DNA of 64,000 nucleotides, taken from NCBI RefSeq assembly GCF_964355755.1, contig NC_092673.1, forward strand, positions 27,525,648-27,589,647. The letters run 5' to 3'. This document shows, piece by piece, positions 1 to 64,000 of this stretch (the stretch's first letter is position 1; each line of letters begins with the position of its first letter). The position numbers were made by a program, and so were the translations under genes. The notes beneath the pieces are model-generated. The model saw only the letters and a program-made list of their open reading frames with translations, was not told where the DNA came from and ran no database searches. This DNA is from Antedon mediterranea (taxonomy: Eukaryota > Animalia > Echinodermata).

Positions 1-48
1 AGTCAAATCATTAGGAGATTTTAAATATTAGATAATTTGTAATTTCAG

Positions 49-3000
49 CTTGTGAATGCGACCCTAATGGGTCGGTGCGTCTGGCTTGTAACTCTACTGG
101 AGGATGTGAATGCCATGTGGATGTCATTAATGAGAAGTGTGATTCCTGTCGGTCTGAATATTATGGTTTGTTCGACGGTAAGTTATGAAAGTTAAGAAAG
201 ACCAACCCATATCAACAAATAAAATGTAGAATTAAACGATATAAAAATAGCCCTTTGCCATACCTAATTAACCTGTTGAATAATAAAGAATAATTACATT
301 TAGCCAAAGTTGCCGTCATCAACCAATGTGAAATAATAAATAAACAATACAAGTTTTAATACAGATATTTTATTAGACCGTGATTCGTAACAATTTCTCA
401 TTTTCATATTATGTACTTTATCCAATTCCATTTTAATATAAGATGTTCTTTTTATGTGATAACTTTTTTATATGTGCAATATTTTGTAAAATTATACACA
501 ATTTAGCCTTTGGCTACAATGTAAATTTTCGTTTTATTGAATAAAACCTTGAATTGAAATATATACATTAACACAGTTAAATTTTCCCCAATTCAGAATT
601 AGACATGGCTTAAGATTAAAAAGACTTTAAAGACTGTGATATCTTTTTTAGGTGATGGTTGTGTACCCTGCACCTGTAACTTGAACTACGCTTTTGACAA
701 CAATTGCGCAGACAGTGGCCAGTGCGCATGTAAACCGGGTGTTGGGAATCGGGACTGTGTGGAGTGCTTGCCAGGGTAAGAACCGGGTGTTGGGAATCGG
801 GACTGTGTGGAGTGCTTGCCAGGGTAAGAACCGGGTGTTGGGAATCGGGACTGTGTGGAGTGCTTGCCAGGGTAAGAACCGGGTGTTGGGAATCGGGACT
901 GTGTGGAGTGCTTGCCAGGGTAAGAACCGGGTGTTGGGAATCGGGACTGTGTGGAGTGCTTGCCAGGGTAAGAACCGGGTGTTGGGAATCGGGACTGTGT
1001 GGAGTGCTTGCCAGGGTAAGAACCGGGTGTTGGGAATCGGGACTGTGTGGAGTGCTTGCCAGGGTAAGAACCGGGTGTTGGGAATCGGGACTGTGTGGAG
1101 TGCTTGCCAGGGTAAGAACCGGGTGTTGGGAATCGGGACTGTGTGGAGTGCTTGCCAGGGTAAGAACCGGGTGTTGGGAATCGGGACTGTGTGGAGTGCT
1201 TGCCAGGGTAAGAACCGGGTGTTGTGAATCGGGACTGTGTGGAGTGCTTGCCAGGGTAAGAACCGGGTGTTGGGAATCGGGACTGTGTGGAGTGCTTGCC
1301 AGGGTAAGAACCGGGTGTTGGGAATCGGGACTGTGTGGAGTGCTTGCCAGGGTAAGAACCGGGTGTTGGGAATCGGGACTGTGTGGAGTGCTTGCCAGGG
1401 TAAGAACCGGGTGTTGGGAATCGGGACTGTGTGGAGTGCTTGCCAGGGTAAGAACCGGGTGTTGGGAATCGGGACTGTGTGGAGTGCTTGCCAGGGAAGA
1501 ACCGGGTGTTGGGAATCGGGACTGTGTGGAGTGCTTGCCAGGGTAAGAACCGGAGCCAAAATTGAGCAAACAAGGGGCACAAAGTGTCCATATGATACTG
1601 AAAATGTGATATGCCCATAGATGGATATAATGATGTCATATGACTACCTTATTTGGAATATCACTACCATATTTGGGCACATCACTTTATTAGTTTTATA
1701 TATTTATGTAATATGCACCTATATTGTTATATTATTTTCTCCCAGTTTTTACAATCTAACAACTACTGGCTGTACGGCGTGTGAATGTGGAGTTGATGGC
1801 AGCCAGAATGAGACGTGCGATAATACAGGAAGCTGTTATTGCAAGGCTAATACCGTAAACGCAAAATGTGATACATGTAGGCCAAGTAAGTAAAAAGTTA
1901 TAAAGTTATATGAGTATTTTTTGAGTTTAGGGTCTTATATGTGACTAATGTGAATAATTTATTCTTCTCGTACAAATCCTTAATATGAATCTAGTTGCTT
2001 TATTGTCTATTATGTAAACTTTTTCTGTATTCATGTCATATTGAAATAAAAATATAACCGTTGACGGATATATTGAATTAAATATTTTAGGACTGTCAGC
2101 TTATCTGTTTTGAGGCGATCTAGCTCCTCCGACTTCTCGCTGTTTCTATACGAGCAGTGGAAGTAGATAGTTTGAGTAGATCGTATTAGTGACCAGTCAA
2201 ATACATCTTATGCTAGATATTTCAGAAGAAGTTATTAAATTATTTACCAATTATTTTATTTTAATAGCCACGTATGGATATGGTCCATGGAGTGAGACAG
2301 GTTGTATACAGTGTTTTTGTTCTGGTCGTACATTAGACTGTTCAACTACAGAGGGATGGGTCAAATATACCCAGTTAAGCTATTGGTCATTTTTAAACCA
2401 GGAAGCTGTTGAACCAAGGTGGACAGCGATAGATGGCGATAGTGTTGAGGTTCCAGTCGTTGACCTGCCGATTTTGGATGCGGTTGACCCCCGGTGATTA
2501 TATTTCATGAATTCATTTATTTTGTAATTTGTTTACTTACATATTTTTGACTTTTTATATTTAATTATATATGTAAACTGATGATAAGATACAGGTATGT
2601 GCATAATGTACGAAGACTTAGGTTGTTGTGAGCCTTATTTTTTTGGTTTGTTTGTTTTATGTTGTAGATTAGATTGAAAAAATATAAATAAAGTGTATTT
2701 ATAATCATAAATAAAACTTTCTTTTACAGATTTATTCTTGACCTGACAGACCCGACAAATCTGACAGAAACAGAACTGTTCTTCATTTCACCTGCAGAAT
2801 ACGAAGGTGACCGCCGCACTGCCTATGGTCAAATGCTGACCTTTAGACTCAGCCAATCCACCATTGCGAACCAGACGATGTCGTTGGACGGAGATGTCTT
2901 CATATATGGCAATTATGCAGATGAACCTCTTGTTAACTCACTTAATGTGACCCCAGGACTAGACAGCACTACTTATGAGGTACAGTTGATATTATATCTT

Positions 3001-6000
3001 GAATATTCTAAAGCACTGTCTACACTATCAAACTTTATGTGACAACAAATTTGATGATGATGATGTCAGACCACTACCATATTTTGGTATATCACTACCA
3101 TATTTGAGCACATTACACTTTTTTGGTAGGACATCTGTATATAAAACAGAAGAAATAGGTGACTTTTTTCCTCTCAGATGCTCTTATTCTTACCGTTTAC
3201 ACATTATTTTTTTAGTATAAGATACATGAGAACTATTGGTATATTGGATCTCCAATTGGGCCTCAAGCTGAATTCACTCAGCTCATGAGAGTGCTAGCAA
3301 GTATTAGCTATATCAAGATCAGAGGCAGATATACAGAGGTAAATTGAGTGATCAAAAAGACATTTTTATTTTATTTTAAAATCCTTCCTTTTGAAGGCTC
3401 TATAGTCATACAGATGTATGATTTTTAAAATGTTATTCTATTGTATATATGAATCATTTTTTATAAGTTTTAAATTTTCTGTACTTTCTATTTTGTTTTA
3501 AATTTAAAAACTGTCCATGTATTTTAAACTGCAGTGTAGTAACAAAGATTTTGTGATTTTTATATGAATTAGACCAATTAACGATGAATTGAATAAAAAT
3601 GACATTTGATAGATCCTTGATAGGCCAAAAGAGTTCATGATGGTACTAATGAACGTGCACCTTTGGTAAACAAATTGTCATGCAGGACTGTCCCAAGAAA
3701 CGCTATTGTCTATATTTGCAATTTTCCATGGCCAAAATCCCCATAAAACATTCTCCGAATTCAATTCATGAACATTCATTATTTGCATAACAATGTTTTA
3801 TTTATATTTTAAAATTTTCAGTTACCTAGGGAGTCAGTTTACCTTCATGACGTGGCGCTAAGTTACGCAGTGAATGAAACTGAATTGGATGAACCAATAG
3901 AGGGTGAACGTGAACTACTTGGCAACGTTGAAAACTGCCAATGTCCTGTTGGGTATGCTGTGAGTATTAGTCTAACCACAAATTTGTCAAACGTTTCGGT
4001 GATCATAACATTAAAGTTTTAATTTGTGAATTGGTTTGTGAATACTTTTCCAGTGGCCAATTAGCGAGACATTAAATTAAAATTGTATATAGCGCCATCT
4101 ATGTTATAACCCAAAATATTCGTGAAATACGCCCTCTATTTTTCGATGAATTGAGTTGGCTTTCCTGTATTACATTAATCAAAAAATACAAATAAACATA
4201 GGCGTAGGTTAATTATTTTCAAAGCAGTTCTAGGCTATTTTTTAAGTTAATTTCAAAATAATGTTTTTTCTGAATATGTATATGGATGTGTGAGAAATAA
4301 TCATGTACGCGCAGCATAAGGCATAACAAATCGGTCCTCATGCGTAAGAGTTGGCAGGTATAATAATAATATTACCATTATCATATTTTTAGGGATTATT
4401 CTGTGAGGTATGCGCTCCTGGATATACCAGGGAAATACCTGGCAGTGGAACATTTGGTTTATGTATTCCGTGTTCCTGCAACGGGCACACCGAGGCACCA
4501 TGCGATCCTGATACTGGAATTTGTAACATGTGTGGTGATAACACTGCTGGCGAATACTGTGGCCTTTGTGCTGATGGTTACTATGGTAATGCTGAACAAG
4601 GAACCGAAGGTATTAAGATTGTTTCAATTTTCTATGTTGTGTTCTATGTTTGTTTGATTCAATTCAATTTATTTTGGATTTTACAAAACAAACAATAACA
4701 CATTCATCACATATGCTAGACCCGAAGAACAGCAAACTCACTCACTTCTGATGGGACGATATATTTAAATTAAAAAATTTACCTAGCTAATGTTACCAAA
4801 GTAAACAAATTCTAAGACCTAACACCGTGACCAATTATTAATGTTTTTCTCACAAATTATATTTAGTACTTTAACAATCAATAAGTCACTTAAACTTATA
4901 TTAACAGTGTTATTATTTATTAGTTTAAAATTATATTTGGAAATTTAAATATTTATATATTTAGGCAAATTGCCAAGGATAACCATAGGCGAATTCATTC
5001 ACTATCCTTCTTAAAGTTGGCAATCCTGTTCACAAGACAAACATATACACAAGATGCTCTACATAAACAAAGTCTTATTACAAGTCTTTGGGAGTGGAGT
5101 TGTAAATTTTCATTAGAATAAATCCTGAAATGACAGGACTTGAACCCAAGATTTGGTAGCAGAGCATCAACCATCAAGTCACAACTCCACTAATATTTCG
5201 ACATAAATTATCTTTTTAGATGATTGCCAACCTTGTATGTGTCCTGGTCCCGCTGGTCAGAATTCATTTGCGGCTACTTGTGACGATAATGGTGTCTGCG
5301 AAGGGTGTGCCACAGGTCACGCAGGTCAACAATGTGAATACTGCCTTGAAGGCTACTACGGAACACCGGAGGATTTCTTGGTAAGTATTGCAAAAATAAT
5401 GGACCCGAGACCAGTTAAAAATAAATTTTTCATTGAAGGTATTCTCACTTTCAGTAAGCCTATTGGTTTATGGTTTACCGTGTCACACATAAAGAAATTT
5501 GGTAAACAGTGGGGTTGGATTATATACTCAGATTGCATTAATGATGGCTTCATTGGTGTCTGAATTTAGCTTGGATTAGTGGGTGGGATTATACTCATGT
5601 GTGGGATTCTAGTTAAGTGATATAAAGGGGATTAAGATGATAGTAATTACAGTGTAAGTGGGATTAGACCTCATTATAAAAAGAAACAATTACTAATATA
5701 AATGTTTGTTTATATTTGTAGAACCGAGGTGGGCAGTGTGTGGCTTGCTTCTGTAGCCTTAGTCCTCATCTTTGTAACAGTATTACAGGAGACTGCCGCA
5801 ATTGTACTGGCAACACGGACGGGATGGAGTGTGATGTGTGCAAGTTTGGTTACTGGGGAAACATAGAAAATTGCCAAGGTAACTGCTATTGCAACCATAG
5901 AGATATTCTATAATATCTCTATGTTGCAACCAATAGAAATAATTTGTTGTCTCTGAAATAGATCGCTCTCCTATTCACACTATTATCACAAGCGTTAATT

Positions 6001-9000
6001 AAATTTATTTTATTATTTCTTCAGTTTGTGATTGTAACTCGATTGGAAGCATCGGCAATTGCACGCAAGATAGAGGGCAGTGCTACTGTTATCCAAATGT
6101 TGTCGGTGATCAGTGTACAGAATGCGCCCCTTTAGCATTCGGTTACAATGACACTGAGGTTGGTTGCACAGAATGTAACTGTCATCCAGCGGGAACAACA
6201 ACTGGAGCATTAACACAATGTGATTTGGTGAGTCATTCACCTTTGACCTTTTCATTAATATACTGACGAGCTGAAATAATTTTGATGCATAATAGAATTC
6301 CTGCATCCACTTTTATTTTCCCATGTCTTATTTGTTCATTCATTCATTTTGTCTTTTCCAAATTTCATTTGTGTTTTCTAGATCACTGGTGAATGTCCGT
6401 GTAGAAACCGTGTTATCGACAGACAATGTGATAACTGTATTGATGGATACTATAACGTGGATCAAGGATGCATTTGTAAATATTTTATCAGTACATTTTA
6501 AAAATTAACTTACTGTTCGCTAACAGAAATCTTAGAATATATTTGGTAGAGAGTATTTTACTTCTTGGAATATCCATTTTTTTCGTCTTGTGTGGGGGTC
6601 GTCCCACTTTTATTATGATACTCTGTTATAAATATAATGATAAATATATTTAATGTGTACATTTATATATTAAAAAAAATATGTATTTCTTTTTCTCTCA
6701 TTTATTAGATACAGTGTTAAAAGTAGGTCCCAAGTATATAGATATCCATTTAACTTGAGTTTTTTTGTTAAATGTTTATATTGTGTGACTATGGTTAATA
6801 AATGAAAACAGTGCTTACCCACCTCTGCTACAATAACGTGATTCAGCAAATCATTGAGTCCCTGTTGTTGTAGACAGAAGAAGAACAGGCACCGTTTGGT
6901 GGCAGCACTCAACACAAAAGAGACCCTTAGGGAAGAAGAAACTTGTGGTATGTGTCGTCCATGGCTGTGCGCAATTCAGCCCAGTAGGCCGCTAGTCGCA
7001 GATTATTCACCTTTCACATTTACATAAACAAGAAAAAATTAGAAAACTTGTTAAATACCACAAATAATTGTCTCTTTCTTTTTGATTTGATGATTATTTT
7101 ATTTCCAAAACATCATCTCTTGTTTAGTGTGCAATTGCAACGCAACTGGTACCGAGCCCTTATCATGTGACTCAGAAACCGGACTCTGCACTTGTGACGT
7201 CATCACTGGTCAGTGCAGCTGTAAAATACCAACTATCGCAGGTCGAGCATGCGATCGATGTGGGCGTGTGGACAGCGTTGATGATATTGTAGAAGAGGTA
7301 TTTGTCGGGAGCTATCCTATGTGTGACCCTTGCCCTGAGTGCTTCCAGGATTGGCGAGAGTACATTGAAGAGCTTGGCGGTGTTTTGACTCTACAATATA
7401 GGACTCTTCTAGGTGAGATATTTTTATGAGGGGTTATTGTGTACCATAGCAAAGCATTGTTTATTTATTCTTTCATTGCCAATAAAATATACATACATTA
7501 CATGAAACAAAAACTAAGACTGAGATGATAGGCAGAGACCTAAAAGTGAACCGATTCACTGTAATAGTATGTGACATTTATCATCTTTTTAAATACTAAA
7601 TAAATATATATATATATAAATACTATACGCAAAATAAAACTTTTTTGTTCAAGATTATTACTTTATAATAATAATAATATTTATTCGGCAAAAGTTCATA
7701 AAGTACATTTTACAATTCATCTTGCCAGGAGCAAGTAATAGGCATGAGCCCAAACAGAAAACTGCTCTTACTCCATCATTACTTATAAAATACAAAAATA
7801 ACAAAACTAAGTAGCACAAATTAAGTCAAAATAAAACAAAACAAAGTTTTCTTACACAATTGTCTCTTTTCTCTATGCAACTTTTTGTTAGAATTAGATT
7901 ACAAAATAAATGTATCCATTTTTTTAAACAGTAGTTTTCCGAAATATAATTTAATTTTTTGATAAATAATTAACTAAAAAATAATAAATTTAACTTGCAG
8001 AGCTTCTGTACCATTATGATAATTTAACGGTAGCAGAAATCAATGATACGTTGACCTACATTAGTGGAAACTTGACCTACGCAGATCAAGCAATCATGGA
8101 GGAAACTGAGGTCGCTACAGAGCTCTTAGTAATCCAGGAAGGCTACATGAATGTAAGTTGATCACAAAATCAAAACTACGATTCACCAAGACCATCATTT
8201 TTCATTATGATATGTAATAGTATCTATTGTGTATAAAGGATTGTGTAAAAATAAGTGGATTTAGTAATTTTTATTTTATGTTGTAGGTATCAGAAAAACT
8301 TGTTGAGGTGACTGTGTCCTTAGACTACATGGTTGAGTTCATTACCAACATTACTATATTTTCTGAGCCGGTGAGGAATTTTGATGGCAACATAGAAGTT
8401 GCTCCTGGAGAAATACGCAACACAATGCAGTTGGTAGCTGAGCAGGAACAGCTACAATATACACAAGATTCTTTGTTTAACTCTGGCGCAACTTCATGGG
8501 GTACAATCGAAACCTTATACCAAAATATATCAATGTCGCTCAATCAGATCCGTGTACTTCGATCCGAGGTCTCGTCTCTTCTAGCTCTAACTAATGTCGC
8601 TGCCGAAGAGCGACAAATCACGTTGGATATCATTAACAGCCCAGTGATAGAAGCCGAATACGAACACAACGAAGAACAGTTAGCTGCTATAGAGGTCATA
8701 CAACAAACATATGAGACAGGGCCAATTGTCTTTGATTCGACAGCTGCAAACATATTGGCGTTAAGTACGAATGAAACGGCAAACACTGCATTGGAAGAAT
8801 CTCAACAGCGTTACCAAGAAGCTTCAGCTAAAGTGTATGAAAGTGAAATAGCACAATTTAATGCATCCAGCGCTGAACAGAAGGCTGCTATTTCTGCAGC
8901 AACTGCAATGTCTTATGAGGTTTGTTTTGTCTGTATTATGTAAAACATCTGGCATATCTTTTTTTATTTTGGTCAACGTTTGCCGAGAATGAAAATGTCA

Positions 9001-12000
9001 ATTAGTCTTAATATCTGAATGATGGATGAAACGTAAGCCAGCACCCTGATTGTTCCTATCATCGATTAAGGGCTTCTCTCGATCAAGGAATTCTTTCGTT
9101 CAGTGCCCACCTTAGCCAGAGGAAAGGCGCAGATTCCTCTAAGATTTTTTTTTAGCACTCTATAATTTGATAGTAGTTTTTTTAAAACAATTTATAGACC
9201 CCTTTCTTGTTTGGCTATGTTTCCAATATTTAAATTTTCCAATTTGGAACCTCTGATTGAAACAGTTTAAAAATTAACAGCAAAATAAAACAACAAATTT
9301 ATACACCATGGAATTAATAATGCACTTATATATTTACTGTATGTTTTAGGACGCTGCTGCCTTGGCAAGAAGCGACATGACGAACTATTACATACAAACC
9401 TTGGATGCGTATGGTAGAGTGAATGACGCCCAAGTTACCAATACCGAAATTGCTGTCATCTCATCTGAGGTCCAGTCGCAGTCGTTGAGGCCAGTTGTCG
9501 AAATGCAGCAATTGTCCGTACAGATCCAGGGAACATCGCTCCAAGATGATCTGGTACAGACTCTGTACAATGACGCTAGGACAAAAGAAGGAGAGGCAGA
9601 AATCACATTAAATATGACGATAGATGCTCAGTAAGTGGATACCTTTTAATGTCAAGCTTTTATTCACTTGATCAAATCACACTTGACCAGTGGTGTAACA
9701 GCGCTTACTGGCTAAACCCAAGGTCCTCAGAGCTTATGAAGACCCCTGACCAGTGCCCAGAGGGAAAAAAACTAAAAACACCCGAGGCCTCCAGTGTTGG
9801 AGGACCACTTAGGATTACCAAACCAGGAGCTCACGCCTCTGCGTACACCACTGACTTTGACCAGTCAAATGAATGAATCCTGTAAACATTAACAAGCCGA
9901 CCTCTCAATTTCAATATTTGCTGGTTGACCTGATAAGTTTTGGTACAAAGTTCTCAGTTGCATTATATTGTCCTTGTTGTCTACTACAGTAGAACTCCTG
10001 TTAAAGTGTCCCTTAATAGGGATGTCCCCCGAATGATTCAAACACATAATCAAGTGGGGTCTTCATTCGTTTCAGAAAGTATCACCTCAATAGGATGTCT
10101 CCTGAATAGAAGTGCTTCCTAGGGTTGACCTTTAAAACACACAATCAATTGTGTCTCATTCGTTTCACAGAAAAGTGTCCCCTTACAAGGGTTGTCCTAA
10201 AAGTTCTACTGTATTATTTTTCTATAGACATTTTCTATTTGGTATTAATTTGTCCTTGCAGAGCGGCCACACAAATGGTATTTGATGAAGTTCAAACTAT
10301 TGAACTTAATATAAACGAGGCAGAGATCACAAGAGGTCAAGTTGCACAGAGTCTATCAAATTCAGATACAGCTATTGATAATATCAATTCTGTTGTAGAA
10401 GCAGTAAGTTTAGTAATTTCTATTTTGTTGTCTTAGACCTACTAAACACCACCATGTTAAAAAACTTGGTACTCTATTAAGAAAGATAAAGAGATCATCT
10501 CCAGTGTGGTGATCTTGGTAGACGTTGCACTGCCAGTGGTGTAACGGCTATGAGCACTCACTGGCTAAACCCGGAGGCCCTGGAGCTTATGACGGCCTCT
10601 GAGCAGTGCCCATAGGAAAAAACAGGCATTAAAATATGCCGAAAAATGCTAAAAATGCCCGACGCCTCCAGTGTTGGAGTGTCACTTTGGGTTACCAAAC
10701 TAGGAGCCCAGGCCTCTGCGTTAGGCTACTGTGCACTGCTGGCTGCAGTTGTAGGACGATAATAAATACCTTTCACACATCTCACAACACATAATGCTAT
10801 ACATAATAGTACTACACGCACACGCCTAAAAATAGAGGCTATGTCATGTAAAAACAAAATCAAATATATATATATAGTACTGTAATAGAAAATAAAAACA
10901 AAGTTGTTAATTTATTCAGTAGAATAAAAATATACAATTTTATTTAGGTTCAATTAAAAGGCGATGACTCTGCTGCAAAAGGCTTGTCAACTGCAGAACT
11001 TATTGATATTGTAAATGAAGATATAACTGATAACGAAGATTGCTTCCGGTTAAAGCGAGCTCAGGCGGAAAACGCAGCAGAGAGGGCGGTTGTTGCAAAT
11101 TCACAGGCAGATACTGCAAACACAGTAAGTAAATAATCATTTATTCTACAAAATGTTAAGAATCATTACTCAATGTTTAATTTATGATAAAGGTTAGCTT
11201 ATGTCTAAGGATACATGCATCACTGTATCAAAGAATTGTCCTAAGATACAGGCTTCACATGTAAGATAAGATAAGATAAGATAACTTTTATTGATCCTCA
11301 ACAAGGAAATTCATTGCTCGTCATAATAACAAAGAAAACACAATAAAAACAAATATAGCATAAAACCATTCATATAAAAACATCTAAAAAATTACAAGAT
11401 AAAATTATCTTCTTGACTTCCTGTTGTACTGGATGATACCGGAGGGAATAAAGGATTTAGCAAATCGATTTGTTTTCACACTGAGGAGCCTCAATCTACC
11501 ACTTGGATTAAGTTGGTCTATGATCACTTTGTGGAGAGGATGAGAGGCATCCGACTCAATGCGTTCGAAATCTTTCTGGAGGTGTTCTAGGTGCACATCG
11601 GTAAAGGAAGGCAGTTCCAGACCAATCATTTTACCAGCCCGACGGATGAAAGTTTCAAGGCGTCCTTTATTCCCTCCGGTAACATTACCAGCCCAACAGG
11701 AGAGGCAATACGTCCAAACACTACATATAACGGATCTATAAAACGAAAGTAACATCAAATCACAGGAGTTAAATTTATATAAAGTTCTCATACAATACAT
11801 TCTGGGATTTAATTTTTTGCTGATGTAGTCTATATGGTCTCCCCAATTCAGTTTATCATTGAAAACAATTCCTAGATACTTGTACTGGTCAACAATTTCA
11901 ATTTCTTTACCTTTGATAGTGATTGGTTGAAAATTAAATTTATGTTTAGTCCTAAAATCAATGATCATCTCCTTTGTTTTTGATGCATTTATTTGGAGAT

Positions 12001-15000
12001 AATTATCGTCACAAAATTTTACAAATCTTTGTATTTCGCTACGATAATTTTCATCATTGTTTGAAACTATGAGACCAATAGTACTAGTGTCATCAGCGAA
12101 TTTAACAACGGGGCAAAGCTCATCATTTAAAGATCTGTAATCGGCCGTATACAAGGAATATAATTTAGGTGCGTTGACAGTACCCTGAGGAACACCGGTG
12201 TCAGAGGTTACGATTTCTGACTTAACACCATTAATATTAACAAATTGTTTTCTATCACAAATGAAATTTAAAACTAAACGAACAATCGGACGGGGAAACT
12301 CCATATTCAACATTTTGTCTGTTAAGATATGGGGTTGTATGGTATTAAACGCAGACTGAAAATCAAAATACATAATACGTGCCGAGTGGCCTTTCTTTAC
12401 ATTATCTAGATGTGAATACAATTTATGTAATTTAAAATAAATCGCATCACTGGTACTACGGAGTGATCGGTAAGCAAATTGCAACGGGTCTAACACTTTT
12501 TCAGCATAAGGTTGCATAATTTTTAAAATAATACGTTCCAATATTTTCATCGCGACAGACGTGAGTGCAACGGGTCTCAAATCATTCATGCTGTTAATCT
12601 TAGGTTTCTTAGGTACCGGTATTATGCATGAAAGTTTCCAAATATCCGGGAACGCATGATAAGAAAGACACATATTGAAAATAAATGTAAATATACCATC
12701 AAGGTGAGGAGAGCAGACCTTAAGTACTCGTGGTGGGATTCTATCCGGCCCAGCAGCCTTCGATGAATTGAGTTTCATGAATTCGTTATGTACATCAGAA
12801 ATGCTTATACTAAATTTGGGATCATCTTCAGTCACCCGACACAAGCTAAATAGGGCCTCTCTTTCTTTTTTAAAATCATGAACATTAAAACGGTTATAAA
12901 ATTCATTTAACTCATTAACATATTGCACAGTAACATTCGGAATCGAGGTGGGTGTATTACCACCGTTTGTGTAACCACTCATAAGTTTAATACCCTGCCA
13001 AACTTGTTTCATATTATTAGACCTGAAGTTATGTTCAACTTTTTTCCTATAAATGTTCTTCTGTTTCCTTATTTCAGATTTAATCTCTCTAGTCAATATT
13101 TTCATACGATTAGAGTCGCCCATCTTAAAGGCTTTACGTTTCTCACACAACAGTAATTTAACGCCTTTCGTGATCCATGGCTTGTTATTAGGGTAGATTT
13201 TCACTTTTTTAACTGGAACGCATTTATCAATACAAAAGTTTATGTACGAGCTCACTGCATAAGTAATACTATTCAAATCTTCATCCTCCGTAAAAATATC
13301 CCAATCGGTAGATTCAAATTCTGCTATCAGGGCTTCCTCGGCTTCAGGAGACCATTTACGTACATTAATAATTTTTGGTTGGCATGTCTTATTTAACGGG
13401 CGATATTTAGGACTGAGTAAAATCAAATTATGATCAGATTTGCCCAAGTTCGGTAGTGGGGTCGAAATATAGGCATCCTTCACACTAGAGTAGCATAAAT
13501 CAAGAATCGCGTTGTCCCTCGTTTTACATGTAACATGCTGATAATATGTGGCAGTTGTTTTCTTGAGCTTGCATCTGTTGAAATCGCCATTGATAATTAC
13601 AAGCGCCTCAGGGTGACTACACTCAATACCTTCGATAATTTCTGCGATCTCATTTATAGCAGGCTTTTCAAGCTTTTTGTTAGGTATGTATACCATAACA
13701 TTGATAACATGCGAGAACTCTCTCGGAAGATAGTAGGGGCGAATACCAACAACCAGCACTTCCGAGTGTGGCGAACATTTATGAAGCTTAAGCGTAGAGT
13801 TATTTGGATGACAGTATTTCTCATTAATGTAGAGGCAAAGACCACCACCGCCATCTTTGTTTGCTTCGGCTGTACGATCCCCACGAACAGTTTTAAAGCC
13901 AACTACTTGAATATGTTGATCGCTGTGCTTATCGCTCAGGTGGGTTTCCGTGAATGCAAGTAAGCTGGCATTCCTAAAATCGCTGAAGTGTTCGACGTTT
14001 GCTCTGAGTAAATCGACTTTGTTATTCAAAGATCTAACATTTCCAAATATTAAAGATGGTATAAAAGGCTTACATTTCCTTCGTTGTAGTCGTTTTCTGA
14101 CCCCACCAGCCTTGCCCCTTTTCCGAGGCCTGCGACGTTGTATCTCAGATGGTAATTCAACGTGTGCCGGTAGCGGTGAGGTTGACCTCTCGCCCATGGA
14201 ATGCAAATCAGATGACGTGTACGCAATTCCACCGCCCGGCTTACTCAATCCACACAGTAAGAACATCCAAAATATCAGCAAAAAATACAGAAATTTCAAA
14301 ACTTTCACATACAACATAATGTATAAATCAAATGACTTCTTCCACAATACAATACAGTCCAAATATACGAAAATAACGTCAAAAAATGAGTAACAATAGT
14401 GAGACAATGAGACGAGCTGTGTCGCCGTGTTGCACAGCGCCACTTAAGTGACACTGTATCAAAGAATTGTCCTATATTACAGGTATCACATATGATACAT
14501 ATGTGACACTGTATCAAAGAATTGTCCTATGATATATATAGTACCGAGAATAGGATAATTATATGATCTATTTTACTTGATTACAAAAGCATAAGCTATA
14601 CGCCTATCAATGTCTTAGGTCAGGTCAGATTTAAGAAAAATAATATTAAAAATGTTGTTAATATCACAGATATACGAGGAGAACGTAGTACTACAGACTA
14701 CACTGGACACCCAAGTTGAAGCTCATCTATCGACTGCAACTACTAACGCCAATCGAGTTGAAAACGTGTATAATGACGCAATTAGCCTCCGTGAAGATGT
14801 TACTAATACCCAGAATATGGAGGATCTGTCTGGTGAGTATTCTTTGATACAGTATCACATATGTATCATGCAATACCTGTATCATAGGACAATTCTTTGA
14901 TACAGATTCACATGTGCATCATATGTGATGGGTGTATCATAGGACAACATAACATAGAAGCATATTTATTATTTGTTATCCTCACTTGGCATTTTTTCTG

Positions 15001-15584
15001 CGGTCATTTCCAAAAATATTGTACATGAAATCTCTGTACTGACGGAGTTAAATTAAACAAATTTTCATTTTAAAATATATATATCCAATCTGCAGACAGT
15101 ACTGATTCGGTTAAACTCATCAATGCAGCTTAGGTTTCGAAATAAATATGTAACGCAGAACTGGCACAATATATAGATTGAGCCAGTTATGCGGGATATG
15201 GTACACTGATTATGAACACAAAGAGTGCACAAACTCAACGAGTGTGCTTTGAAAAATGGAAATAGTATTCACAACAAAACGCCTGATCCAAGCTTGACAA
15301 ATAAACTACTACTATACTATGGTGGACTTATTTATTGTTTAATAGTTCATACTATTGCACGCCATGTGACCCACAATCGTCCAATCAATTGACAGGAATT
15401 TATTTAGGTGTCATATAATATTGTATATTTGCCTTTCACAGCAATGCTTGTACAGTACATGCAGCAACGGTCCAAGATGGAAGAACTTGAAGTACAGATG
15501 TATAATATGGATTTGGACTTGAACGCTATTCTTGCAAATCTTGTAGGTGCTGGAGATGATGGCGAGGTTCAATGTACTAATTAA
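49..15584 (+). CDS. Laminin chain (beta/gamma-like), 3' part; 5' end lies outside the window. Exons: 49-177, 652-775, 1746-1885, 2268-2493, 2730-2979, 3216-3338, 3822-3959, 4393-4609, 5220-5380, 5722-5878, 6025-6227, 6382-6475, 7128-7412, 8001-8152, 8287-8919, ~9350-9630, ~10262-10403, ~10947-11124, 14670-14832, 15442-15584
   Basis: Successive GT-AG exons encode 8-Cys laminin EGF (LE) repeats (e.g. CECDPNGSVRLAC, CVPCTCNLNYAFDNNCADSGQCACKPGVGNRDC). They also encode an L4/laminin-B-like insert (FFISPAEYEGDRRTAYGQMLTF...LMRVLASISYIKIRGRY...VENCQCPVGYAGLFCEVCAPGY). Further LE repeats end in YPMCDPCPECFQDWREYIEEL, followed by a ~580-aa heptad-rich coiled coil ending ...EVQCTN* (TAA 15582-15584). 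Confidence 0.92.
733..1547 (+). repeat. 48-bp minisatellite, 17 copies, made from the last ~43 nt of a laminin exon plus its GTAAG donor
   Basis: Unit AACCGGGTGTTGGGAATCGGGACTGTGTGGAGTGCTTGCCAGGGTAAG starts at 733, 781, 829 ... 1453, 1500. There is one substitution (~1225) and one 1-nt deletion (copy 16). Confidence 0.98.
9688..9853. mobile_element. hAT-like MITE, copy 1
   Basis: Termini CAGTGGTGTAAC...GTACACCACTG; clearly homologous to the copy at 10534-10731; imperfect 8-bp TSD. Confidence 0.7.
10534..10731. mobile_element. hAT-like MITE, copy 2
   Basis: CAGTGGTGTAAC...TAGGCTACTG termini flanked by a perfect 8-bp TSD TGCACTGC (10526-10533 and 10732-10739). Confidence 0.8.
11262..14447 (-). 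mobile_element. Full-length non-LTR retrotransposon (Rex1/Babar-like), antisense in a laminin intron
   Basis: A single long ORF carries APE endonuclease and RT. The 3' tail is a (TTATC)n microsatellite, read as (GATAA)n at ~11262-11284 on +. Confidence 0.9.
11405..14443 (-). CDS. APE endonuclease-reverse transcriptase polyprotein of the LINE (true start codon uncertain)
   Basis: 1012 uninterrupted codons. Motifs: RKRGKAGG...GNVRSL, FTET, GGGLCLYI, GDFN, LDLCY, SDH (APE); KAAGPD, LRPVALTS, QFAYR, YFDFQSAFNTI, GVPQG, KFADD, KTKEM, YKYLG (RT). Confidence 0.93.
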   Translation of the reverse strand: MALCNTATQLVSLSHYCYSFFDVIFVYLDCIVLWKKSFDLYIMLYVKVLKFLYFLLIFWMFLLCGLSKPGGGIAYTSSDLHSMGERSTSPLPAHVELPSEIQRRRPRKRGKAGGVRKRLQRRKCKPFIPSLIFGNVRSLNNKVDLLRANVEHFSDFRNASLLAFTETHLSDKHSDQHIQVVGFKTVRGDRTAEANKDGGGGLCLYINEKYCHPNNSTLKLHKCSPHSEVLVVGIRPYYLPREFSHVINVMVYIPNKKLEKPAINEIAEIIEGIECSHPEALVIINGDFNRCKLKKTTATYYQHVTCKTRDNAILDLCYSSVKDAYISTPLPNLGKSDHNLILLSPKYRPLNKTCQPKIINVRKWSPEAEEALIAEFESTDWDIFTEDEDLNSITYAVSSYINFCIDKCVPVKKVKIYPNNKPWITKGVKLLLCEKRKAFKMGDSNRMKILTREIKSEIRKQKNIYRKKVEHNFRSNNMKQVWQGIKLMSGYTNGGNTPTSIPNVTVQYVNELNEFYNRFNVHDFKKEREALFSLCRVTEDDPKFSISISDVHNEFMKLNSSKAAGPDRIPPRVLKVCSPHLDGIFTFIFNMCLSYHAFPDIWKLSCIIPVPKKPKINSMNDLRPVALTSVAMKILERIILKIMQPYAEKVLDPLQFAYRSLRSTSDAIYFKLHKLYSHLDNVKKGHSARIMYFDFQSAFNTIQPHILTDKMLNMEFPRPIVRLVLNFICDRKQFVNINGVKSEIVTSDTGVPQGTVNAPKLYSLYTADYRSLNDELCPVVKFADDTSTIGLIVSNNDENYRSEIQRFVKFCDDNYLQINASKTKEMIIDFRTKHKFNFQPITIKGKEIEIVDQYKYLGIVFNDKLNWGDHIDYISKKLNPRMYCMRTLYKFNSCDLMLLSFYRSVICSVWTYCLSCWAGNVTGGNKGRLETFIRRAGKMIGLELPSFTDVHLEHLQKDFERIESDASHPLHKVIIDQLNPSGRLRLLSVKTNRFAKSFIPSGIIQYNRKSRR

Positions 15585-18500
15585 ATCAATGAATGAACAA
15601 TAGATTCATTTCATATTATATTTGTGCCAATTTTTTTTTAAATTCAAAATATTCATTGATATTAAACCAGTCATTTTAACTTACGTTTCGACTTACGACA
15701 GTTTCGTCTAGCTGTCAGCTATACTTCATTAGTTGTTGTTATTCTGATACAAGTTTTACATAAAGTACAATTATTTATGAAGTAAATGGGATAAATTGAG
15801 GTGCTTTTATTGAAAACGACTAAACCTGTTATCAATGCAATCATAGTGTTTAAAATGCTTGCTGTATATTTCCAGAGTTCTAGTATAGTAATTAGTTGTT
15901 TCATGTTTAAGGAGACTTGGTTTAAAGCTTTGCCTTAGTTTTGTATCATAAATATTATGTGTGCTAAAAATAGCTGGCAAGGGACACCTTCTTGTAAAGT
16001 AAAGTCAATATAGTTTTTAACATAATGCCTGGCCAACCCCTCAATTATTCTACTGCATTAATCAAATGCAATGTGTGTTGGGATTTTTTAATAGGAATAT
16101 GATACAATTCAATAATAATGAATTTCTATTTTGTCCAAAAATTTAATTAAGATAGAGAAAAACACAAAATAATTTATCATTGTTCTTACTAATAATATTG
16201 AGCTAATCATATAAAAAAGAGTATGAAGAATTGATATGAACAAGAAAATAATATATGATGATGTTATTATTTGTACGGAAAAAAGGGAATTGCATTTTTA
16301 AACTTGTTTTTTATAATTTATACCTACTTAATTGGTGGATCAAGAAATTAATATGTAAATAGTTTCATAAATAGATTTATTTATTTGTATATTTCAATCA
16401 TTTTTAAATCATTTTGATAATTTTGTTGGTAGTTTTTTTTATTATCGTATATTTTCCGTCCAAACAAGCCTTGAGTACATTTGTCCATTTAAATAGTCTA
16501 GAGGATTTACTTATATAGTTGATTTTAATAATATTTAATCTGAGAATGTCCTTAATTAATTAAATATTGTATAAATCTTTTTTTTTTATAAAAAAACTTT
16601 GTGTAGTAGAGTATCTTTATTGTGTAAACTAATCTATGGCTTCCATAACTTTTAATAACTGTATGTGTGTGTGTTATGTATCAATTGCCTTTTATTGTGT
16701 GAATAAGCCTATCTGTCCTAAATTATGTACTTTTCATTTTTATTTATTAATTTTGGGTGTCGTTGAAACAAAAACCTTATTTTAAATAAAATCTAAAATT
16801 GATGCTGTCTTTTGAACAATTTTGTTGCTCAATATCAGACTTAAAGATTCAACCAATAGAAACAGAGATAAATAAAAGTTGTGCACGTGGTGCAAGAACA
16901 GCAGACGATCGTCAGTCAACTTTGAGAGGCCTTGGCCTACACATAATACGCATGTAATTAATTAGTTCAAGTGTGGCACAGGGATAATTTAATATTTGAA
17001 GATTATTTATTACATCTTTTTATAACAAAGGCATAAAGGACACTATCAGCAAGTCATTTCCTATTAAATTAGGAGTTAAGGTATGTTAAACCTGGCCTAG
17101 GCCTACCTGGCATCCTCCTGCTGGGACTGGGTTATGTGTTTTCTGTTTATCACCAGGATGTAGAGTACATCTTCTTGGCTGTACACTATGTATTAAAGCA
17201 CGTGTGTGTGTAGGCGTAACCTAGCTAGAGGTCTGTCGTCACACGATCGGATAATTGATATTATGAACATCCATCATAATAAATTTCTTTCTAAAACTTG
17301 TTGTAATTGTTATATTAGTGTTCATTGTTAATTAATTGGTAAGCAGTTGATGATAGTTTAAGCTAGGGGTGGGATGCTCATGTCATTTTACATCTTTAAA
17401 TTGGCGCGTCATACCAGGCAGCTAACCACATGGCCAAAAAGAGGCAACGATATAAAGTGTGGCCCCACGTGCCACACACCCCACATTGCGAGGGCGCTAT
17501 AACGAATAAAACCCATCTCATAAATATTATTATTGTTTATTGTCAATCAAACATGAATCATTTGTCGTATTCCATTGGGAACTTTCGTTGTCAACGTAAA
17601 GAGTCGTTGAGTACTTTTTGTATTCGAATTGTAAATTTGTGCTCAACAGAAAGTCATTCGAATAGAAAACGTTGACAACGAAAGCTTTTATTCATACATT
17701 GGGGTGGTTTTGCATCAGTAATCAGCAATAAATAAACCTTACATCCAAAATGTTTTGCCATCTGCTAATCAAATCATAAACCAATGACCTGTTTATGTTT
17801 TTTGAGTAGCACACTGTAAATTTATACTTCATTATTTAAATTAAAACATTAAAATGTTGAATATAAAACATATCCATCAAATTTTTACAATACTTTAATT
17901 CTGATTTTTCATTGTAAATATAGATATTAAAATGGGGACGACATGGTCTTAAAAATTGTAAAAAAGAAATGATCAACTTCACCTACTGTAATTGCCAAAA
18001 TCTTTTAAATTTCTGCCAATTAGAATCATACTAAACATCACTAGTACATTAGCATTCATTTTTTTATTTGGATTATTGATTATATTTGTTATAAAGAAAC
18101 AATGATACAAATTGTTAATATTAAAAATCACTTTTATTCACCAGTAAAATCATGCACATTTTATATTCATAATCTAAAAACAGTAAATGTGTTCTATAAG
18201 TATTATCACATATCTACTGCATAATACGGTATTAACTATGATTTTTAAAAAATCAACTGTTAAAAAACAATTACATAATAATATTTATGTTACTATACTA
18301 CTAGCAGTGTTAAAATAATGAATACTGAGTACTGTATATATAAATGCAATTTAAAAGTATCAAAGAAAGAGCTAAAATCAGAAATACCTTGTGCGTAAAA
18401 ATAATAAATCCAAGAAGAAGAAGCCCTATATTTAATATATTTTAAGAATTTAACATACAGTAAATGCTAAGCTTAAATGCACCAAATGGCAAGAAAAGCA

Positions 18501-19526
18501 CCACATAATTGTGCGTACGGAAACAACAAATAATTTTAAAATAAAAAATGCATATTATATTAATAGAATAGAAGATAAAGTTAGTATAATTTACTGTATA
18601 CACTCAGTAATGTTAACATAAAATATTTATAATAAAATACTTGGTTACATTCCAATTAGTTAGAATAACACTATACCTGTATAGCAATATTTCTCTGTGA
18701 ATTGGTAATGTTCTAATACAACTTGTATTAAGTTAAGTAAGTACTAGTTCTCTACAAACAAACATCCTTTAAATACTGTAGATCCATCAAGGTAAAATCC
18801 AATATTTTTGTTATTTATCTGGAATTATTTTCAATGAAGATAGTTTGGTACCAAAAAGAAAATACCAGCTTTATAGCGTACTGTGAGGATGGTTTAATGA
18901 GAAAACTGTGTGCCTATAATATTTTAGTGTTCTCTCAATGAGATCAACTCTGCCAAATTTAGCGAAGTACTAAATTGTTGATATAATACTATATATAAGT
19001 AATTATTAACTACTGTAATTTAAATCTACTAAATACAAAAAAGTTTAATAATTTTGTACTTTGTTTATCAAATTGACAAAATTTCTAATTCTATGTTTTC
19101 CTATCTATGTTTCTAATGGCTAGGCCTAACCTACCACTAATAGATAAGTGTCAAACTCTGCTTCAGTAGAATACTGATAATAAAATACATTTAAAAGCTC
19201 CACCCTATATATGACAGAGTATAGTCCCAGGTGCCTGGGTACAAAAGAAACCAACAATTATAAGGTGGGATTATATTATACACAGATTGCATAACAATTT
19301 GTGAATTTAGCCTAAATTAAAGCTCTGTCTACAACAAAATTTGATGTGCTCATAAATGTATGACATCATTATCACTACCATATTTGGGCACATTTGTCAA
19401 AGTAGTTTGAAAGTGTAGACAGGGCTTTAGGGTGGAGGGATTATACTCAACATAATACAATACATGGGATTATACGCGGTCATGGTGGCATTGCCACAAG
19501 CAAGCTAATTGCTGCAGTTTAAAAGT

Positions 19527-21850
19527 TTACATTGATTTGACTTCGTCGATCTCTCTAGGAGATGCAAGACCACCGATGGCATTGAATGTCCACAGAAAAC
19601 ATCCACTTATTCCAAAATAGACATGGTACACTGTCCAAGAACTGGTCGAAAATTGAGTATAGATCATCGCCAGTAATAGAAAGATATTTTGCTGCAAGAA
19701 AAAGATATACAAAGTGTTATTATTATACTGTAGATATGTGATACAAATAGCCATGTTTGTCTTAAATATGTTTTAAAACATTAAAACCATCCACCTCAAT
19801 CATTGGCGATTCATATTTAGATAAATCATCCCTTGTTATTGCATTTATTTTTTTGTTGCGTATGCCATGAGAATGTATTTGGTATAACATTCATTTCATT
19901 TATTCGACCAAACAAAAGGCCATTAAAAACAGATCAGATAAAACAAATGCAACCTTGGTCACTATGGCTTAATCATTCCTTGTTATCATTCTCTTGTTTT
20001 CAAACTTTCTGGAAGAGCACCCATCCAACCCTTTACAGTACATTACAATTACCTCCTCAGTGTATTTGGAAACCCTTGCTATAATGAGTGTCAATCACCA
20101 CTTACCATGATTCGCCCTTGGAACTGTGCTCGTTGATTCTCTTCATCAATAAAACCAGGAGCATAACTGGACACAATAGAAGAACCAATCATGAAAGCAC
20201 CAAATAACATTGAGCTGTACTCCTGTAGCCTGGTGATTTTAATACCAACCTTTAAAGAAAAATATAATAAAAAGTGTAAACATTTTACTAACAATGAGAA
20301 AACGGACAAAACTGCACTAAGTGTTGCTTAATTTAAATACACCTTTTACCACCTAGAAAAACTTAGCAGTTTTGTAATATTGAAATTTTATGGTAAAAAA
20401 ACCCAGCAATTCCGCTTTTGGCCGCTATATGTAAAATGTTGTTGAAATAAAGATAACAAGAACAGTATTCTTGCAAGATGTGAATGGGATCCTTTCAGGT
20501 ACTCGATGGAATGGTACTAGCTAGCATTCCGAAGATATACTTATGTGTTTCTCTGGATTTTATTCATTCATGTACAAGTGGTGTTGTACAGTATGTGTTG
20601 TCCAATCCAAATATGCAATCCTACCAAATAAATAAGTATCACGTTCGTAAACTGAGTACTTAATGTAGTGGTGTAAACCAATATGCTATAAAATTACTTA
20701 AAAAAAACTTATTACCTGAGCAGATAGTAACCATTCAGGAAAAGCGTAGAAGAAAATACCAAAGACTAACGTAGCGAAGAAGTCAATACGTAGATGCAAG
20801 TTGACCTTGGTGTCAAGCTGAGTGTGACCTCCCCATTCACGTGACGTCAACAAGAAATAGATGTAGATTACCGCAAAGGCAACATTGAAGTAAATGAACA
20901 TAAGACTCTACAATGAACAATGAGTATTTATAGTTAGATTATTGCCAATAGAAATCGTAAATTAACAGGCACTATAGTATTATACACTTTCTGAAAATTG
21001 TACAACGTTATTGTAGGGTTATTTCTTGTCCAATTACACCGCTCCTCACAATGTCTGGTTTTCATTAAACCTCAGATTCCTTGAGGGATGTCTATGAAAG
21101 TTAACTGACATAATGTAAGACAAATCTATTTTTATATACAGCACTGTAAAGTAAGTAGGTAACAGTCATTTTGTAAATAGGTCTTAACTCATTTGTTTGT
21201 TTATTTGTCGCTCATTTATATACAATACAAATGCTATATAAAAATGACAGGATGAGAGATCAAGAAGATATCCTTATGATGTACTGTAGGCTCTGGAGCT
21301 TGTTTCCATAGGGGTATGTGTACAGTATGCACTTTTTAAATTTATCATTACATATTGCAAATCTATTTCAATGAACCTTAATACAATCATCATCAAAACT
21401 TACATAATCGGTGGAAGATGAAGAACGAGATCGTTGGAACAATCCACCTGCAGCAACCAAGGTACAAGTCTACAACAACAAATATTAATGCAACATTTAT
21501 TGTTTCAAATTCATTAATATTCAGTTTAAATCTGTTGTACATGTCTGATATAATTATAAGATAGATATTATAAATGCAAAATTTAGTGATGTACTCGAAA
21601 TTTTAACTTGAAGAAAGTAGACCATAAGCATACACAGAATGCCTATAAGACTCAACAGCTGTATAGTCGAGCCATTAATATTAAAGGTCGCTAATTATTA
21701 CATACGTACCACCAAACGCGACACCATCAGAACCACTCGCACCGTAGCATCAGCCGAATGTTGCACCTGGTTAAAAACGTATGCAGATGCAATCAGCACG
21801 CACCCGCTGGCCCGCACCATGTGCACAACTACGTCATCTGGTTTTTTAGT
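19527..21850 (-). CDS. Uncharacterised multi-pass membrane protein; exons 21850-21710, 21469-21404, 20907-20716, 20249-20106, 19691-19527; 5' end unresolved (possible ATG|gtaaac at 22113-22111)
   Basis: Five phase-0 exons (141, 66, 192, 144, 165 nt) with canonical GT/AG join into an open frame: TKKPDDVVVHMVRASGCVLIASAYVF...SRLV / ...SLMFIYFNVAFAVIYIYFLL...HLRIDFFATLVFGIFFYAFPEWLLSAQ / VGIK...MLFGAFMIGSSIVS...GRIM / QNIFLLLAMIYTQF...VKSM*. About 7 hydrophobic segments. Confidence 0.8.
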
Positions 21851-24384
21851 CTGGTAAATAAAAATAAAAAATGACAATTTTTTAAAAGGAATTATAATTT
21901 AAAGTCGAATCATTTATAATTTATAGTATTTATTCATAGAGGATTTATAAGATCCAATTATATTAGTAGTAATTATTAGTTAATTTTTAAAAATCATGAT
22001 TTTGGACGGACAGAAATCTTTTATTGTTTTTGTGGTATTTTTGGTCCTGTGTGACCACTCCTCTAATGTTGGTAAAGAACCACGTTTACGACCGTTCCAG
22101 ATCAGTTTACCATGTTTCATTTTAGTATACTACCCATATTATTAATGAGATAACTACACTTTATAGATATGTAATGGCGTAGTATAATATGCCATTCAAT
22201 GCTTAGTTATTCTCTTCCAGTTTAGCCTAAATGGGTAGCATTCTAAACGAGATAAGATATAGACGATCCTCAGTCAGTTCAGTCAAGCAAGGCAGCAGGT
22301 GGGTGAGTACAGAACAGTAGTTTCGGCTTAACCTACCTCCAGCTTTGACGCTAGCCCAGGAAGCACTATCGCAACTAATCCGAATATTGTACAGCACAAC
22401 ACATCCACTTGCATGAAAAATTGCTTTCCATTGTAAGCAGCATAAAGCAAAATAATGGCGACAAGTACACAAATAAGAGTTAAGAGTAATTCCATTTTAA
22501 TTTTGTAAACAACTCTGGCTTGCCAAACTGCACACGCTACATGGAATTACTTTAGTACCGCCGGTAGTAAACAGGAAGACGCTCTCGCATAGCGTCCCTC
22601 ATTTAAATATTACGTAGCCGGCTTATGAATAATGTATGAGGAATTGTTTAATTATTCATATTACTTGAAAGTCCCTGGATCGCGATATAGACTAAAGTTC
22701 AGTTTTTTTTTATAATACCAGGGATGGACAAAATACAGTAGTTTAAAATATTAGTATAATATTACATATTATTGAAAAAATAAATAAAATGGATACCATT
22801 TATCATAATGGTAGTATGATGGTGCATAGTTACATAGACTCACTTGCCCCGGTCCTTTTTTTTTATATTAGTCCACCAGTCGGCTTTTCGAGGTTTGTCT
22901 GTAAACAAGTTCAAGTAGTATACGCATGAAAGTTCCACACACGTATACTTGAGCAAACGCCAAATTTGCCAAAATATTTATCTTTTAATAATATTAAGTC
23001 AAAACTCAAAACTAGAACCTAGACTACAGTTACACTATGTCAGTGTTATGTAAGTTTTGTACGTGTAGTCCCTAATTATTTGTCCTGTAAAGCGTTACCG
23101 TTTCAATTTTAACTTATCGGCATCATTGATTACTTTTTAACGAGAGCGTCAAATAGCGTCGACTGGATAACAAGTTTATATCGCATGCTGGTGGGGATCA
23201 ATTGCACTGTTTGTAACATTCTAATAATAGTATTCCTACATTTGTATGCTGGTGCTATAAACCAATCAACCACACAACACAGAACAATAAAAATATAGTT
23301 GAAAATGATAAATAGAATTTCATTTGAATGCATTATGCATGGTTCCCACTAGAGACGCAATACAAGGACGTGATGAGAGCTAAACTGTCCTAACTTTAAT
23401 AGAAACTGCGTTAAAAATAGTGTAATGTAATTAGAGTATATACTAGTAACCATTTCTTGAACATAAAAGTGAATTGATCAATCACAAGCGATGGATTATT
23501 CGAACTGTCACTTGTCATTGGTCAACACGCTTGCGTTACGTTTACGTCCTTGCGTTACTTTCTAGTGGGAACCAATCTTTAGGTGTGGCGTTATGTCAAA
23601 ATATACATGATGCAACTTTGGCCCTCTATTTGCGCACCACCAACAACTCGTGAGTCATTTTACGTATAGGTAAACAGACACTTTCCACCCACCAAAAGGT
23701 AACCGAGTGCCTACATTGGATACGATATAATAATATGAATACCAAATGTACAGCAATGTAATGATGACCTAAATCAATTGAACGAGTGGAAATTATTTTA
23801 AATGTAACGGTTTAAAAATAAAAATGTGATGAGAGCTAAACTGTTCAATAGAAAATGCGTGGAAAAGAGTTTAATGTAATTATAGTATACTAGTAACCAT
23901 TTCTTGAACATAATATTATTAATTTAAAGCTTTGTCTTCACTATCAAACTAGTTTAACAAAAACAGTGTTGACAATAACCTGTCTCCTGTGACTATGATT
24001 TATGTTATTTGACAATATTTAGACTTTTATTTGGAGTTTGACTCTTAGTGATAAACAAGGAACTCATATAAAAGGAAAGTGACACTTTTTACTATAGAAA
24101 CCATTGTTAGATCCAAGTGATTTAGACCTTCAATTCCTAGGCCCACGAATAGAAAAAAAGTTGTACCATACGATCCATACAGGGTTAGTTTTTCCTATTT
24201 CATTGCTGGGACCTTAAACGATAGTACCGCGTCTTTTCTGCCTTCTAATCGGCCAACCAGTGCGAGGAGTCGTTGTGCTAGGCAACAGTACTATCTATTG
24301 TCTTCTGTCTATTGAAAACGTACAAATACCACTGCATAGCGAAATGGCTAATGCAACAACAGCAACGCAACTTATAGCAATTAA

Positions 24385-24520
24385 AAAGAAAAAGGTTTAT
24401 GCCGTTGCTGTCGGGAAACAACCAGGCATCTATTTATCCTGGCTGGAATGCCATCACGGAGCTTTATTCCAATCATTTTTTAGTGTCGAAAAAGCCAAAA
24501 CATATCTCAGCGAAAATGGG
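24385..24520 (+). pseudogene. Relic of an RNase H1 N-terminal hybrid-binding (Cauli_VI-type) domain, probably from a retroelement ORF1
   Basis: KKVYAVAVGKQPGIYLSWLEC...GALFQSFFSVEKAKTYL matches the YAVxxGrxxGiyxxWxeC...gaxfkkFxxxeeAxxyl pattern, with an internal deletion. No further exons are evident. Confidence 0.55.
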
Positions 24521-25500
24521 GTGTGCAATGACTTAGAATGTACTGATGCAACTAAAGTCAATGATGCTGATATGGTACTACTATTGGAACTAACATAATA
24601 TATACTGAATGTAATGATACATTACATGACCAGGTTACCACTGATGTAAACCTCCATAACATGTTATTATGTCCATATTTGGGCACATCACATTTTTTTT
24701 GTCACATAAAGTTTGATAGTGTAGACAGAGCTTTACATTTCGTTTGTGACGACTCATTGAACAATTGTGTTACTTCATTTTGCGCATGCGGGAATGTTGG
24801 GATAACAAACCGATGTGAGACCATTGGTCGTAGCAAATCGGAAGTATGGTTTAGAAAACTTTCAGTAAAAATACGTGACCTTAAATGTGTGTTCACTTTT
24901 GTATTATATATTTTTTGCAGTTTCTTAATTAAGATTAATTATGGAGCAAATGAATCATTACTTTTTGAAATCTCTTTTATAGGGCAGATCATGCGGCTAT
25001 TTTATAAACCAGCAAGTTTGAGAAGAAATAAATTTAAAGACAAAATGTATGTTAAAAGTATTTATTTTTAGTCAGTATTGATATCAGAATTCAAACCAAC
25101 TCATTTGAATTACAAAAAAATTATTAAGTTAAAATAAATTAAAACCAATTCGTAATATAACACCGATTGACAAGAGAATGTTGCTGTACGTAATTTAAGT
25201 TGTCGCCGCCTAGCGGCGATAATCAACTTTACGAATCAGTCTGTGTTTTCAGGTAGGCCTAGTTTTGGCGTACATTGAATTACAAAGTTAGAATTTAAAT
25301 TGATTGAAAAACAGTTACATCTTGATGTTTTATTGAATAATTATCGTGAAGATATTAAACAACGATTATAAAAATAGGAAAAAAAAGCTAAACTAAATCA
25401 TTTTGGCGTATTTTGCCTGATACCAGTTTAGTTTTGTTGTAGGCTAGCCCAGTAAAAATTAAGACACATTTTGGTGATTCGCTCATTCGAATGGTTAGAC

Positions 25501-28500
25501 CTATTTTTCTCCCAATTTAAGGACGCAGTCGTAAAGAATATCGCGTAGCAATAGATATCGTTCGCCTGTCTCCAGAAGGCTGATGGTTGGTGTATTCGTC
25601 ACAAATCCGTAGCCTAACTTTAATTCGGGATTTCCAAAGGCTTCCTGGCCACCTGCCCCGCTGTGTCCAAAAGCTTTACCAATCTTTAGTGAAATGAAAA
25701 CCAAAGCAATGTTATTTCAATAACGCAATTATCCAAAAGTATATATATTGTGATGTTTTTGTCTTCATATGGTTTCCGTTCTTAGTAACAGCTTGTGTGA
25801 CCTGTATATTGTTTAAGATTCAAGATTCAAGATTCAGCTTTATTTCGTCCACATAGGAAAATATTTTGAGTGGTTTTCACAATTATAGTACAAAAGTATA
25901 TAAAACGTTTCAAATAAAAATAATTAATTATAATATTTAAAAACACTATATTTTATGTACAAGAAATGATCGGATCCCAGAGCTATGTGGCAAGAAATGC
26001 GGAGGAGGTCTAGGTTTATATATAAACAGAAATTGGTGCACAAATATTACTGTAAAAAAATCAATCTGTGAGAGAAATATCGAGCTTTTATGCATATCGC
26101 TTAGACCGTACTACCTTTCTAGGGAGTTTAATCAAATCCATGTGATCCTGATTTATGTTCCACCCGACGCAAATGCGGATGAAGCCGCTCGTATTGTCGG
26201 AGATACTGTGAGTAATATCAGAGGCGTCCCCTTTAAGCTTGGATCCCACTAGAGAGGTAATGCAAGGTGGTGTGACCAATCAAAAACGATTATTATTTGA
26301 ATTGTGGCATGTCATTGGTCAACTCAGTGCGCTGCGTCTCTAGTGTGAACCACGCTTTAAGCTTGGTTCCCACTAGGTCGCATGACAAAACGAAAGTACG
26401 GTAAGCGTGCTGCAATTATTATGACCGATCACGAAATGGATCGAGTAATTAAACCAATCATGACGCATTTGATCTTTCGTTTCGTTTCGTTTCGTATCCA
26501 TCACGTCGTGATTGGTCAATTTAATTGCGTTTAGCGTACGTCCTTTGCGTTGTCATGCGTCCAAATGCGAACAAGTAAATATAATAAGTGTTGCTTTATT
26601 TTCACTGACGAGAAGGTTTCAAACACATTTACCGGAATTTTGCTTATAGCCACGCCAGGTCCCCACTCCACATCTACCATGATTACTTTGTCCATGCCCT
26701 TCGTAACGACTGTATTCAATTGTTTCACTGATTTCTCGGACATGATCCTCTTCCCGTTCAATTCCCCTCCGTTTGCCAAGATGCCATATAATTTAGCTAG
26801 ACCCTCCGCCGTAGCAACACCAAACGCAGACGGAACTTCAACAATTCTGTTCTCGGGATCGTTTAGTGCGTATGCCTGAAATGTATAACCTGATAGTTTA
26901 ATACTACTTTAAGTTATCTCCCTACCCCGTACTTCACCCTGTCTGCCTCTCTCTCCCCTCTCCCCAGCTGACACTCAGCTGTCAAAATTCCCCAAACTTA
27001 CATTTGACATCATTGGTCCCATATTCTTCATAATCTTATTCCACAAAGTGTCTTCTCCACGAAAAATCGACCCTAATATGGTCGATCGCATCAATGGAGT
27101 ACTGATTACTGTCAACATTTGTCTGGCAGTGTATTTGGTTTCCTCCATTCGCGCTGCTCTGTAAAATAGCTCTTTGCGAAGTCCAAAATGGATGTCAATT
27201 CCTTAAAATAAAAAGACATTTGTTCACTACTATATATGCTGCACATTCAAAGGTAACAGCATAATAAAGGCAGGACAATTCAAGTTTGAAAGAAATTAAA
27301 CTTGGCTGAAAAGATACTCACCAAATGGTACCTCCAATTCATCATGAACAAACTGACCAAGAGTTCTATGTTTCGGGTCAACTTTCCTTAAAAGAACGCC
27401 ACAGAAGGACGCCATAGTTATAGCGTGGTAGCCATGTCCAGTACCTATCTCCCATTGTGGCACAGAGTCTGCCAGAACATCAGCCAGACGATCGTGATCT
27501 CGAAACAAATCCCAAGAAAGCGTTTCATTTGGAAATGGAATCCCTGCCTATATGCCATTAATAAAAGGAAACGTCTTATACAACATTCTATGTACATCAG
27601 TGTATTTGAGACCCTATTAGTATTACTGTTGCAGAAATTTGGATTCGTGTTGTGAATCATGATATCGTAACAGGAATTCCGTATGTTACGAAAAGAATTA
27701 GGACCACATGTGTCATTAAACTTGGCATTATAGATATAACATATACCGTATAAACCCAGTAATTGTAGTTCGAGGACACCATTTTAACCCGGACTGGCGC
27801 TGGAACCAGCCAGGTTGGGAGGTTGTCAAAAATCTGTCAAATTCAGAAGAGATATCGTTGAACATACGTACCTGATGGCTGATGAGCATCTCAACAGTCA
27901 CATCTTGTTTTCCATGCTTACCAAACTCCGGCCAGTACTTTACAACCTTATCACTGTACTTTAGTAGACCTCGATCGACTAACATGGCGACGGCTATAGC
28001 TGCCACACCCTTACCGCTCGAGTAAATGTTAGGGAGTGTGTCTGGTTTCCATGGTCGATGGGCCTCCTTGTCAGCATAGCCACCCCAGATGTCGACCACC
28101 TTCTTACCTTTATGGTACGCCGCAAAAGCTGATCCACCATCAGACGGTTCTATGCCATTTGAGTAATGTTCCCTGCAAAATTATTTGTTATACTTTGAAT
28201 ATTACTGGATAGTACGCTACCAGCAATTTCTAGGCTATAATAATGGTGGGCATGTTAATCAATGTATGAATGGCAATATAAACGCAATATTGTTCTGTCC
28301 TGGAAAAATTGCAAATTAAAGTACTGGGCTAAACTGTTTTGTATAGGAGCTATCGGATTTCAAATGATCTATATTGATTGTATTATGTTTCGGACTGATA
28401 AGGCGTACTAACGCTGTTATATATACAGAAACGTAACCCAAACAACCCGAATAATATCGAGAGTATAGGCCTACTCACCTGAATGCTTCAAAAACTCTTT

Positions 28501-28621
28501 CGAAGCCTGGTTCCACTCGGCCGTCAAATATAACTGGCAACTTCTCCTTCCATAGTCCTGGTAGATACAAGACAACTATGGCAGTAACAGCTACGAGTAA
28601 GGCCTGCTTTAAGATCGACAT
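25501..28621 (-). CDS. Beta-lactamase-fold serine hydrolase (class C/EstB/LovD-like), paralog A, ~431 aa; exons 28621-28479, 28172-27872, 27547-27322, 27201-27002, 26875-26633, 25683-25501
   Basis: Hydrophobic N-terminus MSILKQALLVAVTAIVVLYLP. Motifs: VVDIWGGYAD, SxxK (YSSGKG), YWPEFGKHGK, LISHQAG, HGYHA (catalytic Tyr) and FGHSG. Exon lengths 143+301+226+200+243+183 = 1296 nt, in frame. Confidence 0.92.
25975..26225 (+). mobile_element. Fragment of a Rex1-like LINE APE endonuclease in the last intron of hydrolase A
   Basis: + strand reads GKKCGGGLGLYINRNWCTNI...LLCISLRPYYLSREFNQIHVILIYVPP. This is homologous to GGGGLCLYINEKYC...IRPYYLPREFSHVINVMVYIP in the 11405-14443 ORF. Confidence 0.8.
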
Positions 28622-29231
28622 ACTGCCTTGCTATAAATGCTGTGTGCAATGTTTAACAAGTTGTGCAATTATGTTATTCAACGTGGCGATGATATTATAT
28701 TTAAACTATTACTTGTTTAAACAATGATTAGGCCTAAGGTTTATTTTTACTTGACCTGTTGTACTGTGTGTTTACCTTAAGGGTTTACACAGACGGGTTC
28801 TTTCAAATAATTCAGTCATGTTATAACGACTGTATTAATGTATTGACTCTCCTTTAAAGATATATTGAACTATGTTAATTTTTGTTGTTGAATATTTTAA
28901 TGCAGAATTTGAAATACAGCATAAAGGTATCTCCATGAATACATAAAATAAAAGTAAATGCCAATTGAATATTTTATTGCAAACAGTTTTTTATACCTTG
29001 ATCTTTTAAAAACGATTATCGAAAACAATTATTAAATACATTTAATGTCATTAAAGTGGAGAAGAAGACATTCGGCGCAGAATTTACACATTATGACGTC
29101 ATAGTACTAGTAGCATTTTGCACCAGTGGAAAGATGTTTGGTTCAACCATGGACCTATAAATTAGATGTATAGGTCCATGGTTGAACACACAGTAGATAA
29201 AAGAGACCGTGGAATATGATTATGTTTACTC

Positions 29232-32035
29232 CTATTTTTCTCCCAATTTTCTGACACAGTCGTAAAGTATGTCGCGTAGCAATAGATATCGTTCGCCGTC
29301 TTCCGTAAGGCTAATGGTCGGTGTATTCGTCACATATCCGTAACCTAGTTTTAATTCGAGATTTCCGAAGCCTTCTTGGCCACCTACTCCGCTGTGTCCA
29401 AACGCTTTACCAATCTGTGAAATTGAAACCAAATCATGTTATTTCAAATATATATTGTAATCAACATTCATTTTTTTAAATTATTTAAACCAATATAAAG
29501 CCTTATATAAATATACTCAATGCCAAGTATTTAGTATATTACTATTATATACTATAGGCCTATTGCTAGATATACGAATATTCTTCAAAGTGCAGTTTGA
29601 TTTACCGGAGTTTTACTGATAATCACACCATGTCCCAACTCAACATCTATCATAACAACTTTGTCCATGCCCTTAGTAACGACTGTATTCAACTGTTTAA
29701 CTGCTTTCTCGGACATAATCCTCTTCCCGTTCAATTCCCCTCCGTTGACCAAGATGCTGTATAGTTTAGCTAGGGCCTCGGCTGTGCCAACACCAAACGC
29801 TGACGGAACTTCAACAATTCTGTTCTCGGGATCATTTAATTTGTATGGCTGAAATTATATAAAAAGTTTCATCAGATATTTTCATATCAAAACTTATGTT
29901 TAGTAACTCAGGAAAAGTTAGGAAACGGTATCCATAGGAAATGCATGATTCGCATGTATGACACGCCCGGGAAGACATAATAATATCCGGTGTCGAGACC
30001 GCTTGTGTCGAGTTTACTCATAGCCTGTATCGAGTTACCACCGCTCGTTTTGAGTTTATGAGTTTACCCACCGCTCGTGTCATGTCACCCACCAACGCTA
30101 ATGTCAATATACCTCCCGCTCCACTCGCTCATGTATAGGCACTCACTCAAACTTACATTCATCAACAGTTGTTCCGTATTCTTAAGCATTTTGTCATATA
30201 ATGTATCGCTTCCGCCAAACAATGATTTAAAAATGTAGGAGCGCATCAATGGATTATTAATTATTACAGATAACATTTGACTGGTAGTGTATTTGTCTTC
30301 CTCCATCCGTGTCGCTCTATAAAATAGCTCTTTGCGAAGTCCAAAATGGATGTCAATTCCTTAAAATATAAAAATGTTTACTGTTATTTTTTAAAACAAA
30401 CAATATTTTGATATCCTGTTTACCAGCGCACGTGCTACCAAAACCCTGTCCACACTGCAGAAAATATTTCATGCGTCATGAGGGTAAAACAATATATTAA
30501 GACAGTGAGTACAGTATATGTACAACTGCCGGGTTGTTATAATGGTTTGTTGAAATGAGAATGAGGATTTTTAGAGACGTTTATTTTGTCGAGAAAAGAG
30601 ATAATTACCAAATGGTACTTCCAATTCATCGTGAACAAACTGTCCAAGAGTTCTATGTTTCGGGTCAACTTTCCTTAAAAGAACGCCACAGAAAGAGGCC
30701 ATCGTCAAAGCGTGGTAGCCATGTCCAGTACCTATCTCCCATTGTGGCACAGAGTCTGCCAGAACATCAGCCAGGCGATCATGATCTCGAAACAAATCCC
30801 AAGAAAGCGATTCATTTGGAAAAGGAATGCCGGCCTACGTCATCAATTAAAAGAAGAAAACATTATCTTATGAATATTGATAACGTTTTTATGTATATCT
30901 ACTCTAGGCAGTTACTCATTAATGTCAGATATACCATTAGTAATAGGCAGCTAGCCATTTTTACTTAAAGTCTATGGCTGGTTTACTTCGGGTGGTCAAT
31001 GCAGGAATGTAGGATTGTAGGAATAGATTTGCCTGTATAATAATCATTGAGAGGGGGCACAATTCAACTTGGCGGCAGTGCCGAGAGTATTGGAACCAGG
31101 TAGATCCAGGTATCGGTCGTGCCTACGTACCTGATGGCTGAGCAGCGTTTCAACAGTCACATCTTGTTTGCCATGCTTACCAAACTCCGGCCAGTACTTT
31201 ACAACCTTATCACTGTACTTTAGCAGACCTCGATCGACTAACATGGCGACGGCTATAGCTGCCACACCCTTACCGCTCGAGTAAATGTTATGGAGTATGT
31301 CTGGTTTCCATGGTCGATGGGCCTCCTTGTCAGCATAGCCACCCCAGATGTCAACCACCTTTTTACCTTTATGGTACGCCGCAAAAGCTGAGCCACCATC
31401 AGACGGTTCTATGCCATTTCTGTAATGCTCTCTAAACAAAATGTGTAAGGCTTACTACCAAATAAACAATAGGCTCATATTGTATAAGCTTATGCCATCT
31501 ATGATATTCATGACTGTCATCATTTTGCTGTAGGCCTAAATAAAGTTTTTTGACATTGAATATCTGTGTTTTTTGCTCCAAAGCTCTGTCTACACTATTC
31601 AGTTTGACAAAAAAAAAATGTATGTGTCCAAATAATGGTAGTGATACCCAAATATGGTAGTGATATGACATGATTGTAGTAGACAGAGCTTTACACGCGC
31701 GCGAAGTATACCTTATTTAAACCATATCCTGTATGTAGATAATACGCTCAGTATATTAGTGTATAGGAGCTGTTTTCAATAGGATTATAGTAGTTGACCT
31801 TTATTGTATTGTATATTGCTACTGTAGGCTGCATTATAACGCTGTGTATATTTCAACACTATAGCATATCTATACATGAATACAGTACTCACTTGAATGC
31901 TTCAAATACTCTTTCGAAGCCTGGTTCCACTCGACCGTCAAATATAACTGGCAACTTCTCCTTCCATAGTCCTGGTAGATACAAGACAGCTATGGCAGTA
32001 ACAGCTACGACTAAGGCCTGCTTTAGGATCGACAT
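29232..32035 (-). CDS. Beta-lactamase-fold serine hydrolase, paralog B, ~432 aa; exons 32035-31893, 31431-31131, 30834-30609, 30359-30157, 29848-29606, 29414-29232
   Basis: Same exon structure (143/301/226/203/243/183 nt) and motifs (YSSGKG, HGYHA, FGHSG) as paralog A; a direct tandem duplicate. Confidence 0.92.
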
Positions 32036-33440
32036 ACTGCCTTGCTATAAATGCTGTGTAATCAATATTACTCAAAGTCTAGTCAGATATTTTTATCACG
32101 ACCTCGGGTAAACACTGGTTGAATACCCTGGGACACGTAGGCTTTTAAGCTTGGTTCCCACGGACACAAAACGCAATTAGGACGTAAGCGGTCCAAACAA
32201 TTTGAGCAATCACGACGTGGTGGATCGTCTGAACTGCCGCTTATGATTTATGGCGTAATTACTTTGTGAACTAAGTTGAGACAATTAATGCAATATACTC
32301 ACGTTATAACTAAATTATTAATTTATTGACTCTCACTTAATGAACAGCAATTACAATATTGTAGTGCGGTAAAATTAAAAATGTATTGTGTTAAAGAATC
32401 CCAAACTTTAATAAATTTGCTTGCTTAAACTTGCTTATAATGTACATAAATAGATATCCCATTAAAAATATAATCTTAATAATTAAAATAGTAACATTTC
32501 TTCTACTTAGTCCTAAACTATTTAAATTTACTTTTCATACATTCCTTTTCAACTATTTGTATGCCCGCATATTATGGTGATTTACTATTAAAACCTTTTA
32601 TTGTAATCACGTATTTATCATTGTTGATTATGAAATTGTTTACTACTATCACTGTGTAATTTTTTTGATATTTGGAAGAACATTGTGGCCTAATTTCTGA
32701 AACTCTTTGTAAACCGATAATCATAATTATTAAGGTATACTTTATTCATTCAAATGAAAAAAAGCCAAATGCTTGTCGCACAGTGAAGACACACAGCAAT
32801 AGGGAAACAAACAAAATCTATACTATTTAACTATTTTGTTACTACCTTCTAACCCGTGCTCCTGTATAATATGACTGGTATATTTACTTTACCAAAGCTT
32901 AAGACTGAAAGAACAAAGACATTCATCTTGGGAGATTTCCACCATTGGAATGTTCCCATCTCAATTGTATACATTCTATAAAATATTCTAACTAACTTTT
33001 TTTTAAATCAAATTGTTATTAATTTCTATATCAAAATTAGGCCTAATTTAAAAAAATGTTTTTGTGTAACTTTTTTATCTTAATTCTTTATCTTTTTTTA
33101 ATAACTCTTTTATATAGTGTAATATTCAATCTCAATTATTTATTGCAATTATTCCGAATTTTTAACCTTTATTTAAATATTAGCAATAGTTAACAACAGG
33201 TGATCTTTTAAATTGCTCATATTTACCAATATGAATTCTGTAAATACAACAACTAGCCGTTAATCGGGAAGTTCCAGATTTAAGACAATATGCAATGACT
33301 TTCACGCATTTCCAAAAGAACGTCTCTATTGCCTACCCATTATATGAATCCTACGGCGCAAAAATTTGAAAAATAGATAACAAGATTCGTTCTTATCTTA
33401 TTTTAACATTGATTTATGAGTAAATTTACGGAATTCAAAT

Positions 33441-36400
33441 TTAGGTTTCACTCAATTTCAATGGCAACACAGCTTCCTTATTCAATGCCTTTTCCAGCAA
33501 AAGCTTCGTTGTAATGCCACCAAGGATATCCAACTGTGACACGACAACGTTAAGCTCTTTACTAGCCCACGTCACCATTTCGACTGCCATCAGCGAATCG
33601 ACACCGTAGTTGATCATTGGTTGGTTGACGTCAATGGTTTCAGGCTCAACACAGAGCAATTTACCCATCTTTTGTTTAACGTTCTTTTCGATGTCTTCTA
33701 GGCTTAGAGAGCAATCGGTTTTAGCGACCTGTTGGCCCGTTGCCAGATGTACGAATTTCATGCTTTCAGGGTATACAAACATTTGCATCACATTCCAGTC
33801 CTGAAAAGAAAAATGGTAGACAATATCAACTAAAGTTCCAAGATACAGTGCGTTGTATCATATTTAAGTTGCTGATACACGCGTTATACTAGGTTCTAGG
33901 ACACCTACCCCCTAGACAGTTACCCCCCGGATATTTACCACCCGGACAACTACCCCCTTAGGACAACTACCCCCTTAGGACAACTACCCCCTTAGGACAA
34001 CTACCCCCTTAGGACAACAACCCCCCGGACAACTACCCCCCGGACAACTACCCCCTTAGGATAACTACCCCTCGGATAACTACCCCCCGGTCAACTACCC
34101 CCCGGTCAACTACCCCCCCCCCAATCCAAAAGTAGACAAACGGTTTCTGTAAAAATTAAATCATCTGTTTTTAACGGGTGTTTCGAAACTAGAGACCCGA
34201 GACCTGACACGAGACCCAATACGAAAAGGGAGACCTATATTGGGTCTCCCTTTTCGTATATTAGGGTCTCCCTTTTCGTATAGTGTGGTCTCTCTTTTCG
34301 TATAGTGGGGTCTCCCTTTTCGTATATTTGGGTCTCCCTTTTCGTATATTTAGGTCTCCCTTTTCGTATATTAGGGTCTCTCTTTTCGTATAGTGGGGTC
34401 TCCCTTTTCGTACGTGGGTCTCTCTTTTCGTATATTTAGGTCTCCCTTTTCGTATTGGGTCTCGGGTCTCTGGTCTCGGGTCTCTAGTTTCGAAACACCC
34501 GTTTTTAACCGATTATTCTGTTTAACAGCACGCTAGACCCTAGATGTGCTAGATTTAAAGTACCGTATTTATTGACAAAACGGCCTGGGCTGTTTATTGT
34601 TTAGGTGGTTTTTAGGTGGACATTTATTGGAAGAAAGTTGTTTATTCAATGGGAGGGGGTATAATCTAATGGAAATAGACGCCGATTATTAATTCCATAT
34701 GATGTTTCATGGGAGTGACATGATCACCGTTTATTTGAGGGGAATTTATTTAAAGATCGCCGTTTATTCGGTGAGTGAACATTGAGGTCAAATATCAAAA
34801 GTGATATTATTCTTCAAGTGTACAAAAATACAAAATGACAAATTTGAGACAAAAATTAATTCTTTTAAGACCAGTGGTTATCGAAGCATTGTCCTGACGC
34901 AAAAATTATTATTATTATTAGCGAACCCAGTTTTTACAGTAAATACAGGGAGTACTATATAATACGTTCGACTATCCTATGATCATGTGTGACAATCTTC
35001 AGTTTATACCAGGCTATATTTATGTTCAATCTTTTACTTTTGTTTACAATAATGAATAGTAATTCGTCAAAGTAACGAATTAAAATATAGTTATTAATTC
35101 CTATTATACGCTGTTGCAGAGTCAGGTTGTTGAATGGTCTGGGTGGTAGTTGTCCGTCCGGGATGTAGTTGTTCTAAAGGGATAGTTTTCTGGGTGGTAG
35201 TTGTCCAGGGGTTAGTTGTCCTACGGAGGTAGTTGTCCTAAAAGATTATTTGCCCTCGGAGTATTTTCCAGGAAGTAGTTGTCCTACGGGGAGTATTGTG
35301 TCAGAGGTAGTTGTCCGGGGGGTAATTGTCCGGGGGGTAATTGTTCCTAGGGGGTAATTGTCCGGGGGGTAGTTGTCCGGGGGGTAGTTGTCCTAAGGGG
35401 GTTGTTGTCCTAAGGGGGTAGTTGTCCGGGGGGTATTTGTCCGGGGGGTAGTTGTCCTAAAGGGGTAGTTGTCCTAAGGGGGTAGTGGTCCAGGTGGTGG
35501 TTGTCCGGGGGGTAGTTTTCCGGGTGGTAAATGTCCAGGGGGTGAATATCCGGATACGGTTATACTAGCATCCTAGCAATACAACGCGTTATCGGAAAAG
35601 ATACACAGTGAGAATCCATTGCGTTGTCTTTTGTTGTTATAATTATGTTTAGCATTCGGTCAACGAAATGTCACTTTTTACTCTTTCTTTTACTCTCATT
35701 TTGAAAAAAAGGAGTGCTTTCCGAACACTTGCCATTTCTCTCTGTTTTCTTAATAATATTTTGCCAAATATAATAAATTTGAACATGATATTTGCAATGT
35801 AGTATACTATTTAAAATAATGACCACGTACCTGATTTGCAAGATAAACAGCGGCCGGTTGATTAGATGATTGCAGAAGATTCGACAATCCTTCTAAGAAC
35901 TCATCGACGTGTAGTGACAGGTGACCTCTCATGTTCAGAGCCTGTGCAACACCGGATTTATCTTCTAAATATCCCGCTCCTCTTACGGGACTCAACTGTA
36001 CACTGAGTGCTGGTAGACCATCGTCTCTTCTTTTTGCAGCAAGAGCATCCAGGAAGTTGTTTGCTGCTATGTACATAGACTGTGATGAATTGCCACACAT
36101 AGTAGTCACAGACGATAGTAAGAAGAATATTTCAAGATTCATGTCTTTTGTGACATCGTGCAAGTGCTGGGCACTACCAGCCTTTGATGACAGAATGTTG
36201 TCAATTTCTGAATTGGTCAAGCTCTGGAATGTCTCCTCCATAATAAATCCAGCCAAGTGAAACACACCTTTAATCTCTGGTGCATGTTCACTCTGTAATC
36301 CCTTCATCAAGGCTAGGACATTATCCTTTATGCTTAAATCTAATGAGTACTTGTATACATTGACACCTTTGGCTTCGAGGTATTTTAGGGTCCGTCTACC

Positions 36401-39400
36401 AGACGAATTTCGACAACCACGGCGAGAAACTAAAGCGATATGCTTCGCTCCTTTATTCGCCAACCATCTAGCCATTGCTTGTCCAATGCCGCCAAATCCA
36501 CCAGTGACGATGTACGTTACGTTTTGTTTGAACAGCTTGGTTGTTGGGTTTATTTTGGGAGGTTGTATCTCATCCGGGATATTGAATACTACTTTACCAA
36601 TATGAGATCCTTTGGCGGTTCTCGCAAACACCTCTTGGTATTCTTCAATCGACGAGACTTCAAATCTGATTGGTTTGAAGATTCCATTTTGGAATTTGTT
36701 TGACACTTCAGTCAAAAGCTTACTTGCTCGTGGTTTGTCTAGATCAATCATGATGTCAATTTGACTTGATATAAATGTCTTATTCTCAAGTAGCATCTGC
36801 ATCTGGAGATTTGAATTCTGTAGAATGTCACGCTTTCCGATCTCACAGAACCTTCCCCCAGGAGCAAGGCATTCGATACCTTTGACCAAGAGGTCTCCAC
36901 TTAGCGAGTTCAACACAACGTCAACACCGCGACCGCTTGTCCACTGCATGATATCATTGTAAAACTCATCTGATCTTGAGTCAGATACATACCTGATGCC
37001 TAATTTTTCTTTAAGGTATTCTCGTTTCTTAACAGATCCAGCTGTACATATGATGTTAGCCTTGGCCATTCTGGCAACCTGTATTGCACTTAGTCCTACC
37101 CCACCACAGGCTGAATGTATTAGGACGGTTTCTCCTGGCTGCAGATTAGCACGTTCTATTAAACTGTGATACGAGGTAGAAAATATTATTCCTATACCTG
37201 AACTCTCATCCCAGGTTAAATTGGATGGCTTTTTTACCACAAGTTGAGCATCACATATTGAATGAGAAGCGAAACAATGATCCCCAAAACCAATAACTTC
37301 ATCACCTTCTTTAAGGTTTACTACACCTTTACCAACTTTCTCTACAATGCCACTTAGTTCCAGACCGAACTGCTTCTCTTCAGTCTTTATCAACGCATTA
37401 AGCATACCCAGTGCCATCATCACATCTTTGAAGTTCAGAGCTGCACTCTTGATTCTAACCAGTACTTTTCCATCATCAGGAATCATTTCATTCAGGTATG
37501 AAACGCCTAAGTCGTCTAAAGAAGCTAGCGCCGAAGATGAACTTTGGGTTAACTGCCAGTACTTCTTATTCGTTGATACGCTTTCCATATTGATGTTTGT
37601 GGGGATTATTCTAGGATAGAAGTATGCACCATCTCGAATAGCGATTTCTCTTTCTTTGTGATCATATGACATGATGTATTTTGCAGCAAGTTCAGCCTGT
37701 GCGCGCGAAGAACTTTTACTCTCAATGTCAATGGAATAAACTGGAGCATTGAACTGGTTTGTGATAGCCCGAACAACGCCAATGGCTTTGCTCCCTTCTA
37801 TGTTTTGTGATCTATTATTCGAATCAGTGGTTATAACCCATATTTTCTGGAAAGCTTCTGACGAATTATCAACTTGTTGAAAGAGCTTGAAGAGATCATG
37901 ACAGTTACTATCATTTGAGTTCCACAAGTATATTACTTCGGTTTTGTCTGTTTCTGTATTATTGATGAGAATACCTTTGTTGATATCTGTTAATGGTTGA
38001 ATTATAACTTCTGCACTAAGACATTTGCTTAGACAGTCAGCAACAACATTTGTTTTTCTGTCAGTGAAAATCAAATAGCGCTGACATTCTGTGTTTTGAT
38101 CAATTGTTTTGATGCCTTTATGTACTGTTAAAGAACGTTTTCGCCCAAGAAACATGCTATGGAAAAATTCTCCAGTAGTTGTTTCTGATTCTACGTCAGC
38201 AAAGCCGTTGTTTACAAGCGCTTGTACCCATCCTTCTTTAGACAACCAGCAGGTGTTGGTTCTGAAGTCTTGATAGACCCAGCATAACTCAAGAGACCCG
38301 AATACAAGTTCAGCTACATAATGTGTATTTGTCGCCTCGTACATTAAGAACAAACCATCATCAGTCAGTAAATCTCGAATTCTACCAAGAGCAATATTGA
38401 CATCAACAACTGAATGAATTGTGTCCATACACACGATAAAGTCTACCGTACCAGGAACAAATCCCTGACTAGCTAGGTCCTTTTCTATGTCAAGTTGCTG
38501 ATACTTAACAAATGGATATTCCTCCAATGCGCTCTCTGCATGCATGAAAAATGTGACACTCAAATCTGTGAATATATACTCAACTCGCTTTTCTTCTCCA
38601 TACTTCTTTAGAGGTTCGAGTATGTATTGTGCAAGACCACCCATACGTCCACCAATCTCCAGAACACGCACTACTGATTTTTCTTTCAGTGCCTTTTGAA
38701 CAGCTCTGTCAATTATATCTGTACCTGCTTTGTAGAACAATCTTGTAGTAAGTGAATCCATGAAATAGCTCGGGAGACATTCTGGTCTGAAGAGAAGCTT
38801 CACAGCACTTCCTGGCTCTATAAGAGTTCTGGTGAAATTATCTCCAAGGTTTCTTATCATTCCAATTTCATGTTCAAGTTCTGGCACAGCTTTATAGAGC
38901 TCATCGAGGTTTCTATGAAGATCTTTGAATGGAATTGTTTTAACAGATGTATCGGCCGCTATGGCTCTCAGACGCTCTATATACAACGGGTGCACGTTGT
39001 AAGTTGAACTGTCGACCGTTTTAAGACCATGACGAATGTAAGACGCGCATATTGATCTAATTAAAGGCGCGAACTTTTCAGCCTTTCCTATGCCGTATGT
39101 TTCATCAGTGTGTATTCTTCTTTGAATAATATCATCGAACACCTCACAAACTACAGACGTGTTTCCCATACATGCAGATGAAGTTTGCCATATCGTCTTA
39201 TACAGGCATTCACCTAAATCGACATCTGAACGCGTCCCGTTGATGTTTTGGCATCTAACACCCGTAAGTTTTACCAATGTACAACCGTCACTAGTCGATA
39301 ATATGATATCACCAACCAAGAGCTTACTATCGCATTCTGTAACATTAGCATATGCCATTAGTTGTTGACCTGGTGGTATTTTAGGAACAAACATCTGAAG

Positions 39401-42400
39401 TTTGTCAATTGCAACTGGGAGATAAAGCGTTGTTGTCTCTCCAATGGCACTGAGAAGAAGCTGAAAGCAGCCATCTAGCTGTGTAGTCTGTATACGTTGA
39501 TTGTTATTTTCAGCAGGGCACAGGTACGCAAATCCTTCACCGTCTCCAGCCATCACCTCTTCAATCACCTGGAACGCAGTTCCGTAATTCAGACCAACTG
39601 AACTCATTCTACTGTAAAATTCATCTTGTGTTACGCTGGTGGTACATCTTTTCAATATATTCTCCTTATCAATTTTAACAGGTTTCGTTTCTTTGTTATT
39701 CGTAGTTAACAGCTCACAGCTACTGTAAACAGTGTTGTTCGAAGTGACTTCAACGTAGCTACCATTTTTGACACACGTCAAATTAAGACCAACAGCATTG
39801 TTACTGCTATCAGTGTTGTCTGGCCAAGTACATACTCGCTTAAAGCTCGCATTTGCCACAGATGGAATTTGATAGTCGGCAAAATATGATTGCAAAGCGT
39901 ACTCTACATATCCTGCCGCCGGAAAAATAACGTTGTCTTGGATTACATGATCAGCCAAGAAAGGAAATACCGCGAATGTTATGTTTCCGTTTTGGCCTTT
40001 GTATGTCCGGTCATCCTGACCAAGACGTCTGTTGCGGCGCTCTTCGCCCTCAATCCAAAACGAATTGTGTTGCCATTGATATTTTGGAATATCAACCCAT
40101 ATTGCAGCATCACGGGTAAAATTATCCCAGTTAATATCTATGCCACATGTGTACAATTGACCAAGTGCGAATAGGTTAGTCACTTTGTCATTTTGTTCTC
40201 TCTGTCCGGTTGACAATGTAATAAGGTCAGTCTTACCTTGCCCTTTACCAATCTGTTTGATAGACGATGCAAGTGTTACTGAAGCACTCAGTTCTATGAA
40301 GATATTTGCGTTGGTGTTACGAAGAACGCCTTCTATGGCCGGGCAGAATTTGACTCTGTTTCGTATATTACTCCACCAGTAGTCTGTGTTAAAATCACCG
40401 TCATACACTTCACCTGTCAATGTTGAAAACATAGGAACAGATCTTACTCCGGCTGGTGTGGAAACAGCACCTTTCATTGATGTTCGAAATGGTTTTTCCA
40501 TTGGATCCATTATTGGTGTATGGAAAGCGCACTGTACTCTAAGCTTCTTTGATTTGACATTGACGTCGTTGTCAATACTATTGATACTTTCTTTTGATCC
40601 TGCTAAAGTTAATGAACCAGGAGCATTTTCGGCTGCAATGTACAGATTCTCATATTTGTTGCACATTTTTTCAGCTTCATCAAGTGTAAGCCTGACAGCC
40701 GCCATGCTTCCGCAACCTTTCAACATAGATTGGTTTTTACTTCGGTGATAGACAACTCGTACTGCCTCAGTTAGCGTCAGGCCACCACATGCATATGCGG
40801 CAGCGATCTCACCCAGACTGTGTCCAACAACCACATCAGGTTTAACACCCCAGTAGCACCACAAGTCAAATAGACCGACTTGCAGAAACAATAATGCCGG
40901 CTGGCTTATTACCATGTCATTAAAGTTTTCTTCAGTTAGTAAGTTTTTCTGACCATTAAACAGACCTTTATCGTTTAATAGAGACCACCCACTAATCTTC
41001 TGGAAAATCGTGTCACACTTTTTGATGGACTCTCTAAATATTGGTTCGGTCTGGTACAATTTCCTTCCCATATTGATCCACTGTTGCCCTTGCCCTGGAA
41101 ATACGAAACATATTTTATGTTCTGGGTTGTATGTCGTGCCAGTTGAGATACCGTCTCCACTACCATTAGTAATAAACTGCTCTAGTCTTTCTTGAAACTG
41201 CGATCCAGAACTTGCAGATATTGCCACTCGACATTCGTGGTGCTTCCTGTGAGTTGCCTGCCATCCCACTACACGAAGAGCATCTTCTTCATTGTCAAAC
41301 TCTTTCCACTTAATTGCTAAATCTGTAAGGGCAGCAGACGACTTGGCCGAGAGGGGTATCAACAGCGGCTTACCTTCTTTTGTGCTTGAACCAAATTCCC
41401 ATCCGACGGGATCTAACAAAGCATTATGTTTTTGTTTTGGCGCCTCTTGGAAAATTGCATGCGCAAGAGCGCCCGCGAATCCAAAGCTATTTACTCCGAT
41501 AATGGACTTTTCATCATTTGGCAAACGCTCCATTTGAGTTTGAACTTCTAATTTCCAATCTTTTAAGTTGATCTTGGGATTCGGCTTGTTGTAGTTGATG
41601 GTCGGTACAAGGTAGCCGTTATGCAGCATTAGTGCTGCCTTTATTGTAGCAGCGGCTCCGGCAGCACATTCACTGTGACCAAAGTTGCTCTTAACTGATC
41701 CGATCTTAATTGGTGCATCACGATTTGGTCCAAAGGATTTGCCAATAGCTTCTGCTTCAATGGGATCTCCAACGGGTGTTCCTGTGCCATGTGCTTCAAG
41801 ATAGTTTACATCAGCCATATTCACATCAAATGTTTTGTACGTCTCTTCAATGATTCGCTGCTGATCAGGCATGGATGGCATAGTAATACTCTGACTGTAA
41901 CCGTTAGATCCTATTGATGTTCCCATAATAGTCGCATAAATATGATCGTTGTCTTTCATAGCCTGATCCAATGTCTTAAGAATACACGTCCCAAAACCTT
42001 CGCCTCTAACGTAACCCTTGGCTGTATCAGAGAAGGGACAACATTTACCATCTGGCGAGAGCACTCCAAGAGCGCTGAAGCCAACAGTAGTGTCAGGGAG
42101 AATCAATGCGTTGACTCCACCCAGGACCGCAACTTTACATTCGTTATCTCTAAGCGATTTACACGCAAGGTGCATGGCAGTTATCGATGACGCGCAAGCG
42201 GTATCTACGGCGTAGCTTGGCCCCTTCAGATTGAACACGTATGAAATCCTGTTTGCTGCGACACTGTGCGCTGTGCCCGTCAATGTGTAAGCGTTTACCG
42301 TATTGGCATGGATATCGAGAGTTTGAATTGGGTAATCCATTAACCCAATTCCAACGAACACACCGCACGAGTCTAGGTTATCCGGTATGATTCCGGCATC

Positions 42401-43054
42401 TTCAAAGGCTTCGTGGGTAACCTCTAGTAAAATTCTCTGCTGGGGATCCATCGATGATGCCTCTTTTGGTGAAATTTTGAAGAATGTGTTATCGAACTTG
42501 TCGATTCCATCTACAAATCCACTTTTTGGTGATACCATCTTTCCTGGCTTCGTCTGGTCATCATCATGGAATTTTTCAATTGACCAACGTTCTGGCGGAA
42601 CATCAGTGATACAATCCTTACCACTACAGAGAACCTGCCAGAAATCTTCTGTCGAGGTTACTCCGCCAGGCATTCGACATCCTAGTAATAAAGTCATTTA
42701 ATAATACTCACTGAGGTTTTAAAATTCTAAAATATTGCATCTACTGTATTTTGTTTATTTGCCTATCACTAAAGCAACGCAATGACGTGGGTGGAGCTGC
42801 GCAAGTTAGTTGACCAATCATAAACGACAGTTCGGGAGAGCCATCGTTTTGTGATTATCTCCATGGACATGCACTCTTTCTAACGGTTCTTATGACATTA
42901 AGACCACACTCATCATAAAATTGATTTAGATTTTGCAGGGAGGAAATGAAATGTGGAACTTTTCTATGGACCTTTTATTTATTCTATAATAACAACAAAT
43001 GAACTTACCTATGCCAACAATAGCAATTGGACACTTCTTCGAGTTTTCATTCAT
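33441..43054 (-). CDS. Iterative type I polyketide synthase, ~2418 aa, KS-AT-DH-cMT-ER-KR-ACP, no TE; resembles echinoderm pigment PKS (SpPks1-type). Exons 43054-43009, 42681-35831, 33800-33441
   Basis: Exon 1 MNENSKKCPIAIVGIG|gtaagt joins CRMPGG. Motifs: KS DTACASS, EAHGTGT, KSNFGHSE; AT GHSLG, AFH; DH LADHVIQDNVIFPAAGY and LDGCFQ; cMT VLEIGGRMGG, YIFTDLS; ER LIHSACGGVG; KR TGGFGGIG, YIAAN; ACP YGVDSL followed by a stop. Exon lengths 46+6851+360 = 7257 nt. Confidence 0.95.
33892..35558. mobile_element. Non-autonomous foldback/MULE-like DNA transposon in PKS intron 2
   Basis: Arms are tandem GGACAACTACCCCC(TTA) units at ~33900-34120 and their reverse complement at ~35140-35556. TSD GTTATACTA(G) at 33883-33891 and 35559-35567. 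Confidence 0.85.
34176..34500. mobile_element. Nested MITE (Mutator-like, 9-bp TSD) with internal ~23-bp tandem repeats
   Basis: TIRs GGGTGTTTCGAAACTAGAGACCCGAGAC / reverse complement. TSD GTTTTTAAC (34167-34175, 34501-34509). Internal (GGGTCTCCCTTTTCGTATA..)n. Confidence 0.88.
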
Positions 43055-43319
43055 GATGTATACTATCAATTAGTTATGAAATTTAGGCCTATGGAAAAGG
43101 AATCACATAGTTATGATACTATTACTAATAACAAGTCAAATTAGTTTAAAAAGAAGTAAAATTAAAAATGTTCTGTGCGACATGATGGGGCAGAAAGTTG
43201 TTCTACTCAAAATTGTTCACGTAGATGTAAATCCGATAAAAGATAGGTAAATTTTTTAACTTCGCAAATGCATTTGATACCACACATCATCAAATTCGTC
43301 TTCAAAAACTACATCATTA

Positions 43320-43716
43320 AGGCCCATTTACACTAGGGCGATAACGATCGACGATAAATAGATAAACATAGATTTTTGTTTGATAAAACGAAAGAAATTA
43401 GAACATTTTTCTTTATAGAACTATAGGATAATCATTATGCTGTATTTAATAAAAATAATATTTTTGAAAATCCAATCAAATGACGTCATGATCAATAACA
43501 ACAGTCAAATCATTGTATTGTAACGATATTATTGCTCTTACTAATCATGACGTCATTTTATTGGACGTGTGGAAATATTATTTTCATCAAGGCAGCATAG
43601 ATTATAATCCTATAGTTCTAGGATGAAAACTTTTAAAAATTCTTTTGTTTTAGGTATGAAAAATGCATATTTATCTTTTTATCGTCGATCGTTATCGCCC
43701 TAGTGTAAATGGGCCT
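43320..43716. mobile_element. PIF/Harbinger-like MITE ~270 bp upstream of the PKS ATG
   Basis: TIRs AGGCCCATTTACACTAGGGCGATAACGATCGACGATAAA and its reverse complement; 3-bp TSD TTA; the interior is also largely palindromic. Confidence 0.88.
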
Positions 43717-44580
43717 TTATACTGTTAGAAGAATCGCATAAGTATACGAGTTGTTGTTCACTATGTAAAACAATCATACATATAAAACCATTAATTCAAT
43801 GTGGGGTTGTGAATGTGACTCATCGCGTATACAATATCCAATGATTAGAAATAAAGTAATCTTTATCAATAAGTATGCACCAAGGATTAGGCATTATTAA
43901 ATCACAACTGATTTGAAGAAGATCAGAACAGATGGTAAAATATATTTTTTTTAAACAGATGCTGGAGAAATGGAATTCATTACAAGATGAGCACTACATG
44001 ATGAGGTCATTTTAAAGATTGAATGATTTTATGCATAAAGACAAGATTGAATAATTATTCAACAAGAATTTCGTTGCTTCTGTTAACTTTTCACAGAGTT
44101 TAACATACGTATTAACATTGCTTGTGTGTTCTTGACTCGTTGATACTATGATAATTTATAGCGTGATGCACAGTCAATGAGTAGCCATTTCTTGGTACTG
44201 TATCTGTACAGTATCATAGGCACCTAACAAATACAGGCCCCACATGTGACACATATGTTACACTGTATTACAGAATCTGTCTTTGGTACTTGACATATAA
44301 TGTCCTATGTACAATGACGCTGGATTATTTCTCTTTGGTAATTCTCGTAGGTCTATAAAACAATTAGTGCTTTTATCTGTTTAGTGATGGTTTAGGGTGC
44401 GATTGGACATTGTAACGTATTGCTACATTGTTTTTTTGTATAATATAGGCCTATAAAATTGCGGCGCAACACGGAAAATGTAAATCGACAAAGAACGCCA
44501 AACGTGTGTAAAATTATTTTGGAATTTAGACGAGATTGAAAAGATATTAAGTTGTTGAATTGAAGCCACGATCACTGTTA

Positions 44581-44738
44581 AACTCTGTCTACGCTATCAA
44601 ACTAGTTTGACAAGCAAAGGGGTACCAAATATGGTAGTGATATTCCCAAATATGGTAGTGATATGACATCATCATGTCCATATATGGGCACATCACGTTT
44701 TTTTTGTCACATAACATTTAATAGTGTAGACATAACTT
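44581..44738. mobile_element. Member of an abundant MITE family (AAAGCTCTGTCTACACTATCAAACT...AGTGTAGACAGAGCTTT)
   Basis: Related copies at ~1560-1690, ~3010-3130, ~19320-19428, ~24660-24733, ~31580-31692 and ~57260-57355. This copy is absent from the paralogous segment at ~53190. Confidence 0.75.
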
Positions 44739-44775
44739 GCACTTGCACTAAAAAAAAACTTAAAATAATACTTAC

Positions 44776-44870
44776 TGAATGATAGTGGCAGACCTTCACT
44801 ATGATTCGTCGATGTAATGTGTGGAAAACTAATGATATCGCAGGTAAATATATATAGGCCTATATAAGTT
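44776..44870 (-). promoter_or_regulatory. Putative promoter / non-coding first exon of the PKS (copy 1)
   Basis: Minus strand: TATA-like TATATAGGCCTATATATATTT, then ~70 nt ending CATTCA|GTAAGT. A matching acceptor CCTTTTCCATAG| lies at 43090/43089, just upstream of the PKS ATG. Confidence 0.45.
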
Positions 44871-46847
44871 TTAAAATGACTAATTAGTCATGATTATTAG
44901 TTATAAAGGCGGGTATACCCGCCTTTATAACTAATAATTTTTTCTGCAAAAAAAGTAACATTTTTGTGTTTAGTTCTATAAATAAAAACAAAGGTTTGTA
45001 TTTATTAGTATTGGTTTAATTCGAATATATTGTTGTATATTTGCTATCTTTAATTATTAATTTACACACGAGACAAATAAGTTTCCCCAGTTTATTCAGA
45101 TTATTGGCTTATGCCTTTTCTCTGGTCAAGGGGACTGGTCGAGAGAAACCCTTGATCAATTTTAGGACCAATCAAGGTAATTTAAACAGTCCTGGCTTTG
45201 TTTGTATCAAACCTGTTATTGGCGGTAATTATCGCTGTTGGTTTCGATTGAATAATAAAAAAAAACAAACATAATATTCATTTCTACTGATATTGTACAA
45301 GCAATGCTAAATACTACTAATAGTACAGTCGCATATGTAAGGAAAACTAGCTCCAGCTCAACATTTTAATTTTCTCAAATACTTTTTTTATTCTGAATAC
45401 AGTTTTTCCTTTGTTTATTGTCATAATTTTCCAATTATGTAAATAAATTGTTTTTAAATGTACAATGAAAAAGGTCTCCTTCGTATTAAGATAAATACGG
45501 GTTTTCTTATTGGTTTTACAATTCATTCAAATGTTGGTAACACTTATCTGGTTATAATAACAATTTCAGTGTGTGAAACTACTTTAGTAAGATAAGTTTA
45601 ACTATCAAGATCCTCGATATGCCCGGTTTTCACATTGCAAGTAAAAAATAAGATCATAAGATGTTGTTTGATCTTGGAGGTAAATTTCTTGATTTTAGTA
45701 CCTTCTATTCTAGCAAGTTCATAAAACTACTACAGCAGAAACCTAAGTTTGGAAAGTAAGCTAGATTTGTCTTATCTGCTAATTGTATTGTCCCTTGAAA
45801 CACAAAAAATGAAGGTCAAAATATACTAAATTTTAATTGGCCATATCAAAGTAATATTAAAGTTATTCACTTTAAGTCGAAAATTCGAGCCAAAAACAGC
45901 AATTTTATGTAATTAACAGCTAAATTAATTTGATTACATTTCGTCTGGAAAATAGTCACGAGCGAAAGTAAACAAAGATTTCAAACCATGAGTATACATT
46001 ATGCATGATGCTAATTAGGATTGTTTACAACTTGTCATGGTTGAGAAGGTATTTTCACACAGATCGCGAGGAAGTTTTATGATTATGCATACAGAGTAGC
46101 CAAATAAGCGCATTGCATTATAAGATATGTTTTGATCAAAAACTTTGACTGGAAGTCAAAGTTATTTTTTGAACCAAAAAACGTCTGTATTTCAGTTAAA
46201 TGATTTTTTTTCCGACTAATTTTTGGTGAAAGTTATTAACTATTATGATACTTCAAAATGACCCACTTTTTTTCGAAATCTTTTTATTTTTATTTTTTTG
46301 GAATTTGACAAAGGGACAATACATCTTTTATGTAGTTTTATTTATAACTATATCCAGTGCAGTGATTTCTATGTTGGTTTTTACTCGGGGTACCCGAGTC
46401 TAGGACTTACTCATTTTCTCCTCCTCCATCTGGACACTATTGAGTAAAAAGTGCGATTTTTAAAGTACTACTCCTCCCTTATTAGTTGTAGTATTGAGCT
46501 GGGATTTGGCATGGATATACTACAGGGACATTTCCTCAAATCTATAGAGCCGGATTTTTAAATTTCAAACCGGATGCAGCCATATGACGTCTTGAAGATG
46601 GTACCATATAGCCGTATTTGGTAGGAAACCTTTTTTTTTTTAAACTTTATGGTGAAAAGTACTGTATACGCAATATGATAATTATACACAGTATATCTTA
46701 TTTTTATTATTTTTAAAAATACTTATTTTGTGTAATCGGTAATTATCACTTTTACACATGTTTATTTTGCTTTGTGCTTATTACCATATTTATTTGTAAT
46801 TTAAATGGATTAAAAAACTTTGTGTAACCCACATTTTTTGTGGAAGA

Positions 46848-46918
46848 GGTTTCGTAGTTTAGTGGGTGTCAAGTCTGCTTAACACGCAGAAGGTCCCGGT
46901 TCGAGCCCTGGCGAAACC
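46848..46918 (+). pseudogene. tRNA-Val(AAC)-derived pseudogene
   Basis: GGTTTCG...CGAAACC acceptor stem, anticodon arm TCTGC-TTAACAC-GCAGA, T-loop GTTCGAG. The D arm and T stem are degenerate. Confidence 0.7.
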
Positions 46919-47138
46919 TATTTTTCTTTAACTTTATGGTGAAATATACTGTATACGTAATATGATATAGAGTAGGCCTATATCTCGTTTTATTACTCGG
47001 GGTACCTGAGTCTAGGACTCTCTCATCTTTTCCTCTTCTTCTTCCATCCGGACACTATTGAGCAAAAAAGTGCGATTTATAAAGTACTACTCCTCCCTTA
47101 TTCGTTGTAGTATTGAGCTCGGATTTAGCATGAATATA

Positions 47139-50100
47139 TAGTCAAAGAGCATTAGGGTTTGACCCGGAAATTTCTGGTATAAAGCTAATTTTTTCAGGAA
47201 AGGTTGAGAACTATGATTGGAACATCATACTAAAAGTCCCGAAAAATCCTCCTTGTGCTCTCCGAGAAATCCAAGATGGCGTCCAAAATGGCTGCCATTT
47301 TAAATTGATCTATAACTTTGTAACCGCTGGTCGTAGAGTATCGATTTTGGTGTCAAATAGTTCACAATATATACATTCCTATTTGCTGTAACAGAAAATT
47401 TTGTCAAAATATGGCCGCTACTACAGTTTCTGGCAGTTTGACCTTTGACCTGGTCTTATCATATCTCGGTAATGGCTTGTCATAGAGAATTAAGATTAGG
47501 CCCAAATTGTTCAGACCATGCATATTTTTATTTGCTGTAATGAAATATTTTATCCCAAAATGACCGGAAGTGAGGTTATTGACCTCTTATTGGCCTATTC
47601 ATATCTCTTTACCGTATCTCAAGAAATATTTGTCGTAGAGCATTACTTTTGGTGTCAAATTGTTTGGAACATATACATTTCTATTTAGTCTAATACAACA
47701 GTTTGCCCTAAAATGCTCGGAAGTAAGTTAATTTATTGAAAACTTTAAAAATCAAAGAGCTACATAGGCAGAGGAAATGAATACTGTACACAAAATCTAA
47801 ATTTTAACTCTGCCTTAAAACATGTTTTGGGCATAACACATCATCAGGTAACCTTGAGGGTAAATTTTCCTGTAAGGGTATGAACTATACAAGAAAAAAA
47901 CCAAAATAATCATTTATTTAACTTCGATAGAACAAAGAATATCATGGGACACGTATTGAAATTCTCATACTAGTTATGGTTGAAAAGTTATTGCTACAAA
48001 ATGTCACCTATATGTAGATGTCATGAATACATTTTAAATGCGTTATTCGTCTGTAACTCGCATTTTACAGTACATACGCAAAGTGCTTTTGTTGAAATCA
48101 CGTCATTATTTTTATTATATATTATAGAAATTATGATAATTATTTTTGTTCAGTTTATGTAATTATAGAAATGTATAGACTTTATGATACTGTGAGTGTG
48201 AGAATGAAATGTTAAGGTCATATACATTTCGCATGGAAATGCTCAATTGGCAGGGAACACTATGAACATGGCATATATTATACTCCGGATTGTCAAAAAC
48301 CTAATGAATCCCCCGGAAGCAACGCGTTCTAGCGTCATTTGAGGTCATTTTAATCAGATTTAGGGTAGCCATTTTTTATAATGCATAAATAAAATACTGC
48401 GTGCAAAAAAACGATGCGCGATGACTGTTTCAATCCATATTTTTCAATTTAAAAAGTAAAAGTTCAAAGAAAATTTTGAATAAAAGAGTTGGAGGTCCCG
48501 GAAATTGGACTTATTATACTACAAAACATGAAACAAAATATATAAGTCCCTATCATGGTTGTGACTGAGCTACGAAATGTTTGAAAAATAGAGATGTTAG
48601 GTCCCGAAAAATGCACTTCTTCTACTTCGAAATATGACCAGCTTTATTGTTGGGGCTGAGCTAAGAAAATGTTTAAAACTAGAGCTGCAGGTCTTCAAAG
48701 AATTGCATTTTATACTTTGAAAACATCAGGCCTAGAGGCTTAAAAAACGCAAGCGTAGACCATTTTCAGTCGGGAAAATAAGTGTATTCCTCCCAAGTGT
48801 ATGCGTGCGTACGGTGTATGACATACATGACATTGAAAATGTAATAACTTGGCTGTAATAAGATGTTGGCTAAGCGAAAATGGCATGTTTTTTTGTTTAG
48901 TAATGGATGAAATATTTATTTTAGGTGCCCCACGGTACAGAAGGTTGCTTGTAAATTAAAAAATTGGTGAACGTGTAGCGTACGTCGACACAGTACACGA
49001 CGTAACCGTCGGTAAACTTCGCCTGGAAAATAACTACAGTACACATTTTGGTCCCTGGATGGAACATGATATCACGCGTCTCACCCAACGTTGAACGATT
49101 TGTACAAAGGTATACCGTGCGTACCTAGCTATTGTTTAGTAGTAAGTTAGATCGCTGGCAATAATGAATGCATATAAAGTGCATAATATCACTCTGACGT
49201 GGCTCTCACGGTCAATAAAACGTCGCGGTTTTCTAGGCGCTGAAGCTACCAAGTGAACGCGAACGCTTTTTACTGTATATTATATTCCCCGACAAAAAGT
49301 ACATGTGTTCCCCGACGGGGGTGCTAGGCTCCCCAACGAGGCGGATAGAGCCCCCGTAGCCCCAACAACACCCATACAGATGAACATGATGATAATGATG
49401 TGAAAGAAGCAACAAACACCAAGATGTTGAAGATGCAACATCAGATGATGAATGACTGTAGTAACAGAATGCTGCTGATCAATGTTGAAGTGATTTAAAG
49501 ACCCTTTATTTTGCATATTTTTAATATTTAATAAATCATATATAGGGCATATGGCGATACTTTTTTCATCTTTAAACAGTTAAATATGTAACTGGGGGAC
49601 TAGCTCAAATGGTAGAGCTCTCACTTACCATGTGAGAGGTACCGGGATCATTGCCCGGGTATTCCAATCTATTTTTCATAGATTTCAGCAAGGACCAAAT
49701 AAAATCTGAATCTGGAAAAGAAAGTCTATGCATGCCGAGTAAAGAGCGTTTGACGTGAAATACCTAGGGTATATTCTCTTTTTATCATAAATAAGCCATA
49801 CAACGAACATTTAAAGCAAGGAATGTTTCAAAATGCATTATTTTTACAAAGTCAACAAGGCCATATACATGGCTGCAGTCGCGTGCGTAAATTTGAGTTA
49901 TTGTTTACTGACCGACCGACCGACCAACTGACCGAAATTGCTGAAAATGTTTAAAAATGTTCACATTTTTAAAAACATTTATATTTTCCTCCAAGTATTA
50001 AATAATATCCAGTGTCAAAATAACGAAAAAATATGAATATGAGTTAGTGTTTACCGACTGACCAACCGACCGAAATTGCTGAAAAAGTTAAAAAATGTTG

Positions 50101-51113
50101 AAAAATGTTTAAAAACATTTATATTTGCCTACAAGTATTAATATCCAGTGTCAAAATAACGAAAAAATATGAATATGAGTTAGTGTTTACCGACCGACAT
50201 AGTGAGCAATAGAATCGCGTTTGCACGCAACTCAAAGTTGCATATAAATGGTCGGATATGTGCTGTGTACATAGGTATTTTTCAATTGTCTTTTGTTTAC
50301 TTAATTAACCAACTTTGATTAGCCACTGACAGTTATTCTTTGTAATTTATTGACTTTATATTTTCTTTTTGTAACAATTCACTTTACCTGATGATGTGCT
50401 ATGCCCAAAACATGTTTTAAGGCAGAGTTAAAACTTTGATTTTTATTTTACCTACATTATTCATATCCTCTGCCTATGCAGCTCTTTGATTTTTTAAGTT
50501 TTCAATAAATTAACTTACTTCCGAGCATTTGAGGGCAAACTGTTGTATTAGACTAAATAGAAATGTATATGTTCCAAACAATATGACACCAAAAGTAATG
50601 CTCTACGACAAATATTTCTTGAGATACGGTAAAGAGATATGAATAGGTCAATAAGAGGTCAATAACCTCACTTCCGGTCATTTTGGGATAAAATATTTCA
50701 TTACACCAAATAAAAATATGCATGTTCTGAACAATTTGGGCCTAATCTTAATTCTCTATGACAAGCCATTACCGAGATATGATAAGACCAGGTCAAAGGT
50801 CAAACTGCCAGAAACTGTAGTAGCGGCCATTTTTTGACAAAATTTTCTGTTACAGCAAATAGGAATGTATATATTGTGAACTATTTGACACCAAAATCGA
50901 TACTCTACGACAAGCGGTTACAAAGTTATAGACCAATTTAAAATGGCAGCCATTTTGGACGCCATCTTGGATTTCTCGGAGAGCACAAGGAGGATTTTTC
51001 GGGACTTTTAGTATGATGTTCCAATCATAGTTCTCGACCTTTCCTGAAAAAATTAGCTTGTTACCAGAAATTTCCGGGTCTGCCTATACTTATGAACTAA
51101 TGCTCTTGGACTA
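47139..51113. mobile_element. ~4-kb non-autonomous DNA transposon with ~700-bp terminal inverted repeats (Academ-like)
   Basis: Termini TAGTC(A/C)AAGAGCATTAG; ~47160-47850 is the reverse complement of ~50385-51080. The 3-bp TSD is ATA (47136-47138, 51114-51116). It interrupts a repeat whose uninterrupted copy (CATGGATATACTACAGGGAC) is at ~46510-46530. Confidence 0.82.
49594..49666 (+). pseudogene. tRNA-Ala(AGC)-derived sequence with anticodon changed to ACC
   Basis: GGGGGACTAGCTCAAATGGTAGAGC...CTCAC-TTACCAT-GTGAG...GGGATCATTGCCC...TTCCA, followed by a T-run; closely follows the eukaryotic tRNA-Ala(AGC) consensus. Confidence 0.75.
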
Positions 51114-52380
51114 ATACTACAGGGACATGTCCTCAAAGCTATAGAGCCGGATTTTTTTAATTTCAAACCGGATGCAGCCATATCACGTCTCGAAAATGGT
51201 ACCGTAAAGCCGTATTTGGTAGCGCGGTTATTGATGTGTATGTGACGTTACATCCGGTCTTATGACGTCATTACAGCTTCTTTCGCTGTACCCCGAGTAT
51301 TGCACATTCGTGCTTGTTCAAACATGATTTTCTGCCAATAGCATGGTTGCATGTTGTAAGGCTATATTATACAGATATTGACTGCTTAGAGGTTAAATAT
51401 AAGATTTGACATCCCCTCGGGAATGATATTAAGTTCTCGGGGAATATATATTTCCCTCAGCGATATAAAAGGCAATATCTGTTATATTATATAGCCAAGA
51501 ACAAGTCTGCTGGGTTGGGTGAAGCTAGGCTAGGCCTCCTATAGTATTTGTATTGTATTTAAACAAGCCTGCCTAGACACCTTACTGTACCTTGCGAAGA
51601 ATAATATACAGTTACTAATTAATGATTCCTTGGCAATAAAATATTCACTTAGGCCTAGTCGTTTAAATTAACAGAAGAATTTCCATCAATAAGCCTATTA
51701 AAAATAATAATATTATAATCAGGTAGGCCGAATAAACAATTCGTCTTCTTCTCGATCTTCGAGGAGCCGAATCACCAGATGTTCAGCGCGTACTAGTTAC
51801 TAGGTTACTACCGTGAGTATTGACCAATCACAAACGGTGTTTCATCACATTTAGGGTGGACTTATAACAAATGAGGGCGCTATGTATGCATAGTTTAAAT
51901 AGTTTAGATGATTAATTTCTTCAAGTAACTTCCGTGGCGCAGCGCAGCGGTTGAAGCGTTGTCTTGCGATGGAGTGACGATTCCACCCGAGTTCAAGATC
52001 GAGTAGATGACTTTTGTTTATTTATCGGCAACGCGAGTGTTGGCACACAAAAATTACACAGTCAATATCATCGTACTCGAGAATCTATATGTTTAATGAC
52101 AGGGGACACGATAATTACGCGAAAATTACACAGTCAATATCATCGTTCTCGAGGATATATACGATTTATGATCCTCGCAGCGGTAGTCATGTGATGCAGT
52201 TTCAACCAATCACGTTAGCGTATTTACATTATTTCTTTATTCTGATACAAAATCAATAGGATAAAAACACAAAAAGTACCGAGACGGCAAACTTATTTCC
52301 ATTGTGGTCCTAAACAAATATAACAAAATAAACAAGGAAAACCACAATAACTTAAACATAATACACAAACAAATAGCAAA

Positions 52381-52720
52381 TTAAATTTCTCTTAATCTAA
52401 GAATTTCACAAAAATAACTTTTTGATCTCTGTTTAAATAATTGTAATGAAGAGGAGCTTTGAACAAAATAGGGGAGTGAATTCCATAACTGAATGCTTGT
52501 TATTAAGAAAGTTGACCTGTTGTGAGTTCCTATGACTGGAATTTGGATCGAAATGCTGTCTCTAGCAAATCTTGTATTGTGATTGTGACGTTGTCTCGTC
52601 AGGGTAATTGTATCCAGGTAAGTTGGAGCACTTTTGTTAATTATTTTATACATAATACATAGTTTCCTCACTTGTACTCTTAGGTCAACTGGCAACCAAT
52701 TTAAGTTTACAAACTCATGT
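52381..52720 (-). mobile_element. 3' fragment of a CR1/L2-type LINE ORF2
   Basis: MYKIINKSAPTYL...HNHNTR...TFLITSIQLWNSLP...FK is the typical post-RT C-terminus. Confidence 0.75.
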
Positions 52721-52894
52721 ATATAGGCTATGTAATATAAATATAAAGTAAATCGATAAAAAATTGTTTAAATTACTTTATGTACACATTCTTATATTAT
52801 ATATATTGCATATTGTGTGACCATGAAGGCAGGATAGAAAGAAGCTCATCTACACTGTCTATAATTAGTCGAATAATCTTCCACCGTTTCAGAC

Positions 52895-53020
52895 AGGTTT
52901 GTGGATGGAACGACTGTAAATGGTGTCGATACTGTGATCTGTGCTACAGGCTACTTCACAACCTTTCCATTCATTAGTACTGACATTTTAGATGATAAGA
53001 AAATTCCGTTGGTGTTGTAA
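52895..53020 (+). pseudogene. Orphan exon of a flavin-containing monooxygenase (FMO)
   Basis: A frame not in the ORF track reads RFVDGTTVNGVDTVICATGYFTTFPFISTDILD, matching the FMO F.DG....D.VI.ATGY...FPF signature. It ends at GATG|ATAAGA (possibly a dead donor) with a stop at 53018-53020. No flanking FMO exons found. Confidence 0.75.
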
Positions 53021-53265
53021 ATGCTATGTGATTTATATACCGAAAATATCAATAGTATAATAAAAAAATACGATTTGTTGGTTGAAAGGCTTGGAAGCAT
53101 TCTGGAATTTAGACGTGATTGAAAACACAAAACATTAGAGAATACAGTATTATGAAGTTGTTAAATTGAAGCCACGACCTCAGATCACTATTAACCTTGG
53201 TACAATTGCAACTATTATAAAGAATTGAAAATTAGAATTTAAAAAAAGCTTAAAATAATACTTAC

Positions 53266-53360
53266 TGAATCATAGTGGCAGACCTTCACTATGATTTGTC
53301 AATGTAATGTGTGGAAAACTAATGATATCGCAGGTATATAATATACAGTAGGCCTATATA
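53266..53360 (-). promoter_or_regulatory. Second copy of the putative PKS non-coding first exon / promoter
   Basis: ~53155-53360 closely matches ~44550-44870 (minus the MITE), including the minus-strand donor GTAAGT and the TAGGCCTATATA box. Confidence 0.45.
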
Positions 53361-53449
53361 TATGATGAAGGGCTAGTGTTGCCCGAAAGCTCTGCTAACT
53401 TTTCTGACTGTTTTACTTTATCATTTTGATTTAGCTTTTCGCTTTTTTT

Positions 53450-53820
53450 TGTATCTCCATTGAGATCCAGCCACTGATACTCACAGCATTGTCATTGTTT
53501 CAGTGCTTATTTTATTTTGTATCTCCATTGAGATCCAGCCACTGATAACCATAGCATTGTCATTTTTTCAAGGCTTATTTTATTTTGTATCTCCATTGAG
53601 ATCCAGCCACTGATACCCACAGCATTGTCATTTTTTCAGTGCTTATTTATTTGTATCTCCATATTGAGATCCAGCCACTGATACCCACAACATCGTCATT
53701 TTTTCAAGGCTTATTTTATTTTGTATCTTCATTGAGATCCAGCCACTGATACCCACGTACAGCATTGTCATTTTTTCAAGGCTTATTTTATTTTGTATCT
53801 CCATTCAGATCAGCCACTGT
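53450..53820 (+). repeat. ~68-bp tandem repeat (~5-6 copies) following a Penelope-type hammerhead-like motif
   Basis: Unit TGTATCTCCATTGAGATCCAGCCACTGATACCCACAGCATTGTCATTTTTTCAAGGCTTATTTTATTT, preceded by TGATGAAGGGCTAGTGTTGCCCGAAAGCT at ~53363-53391. Confidence 0.85.
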
Positions 53821-54361
53821 CATTTTGTTTAGAGTATAGGTTGCCTTTGGAATTAATTAATTATATTATTATTATTTTCCTGTTGTTATTTCTATTTATT
53901 AATTGCACACACATTTAAAGTTAGAAGAAATATTTAAATATAATAAAATTGTACATCAACATTTAATAACAGTTTTCTGTATAATATATATTTTACATTA
54001 TCTATACAGTGGCTGAAGATATAATTACAAATTACTTAATTTAAATTTCTTTTCAATTACAAATTTATATCAAAAGGTAATTGTGAAAAATGATATACCA
54101 TCGATTGACTGTTGTGTTTTCTGACACATTGTATTTAGCTAATATAATGGAACAAGTTAAATTGGTATGCATTTATTAGTATTGGTTAAAGTAAAAGTTA
54201 AATATTAATAATATGGTAAGAACTGTCAAGACATCCGCCCTTTTAACTAATAATTATTCTGCAGAAACATTTAAATGTAAGTGGTTGTGTTTACAATATT
54301 TAGACTACTAAAATTTTTTGAATATTCATTATAATGATATACTGTATATACATTAAATTAG

Positions 54362-54491
54362 CAAATCAACCAATCAAAGATGTTAACAAACAAAAGGCAT
54401 AGTTATAAAGGCACGCCTCCAAAAGCTTTTTTGGAGGCGTGCCTTTATAACTATGCCTTTTGTTTGTTAACATCTTTGATTGGTTGATTTG
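54362..54491. repeat. ~130-bp near-perfect palindrome at the 5' edge of a Penelope-like pLTR
   Basis: CAAATCAACCAATCAAAGATGTTAACAAACAAAAGGCATAGTTATAAAGGCACGCCTCCAAAA followed almost immediately by its reverse complement. Confidence 0.92.
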
Positions 54492-54541
54492 TTTTATTAT
54501 GTAATTTTGTGACTTATATATGTTATCCTTTGTTACAATTC

Positions 54542-54584
54542 TTTTCACCTGATGATGGGCTATGCCCGAAACATGTCGTTAAAA
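54542..54584 (+). ncRNA. Minimal type I hammerhead ribozyme (Penelope-like element type)
   Basis: Helix I TTTTCAC/GTTAAAA (1 mismatch), core CTGATGA, helix II GGGC-TAT-GCCC, GAAA, palindromic short helix III ACATGT, cleavage triplet GTC. Confidence 0.75.
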
Positions 54585-54899
54585 TAAATCTATATTGAGG
54601 CAGTTTTAACTTATTTGATCTTGATTTTTTTCTATATCCTGCCTATGCAGCTCTTTGATTTACATTAAATTAGCAGGTACACAGAACTAAATATACAGTA
54701 TTCACGACTATAACCACTAAATACCACGTTTAATTAATTTTATACTTATAGTTTAGTTACTTTCTTTTTATCTTTTTAAATTTTATTTCATCATCACCCC
54801 ACAGTGACCAAACGTCACCATTAACAGGGTTGAAAGTCGTAAAATATAACATATTATATACAAGCAAAAATCAACAGATAACAAGACAACATTTAAATA

Positions 54900-55725
54900 T
54901 TACTGACATTAGACAAAACCTTGTGACGGAAACAAGCAAGGGAATCAAAAAAAAAATCAAAAGATCCATCAAACAATCAAAAAGAAATAGAGTTAAAAAT
55001 AACACTGCAGAATTCAACATTTGACCTAACTAAAGATTTGTGTAAAATAACTAATGCCTTCTTTTTATCGTTAATATGTCTGCAATGTCTCCAAAGAAAA
55101 CCCAAAAGTCTATTGCATTTAGAGACTATAAAATCAATATGTTTACAGAAGGTTAATGAACTATCTAAAAAAATACCAAGGTCTTTGTGAACAGAGACTC
55201 TTTCAAGTATAATATTCTTAATATAAAAGTAAAAATAGATGGGTTTTTTGTTAAGAGTAAAAGACATTGATTTGTATTTAGAGGCATTGACTGACATATT
55301 CCAAGTGTCGCACCAGTAAATGAGTCTGTCAACGTCTTCTTTTAACAACAACATATCAATCAATTACAGTGTTATTTAACCAGGTTTCAGTTAATGCTAC
55401 AACGTCTATGTATCTTGTGCACATGTGACTAAACAATTCCGATTTATATGATTCCATTTAATTTTTTACACTACGAACGTTTTGGTAGTACACCTTTAAA
55501 GAGCTACTTTTATTATTCGATTTAGTAGCATTCGGGCCAGGATTAACTTCTATGTCCCCTCCAAGTACAACAGACCAAATACGTAGAGTACTAACCGAAT
55601 TTGAATAGTATGACACAGCCCTGCCAAGGAACTTAAACTTCGATTTCTTTCGTACTTGTAATGATGTAAGGCCAGTTATTGTTATTGCACATTTTGAATA
55701 ATAAATAGGTATCGGATGAAAATCG
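54900..55725 (-). mobile_element. Internally deleted CR1/Jockey-clade LINE relic (2A-like motif + APE start joined to RT C-terminus)
   Basis: VVLGGDIEVNPGP...LKVYYQNVRS (APE N-terminus) at 55458-55733; WCDTWNMSVNASK...KDLGIFLDSSLTF...LVRSNVEFCS at 54977-55363. Confidence 0.8.
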
Positions 55726-55726
<1 letters not shown>

Positions 55727-55762
<36 letters not shown>

Positions 55763-57094
55763 GTAACATTTATTTCTCTTCTTGTCATTCATAGAAAATA
55801 AAAGTTAACAGTAAATATGATTAAAATAAGAGGGGCAACATTCCTTAAAAGCGAAGCTTGTATAAGGCAGCCCATAGAAACTGAAAAAAAAAACAGGACA
55901 ACACGGGAACCGGAAAAACAGGACAAAAACAGTAATAAAGACTTTTAGTTTCAGGGTACCGAAAAGACTAAATATCAAAACTACAATGAGTGAAAGGATA
56001 ATTAAACATAACTAGATAAGAGGTGCCGTTTCAATTTAAAAGAAAAACTCTTCTTAGACAAAGCACCTTTTATATTAACTGGTACGTTATCCCAGAGTTT
56101 AGGACCACTGAACTTAATGCTATGTTTAAAATAAGTAGTTTTAAAAAAAGGAATACGTATTTGATTTGCGCTCCGAGTACTGTGGTTATGAAAATTGAGA
56201 TTGAAACTAAATAAATCATCAAAGTGTGATGGCAGGATCGAGTTTAGCCTTGAATAGAGGAAAACACTTTGTTGAAGATGGTTAATATCCTGAATTTTAA
56301 GAAGACCAAATGAAGAAAATATAAAGGAGGAGCATTTGCTATGTATCTTACGGTTTTCTTTTGGATCAATAACAGTTTGTTTAAGTAGGACGGGTATGTA
56401 TTACCCCAAATAATATTACAGTAAGTGAGGTAAGGGAGGATTAGTGAACAGTAAAGAATCCGGAGTATGTTTTGAGGGATGAAAGATGATAATCTATATA
56501 TGATACCAGAACTTTTGGATATTTTGTTTTCGACTTGAGTAATCTGATGTTTCCAATTTAGCTTACTGTCCAGATAAACACCAAGAAATTTAGTTTTCTC
56601 AACAATAGGTATTAATTGATCTTTAATTTTTCGTTTGAAAGTACTATTATTTAGTGGTATTTGTGAATTTTTGAACACCATACAACAGCACTTCTTTAGA
56701 TTAACAGAAAGTTTGTTTGCAGAAAAGTATGTTAAAATTTTGGGTAGATTTTCGGTTGATATTTTAAAAAGGGAATCTATATTTTTATCAGTGTAAATTA
56801 GGGTTGTGTCATCAGCATACAACAGAAAAGAAAACATATTTGAGGCATTATGGATATCATTTATGTATAATAAAAATAATAGAGGCCCAAGAAGGGAACA
56901 TTGAGGAACTCCACAAATAATAGGAAGAAAATCAGAAAGGGTGTGTTAAATTTAGTGCATTGCTTGCGGTTTGAAAGGTAGCTTTTGAATAAATTATATA
57001 CAGGGCCACGGATTCCATAATTATGTAACTTATATAATAAAATATCGTGATCAATTGTATCAAAGGCCTTCGTGGCCTTCGTCAATGTAAACAT
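55727..57094 (-). mobile_element. 5'-truncated, frameshifted L2/Crack-type LINE with (ATTG)n tail
   Basis: KAFDTIDHDILLYKL..YGIRG, YADDT, KFLGVYLD, YCNIIWG; (CAAT)n microsatellite at ~55727-55760 marks the 3' end. Confidence 0.85.
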
Positions 57095-57619
57095 ACTTTC
57101 TGTAAATTGCTAGTATGATTATATATACTGTAGTATTATAGGTATTAAATATTATTACTGACATATTTATGAGCTAGAGGAGCTACCCGCCTAGTTTCTC
57201 TTTTCCCGTTTAGACACATTATACCTGTCTTTTAAAGAAACGTTTGGCTTCTTTTGTTAAGCTCTGTCTACACTATAAAAGTAGTTTGACAAAAAAAGTG
57301 TGATGTGCCCATATATGGTAGTAATACAGTTTTTATCACAAGTTTTATAGTGTAGGAAGAGATACAAAGAGAATCAAATGTAAAATATCTTGATCATTCC
57401 TTCCATTAATCGATCAGCAAAGCTGACGTTTCTTTTCATCCTTCAAAATTATTTACCCGTCTATATCCGTCAGGCAACTTAAATTTAAACTGTTTGTTAT
57501 TAAAAATCACCTTTTAAACTCATAGTTTACTTTTTTCTTCACTTTTGATCCAAAGAGTACGTTTATTCTCGTACTGCTTCATAAAGTCGTGAATGTGATT
57601 TAACAGCAACTTATATTCT

Positions 57620-58200
57620 AAAGCTTTGTTTTCACTATAGACGCAATGACAAAGTGTAACTTATGTCCTAAAGCTTGTTTTCCACAGAGACGCAATGACA
57701 AAGTGTAACGTATGTCCTAAAGCTTGGTTTCCACTAGAGACGCAATAACAAAGCGCAACGCAAATTATTTGACCAATCACAAGGGATGGATTATTCAAAC
57801 TGTCCAACGCTTTTCGTAACGCTTGGTTTCCAGTAGCGACGCAACGCAATAACGTAGACGCAACGCAATAGACCATTCCGTCGCTGGCGATTGGTTATTA
57901 TAAATCACTTAACGTTGGGAAACAAGCTTAGGTAATTTGACCAATTGTCATTTGTAAACCCCGCTTGCGTTGGGTTTAAGTCGTAGTCCTAGTGGAAACC
58001 AAGCTTTAAGCTTGGTTCCCACTAGCGACGCAACACAAGGACGTAACGCAACGCAAGTAAATTGACCAATCACAAGCGATGGCTTATTCACTTGTGATTG
58101 CTAACTGTCTATAATTTCGCTTGTCATTGGTTAAAACGCTTGCGTTGCGTTTACGTCCTTGCGTTGCGTCTTCCATGGAACCAATCGCTAGCAATGAAAA
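57620..58200. mobile_element. Cluster of AAGCTTGGTT(C/T)CCACTAG-ended MITEs
   Basis: Repeated AAGCTTGGTTCCCACTAGCGACGCAAC...CTAGTGGAAACCAAGCTT termini; related copies at ~23340-23580, ~26235-26560 and ~32148. Confidence 0.7.
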
Positions 58201-59340
58201 CCCAAGTTTAAATAATTAAAATGAAATCCTAAATGGCAGGTTATGTGTTTAAAATCGATATATTGAAGAATATATTGATGGCTGAATCAAAAAAATGTTG
58301 CTAACTTGTGGAAAGACTTGGCAAGTACCAGTAACAATAACGTTAACTTTATCACGTTGTCAAATTTACTTAATCAATCAAACAAATATTTTCTATATAT
58401 TGAATCTAGAATCGATCACGCCATGTACGTTAAATATAAGGGTATACGTATCATTTTTCATTGGATATTGCATTTAATTGTTCTTATTACAGGTTACAAT
58501 ATTGATGCTGGTATGTTAAACGCAATACTATTGGATAAAATGAACAATTCTCAGAGAAAGTACAGAATAATAATATATGTATTTAATATGTATGTGTATT
58601 ATAACCCTCATATGTATATACTTGTTTGAAACTGTTTGTCTTATGAAACCCAGTCACAACTCGATGTGAATCTTCGCAAATGAAGATTTAAGCATGGCTG
58701 ATTGGTCAAATGTTCGATCCTGACCAATTATACAACAATTTAGTTTATTCAAACCGATGCAAATTTAAAAACATTGCAGGCCAAATATTAATAACGAATA
58801 AAATCCTACGTTGATTCGCTTTAGGCCTATACACATTTATAATTCAAAAGAATTAAAGACTCGGTTATCTTGGAAAGATCTCATCTAAAATCTTACTAAA
58901 ACAGCCCAGGCGGTCAGTAATATACTATGCATGTTTTTAACTTTTTATTTTAAACAGAACCTTTATGTAAAAAAGTGCTACTTCTATACCTGATAGGTTT
59001 TTATCCCGTGAAATATAAATAAATAAATGTACGTTTCGTTTAAAGACACTACCTACATATTTCGGTCGATGTTAAGGTCTCAAACTACATTTTACATCAA
59101 AAATAAATCTTATGGCCATGCGATAACCTTTTTGTCTTTACACGTTAAACATGTAAAAAATAAAGAGAGATTCTACTAATTTAAATGGCTCCTATAACTA
59201 CGGCATGCCTCGCGCGCGGATTGATATTTTCGTTTTGCTTCTGTGATACACCCACATTTGAGTCATCATGAAGAAAACGAACCGTCAACTTTTCGGCTAG
59301 AATACCGGGTTTTCTCCGACTCTTATTAATGGATCCTCTC

Positions 59341-59371
<31 letters not shown>

Positions 59372-60541
59372 ATTTAAGAAACGAGACCAAGCGAGCCTAT
59401 CTACAGCTTGGTTAAACATCATCATAGTATAACATCTGTAATGATGTTGTGGAATTTGGTACGCATCTATAACATGAAAGACATTTATTATGTTGAGAAT
59501 ACGGATTTAAACATCGTATTTGAAAGCAATCGAAATCTTGGAAATAGAAACGGATTCTTGATAAAAAGAACCGATTTTTAATACCATTTTTAAACGGTTT
59601 GTCTTGTTTATTCAGTTATAATTTTACAGATATTATTTATTTATTTATTTAGTGCCTCCTCGCCGAATAATCGTCTGATTTCTCCGCCAGGGCTGCCTTG
59701 CTTACTCTTTGTACCAGGTTTCTCCATTCCTTTCGTTTGTTGGCCAACTTTCTAAAATAGTCAACATCTTTCATTGTCTCCAGCCTCATCATGCTAGAGG
59801 GGGTTTCACCTTTTTTATGTCATTGTTTTTTATGTATATGTGAACTTTATTCAATCAATCATACATTTTTTGGTATTATAATGGTAATCATAATAACGTG
59901 TAGGCCTATTTACAGTAATTTTTACAACAAAAAAATGTAATATAAAGTATATACAGTGATTATTTACAGTAATGATAATAATACAAATTAATTGTTTATA
60001 TTGACTATTATTGAAAACAGAAGTTGAATACTAAAATACTGAATAATTTGCGTGTTGCTCTGTTGATGCGTATAAGAGAAAGAAACATTTACTGTACCTC
60101 TATGAATTTGATTGATTTGATCTTAGTTGTTTGTGGTTAGGCTTTTTATTTTTGAGCCGCGCCAACCCCCACCAACATGAGAAATGAATGACGGCGGAAC
60201 ACGAGGAAAGTTAAGACGTAAGGCTTGATGGATTATTTCCACACTGTCCACATTGTCAAAATGTCTCGCGCATCTCATCCCTCGCGACGATGGGCTGAGG
60301 TGCTGGAGACTCTCTTACACCTCTACACCTGTTCCGGCACGGTTCCAGTCCGGCCGGCAAATCAAATCGTTGCAGGTTCGAATCCAGCCAGAGACATTTT
60401 TTCATACAACTACAAAATATGGAACTTTCGCCAATGAGCTATGCTCGACGCGATTATGAGATCATGTTCCGAATATGAGCACTGTTTCTATAATTTACAG
60501 TATGATTTATATATAATTTACACAGTGCTACGCAACATCAT

Positions 60542-60666
<125 letters not shown>

Positions 60667-61382
60667 ATCATTCAATATCTTTATATGAAAATAGTTCAAA
60701 ATGTAATGTAAAATTTACCTCAAATTGTATCAGAACTGGATAAAATCAACTGAGGTTCCCAAACTGTCATCCATTCACAGAGGTAGAGCCGAGCCCAGAT
60801 GAATGATGCCAGCAACAGTGACTGCTTTTATAACAACCATTAAATTTAGTATTCGCTTGTAGAATTTGGCATTTTTTTAATGTCAAATAAAGTTAATACC
60901 GGCATCCGTTATAAATCAATATTACTGCAATAAATATATGTTTTGCTGGTAAAGCATTGTAGAACAGCTTCTTCAATACTATCGTAATTTTTAGGTTGTT
61001 GAGGTTAAAGTTGTATTTTTTCAATGTCTCAATATTGACTGTATATGACAATAATACAGGTAATGGACAATGATAATTTCATCATTCGGCCTGATAATAA
61101 AACCTGGAAACGTCACAGTTATATTATTCCAGTAACTCAAGTTGAATGTATCCGTAATAACCCGTATTTCTTTTTTCCGCCCACTTTTATGGGTATGATG
61201 CTATCATACTATATTAACAAAGTTACAATATCATTGTTGACGCAAGGATGTCAGTCGCACCGCAAGGTCGTTGTTCTAAAATTTTAGGTACCCCCGTAAC
61301 AGAGTGCACCCCCTATTGAATTAAAAATGACGTTTTTAGTATCCCATCATTTTTAGTATCCCCTCTCGCTCGTACGTAATGT

Positions 61383-62214
61383 CAAAGAATATATATCACA
61401 AGAATGAGTAATCCGCGATTTTCCCTGTAACAGTAATATTGTCCATGTGGTAGGGCGCCGCCATAAGTGTGGATGTATCTGGGATGTATACAACTTTTTG
61501 TGACGGTTTCACTAATCAAAGGCTGGACCACCGGTAGTATTTTCATGATAAAAAATGTTATCAACTACATGCCAACATCATGTTAAATACTATTTGGATA
61601 TTTAATTGTTCGTTTTATGCAATTTATTTAGTAAAAACTGCCGTATAAACAGTTTGATTTATCAACCGGGCGCTACGATAGCGTGACCGGGCGTGTTGGT
61701 GTTTCCGCGTTTTCACGAAGGATAGTTTAATAATATTCCTATATTTAACTTGTTTCTGGTAAAACAAATAAATGTTAATGACATTTAACATTTTCTCCTA
61801 TTAATAACATGTGTTTTATACTAATTTATATCATAAAAACAATAATTTACCGGGCGTACAGTAGTACACGGCAATGGTAAAGAATAGGCCGTGCTGAGTA
61901 ATATTCGTTGATTTTTGGTGTTGCTGTGTTAGGCCTTTTTTGTGAACTAACTTAGCATGTTAGTAAATAATTGTCTGCAAAAGTGAATAAACACTAGTTT
62001 GTTAATAAATATGTATTATAAAATAGTTTACAATTGCAAAAACTATCATCATAATTCTATTTAATTTGACATGTATCATGTCTATTAAATCAAGTCTTAT
62101 TTAGTATGTATACATCCGCCCTTATGAGGGCGGGCATCACTCACTGGAGCTCTCTGTTACAAATTTCTCATGCAAAAATCGCGGAATACTCATTCTTGTG
62201 ATATATATTCTTTG
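61383..62214. mobile_element. Non-autonomous P-element-like DNA transposon
   Basis: TIRs CAAAGAATATATATCACAAGAATGAGTA.TCCGCGATTTT and reverse complement; TSD GTAATGT on both sides; CANRG-type terminus. Confidence 0.75.
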
Positions 62215-62614
62215 GTAATGTTAAGTGACATTTTATATTTAGATGTCTACCGCTCCCGCACAACTTATGTAGCCTATAGGTCTTTAGTACAGTAATAATA
62301 ACAAAAATACTACTGTTCATGTACCTACATTATCCATAAATGTACCATGCAATGATTGTTTATCGAGAAAATAACCTAGGCCTCTGACGCGGAAGTCCGA
62401 TATCAAATTCAAATTCAAATATTCTTTTATTCATCCTCAATCATGAAAATATACAACAACAATATATGAGAACATAAAAAAGATGAAAAGGAAACACATA
62501 AAAACTCAAAAAGAGCTTGATTAGTTGTGTCCCCCTATGTCCCTAACTAGCCTAAAAAACTAAAACATAAATAATAAAAAAAGCTAAATCCTGCAACAAG
62601 TATTATTTTTTAAA

Positions 62615-63050
62615 TTATTTGTAAAATGATAATAAATGTTCTTTAAACAATGATTGAAATATATATATTGATTTGGTACTTTGTAGTTCGTAATTCAAGT
62701 CATTCCACATTTTGGGTCCCACACATGACACAGTAAAACTAGTAGAAGTACGATTACGTTTTCTGAGTCTCATTTTGTCTTTAGATCTTGTATTATAATT
62801 ATGGTAAGAACCATTTTTAATAAAGAGCGATGAAAAACGCACGTCCTGATTAGTAGTAACATTATACATGAAAAGCCCAATTTGGTACTTATTGATATCC
62901 GCAATTTTAAGAAGTTTATATTTATAGAAACATTCAGTCATTGAATCATTAAACTTTGACCATGTTTCAGCTCGTAATGCCCTTTTCTGGAGTTTAAATA
63001 ACTCATCTAAATAACTTGGAAATGTGCTACACCATATTATGTTGCATATC
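62615..63050 (-). mobile_element. 3' fragment of an L2/Crack-type LINE
   Basis: LLKIADINKYQIGLFMY...YHNYNTRS...GPKMWNDL...FK; degraded CNIIW upstream. Confidence 0.75.
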
Positions 63051-63499
63051 TCTGAATCGAAACAGCCGAGCCTGCTGTAGCTGCTTATATAGCTGTGATG
63101 TGAACTAGGCTGGCTAGCCTGGCCAACAGCGACCGATTGTGGAGATACATTTTTAGTAACTCTTTTAAAAGTTGCTAGGACTGGGAAGGTTGGAATGATC
63201 CACGCCTCCCTACGAAATAGACCAACTTAAGAATATAAAATTGAACAGTTTTCTCACATCCTGTAATACATTATTATACTATAAATCATGAATTGTGGCT
63301 AATTCTTTAGGCCTACGATAGACAAAATAAAAAACGCACCGTAAAAACTAATCTGTAACCATGTGAATGACATAATCTAATACACGGCAATTGACGAGTT
63401 AATATTCCCAATATTGTGACAAATGTCTGTACCCTCGTGACAGGGTACAATATAACAGTACGGTAATCACTCTAGTAGGCTTAGGTATAACCTCGGTGT

Positions 63500-64000
63500 C
63501 TACAATATGTACCCCGTGACAGATTGCACCCCATATACCCCTAATATAACAGTTAATAGGCCTACTATCGTAGGATACAATATTTTACGGACTGTCTAGA
63601 ATATTAGGTACACCCGTGACGCACCCCCTATAATATAACAGTTAATAACTATCTATTAAAGGGGTGCAATATATTATGGGCTGTCTAGAATATTAGGTAC
63701 CCCCGTGACAGATTGCACCCCTATATTATAACAGTTAATAACTATATAGTATAGGGGGTGCAATATATTACGGACTGTCTAGAATATTAGGTACCCCCGT
63801 GACAGATTGCACCCCCTATATTATAACAGTTAATAACTATATATTATAGAGGGTGCAATATATTACGGACTGTCTAGAATATTAGGTACCCCCGTGACAG
63901 ATTGCACCCCCTATTATAATAGTTAATAACTATATATTATAGGGGGTGCAATATATTATGGGCTGTCTAGAATATTAGGTACCCCGTGACAGATAGCACC
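63500..64000. repeat. ~94-bp tandem repeat with internal hairpin, running off the window
   Basis: TCTAGAATATTAGGTACCCC recurs at ~63595, 63684, 63778, 63873 and 63966; each unit contains TGCACCCCCTAT...ATAGGGGGTGCA. Confidence 0.9.

What the first reader, a model, noticed from the sequence alone, without database searches (positions are those of the whole stretch)
19527..43054. Candidate animal polyketide gene cluster: TE-less PKS with two tandem LovD/EstB-like serine hydrolases and a membrane protein
Seen: four intact, intron-containing genes on the same strand within ~24 kb. The PKS stop (33441) is only ~1.4 kb from the ATG of hydrolase B (32035), and the PKS ends at its ACP with no thioesterase or reductase release domain. 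Established: in fungal lovastatin biosynthesis, LovF (KS-AT-DH-MT-ER-KR-ACP, no TE) is off-loaded by LovD, an SxxK beta-lactamase-fold acyltransferase. Fungal aromatic PKSs also use stand-alone hydrolases for release or chain-shortening (e.g. Ayg1p, a different fold). Echinoderm SpPks1 has this same domain order and makes a naphthalene pigment precursor. Inference: the hydrolases may release, cyclise, deacetylate or transacylate the PKS product, and the membrane protein may scaffold or export it. That would be a clustered pigment/defence-metabolite pathway in an animal genome, where such clusters are rarely described. Caveat: both hydrolases have an N-terminal signal/anchor, so they could act after release in the ER or pigment vesicle rather than on the cytosolic ACP.
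Basis: partly seen in the sequence, partly recalled or inferred. Interest (0 to 1): 0.88.

Follow-up and report, generated by a model that had tools for sequence, protein, structure and literature searches.

The report
Feather star polyketide-esterase gene bundle
In a feather star, a polyketide-building gene with no built-in release domain sits head-to-tail with two duplicated esterase genes, a pairing likely kept in a second feather star; the esterases likely tailor its product, which would give a first handle on pigment-pathway steps that have been described as unclustered in echinoderms.

Summary
Four intact spliced genes lie on the minus strand. The PKS and both hydrolases equal named Antedon mediterranea (crinoid) records letter for letter. 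The PKS ends at its ACP, 1,405 nt before hydrolase B.

One correction: this PKS is not of the SpPks1/CrPKS non-reducing kind. It keeps its DH, ER and KR catalytic motifs, which those enzymes lost independently.

The hydrolases are family VIII SxxK esterases of an inherited animal family, not LovD orthologues. The PKS-linked copies form a crinoid-only clade with remodelled conserved positions.

In Anneissia japonica, orthologous hydrolases share a 565,497-bp record length with four PKS genes, including the likely CrPKS. Three sea stars show same-chromosome linkage; urchins, a brittle star and two hemichordates do not. The membrane protein is a DUF8292-like protein of unknown function.

Best reading (0.40): the PKS likely reduces its first units, then cyclises and self-releases an alkyl-bearing aromatic pigment precursor, which the esterases tailor. 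Rivals: plain conserved neighbourhood (0.32) and LovD-like off-loading from the ACP (0.20). No biochemistry or cell-type expression data were available.

The parts
33441..43054 (-). Iterative type I PKS, KS-AT-DH-(MT)-ER-KR-ACP, no thioesterase, 2418 aa; exons 43054-43009, 42681-35831, 33800-33441. Motifs: GLMD, C178/H313/H351, S637, DH H927/D1085, ER glycines 1875-1878, KR K2182/S2206/Y2219/N2223, ACP S2368
   Evidence: equals XP_071948884; contig joined across intron 2 in run X1
29232..32035 (-). Hydrolase B, SxxK family VIII esterase with N-terminal anchor, 432 aa; exons 32035-31893, 31431-31131, 30834-30609, 30359-30157, 29848-29606, 29414-29232
   Evidence: equals XP_071946880; joints across introns 2 and 5 in X1
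25501..28621 (-). Hydrolase A, tandem duplicate of B, 431 aa; exons 28621-28479, 28172-27872, 27547-27322, 27201-27002, 26875-26633, 25683-25501; differs from B mainly in the helical cap (residues about 240-296, 31 of 56 identical)
   Evidence: equals XP_071948023; joint across intron 2 in X1
19527..22495 (-). DUF8292-like membrane protein, 288 aa, one N-terminal helix plus two related four-helix repeats; exons 22495-22337, 21850-21710, 21469-21404, 20907-20716, 20249-20106, 19691-19527; membership of the pathway untested
   Evidence: PF26941 clusters, score 0.92-0.95; repeat, hhalign 98.7%
32036..33440 (-). PKS 3' UTR and hydrolase B upstream region; the X1 contig of the PKS ends at 32383 (ATTAAA at 32412), and a short block shared by both hydrolase genes starts about 40 nt further on (likely promoter; inferred)
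28622..29231 (-). Hydrolase B 3' UTR and hydrolase A upstream region, 610 nt in all; an X1 contig ends at 28930

Best explanation
[quoted passage not shown] Shown: anatomy, motifs, no TE, splicing in one likely RNA run, the orthology groups. Inferred: programmed partial reduction (by analogy to mollusc EcPKS1/2), a pigment product (GLMD motif, crinoid propyl and pentyl side chains), and the esterase step (acyl transfer to, or hydrolysis from, a side chain or hydroxyl). The two copies would differ in substrate through their diverged caps. The membrane protein is not needed for this reading.
For: DH/ER/KR motifs are kept, and those domains are as conserved to the Anneissia orthologue XP_033103366 (77/84/78%) as the AT (78%); against the likely CrPKS they fall to 50/57/46%. 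The KS has the crinoid GLMD motif that PMC11414698 ties to 14-carbon products. That paper found butyryl-CoA a minor starter for CrPKS and leaves side-chain removal and anthraquinone origin open. Crinoid pigments carry propyl, pentyl and O-acetyl groups (PMC6356231, PMC8400451). TE-less reducing EcPKS enzymes reduce early units, then extend unreduced and self-release (PMC10515154). Linkage: Anneissia records with two hydrolases and four PKSs share the length 565,497 bp; 3 of 3 sea stars hold both gene types on one record. The linked hydrolases are a crinoid-only clade (100/100) with 29 of 136 conserved columns changed against 13 of 136 in the unlinked paralogue (Fisher p 0.011). Both copies are under purifying selection (dN/dS 0.24). 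Transcript end and next likely promoter lie within about 40-70 nt.
Against: No product, substrate or cell-type expression was tested. 7 of 12 species with both gene types on record show no shared record: four urchins, Amphiura, Ptychodera, Glandiceps. The two crinoid PKS orthologues are still 80% identical, so plain microsynteny can explain that linkage; the three sea stars are not independent, share only a 13-48 Mb record, and their linked PKS clade is not shown to be orthologous (deep nodes open). The overall rate test of linked against unlinked hydrolase was significant for only 1 of 11 outgroups. The cap is more diverged at silent sites too (dS 0.96 against 0.25), which fits gene conversion elsewhere rather than selection on the cap. 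Intact motifs do not show which cycles are reduced; the product could be a fully reduced lipid. 35 of 41 named animal PKS rows keep the same motifs, many from animals not known to me for such pigments.
Confidence: 0.4

Rival explanations
1. Conserved neighbourhood without a shared pathway: the esterases are ordinary membrane-anchored lipid or xenobiotic esterases that happen to sit and duplicate beside a PKS array.
For: The family is inherited vertically and follows the species tree, with tandem copies on one record in urchins and brittle star where no PKS shares that record. 7 of 12 species show no shared record. CrPKS and EcPKS work without partners. PMC11414698 calls echinoderm pigment genes unclustered, and PMC12833800 reports conserved bundles with no known joint pathway. 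No oxidase, FMO or sulfotransferase gene was found in the window (82 upstream ORFs scanned).
Against: Very tight head-to-tail packing next to about 21 kb in which no gene was found; remodelled conserved columns only in the linked clade; same-record occurrence in five species of two classes (window).
Confidence: 0.32
2. LovD-like off-loading: the PKS makes a reduced acyl chain that cannot leave by ring closure; an esterase facing the cytosol takes it from the ACP onto S99 and passes it to water or to an acceptor such as a pigment hydroxyl.
For: All three reductive motifs are kept and there is no TE, the LovF situation (LovF-LovD pairing: PMC11026467 passage; mechanism recalled). The fold includes LovD, SurE and a macrolactin acyltransferase. 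N-glycosylation sequons are not enriched in the animal family (28 against 38.8 expected, 23 proteins), so a cytosolic face is not excluded. The likely CrPKS shares its record with three reducing paralogues, which would allow hand-off.
Against: LovD ranks 15th by fold (Z 29.9, rmsd 3.3, 325 aligned, 14% identity), far below family VIII carboxylesterases (Z 46-51). The anchor's orientation is undetermined. Most reducing TE-less relatives in acorn worms and brittle star have no hydrolase on their record, so the family can work without a linked one.
Confidence: 0.2
3. The genes do work together, but on a non-pigment lipid: a fully reduced, perhaps methyl-branched, acyl product for a membrane lipid, signal or defence compound.
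For: 35 of 41 named animal relatives, including amphioxus, acorn worm, coral, annelid and snail rows, keep all reductive motifs. The MT region still passes Pfam cut-offs. The best NCBIfam match of the hydrolases is mycobacterial LipL, below its cut-off.
Against: The KS carries the crinoid GLMD motif and nests with the likely CrPKS in one crinoid clade (100/100).
Confidence: 0.08

Closest known systems
CrPKS (Anneissia japonica) and SpPks1 (sea urchin), PMC11414698
   Same: Same domain order, no TE; GLMD motif shared with CrPKS; one crinoid clade with the likely CrPKS record XP_033103353 (identified by the paper's numbering, L130 and no Tyr at 2209), 59% identity.
   Different: The window PKS keeps DH His, ER glycines and KR Tyr; CrPKS and urchin Pks1 lost them, and the data reject those two as one clade (AU p 4.6e-10). 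Its orthologue is XP_033103366, for which I found no paper.
Sacoglossan EcPKS1/EcPKS2 (PMC10515154)
   Same: Animal, TE-less, reducing domains used in early cycles, self-release; PKS genes adjacent in the genome.
   Different: A different lineage (FAS-like) that uses methylmalonate; tailoring genes are reported as not clustered with them. Not aligned here.
Fungal LovF-LovD pair (lovastatin)
   Same: TE-less reducing PKS beside an SxxK beta-lactamase-fold enzyme.
   Different: The hydrolases are 14% identical to LovD in the structural alignment, belong with bacterial family VIII esterases, carry a membrane anchor and come from an old animal family. ACP contact is untested.
Family VIII carboxylesterases (5GMX, 5GKV, 7Y3Z, 8J5V, 3ZYT) and animal 'beta-lactamase domain-containing protein 2-like'
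   Same: Fold (TM 0.79 to 5GMX), S-x-x-K and Tyr188.
   Different: N-terminal anchor; the crinoid linked clade reads S-S-G-K where 19 of 20 relatives have Thr at the third place, and has an altered C-terminal loop.
Animal biosynthetic gene bundles (sponge oro, coral terpene, mollusc NRPS; PMC12833800)
   Same: Native animal genes with introns gathered in one region and kept across related species.
   Different: Those were validated biochemically; this one is not. It would be a PKS-centred case in echinoderms, whose pigment genes PMC11414698 calls unclustered.

Membership tests
Echinoderm SpPks1-like PKS family | KS-AT-DH-MT-ER-KR-ACP order without TE, inside the echinoderm/acorn-worm clade | tested here: met
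Non-reducing pigment PKS (SpPks1, CrPKS) | KR catalytic Tyr absent (PMC11414698 Fig. 2 legend) | tested here: not met
   Y2219 with K2182, S2206, N2223 present; DH H927 and ER glycines present
Crinoid-type PKS | GLMD motif in the KS | tested here: met
   L129 in GLMD
Crinoid-type PKS | Makes an aromatic pigment precursor | not testable with these tools
   needs enzyme assay
Family VIII SxxK esterase | Beta-lactamase fold with S-x-x-K and catalytic Tyr | tested here: met
   S99/K102/Y188; PF00144; model pLDDT 93.6; Z 46-51 to solved esterases
LovD-type off-loading acyltransferase | Closer to LovD than to general esterases | tested here: not met
   LovD Z 29.9, rmsd 3.3, 325 aligned, 14% identity, rank 15; esterases Z 46-51, 29-34%
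LovD-type off-loading acyltransferase | Takes the acyl chain from the ACP | not testable with these tools
LovD-type off-loading acyltransferase | Catalytic domain in the cytosol | tested here: inconclusive
   anchor in 22 of 22 animal rows, flanking charges balanced, sequons not enriched
Animal biosynthetic gene bundle | Linkage kept across related species | tested here: inconclusive
   same record length in 5 of 12 species (window included), not in 7; distances unknown outside the window; no control with neutral neighbours
Animal biosynthetic gene bundle | Co-expression in the producing cell type | not testable with these tools
   one likely RNA run of contigs shows spliced PKS and hydrolases only
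Animal biosynthetic gene bundle | Genes act in one pathway | not testable with these tools
   needs biochemistry
DUF8292 (PF26941) | Match to the family | tested here: inconclusive
   Atlas clusters with 92-99% PF26941 score 0.92-0.95, 211-225 of 256 features shared; the local Pfam copy gave no such hit, so no HMM score

The most novel reading that the evidence does not exclude
Crinoids carry a real pigment gene cluster: an array of reducing PKS paralogues and one non-reducing paralogue (CrPKS) with dedicated SxxK esterases. The reducing enzymes supply the saturated propyl and pentyl side chains, and the esterases off-load or transfer acyl chains. This would be a first trans-acting release or tailoring partner for an animal TE-less PKS, and the linkage might predate the crinoid/sea-star split.
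Probability: 0.22. Interest if true: 0.85.

Novelty: new variant of a known kind. Interest (0 to 1): 0.58.

Why it matters
PMC11414698 says the steps after the echinoderm PKS cannot be found because the genes are not clustered, and that side-chain removal and anthraquinone origin are open. PMC10515154 and PMC10764717 say release from TE-less animal PKS-type enzymes is mostly unknown. This locus names two testable candidate enzymes. It also shows that the two characterised non-reducing echinoderm PKSs are exceptions (5 of 41 named rows) that lost reduction independently, so the reducing majority, this gene included, is an unexplored source of animal polyketides. If the linkage proves incidental, that second point still stands.

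Tried and rejected
No whole genome was held, so synteny rests on equal record lengths, not coordinates. Accession closeness was rejected as a distance measure: the adjacent Antedon genes are numbered ...46880...48023 and ...48884.

Metagenome scans found no animal locus: one search found none; one search gave 78 loci at 28-47% identity, 1 of 78 with a distant SxxK ORF; not used.

No run is on record as RNA; contig depth was not used to rank genes.

Co-expression in print: searches gave nothing relevant. No 'lactamase' match in the supplements held for PMC11574130, PMC7455242 and PMC10396339 or in the main text of the last two. The held files are small and seem to lack full marker tables, so files I could not see may bear on this.

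Membrane protein: exon-level Pfam, NCBIfam and Atlas scans gave nothing. PDB sequence searches gave 0 matches and 3 at E above 3. The best fold match, chain O of the Chlamydomonas Ycf2/Orf2971-FtsHi motor (TM 0.50; Z 10.8, rmsd 3.6, 155 aligned), is under the bar for helical bundles and gives no function. A recalled likeness to TP53I11 got only E 0.047 in 2 of 16 rows.

Horizontal transfer from fungi was rejected: the hydrolase tree follows animal groups. Positive selection on the cap was not shown (dN/dS 0.34). The earlier-findings index returned nothing. The SpPks1 paper and Wolkenstein 2015 are not held.
Full report
Observation. The four genes are real and intact, all on the minus strand, with GT-AG introns. 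The PKS (2418 aa) and hydrolases B (432 aa) and A (431 aa) equal named RefSeq proteins of the feather star Antedon mediterranea letter for letter. The membrane protein (288 aa) equals a stored protein. Pfam gives KS-AT-DH-MT-ER-KR-ACP with nothing behind the ACP. The PKS stop lies 1,405 nt before the ATG of B, and the stop of B lies 610 nt before the ATG of A.

Expression and packing. One run that the tool guesses to be RNA has contigs joined across PKS intron 2, A intron 2 and B introns 2 and 5. One further contig is shared out between the two paralogues and is not informative. In that run the PKS contig ends at 32383, and a short block shared by both hydrolase genes begins about 40 nt further on, so the genes are packed very tightly (promoter role inferred). 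Upstream of the PKS, 82 of 84 ORFs of 52 aa or more were scanned and gave only two reverse-transcriptase fragments; small exons could be missed.

What the PKS is. I aligned 49 relatives out of the 120 listed plus cluster members. The window PKS keeps the DH His and Asp, the ER glycines and the KR Lys/Ser/Tyr/Asn (the motif roles are recalled, except the KR Tyr, which PMC11414698 names). After dropping 8 unnamed rows, 35 of 41 keep all three motifs. Five lost them: four urchin Pks1 and Anneissia XP_033103353. One model lacks the DH segment. XP_033103353 fits the numbering that PMC11414698 gives for CrPKS (L130, no Tyr at 2209); I did not see the paper's sequence. On KS-AT alone (23 rows), it is sister to a reducing Anneissia paralogue (100/98), and the data reject one clade with urchin Pks1 (AU p 4.6e-10; the group was chosen by motif after a first tree had been seen). 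So reduction was likely lost twice. The window PKS is orthologous to XP_033103366, and its DH, ER and KR are as conserved as its AT. It is therefore a reducing-type enzyme whose product is not known, not a copy of SpPks1.

Does it need a release enzyme? Not by default. Purified CrPKS makes YWA1 alone (PMC11414698, parts 1-3 of 5 read). TE-less EcPKS enzymes reduce early units, extend unreduced and leave by pyrone formation (PMC10515154, passages). PMC10764717 says off-loading is unknown for most TE-less enzymes of that kind (passages). Crinoid pigments carry propyl, pentyl, hydroxyalkyl and O-acetyl groups (PMC6356231, PMC8400451, passages), and CrPKS uses butyryl-CoA only as a minor starter. 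A paralogue with the GLMD motif and live reductive domains is a natural source of such side chains; this is inference.

What the hydrolases are. The model (pLDDT 93.6) matches bacterial family VIII carboxylesterases best (TM 0.79 to 5GMX; Z 46-51). LovD is a distant member of the fold (Z 29.9, rmsd 3.3, 325 aligned, 14% identity). The family is inherited in animals, and its tree follows the main groups (26 rows). The N-terminal anchor is in 22 of 22 animal rows, and its orientation is open. Antedon has a further paralogue on another chromosome-sized record. The linked copies form a crinoid-only clade (100/100) that changed 29 of 136 family-conserved columns, against 13 of 136 in the unlinked paralogue (p 0.011), including the third place of the SxxK motif. 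The whole-protein rate test was significant for only 1 of 11 outgroups. A and B are under purifying selection (dN/dS 0.24) and differ mainly in the cap (31 of 56 identical), where silent sites are also more diverged.

Linkage in other species. No genome could be laid, so I compared record lengths. In Anneissia japonica, two hydrolase models (XP_033103387, -388) and four PKS models (XP_033103353, -361, -364, -366) all have the length 565,497 bp; three more PKS genes lie on a 626,149-bp record. One hydrolase model fuses the end of one copy to exons of the next, so the copies are tandem there too. Asterias amurensis, A. rubens and Patiria miniata each hold hydrolases and two or three reducing PKS genes on one record of 17.1, 12.9 and 48.5 Mb. 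Four urchins, Amphiura, Ptychodera and Glandiceps do not. That is 5 of 12 species, the window included. The full-length searches list only their best 120 hits, so paralogues can be missing; no Acanthaster or amphioxus hydrolase was seen. The weight is modest: two comatulids can keep neighbours anyway, the sea stars count about once, sharing a chromosome has roughly a one-in-ten chance (chromosome number recalled), and their linked PKS clade is not shown orthologous.

Membrane protein. It has an N-terminal helix and two related four-helix halves (hhalign 98.7%; model pLDDT 87.4). It resembles DUF8292 clusters of molluscs and nematodes and has no informative solved relative. Its position in other genomes could not be checked. 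Scaffold or exporter roles have no support beyond proximity.

Mechanism and odds. Best (0.40): programmed partial reduction and self-release by the PKS, then esterase tailoring of the free product at a membrane. Rivals: incidental neighbourhood (0.32), LovD-like off-loading or acyl transfer from the ACP (0.20), joint work on a non-pigment lipid (0.08). Anatomy, motifs, trees and record sharing are shown; every chemical step is inferred.

Novelty. Animal gene bundles are a known kind (PMC12833800, part 1 of 5 and passages). PMC11414698 states that echinoderm pigment genes are not clustered. Ten full-text searches listed no paper on a PKS-hydrolase linkage in echinoderms or on the reducing crinoid paralogues. 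The library lacks most subscription papers, the SpPks1 paper included, and I did not see the supplement of PMC11414698. PMC11026467, PMC7455242 and PMC10396339 were seen as passages, PMC11574130 as a search listing and supplement search. Verdict: new variant of a known kind, function unproven, interest 0.58.

Noticed in passing
window about 1600-15600, + strand: 3' part of a laminin-like gene (laminin B and EGF domains) converging on the bundle; a useful neutral control for synteny.
   Followed up: partly
window 11411-14443, - strand: Open 1011-codon LINE-type endonuclease/reverse transcriptase frame inside a laminin intron.
   Followed up: partly
P0068 (XP_071948025): A second Antedon PKS, also with all reductive motifs, lies on a record of the same length (36,192,472 bp) but not in the window. 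No non-reducing CrPKS-type gene of Antedon was among the 120 listed hits.
   Followed up: partly
P0070, P0204 and relatives: The likely CrPKS and urchin Pks1 lost DH, ER and KR motifs independently; most echinoderm, acorn-worm and amphioxus relatives keep them.
   Followed up: yes
P0005 (XP_033103388): This Anneissia gene model looks like a fusion of two tandem hydrolase copies.
   Followed up: partly
window 27872-28621 against 31131-32035: Exons 1-2 of the two hydrolases have dS about 0.12, against 0.42-0.68 for exons 4-6, which suggests gene conversion of the 5' exons.
   Followed up: partly
window 33896-35553: PKS intron 2 holds nested inverted and tandem repeats (two G/C-rich arrays facing each other around a second element), high-copy in the genome by contig depth.
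   Followed up: no
window 733-1553; 43316-43720; 47161-47851 with 50384-51080; 63497-64000: A 48-nt tandem array, a 400-nt palindromic element just upstream of the PKS, a 690-nt inverted pair at 96% identity, and a 95-nt array.
   Followed up: no
window 24218-24595, + strand: Short frame with an RNase H1 N-terminal domain hit, in a high-copy stretch between hydrolase A and the membrane gene; likely a transposon remnant.
   Followed up: no
P0345 model: Both fold searches put chain O of the Chlamydomonas Ycf2/Orf2971-FtsHi motor first (TM 0.50, Z 10.8), and unnamed bacterial clusters match at TM 0.70.
   Followed up: no
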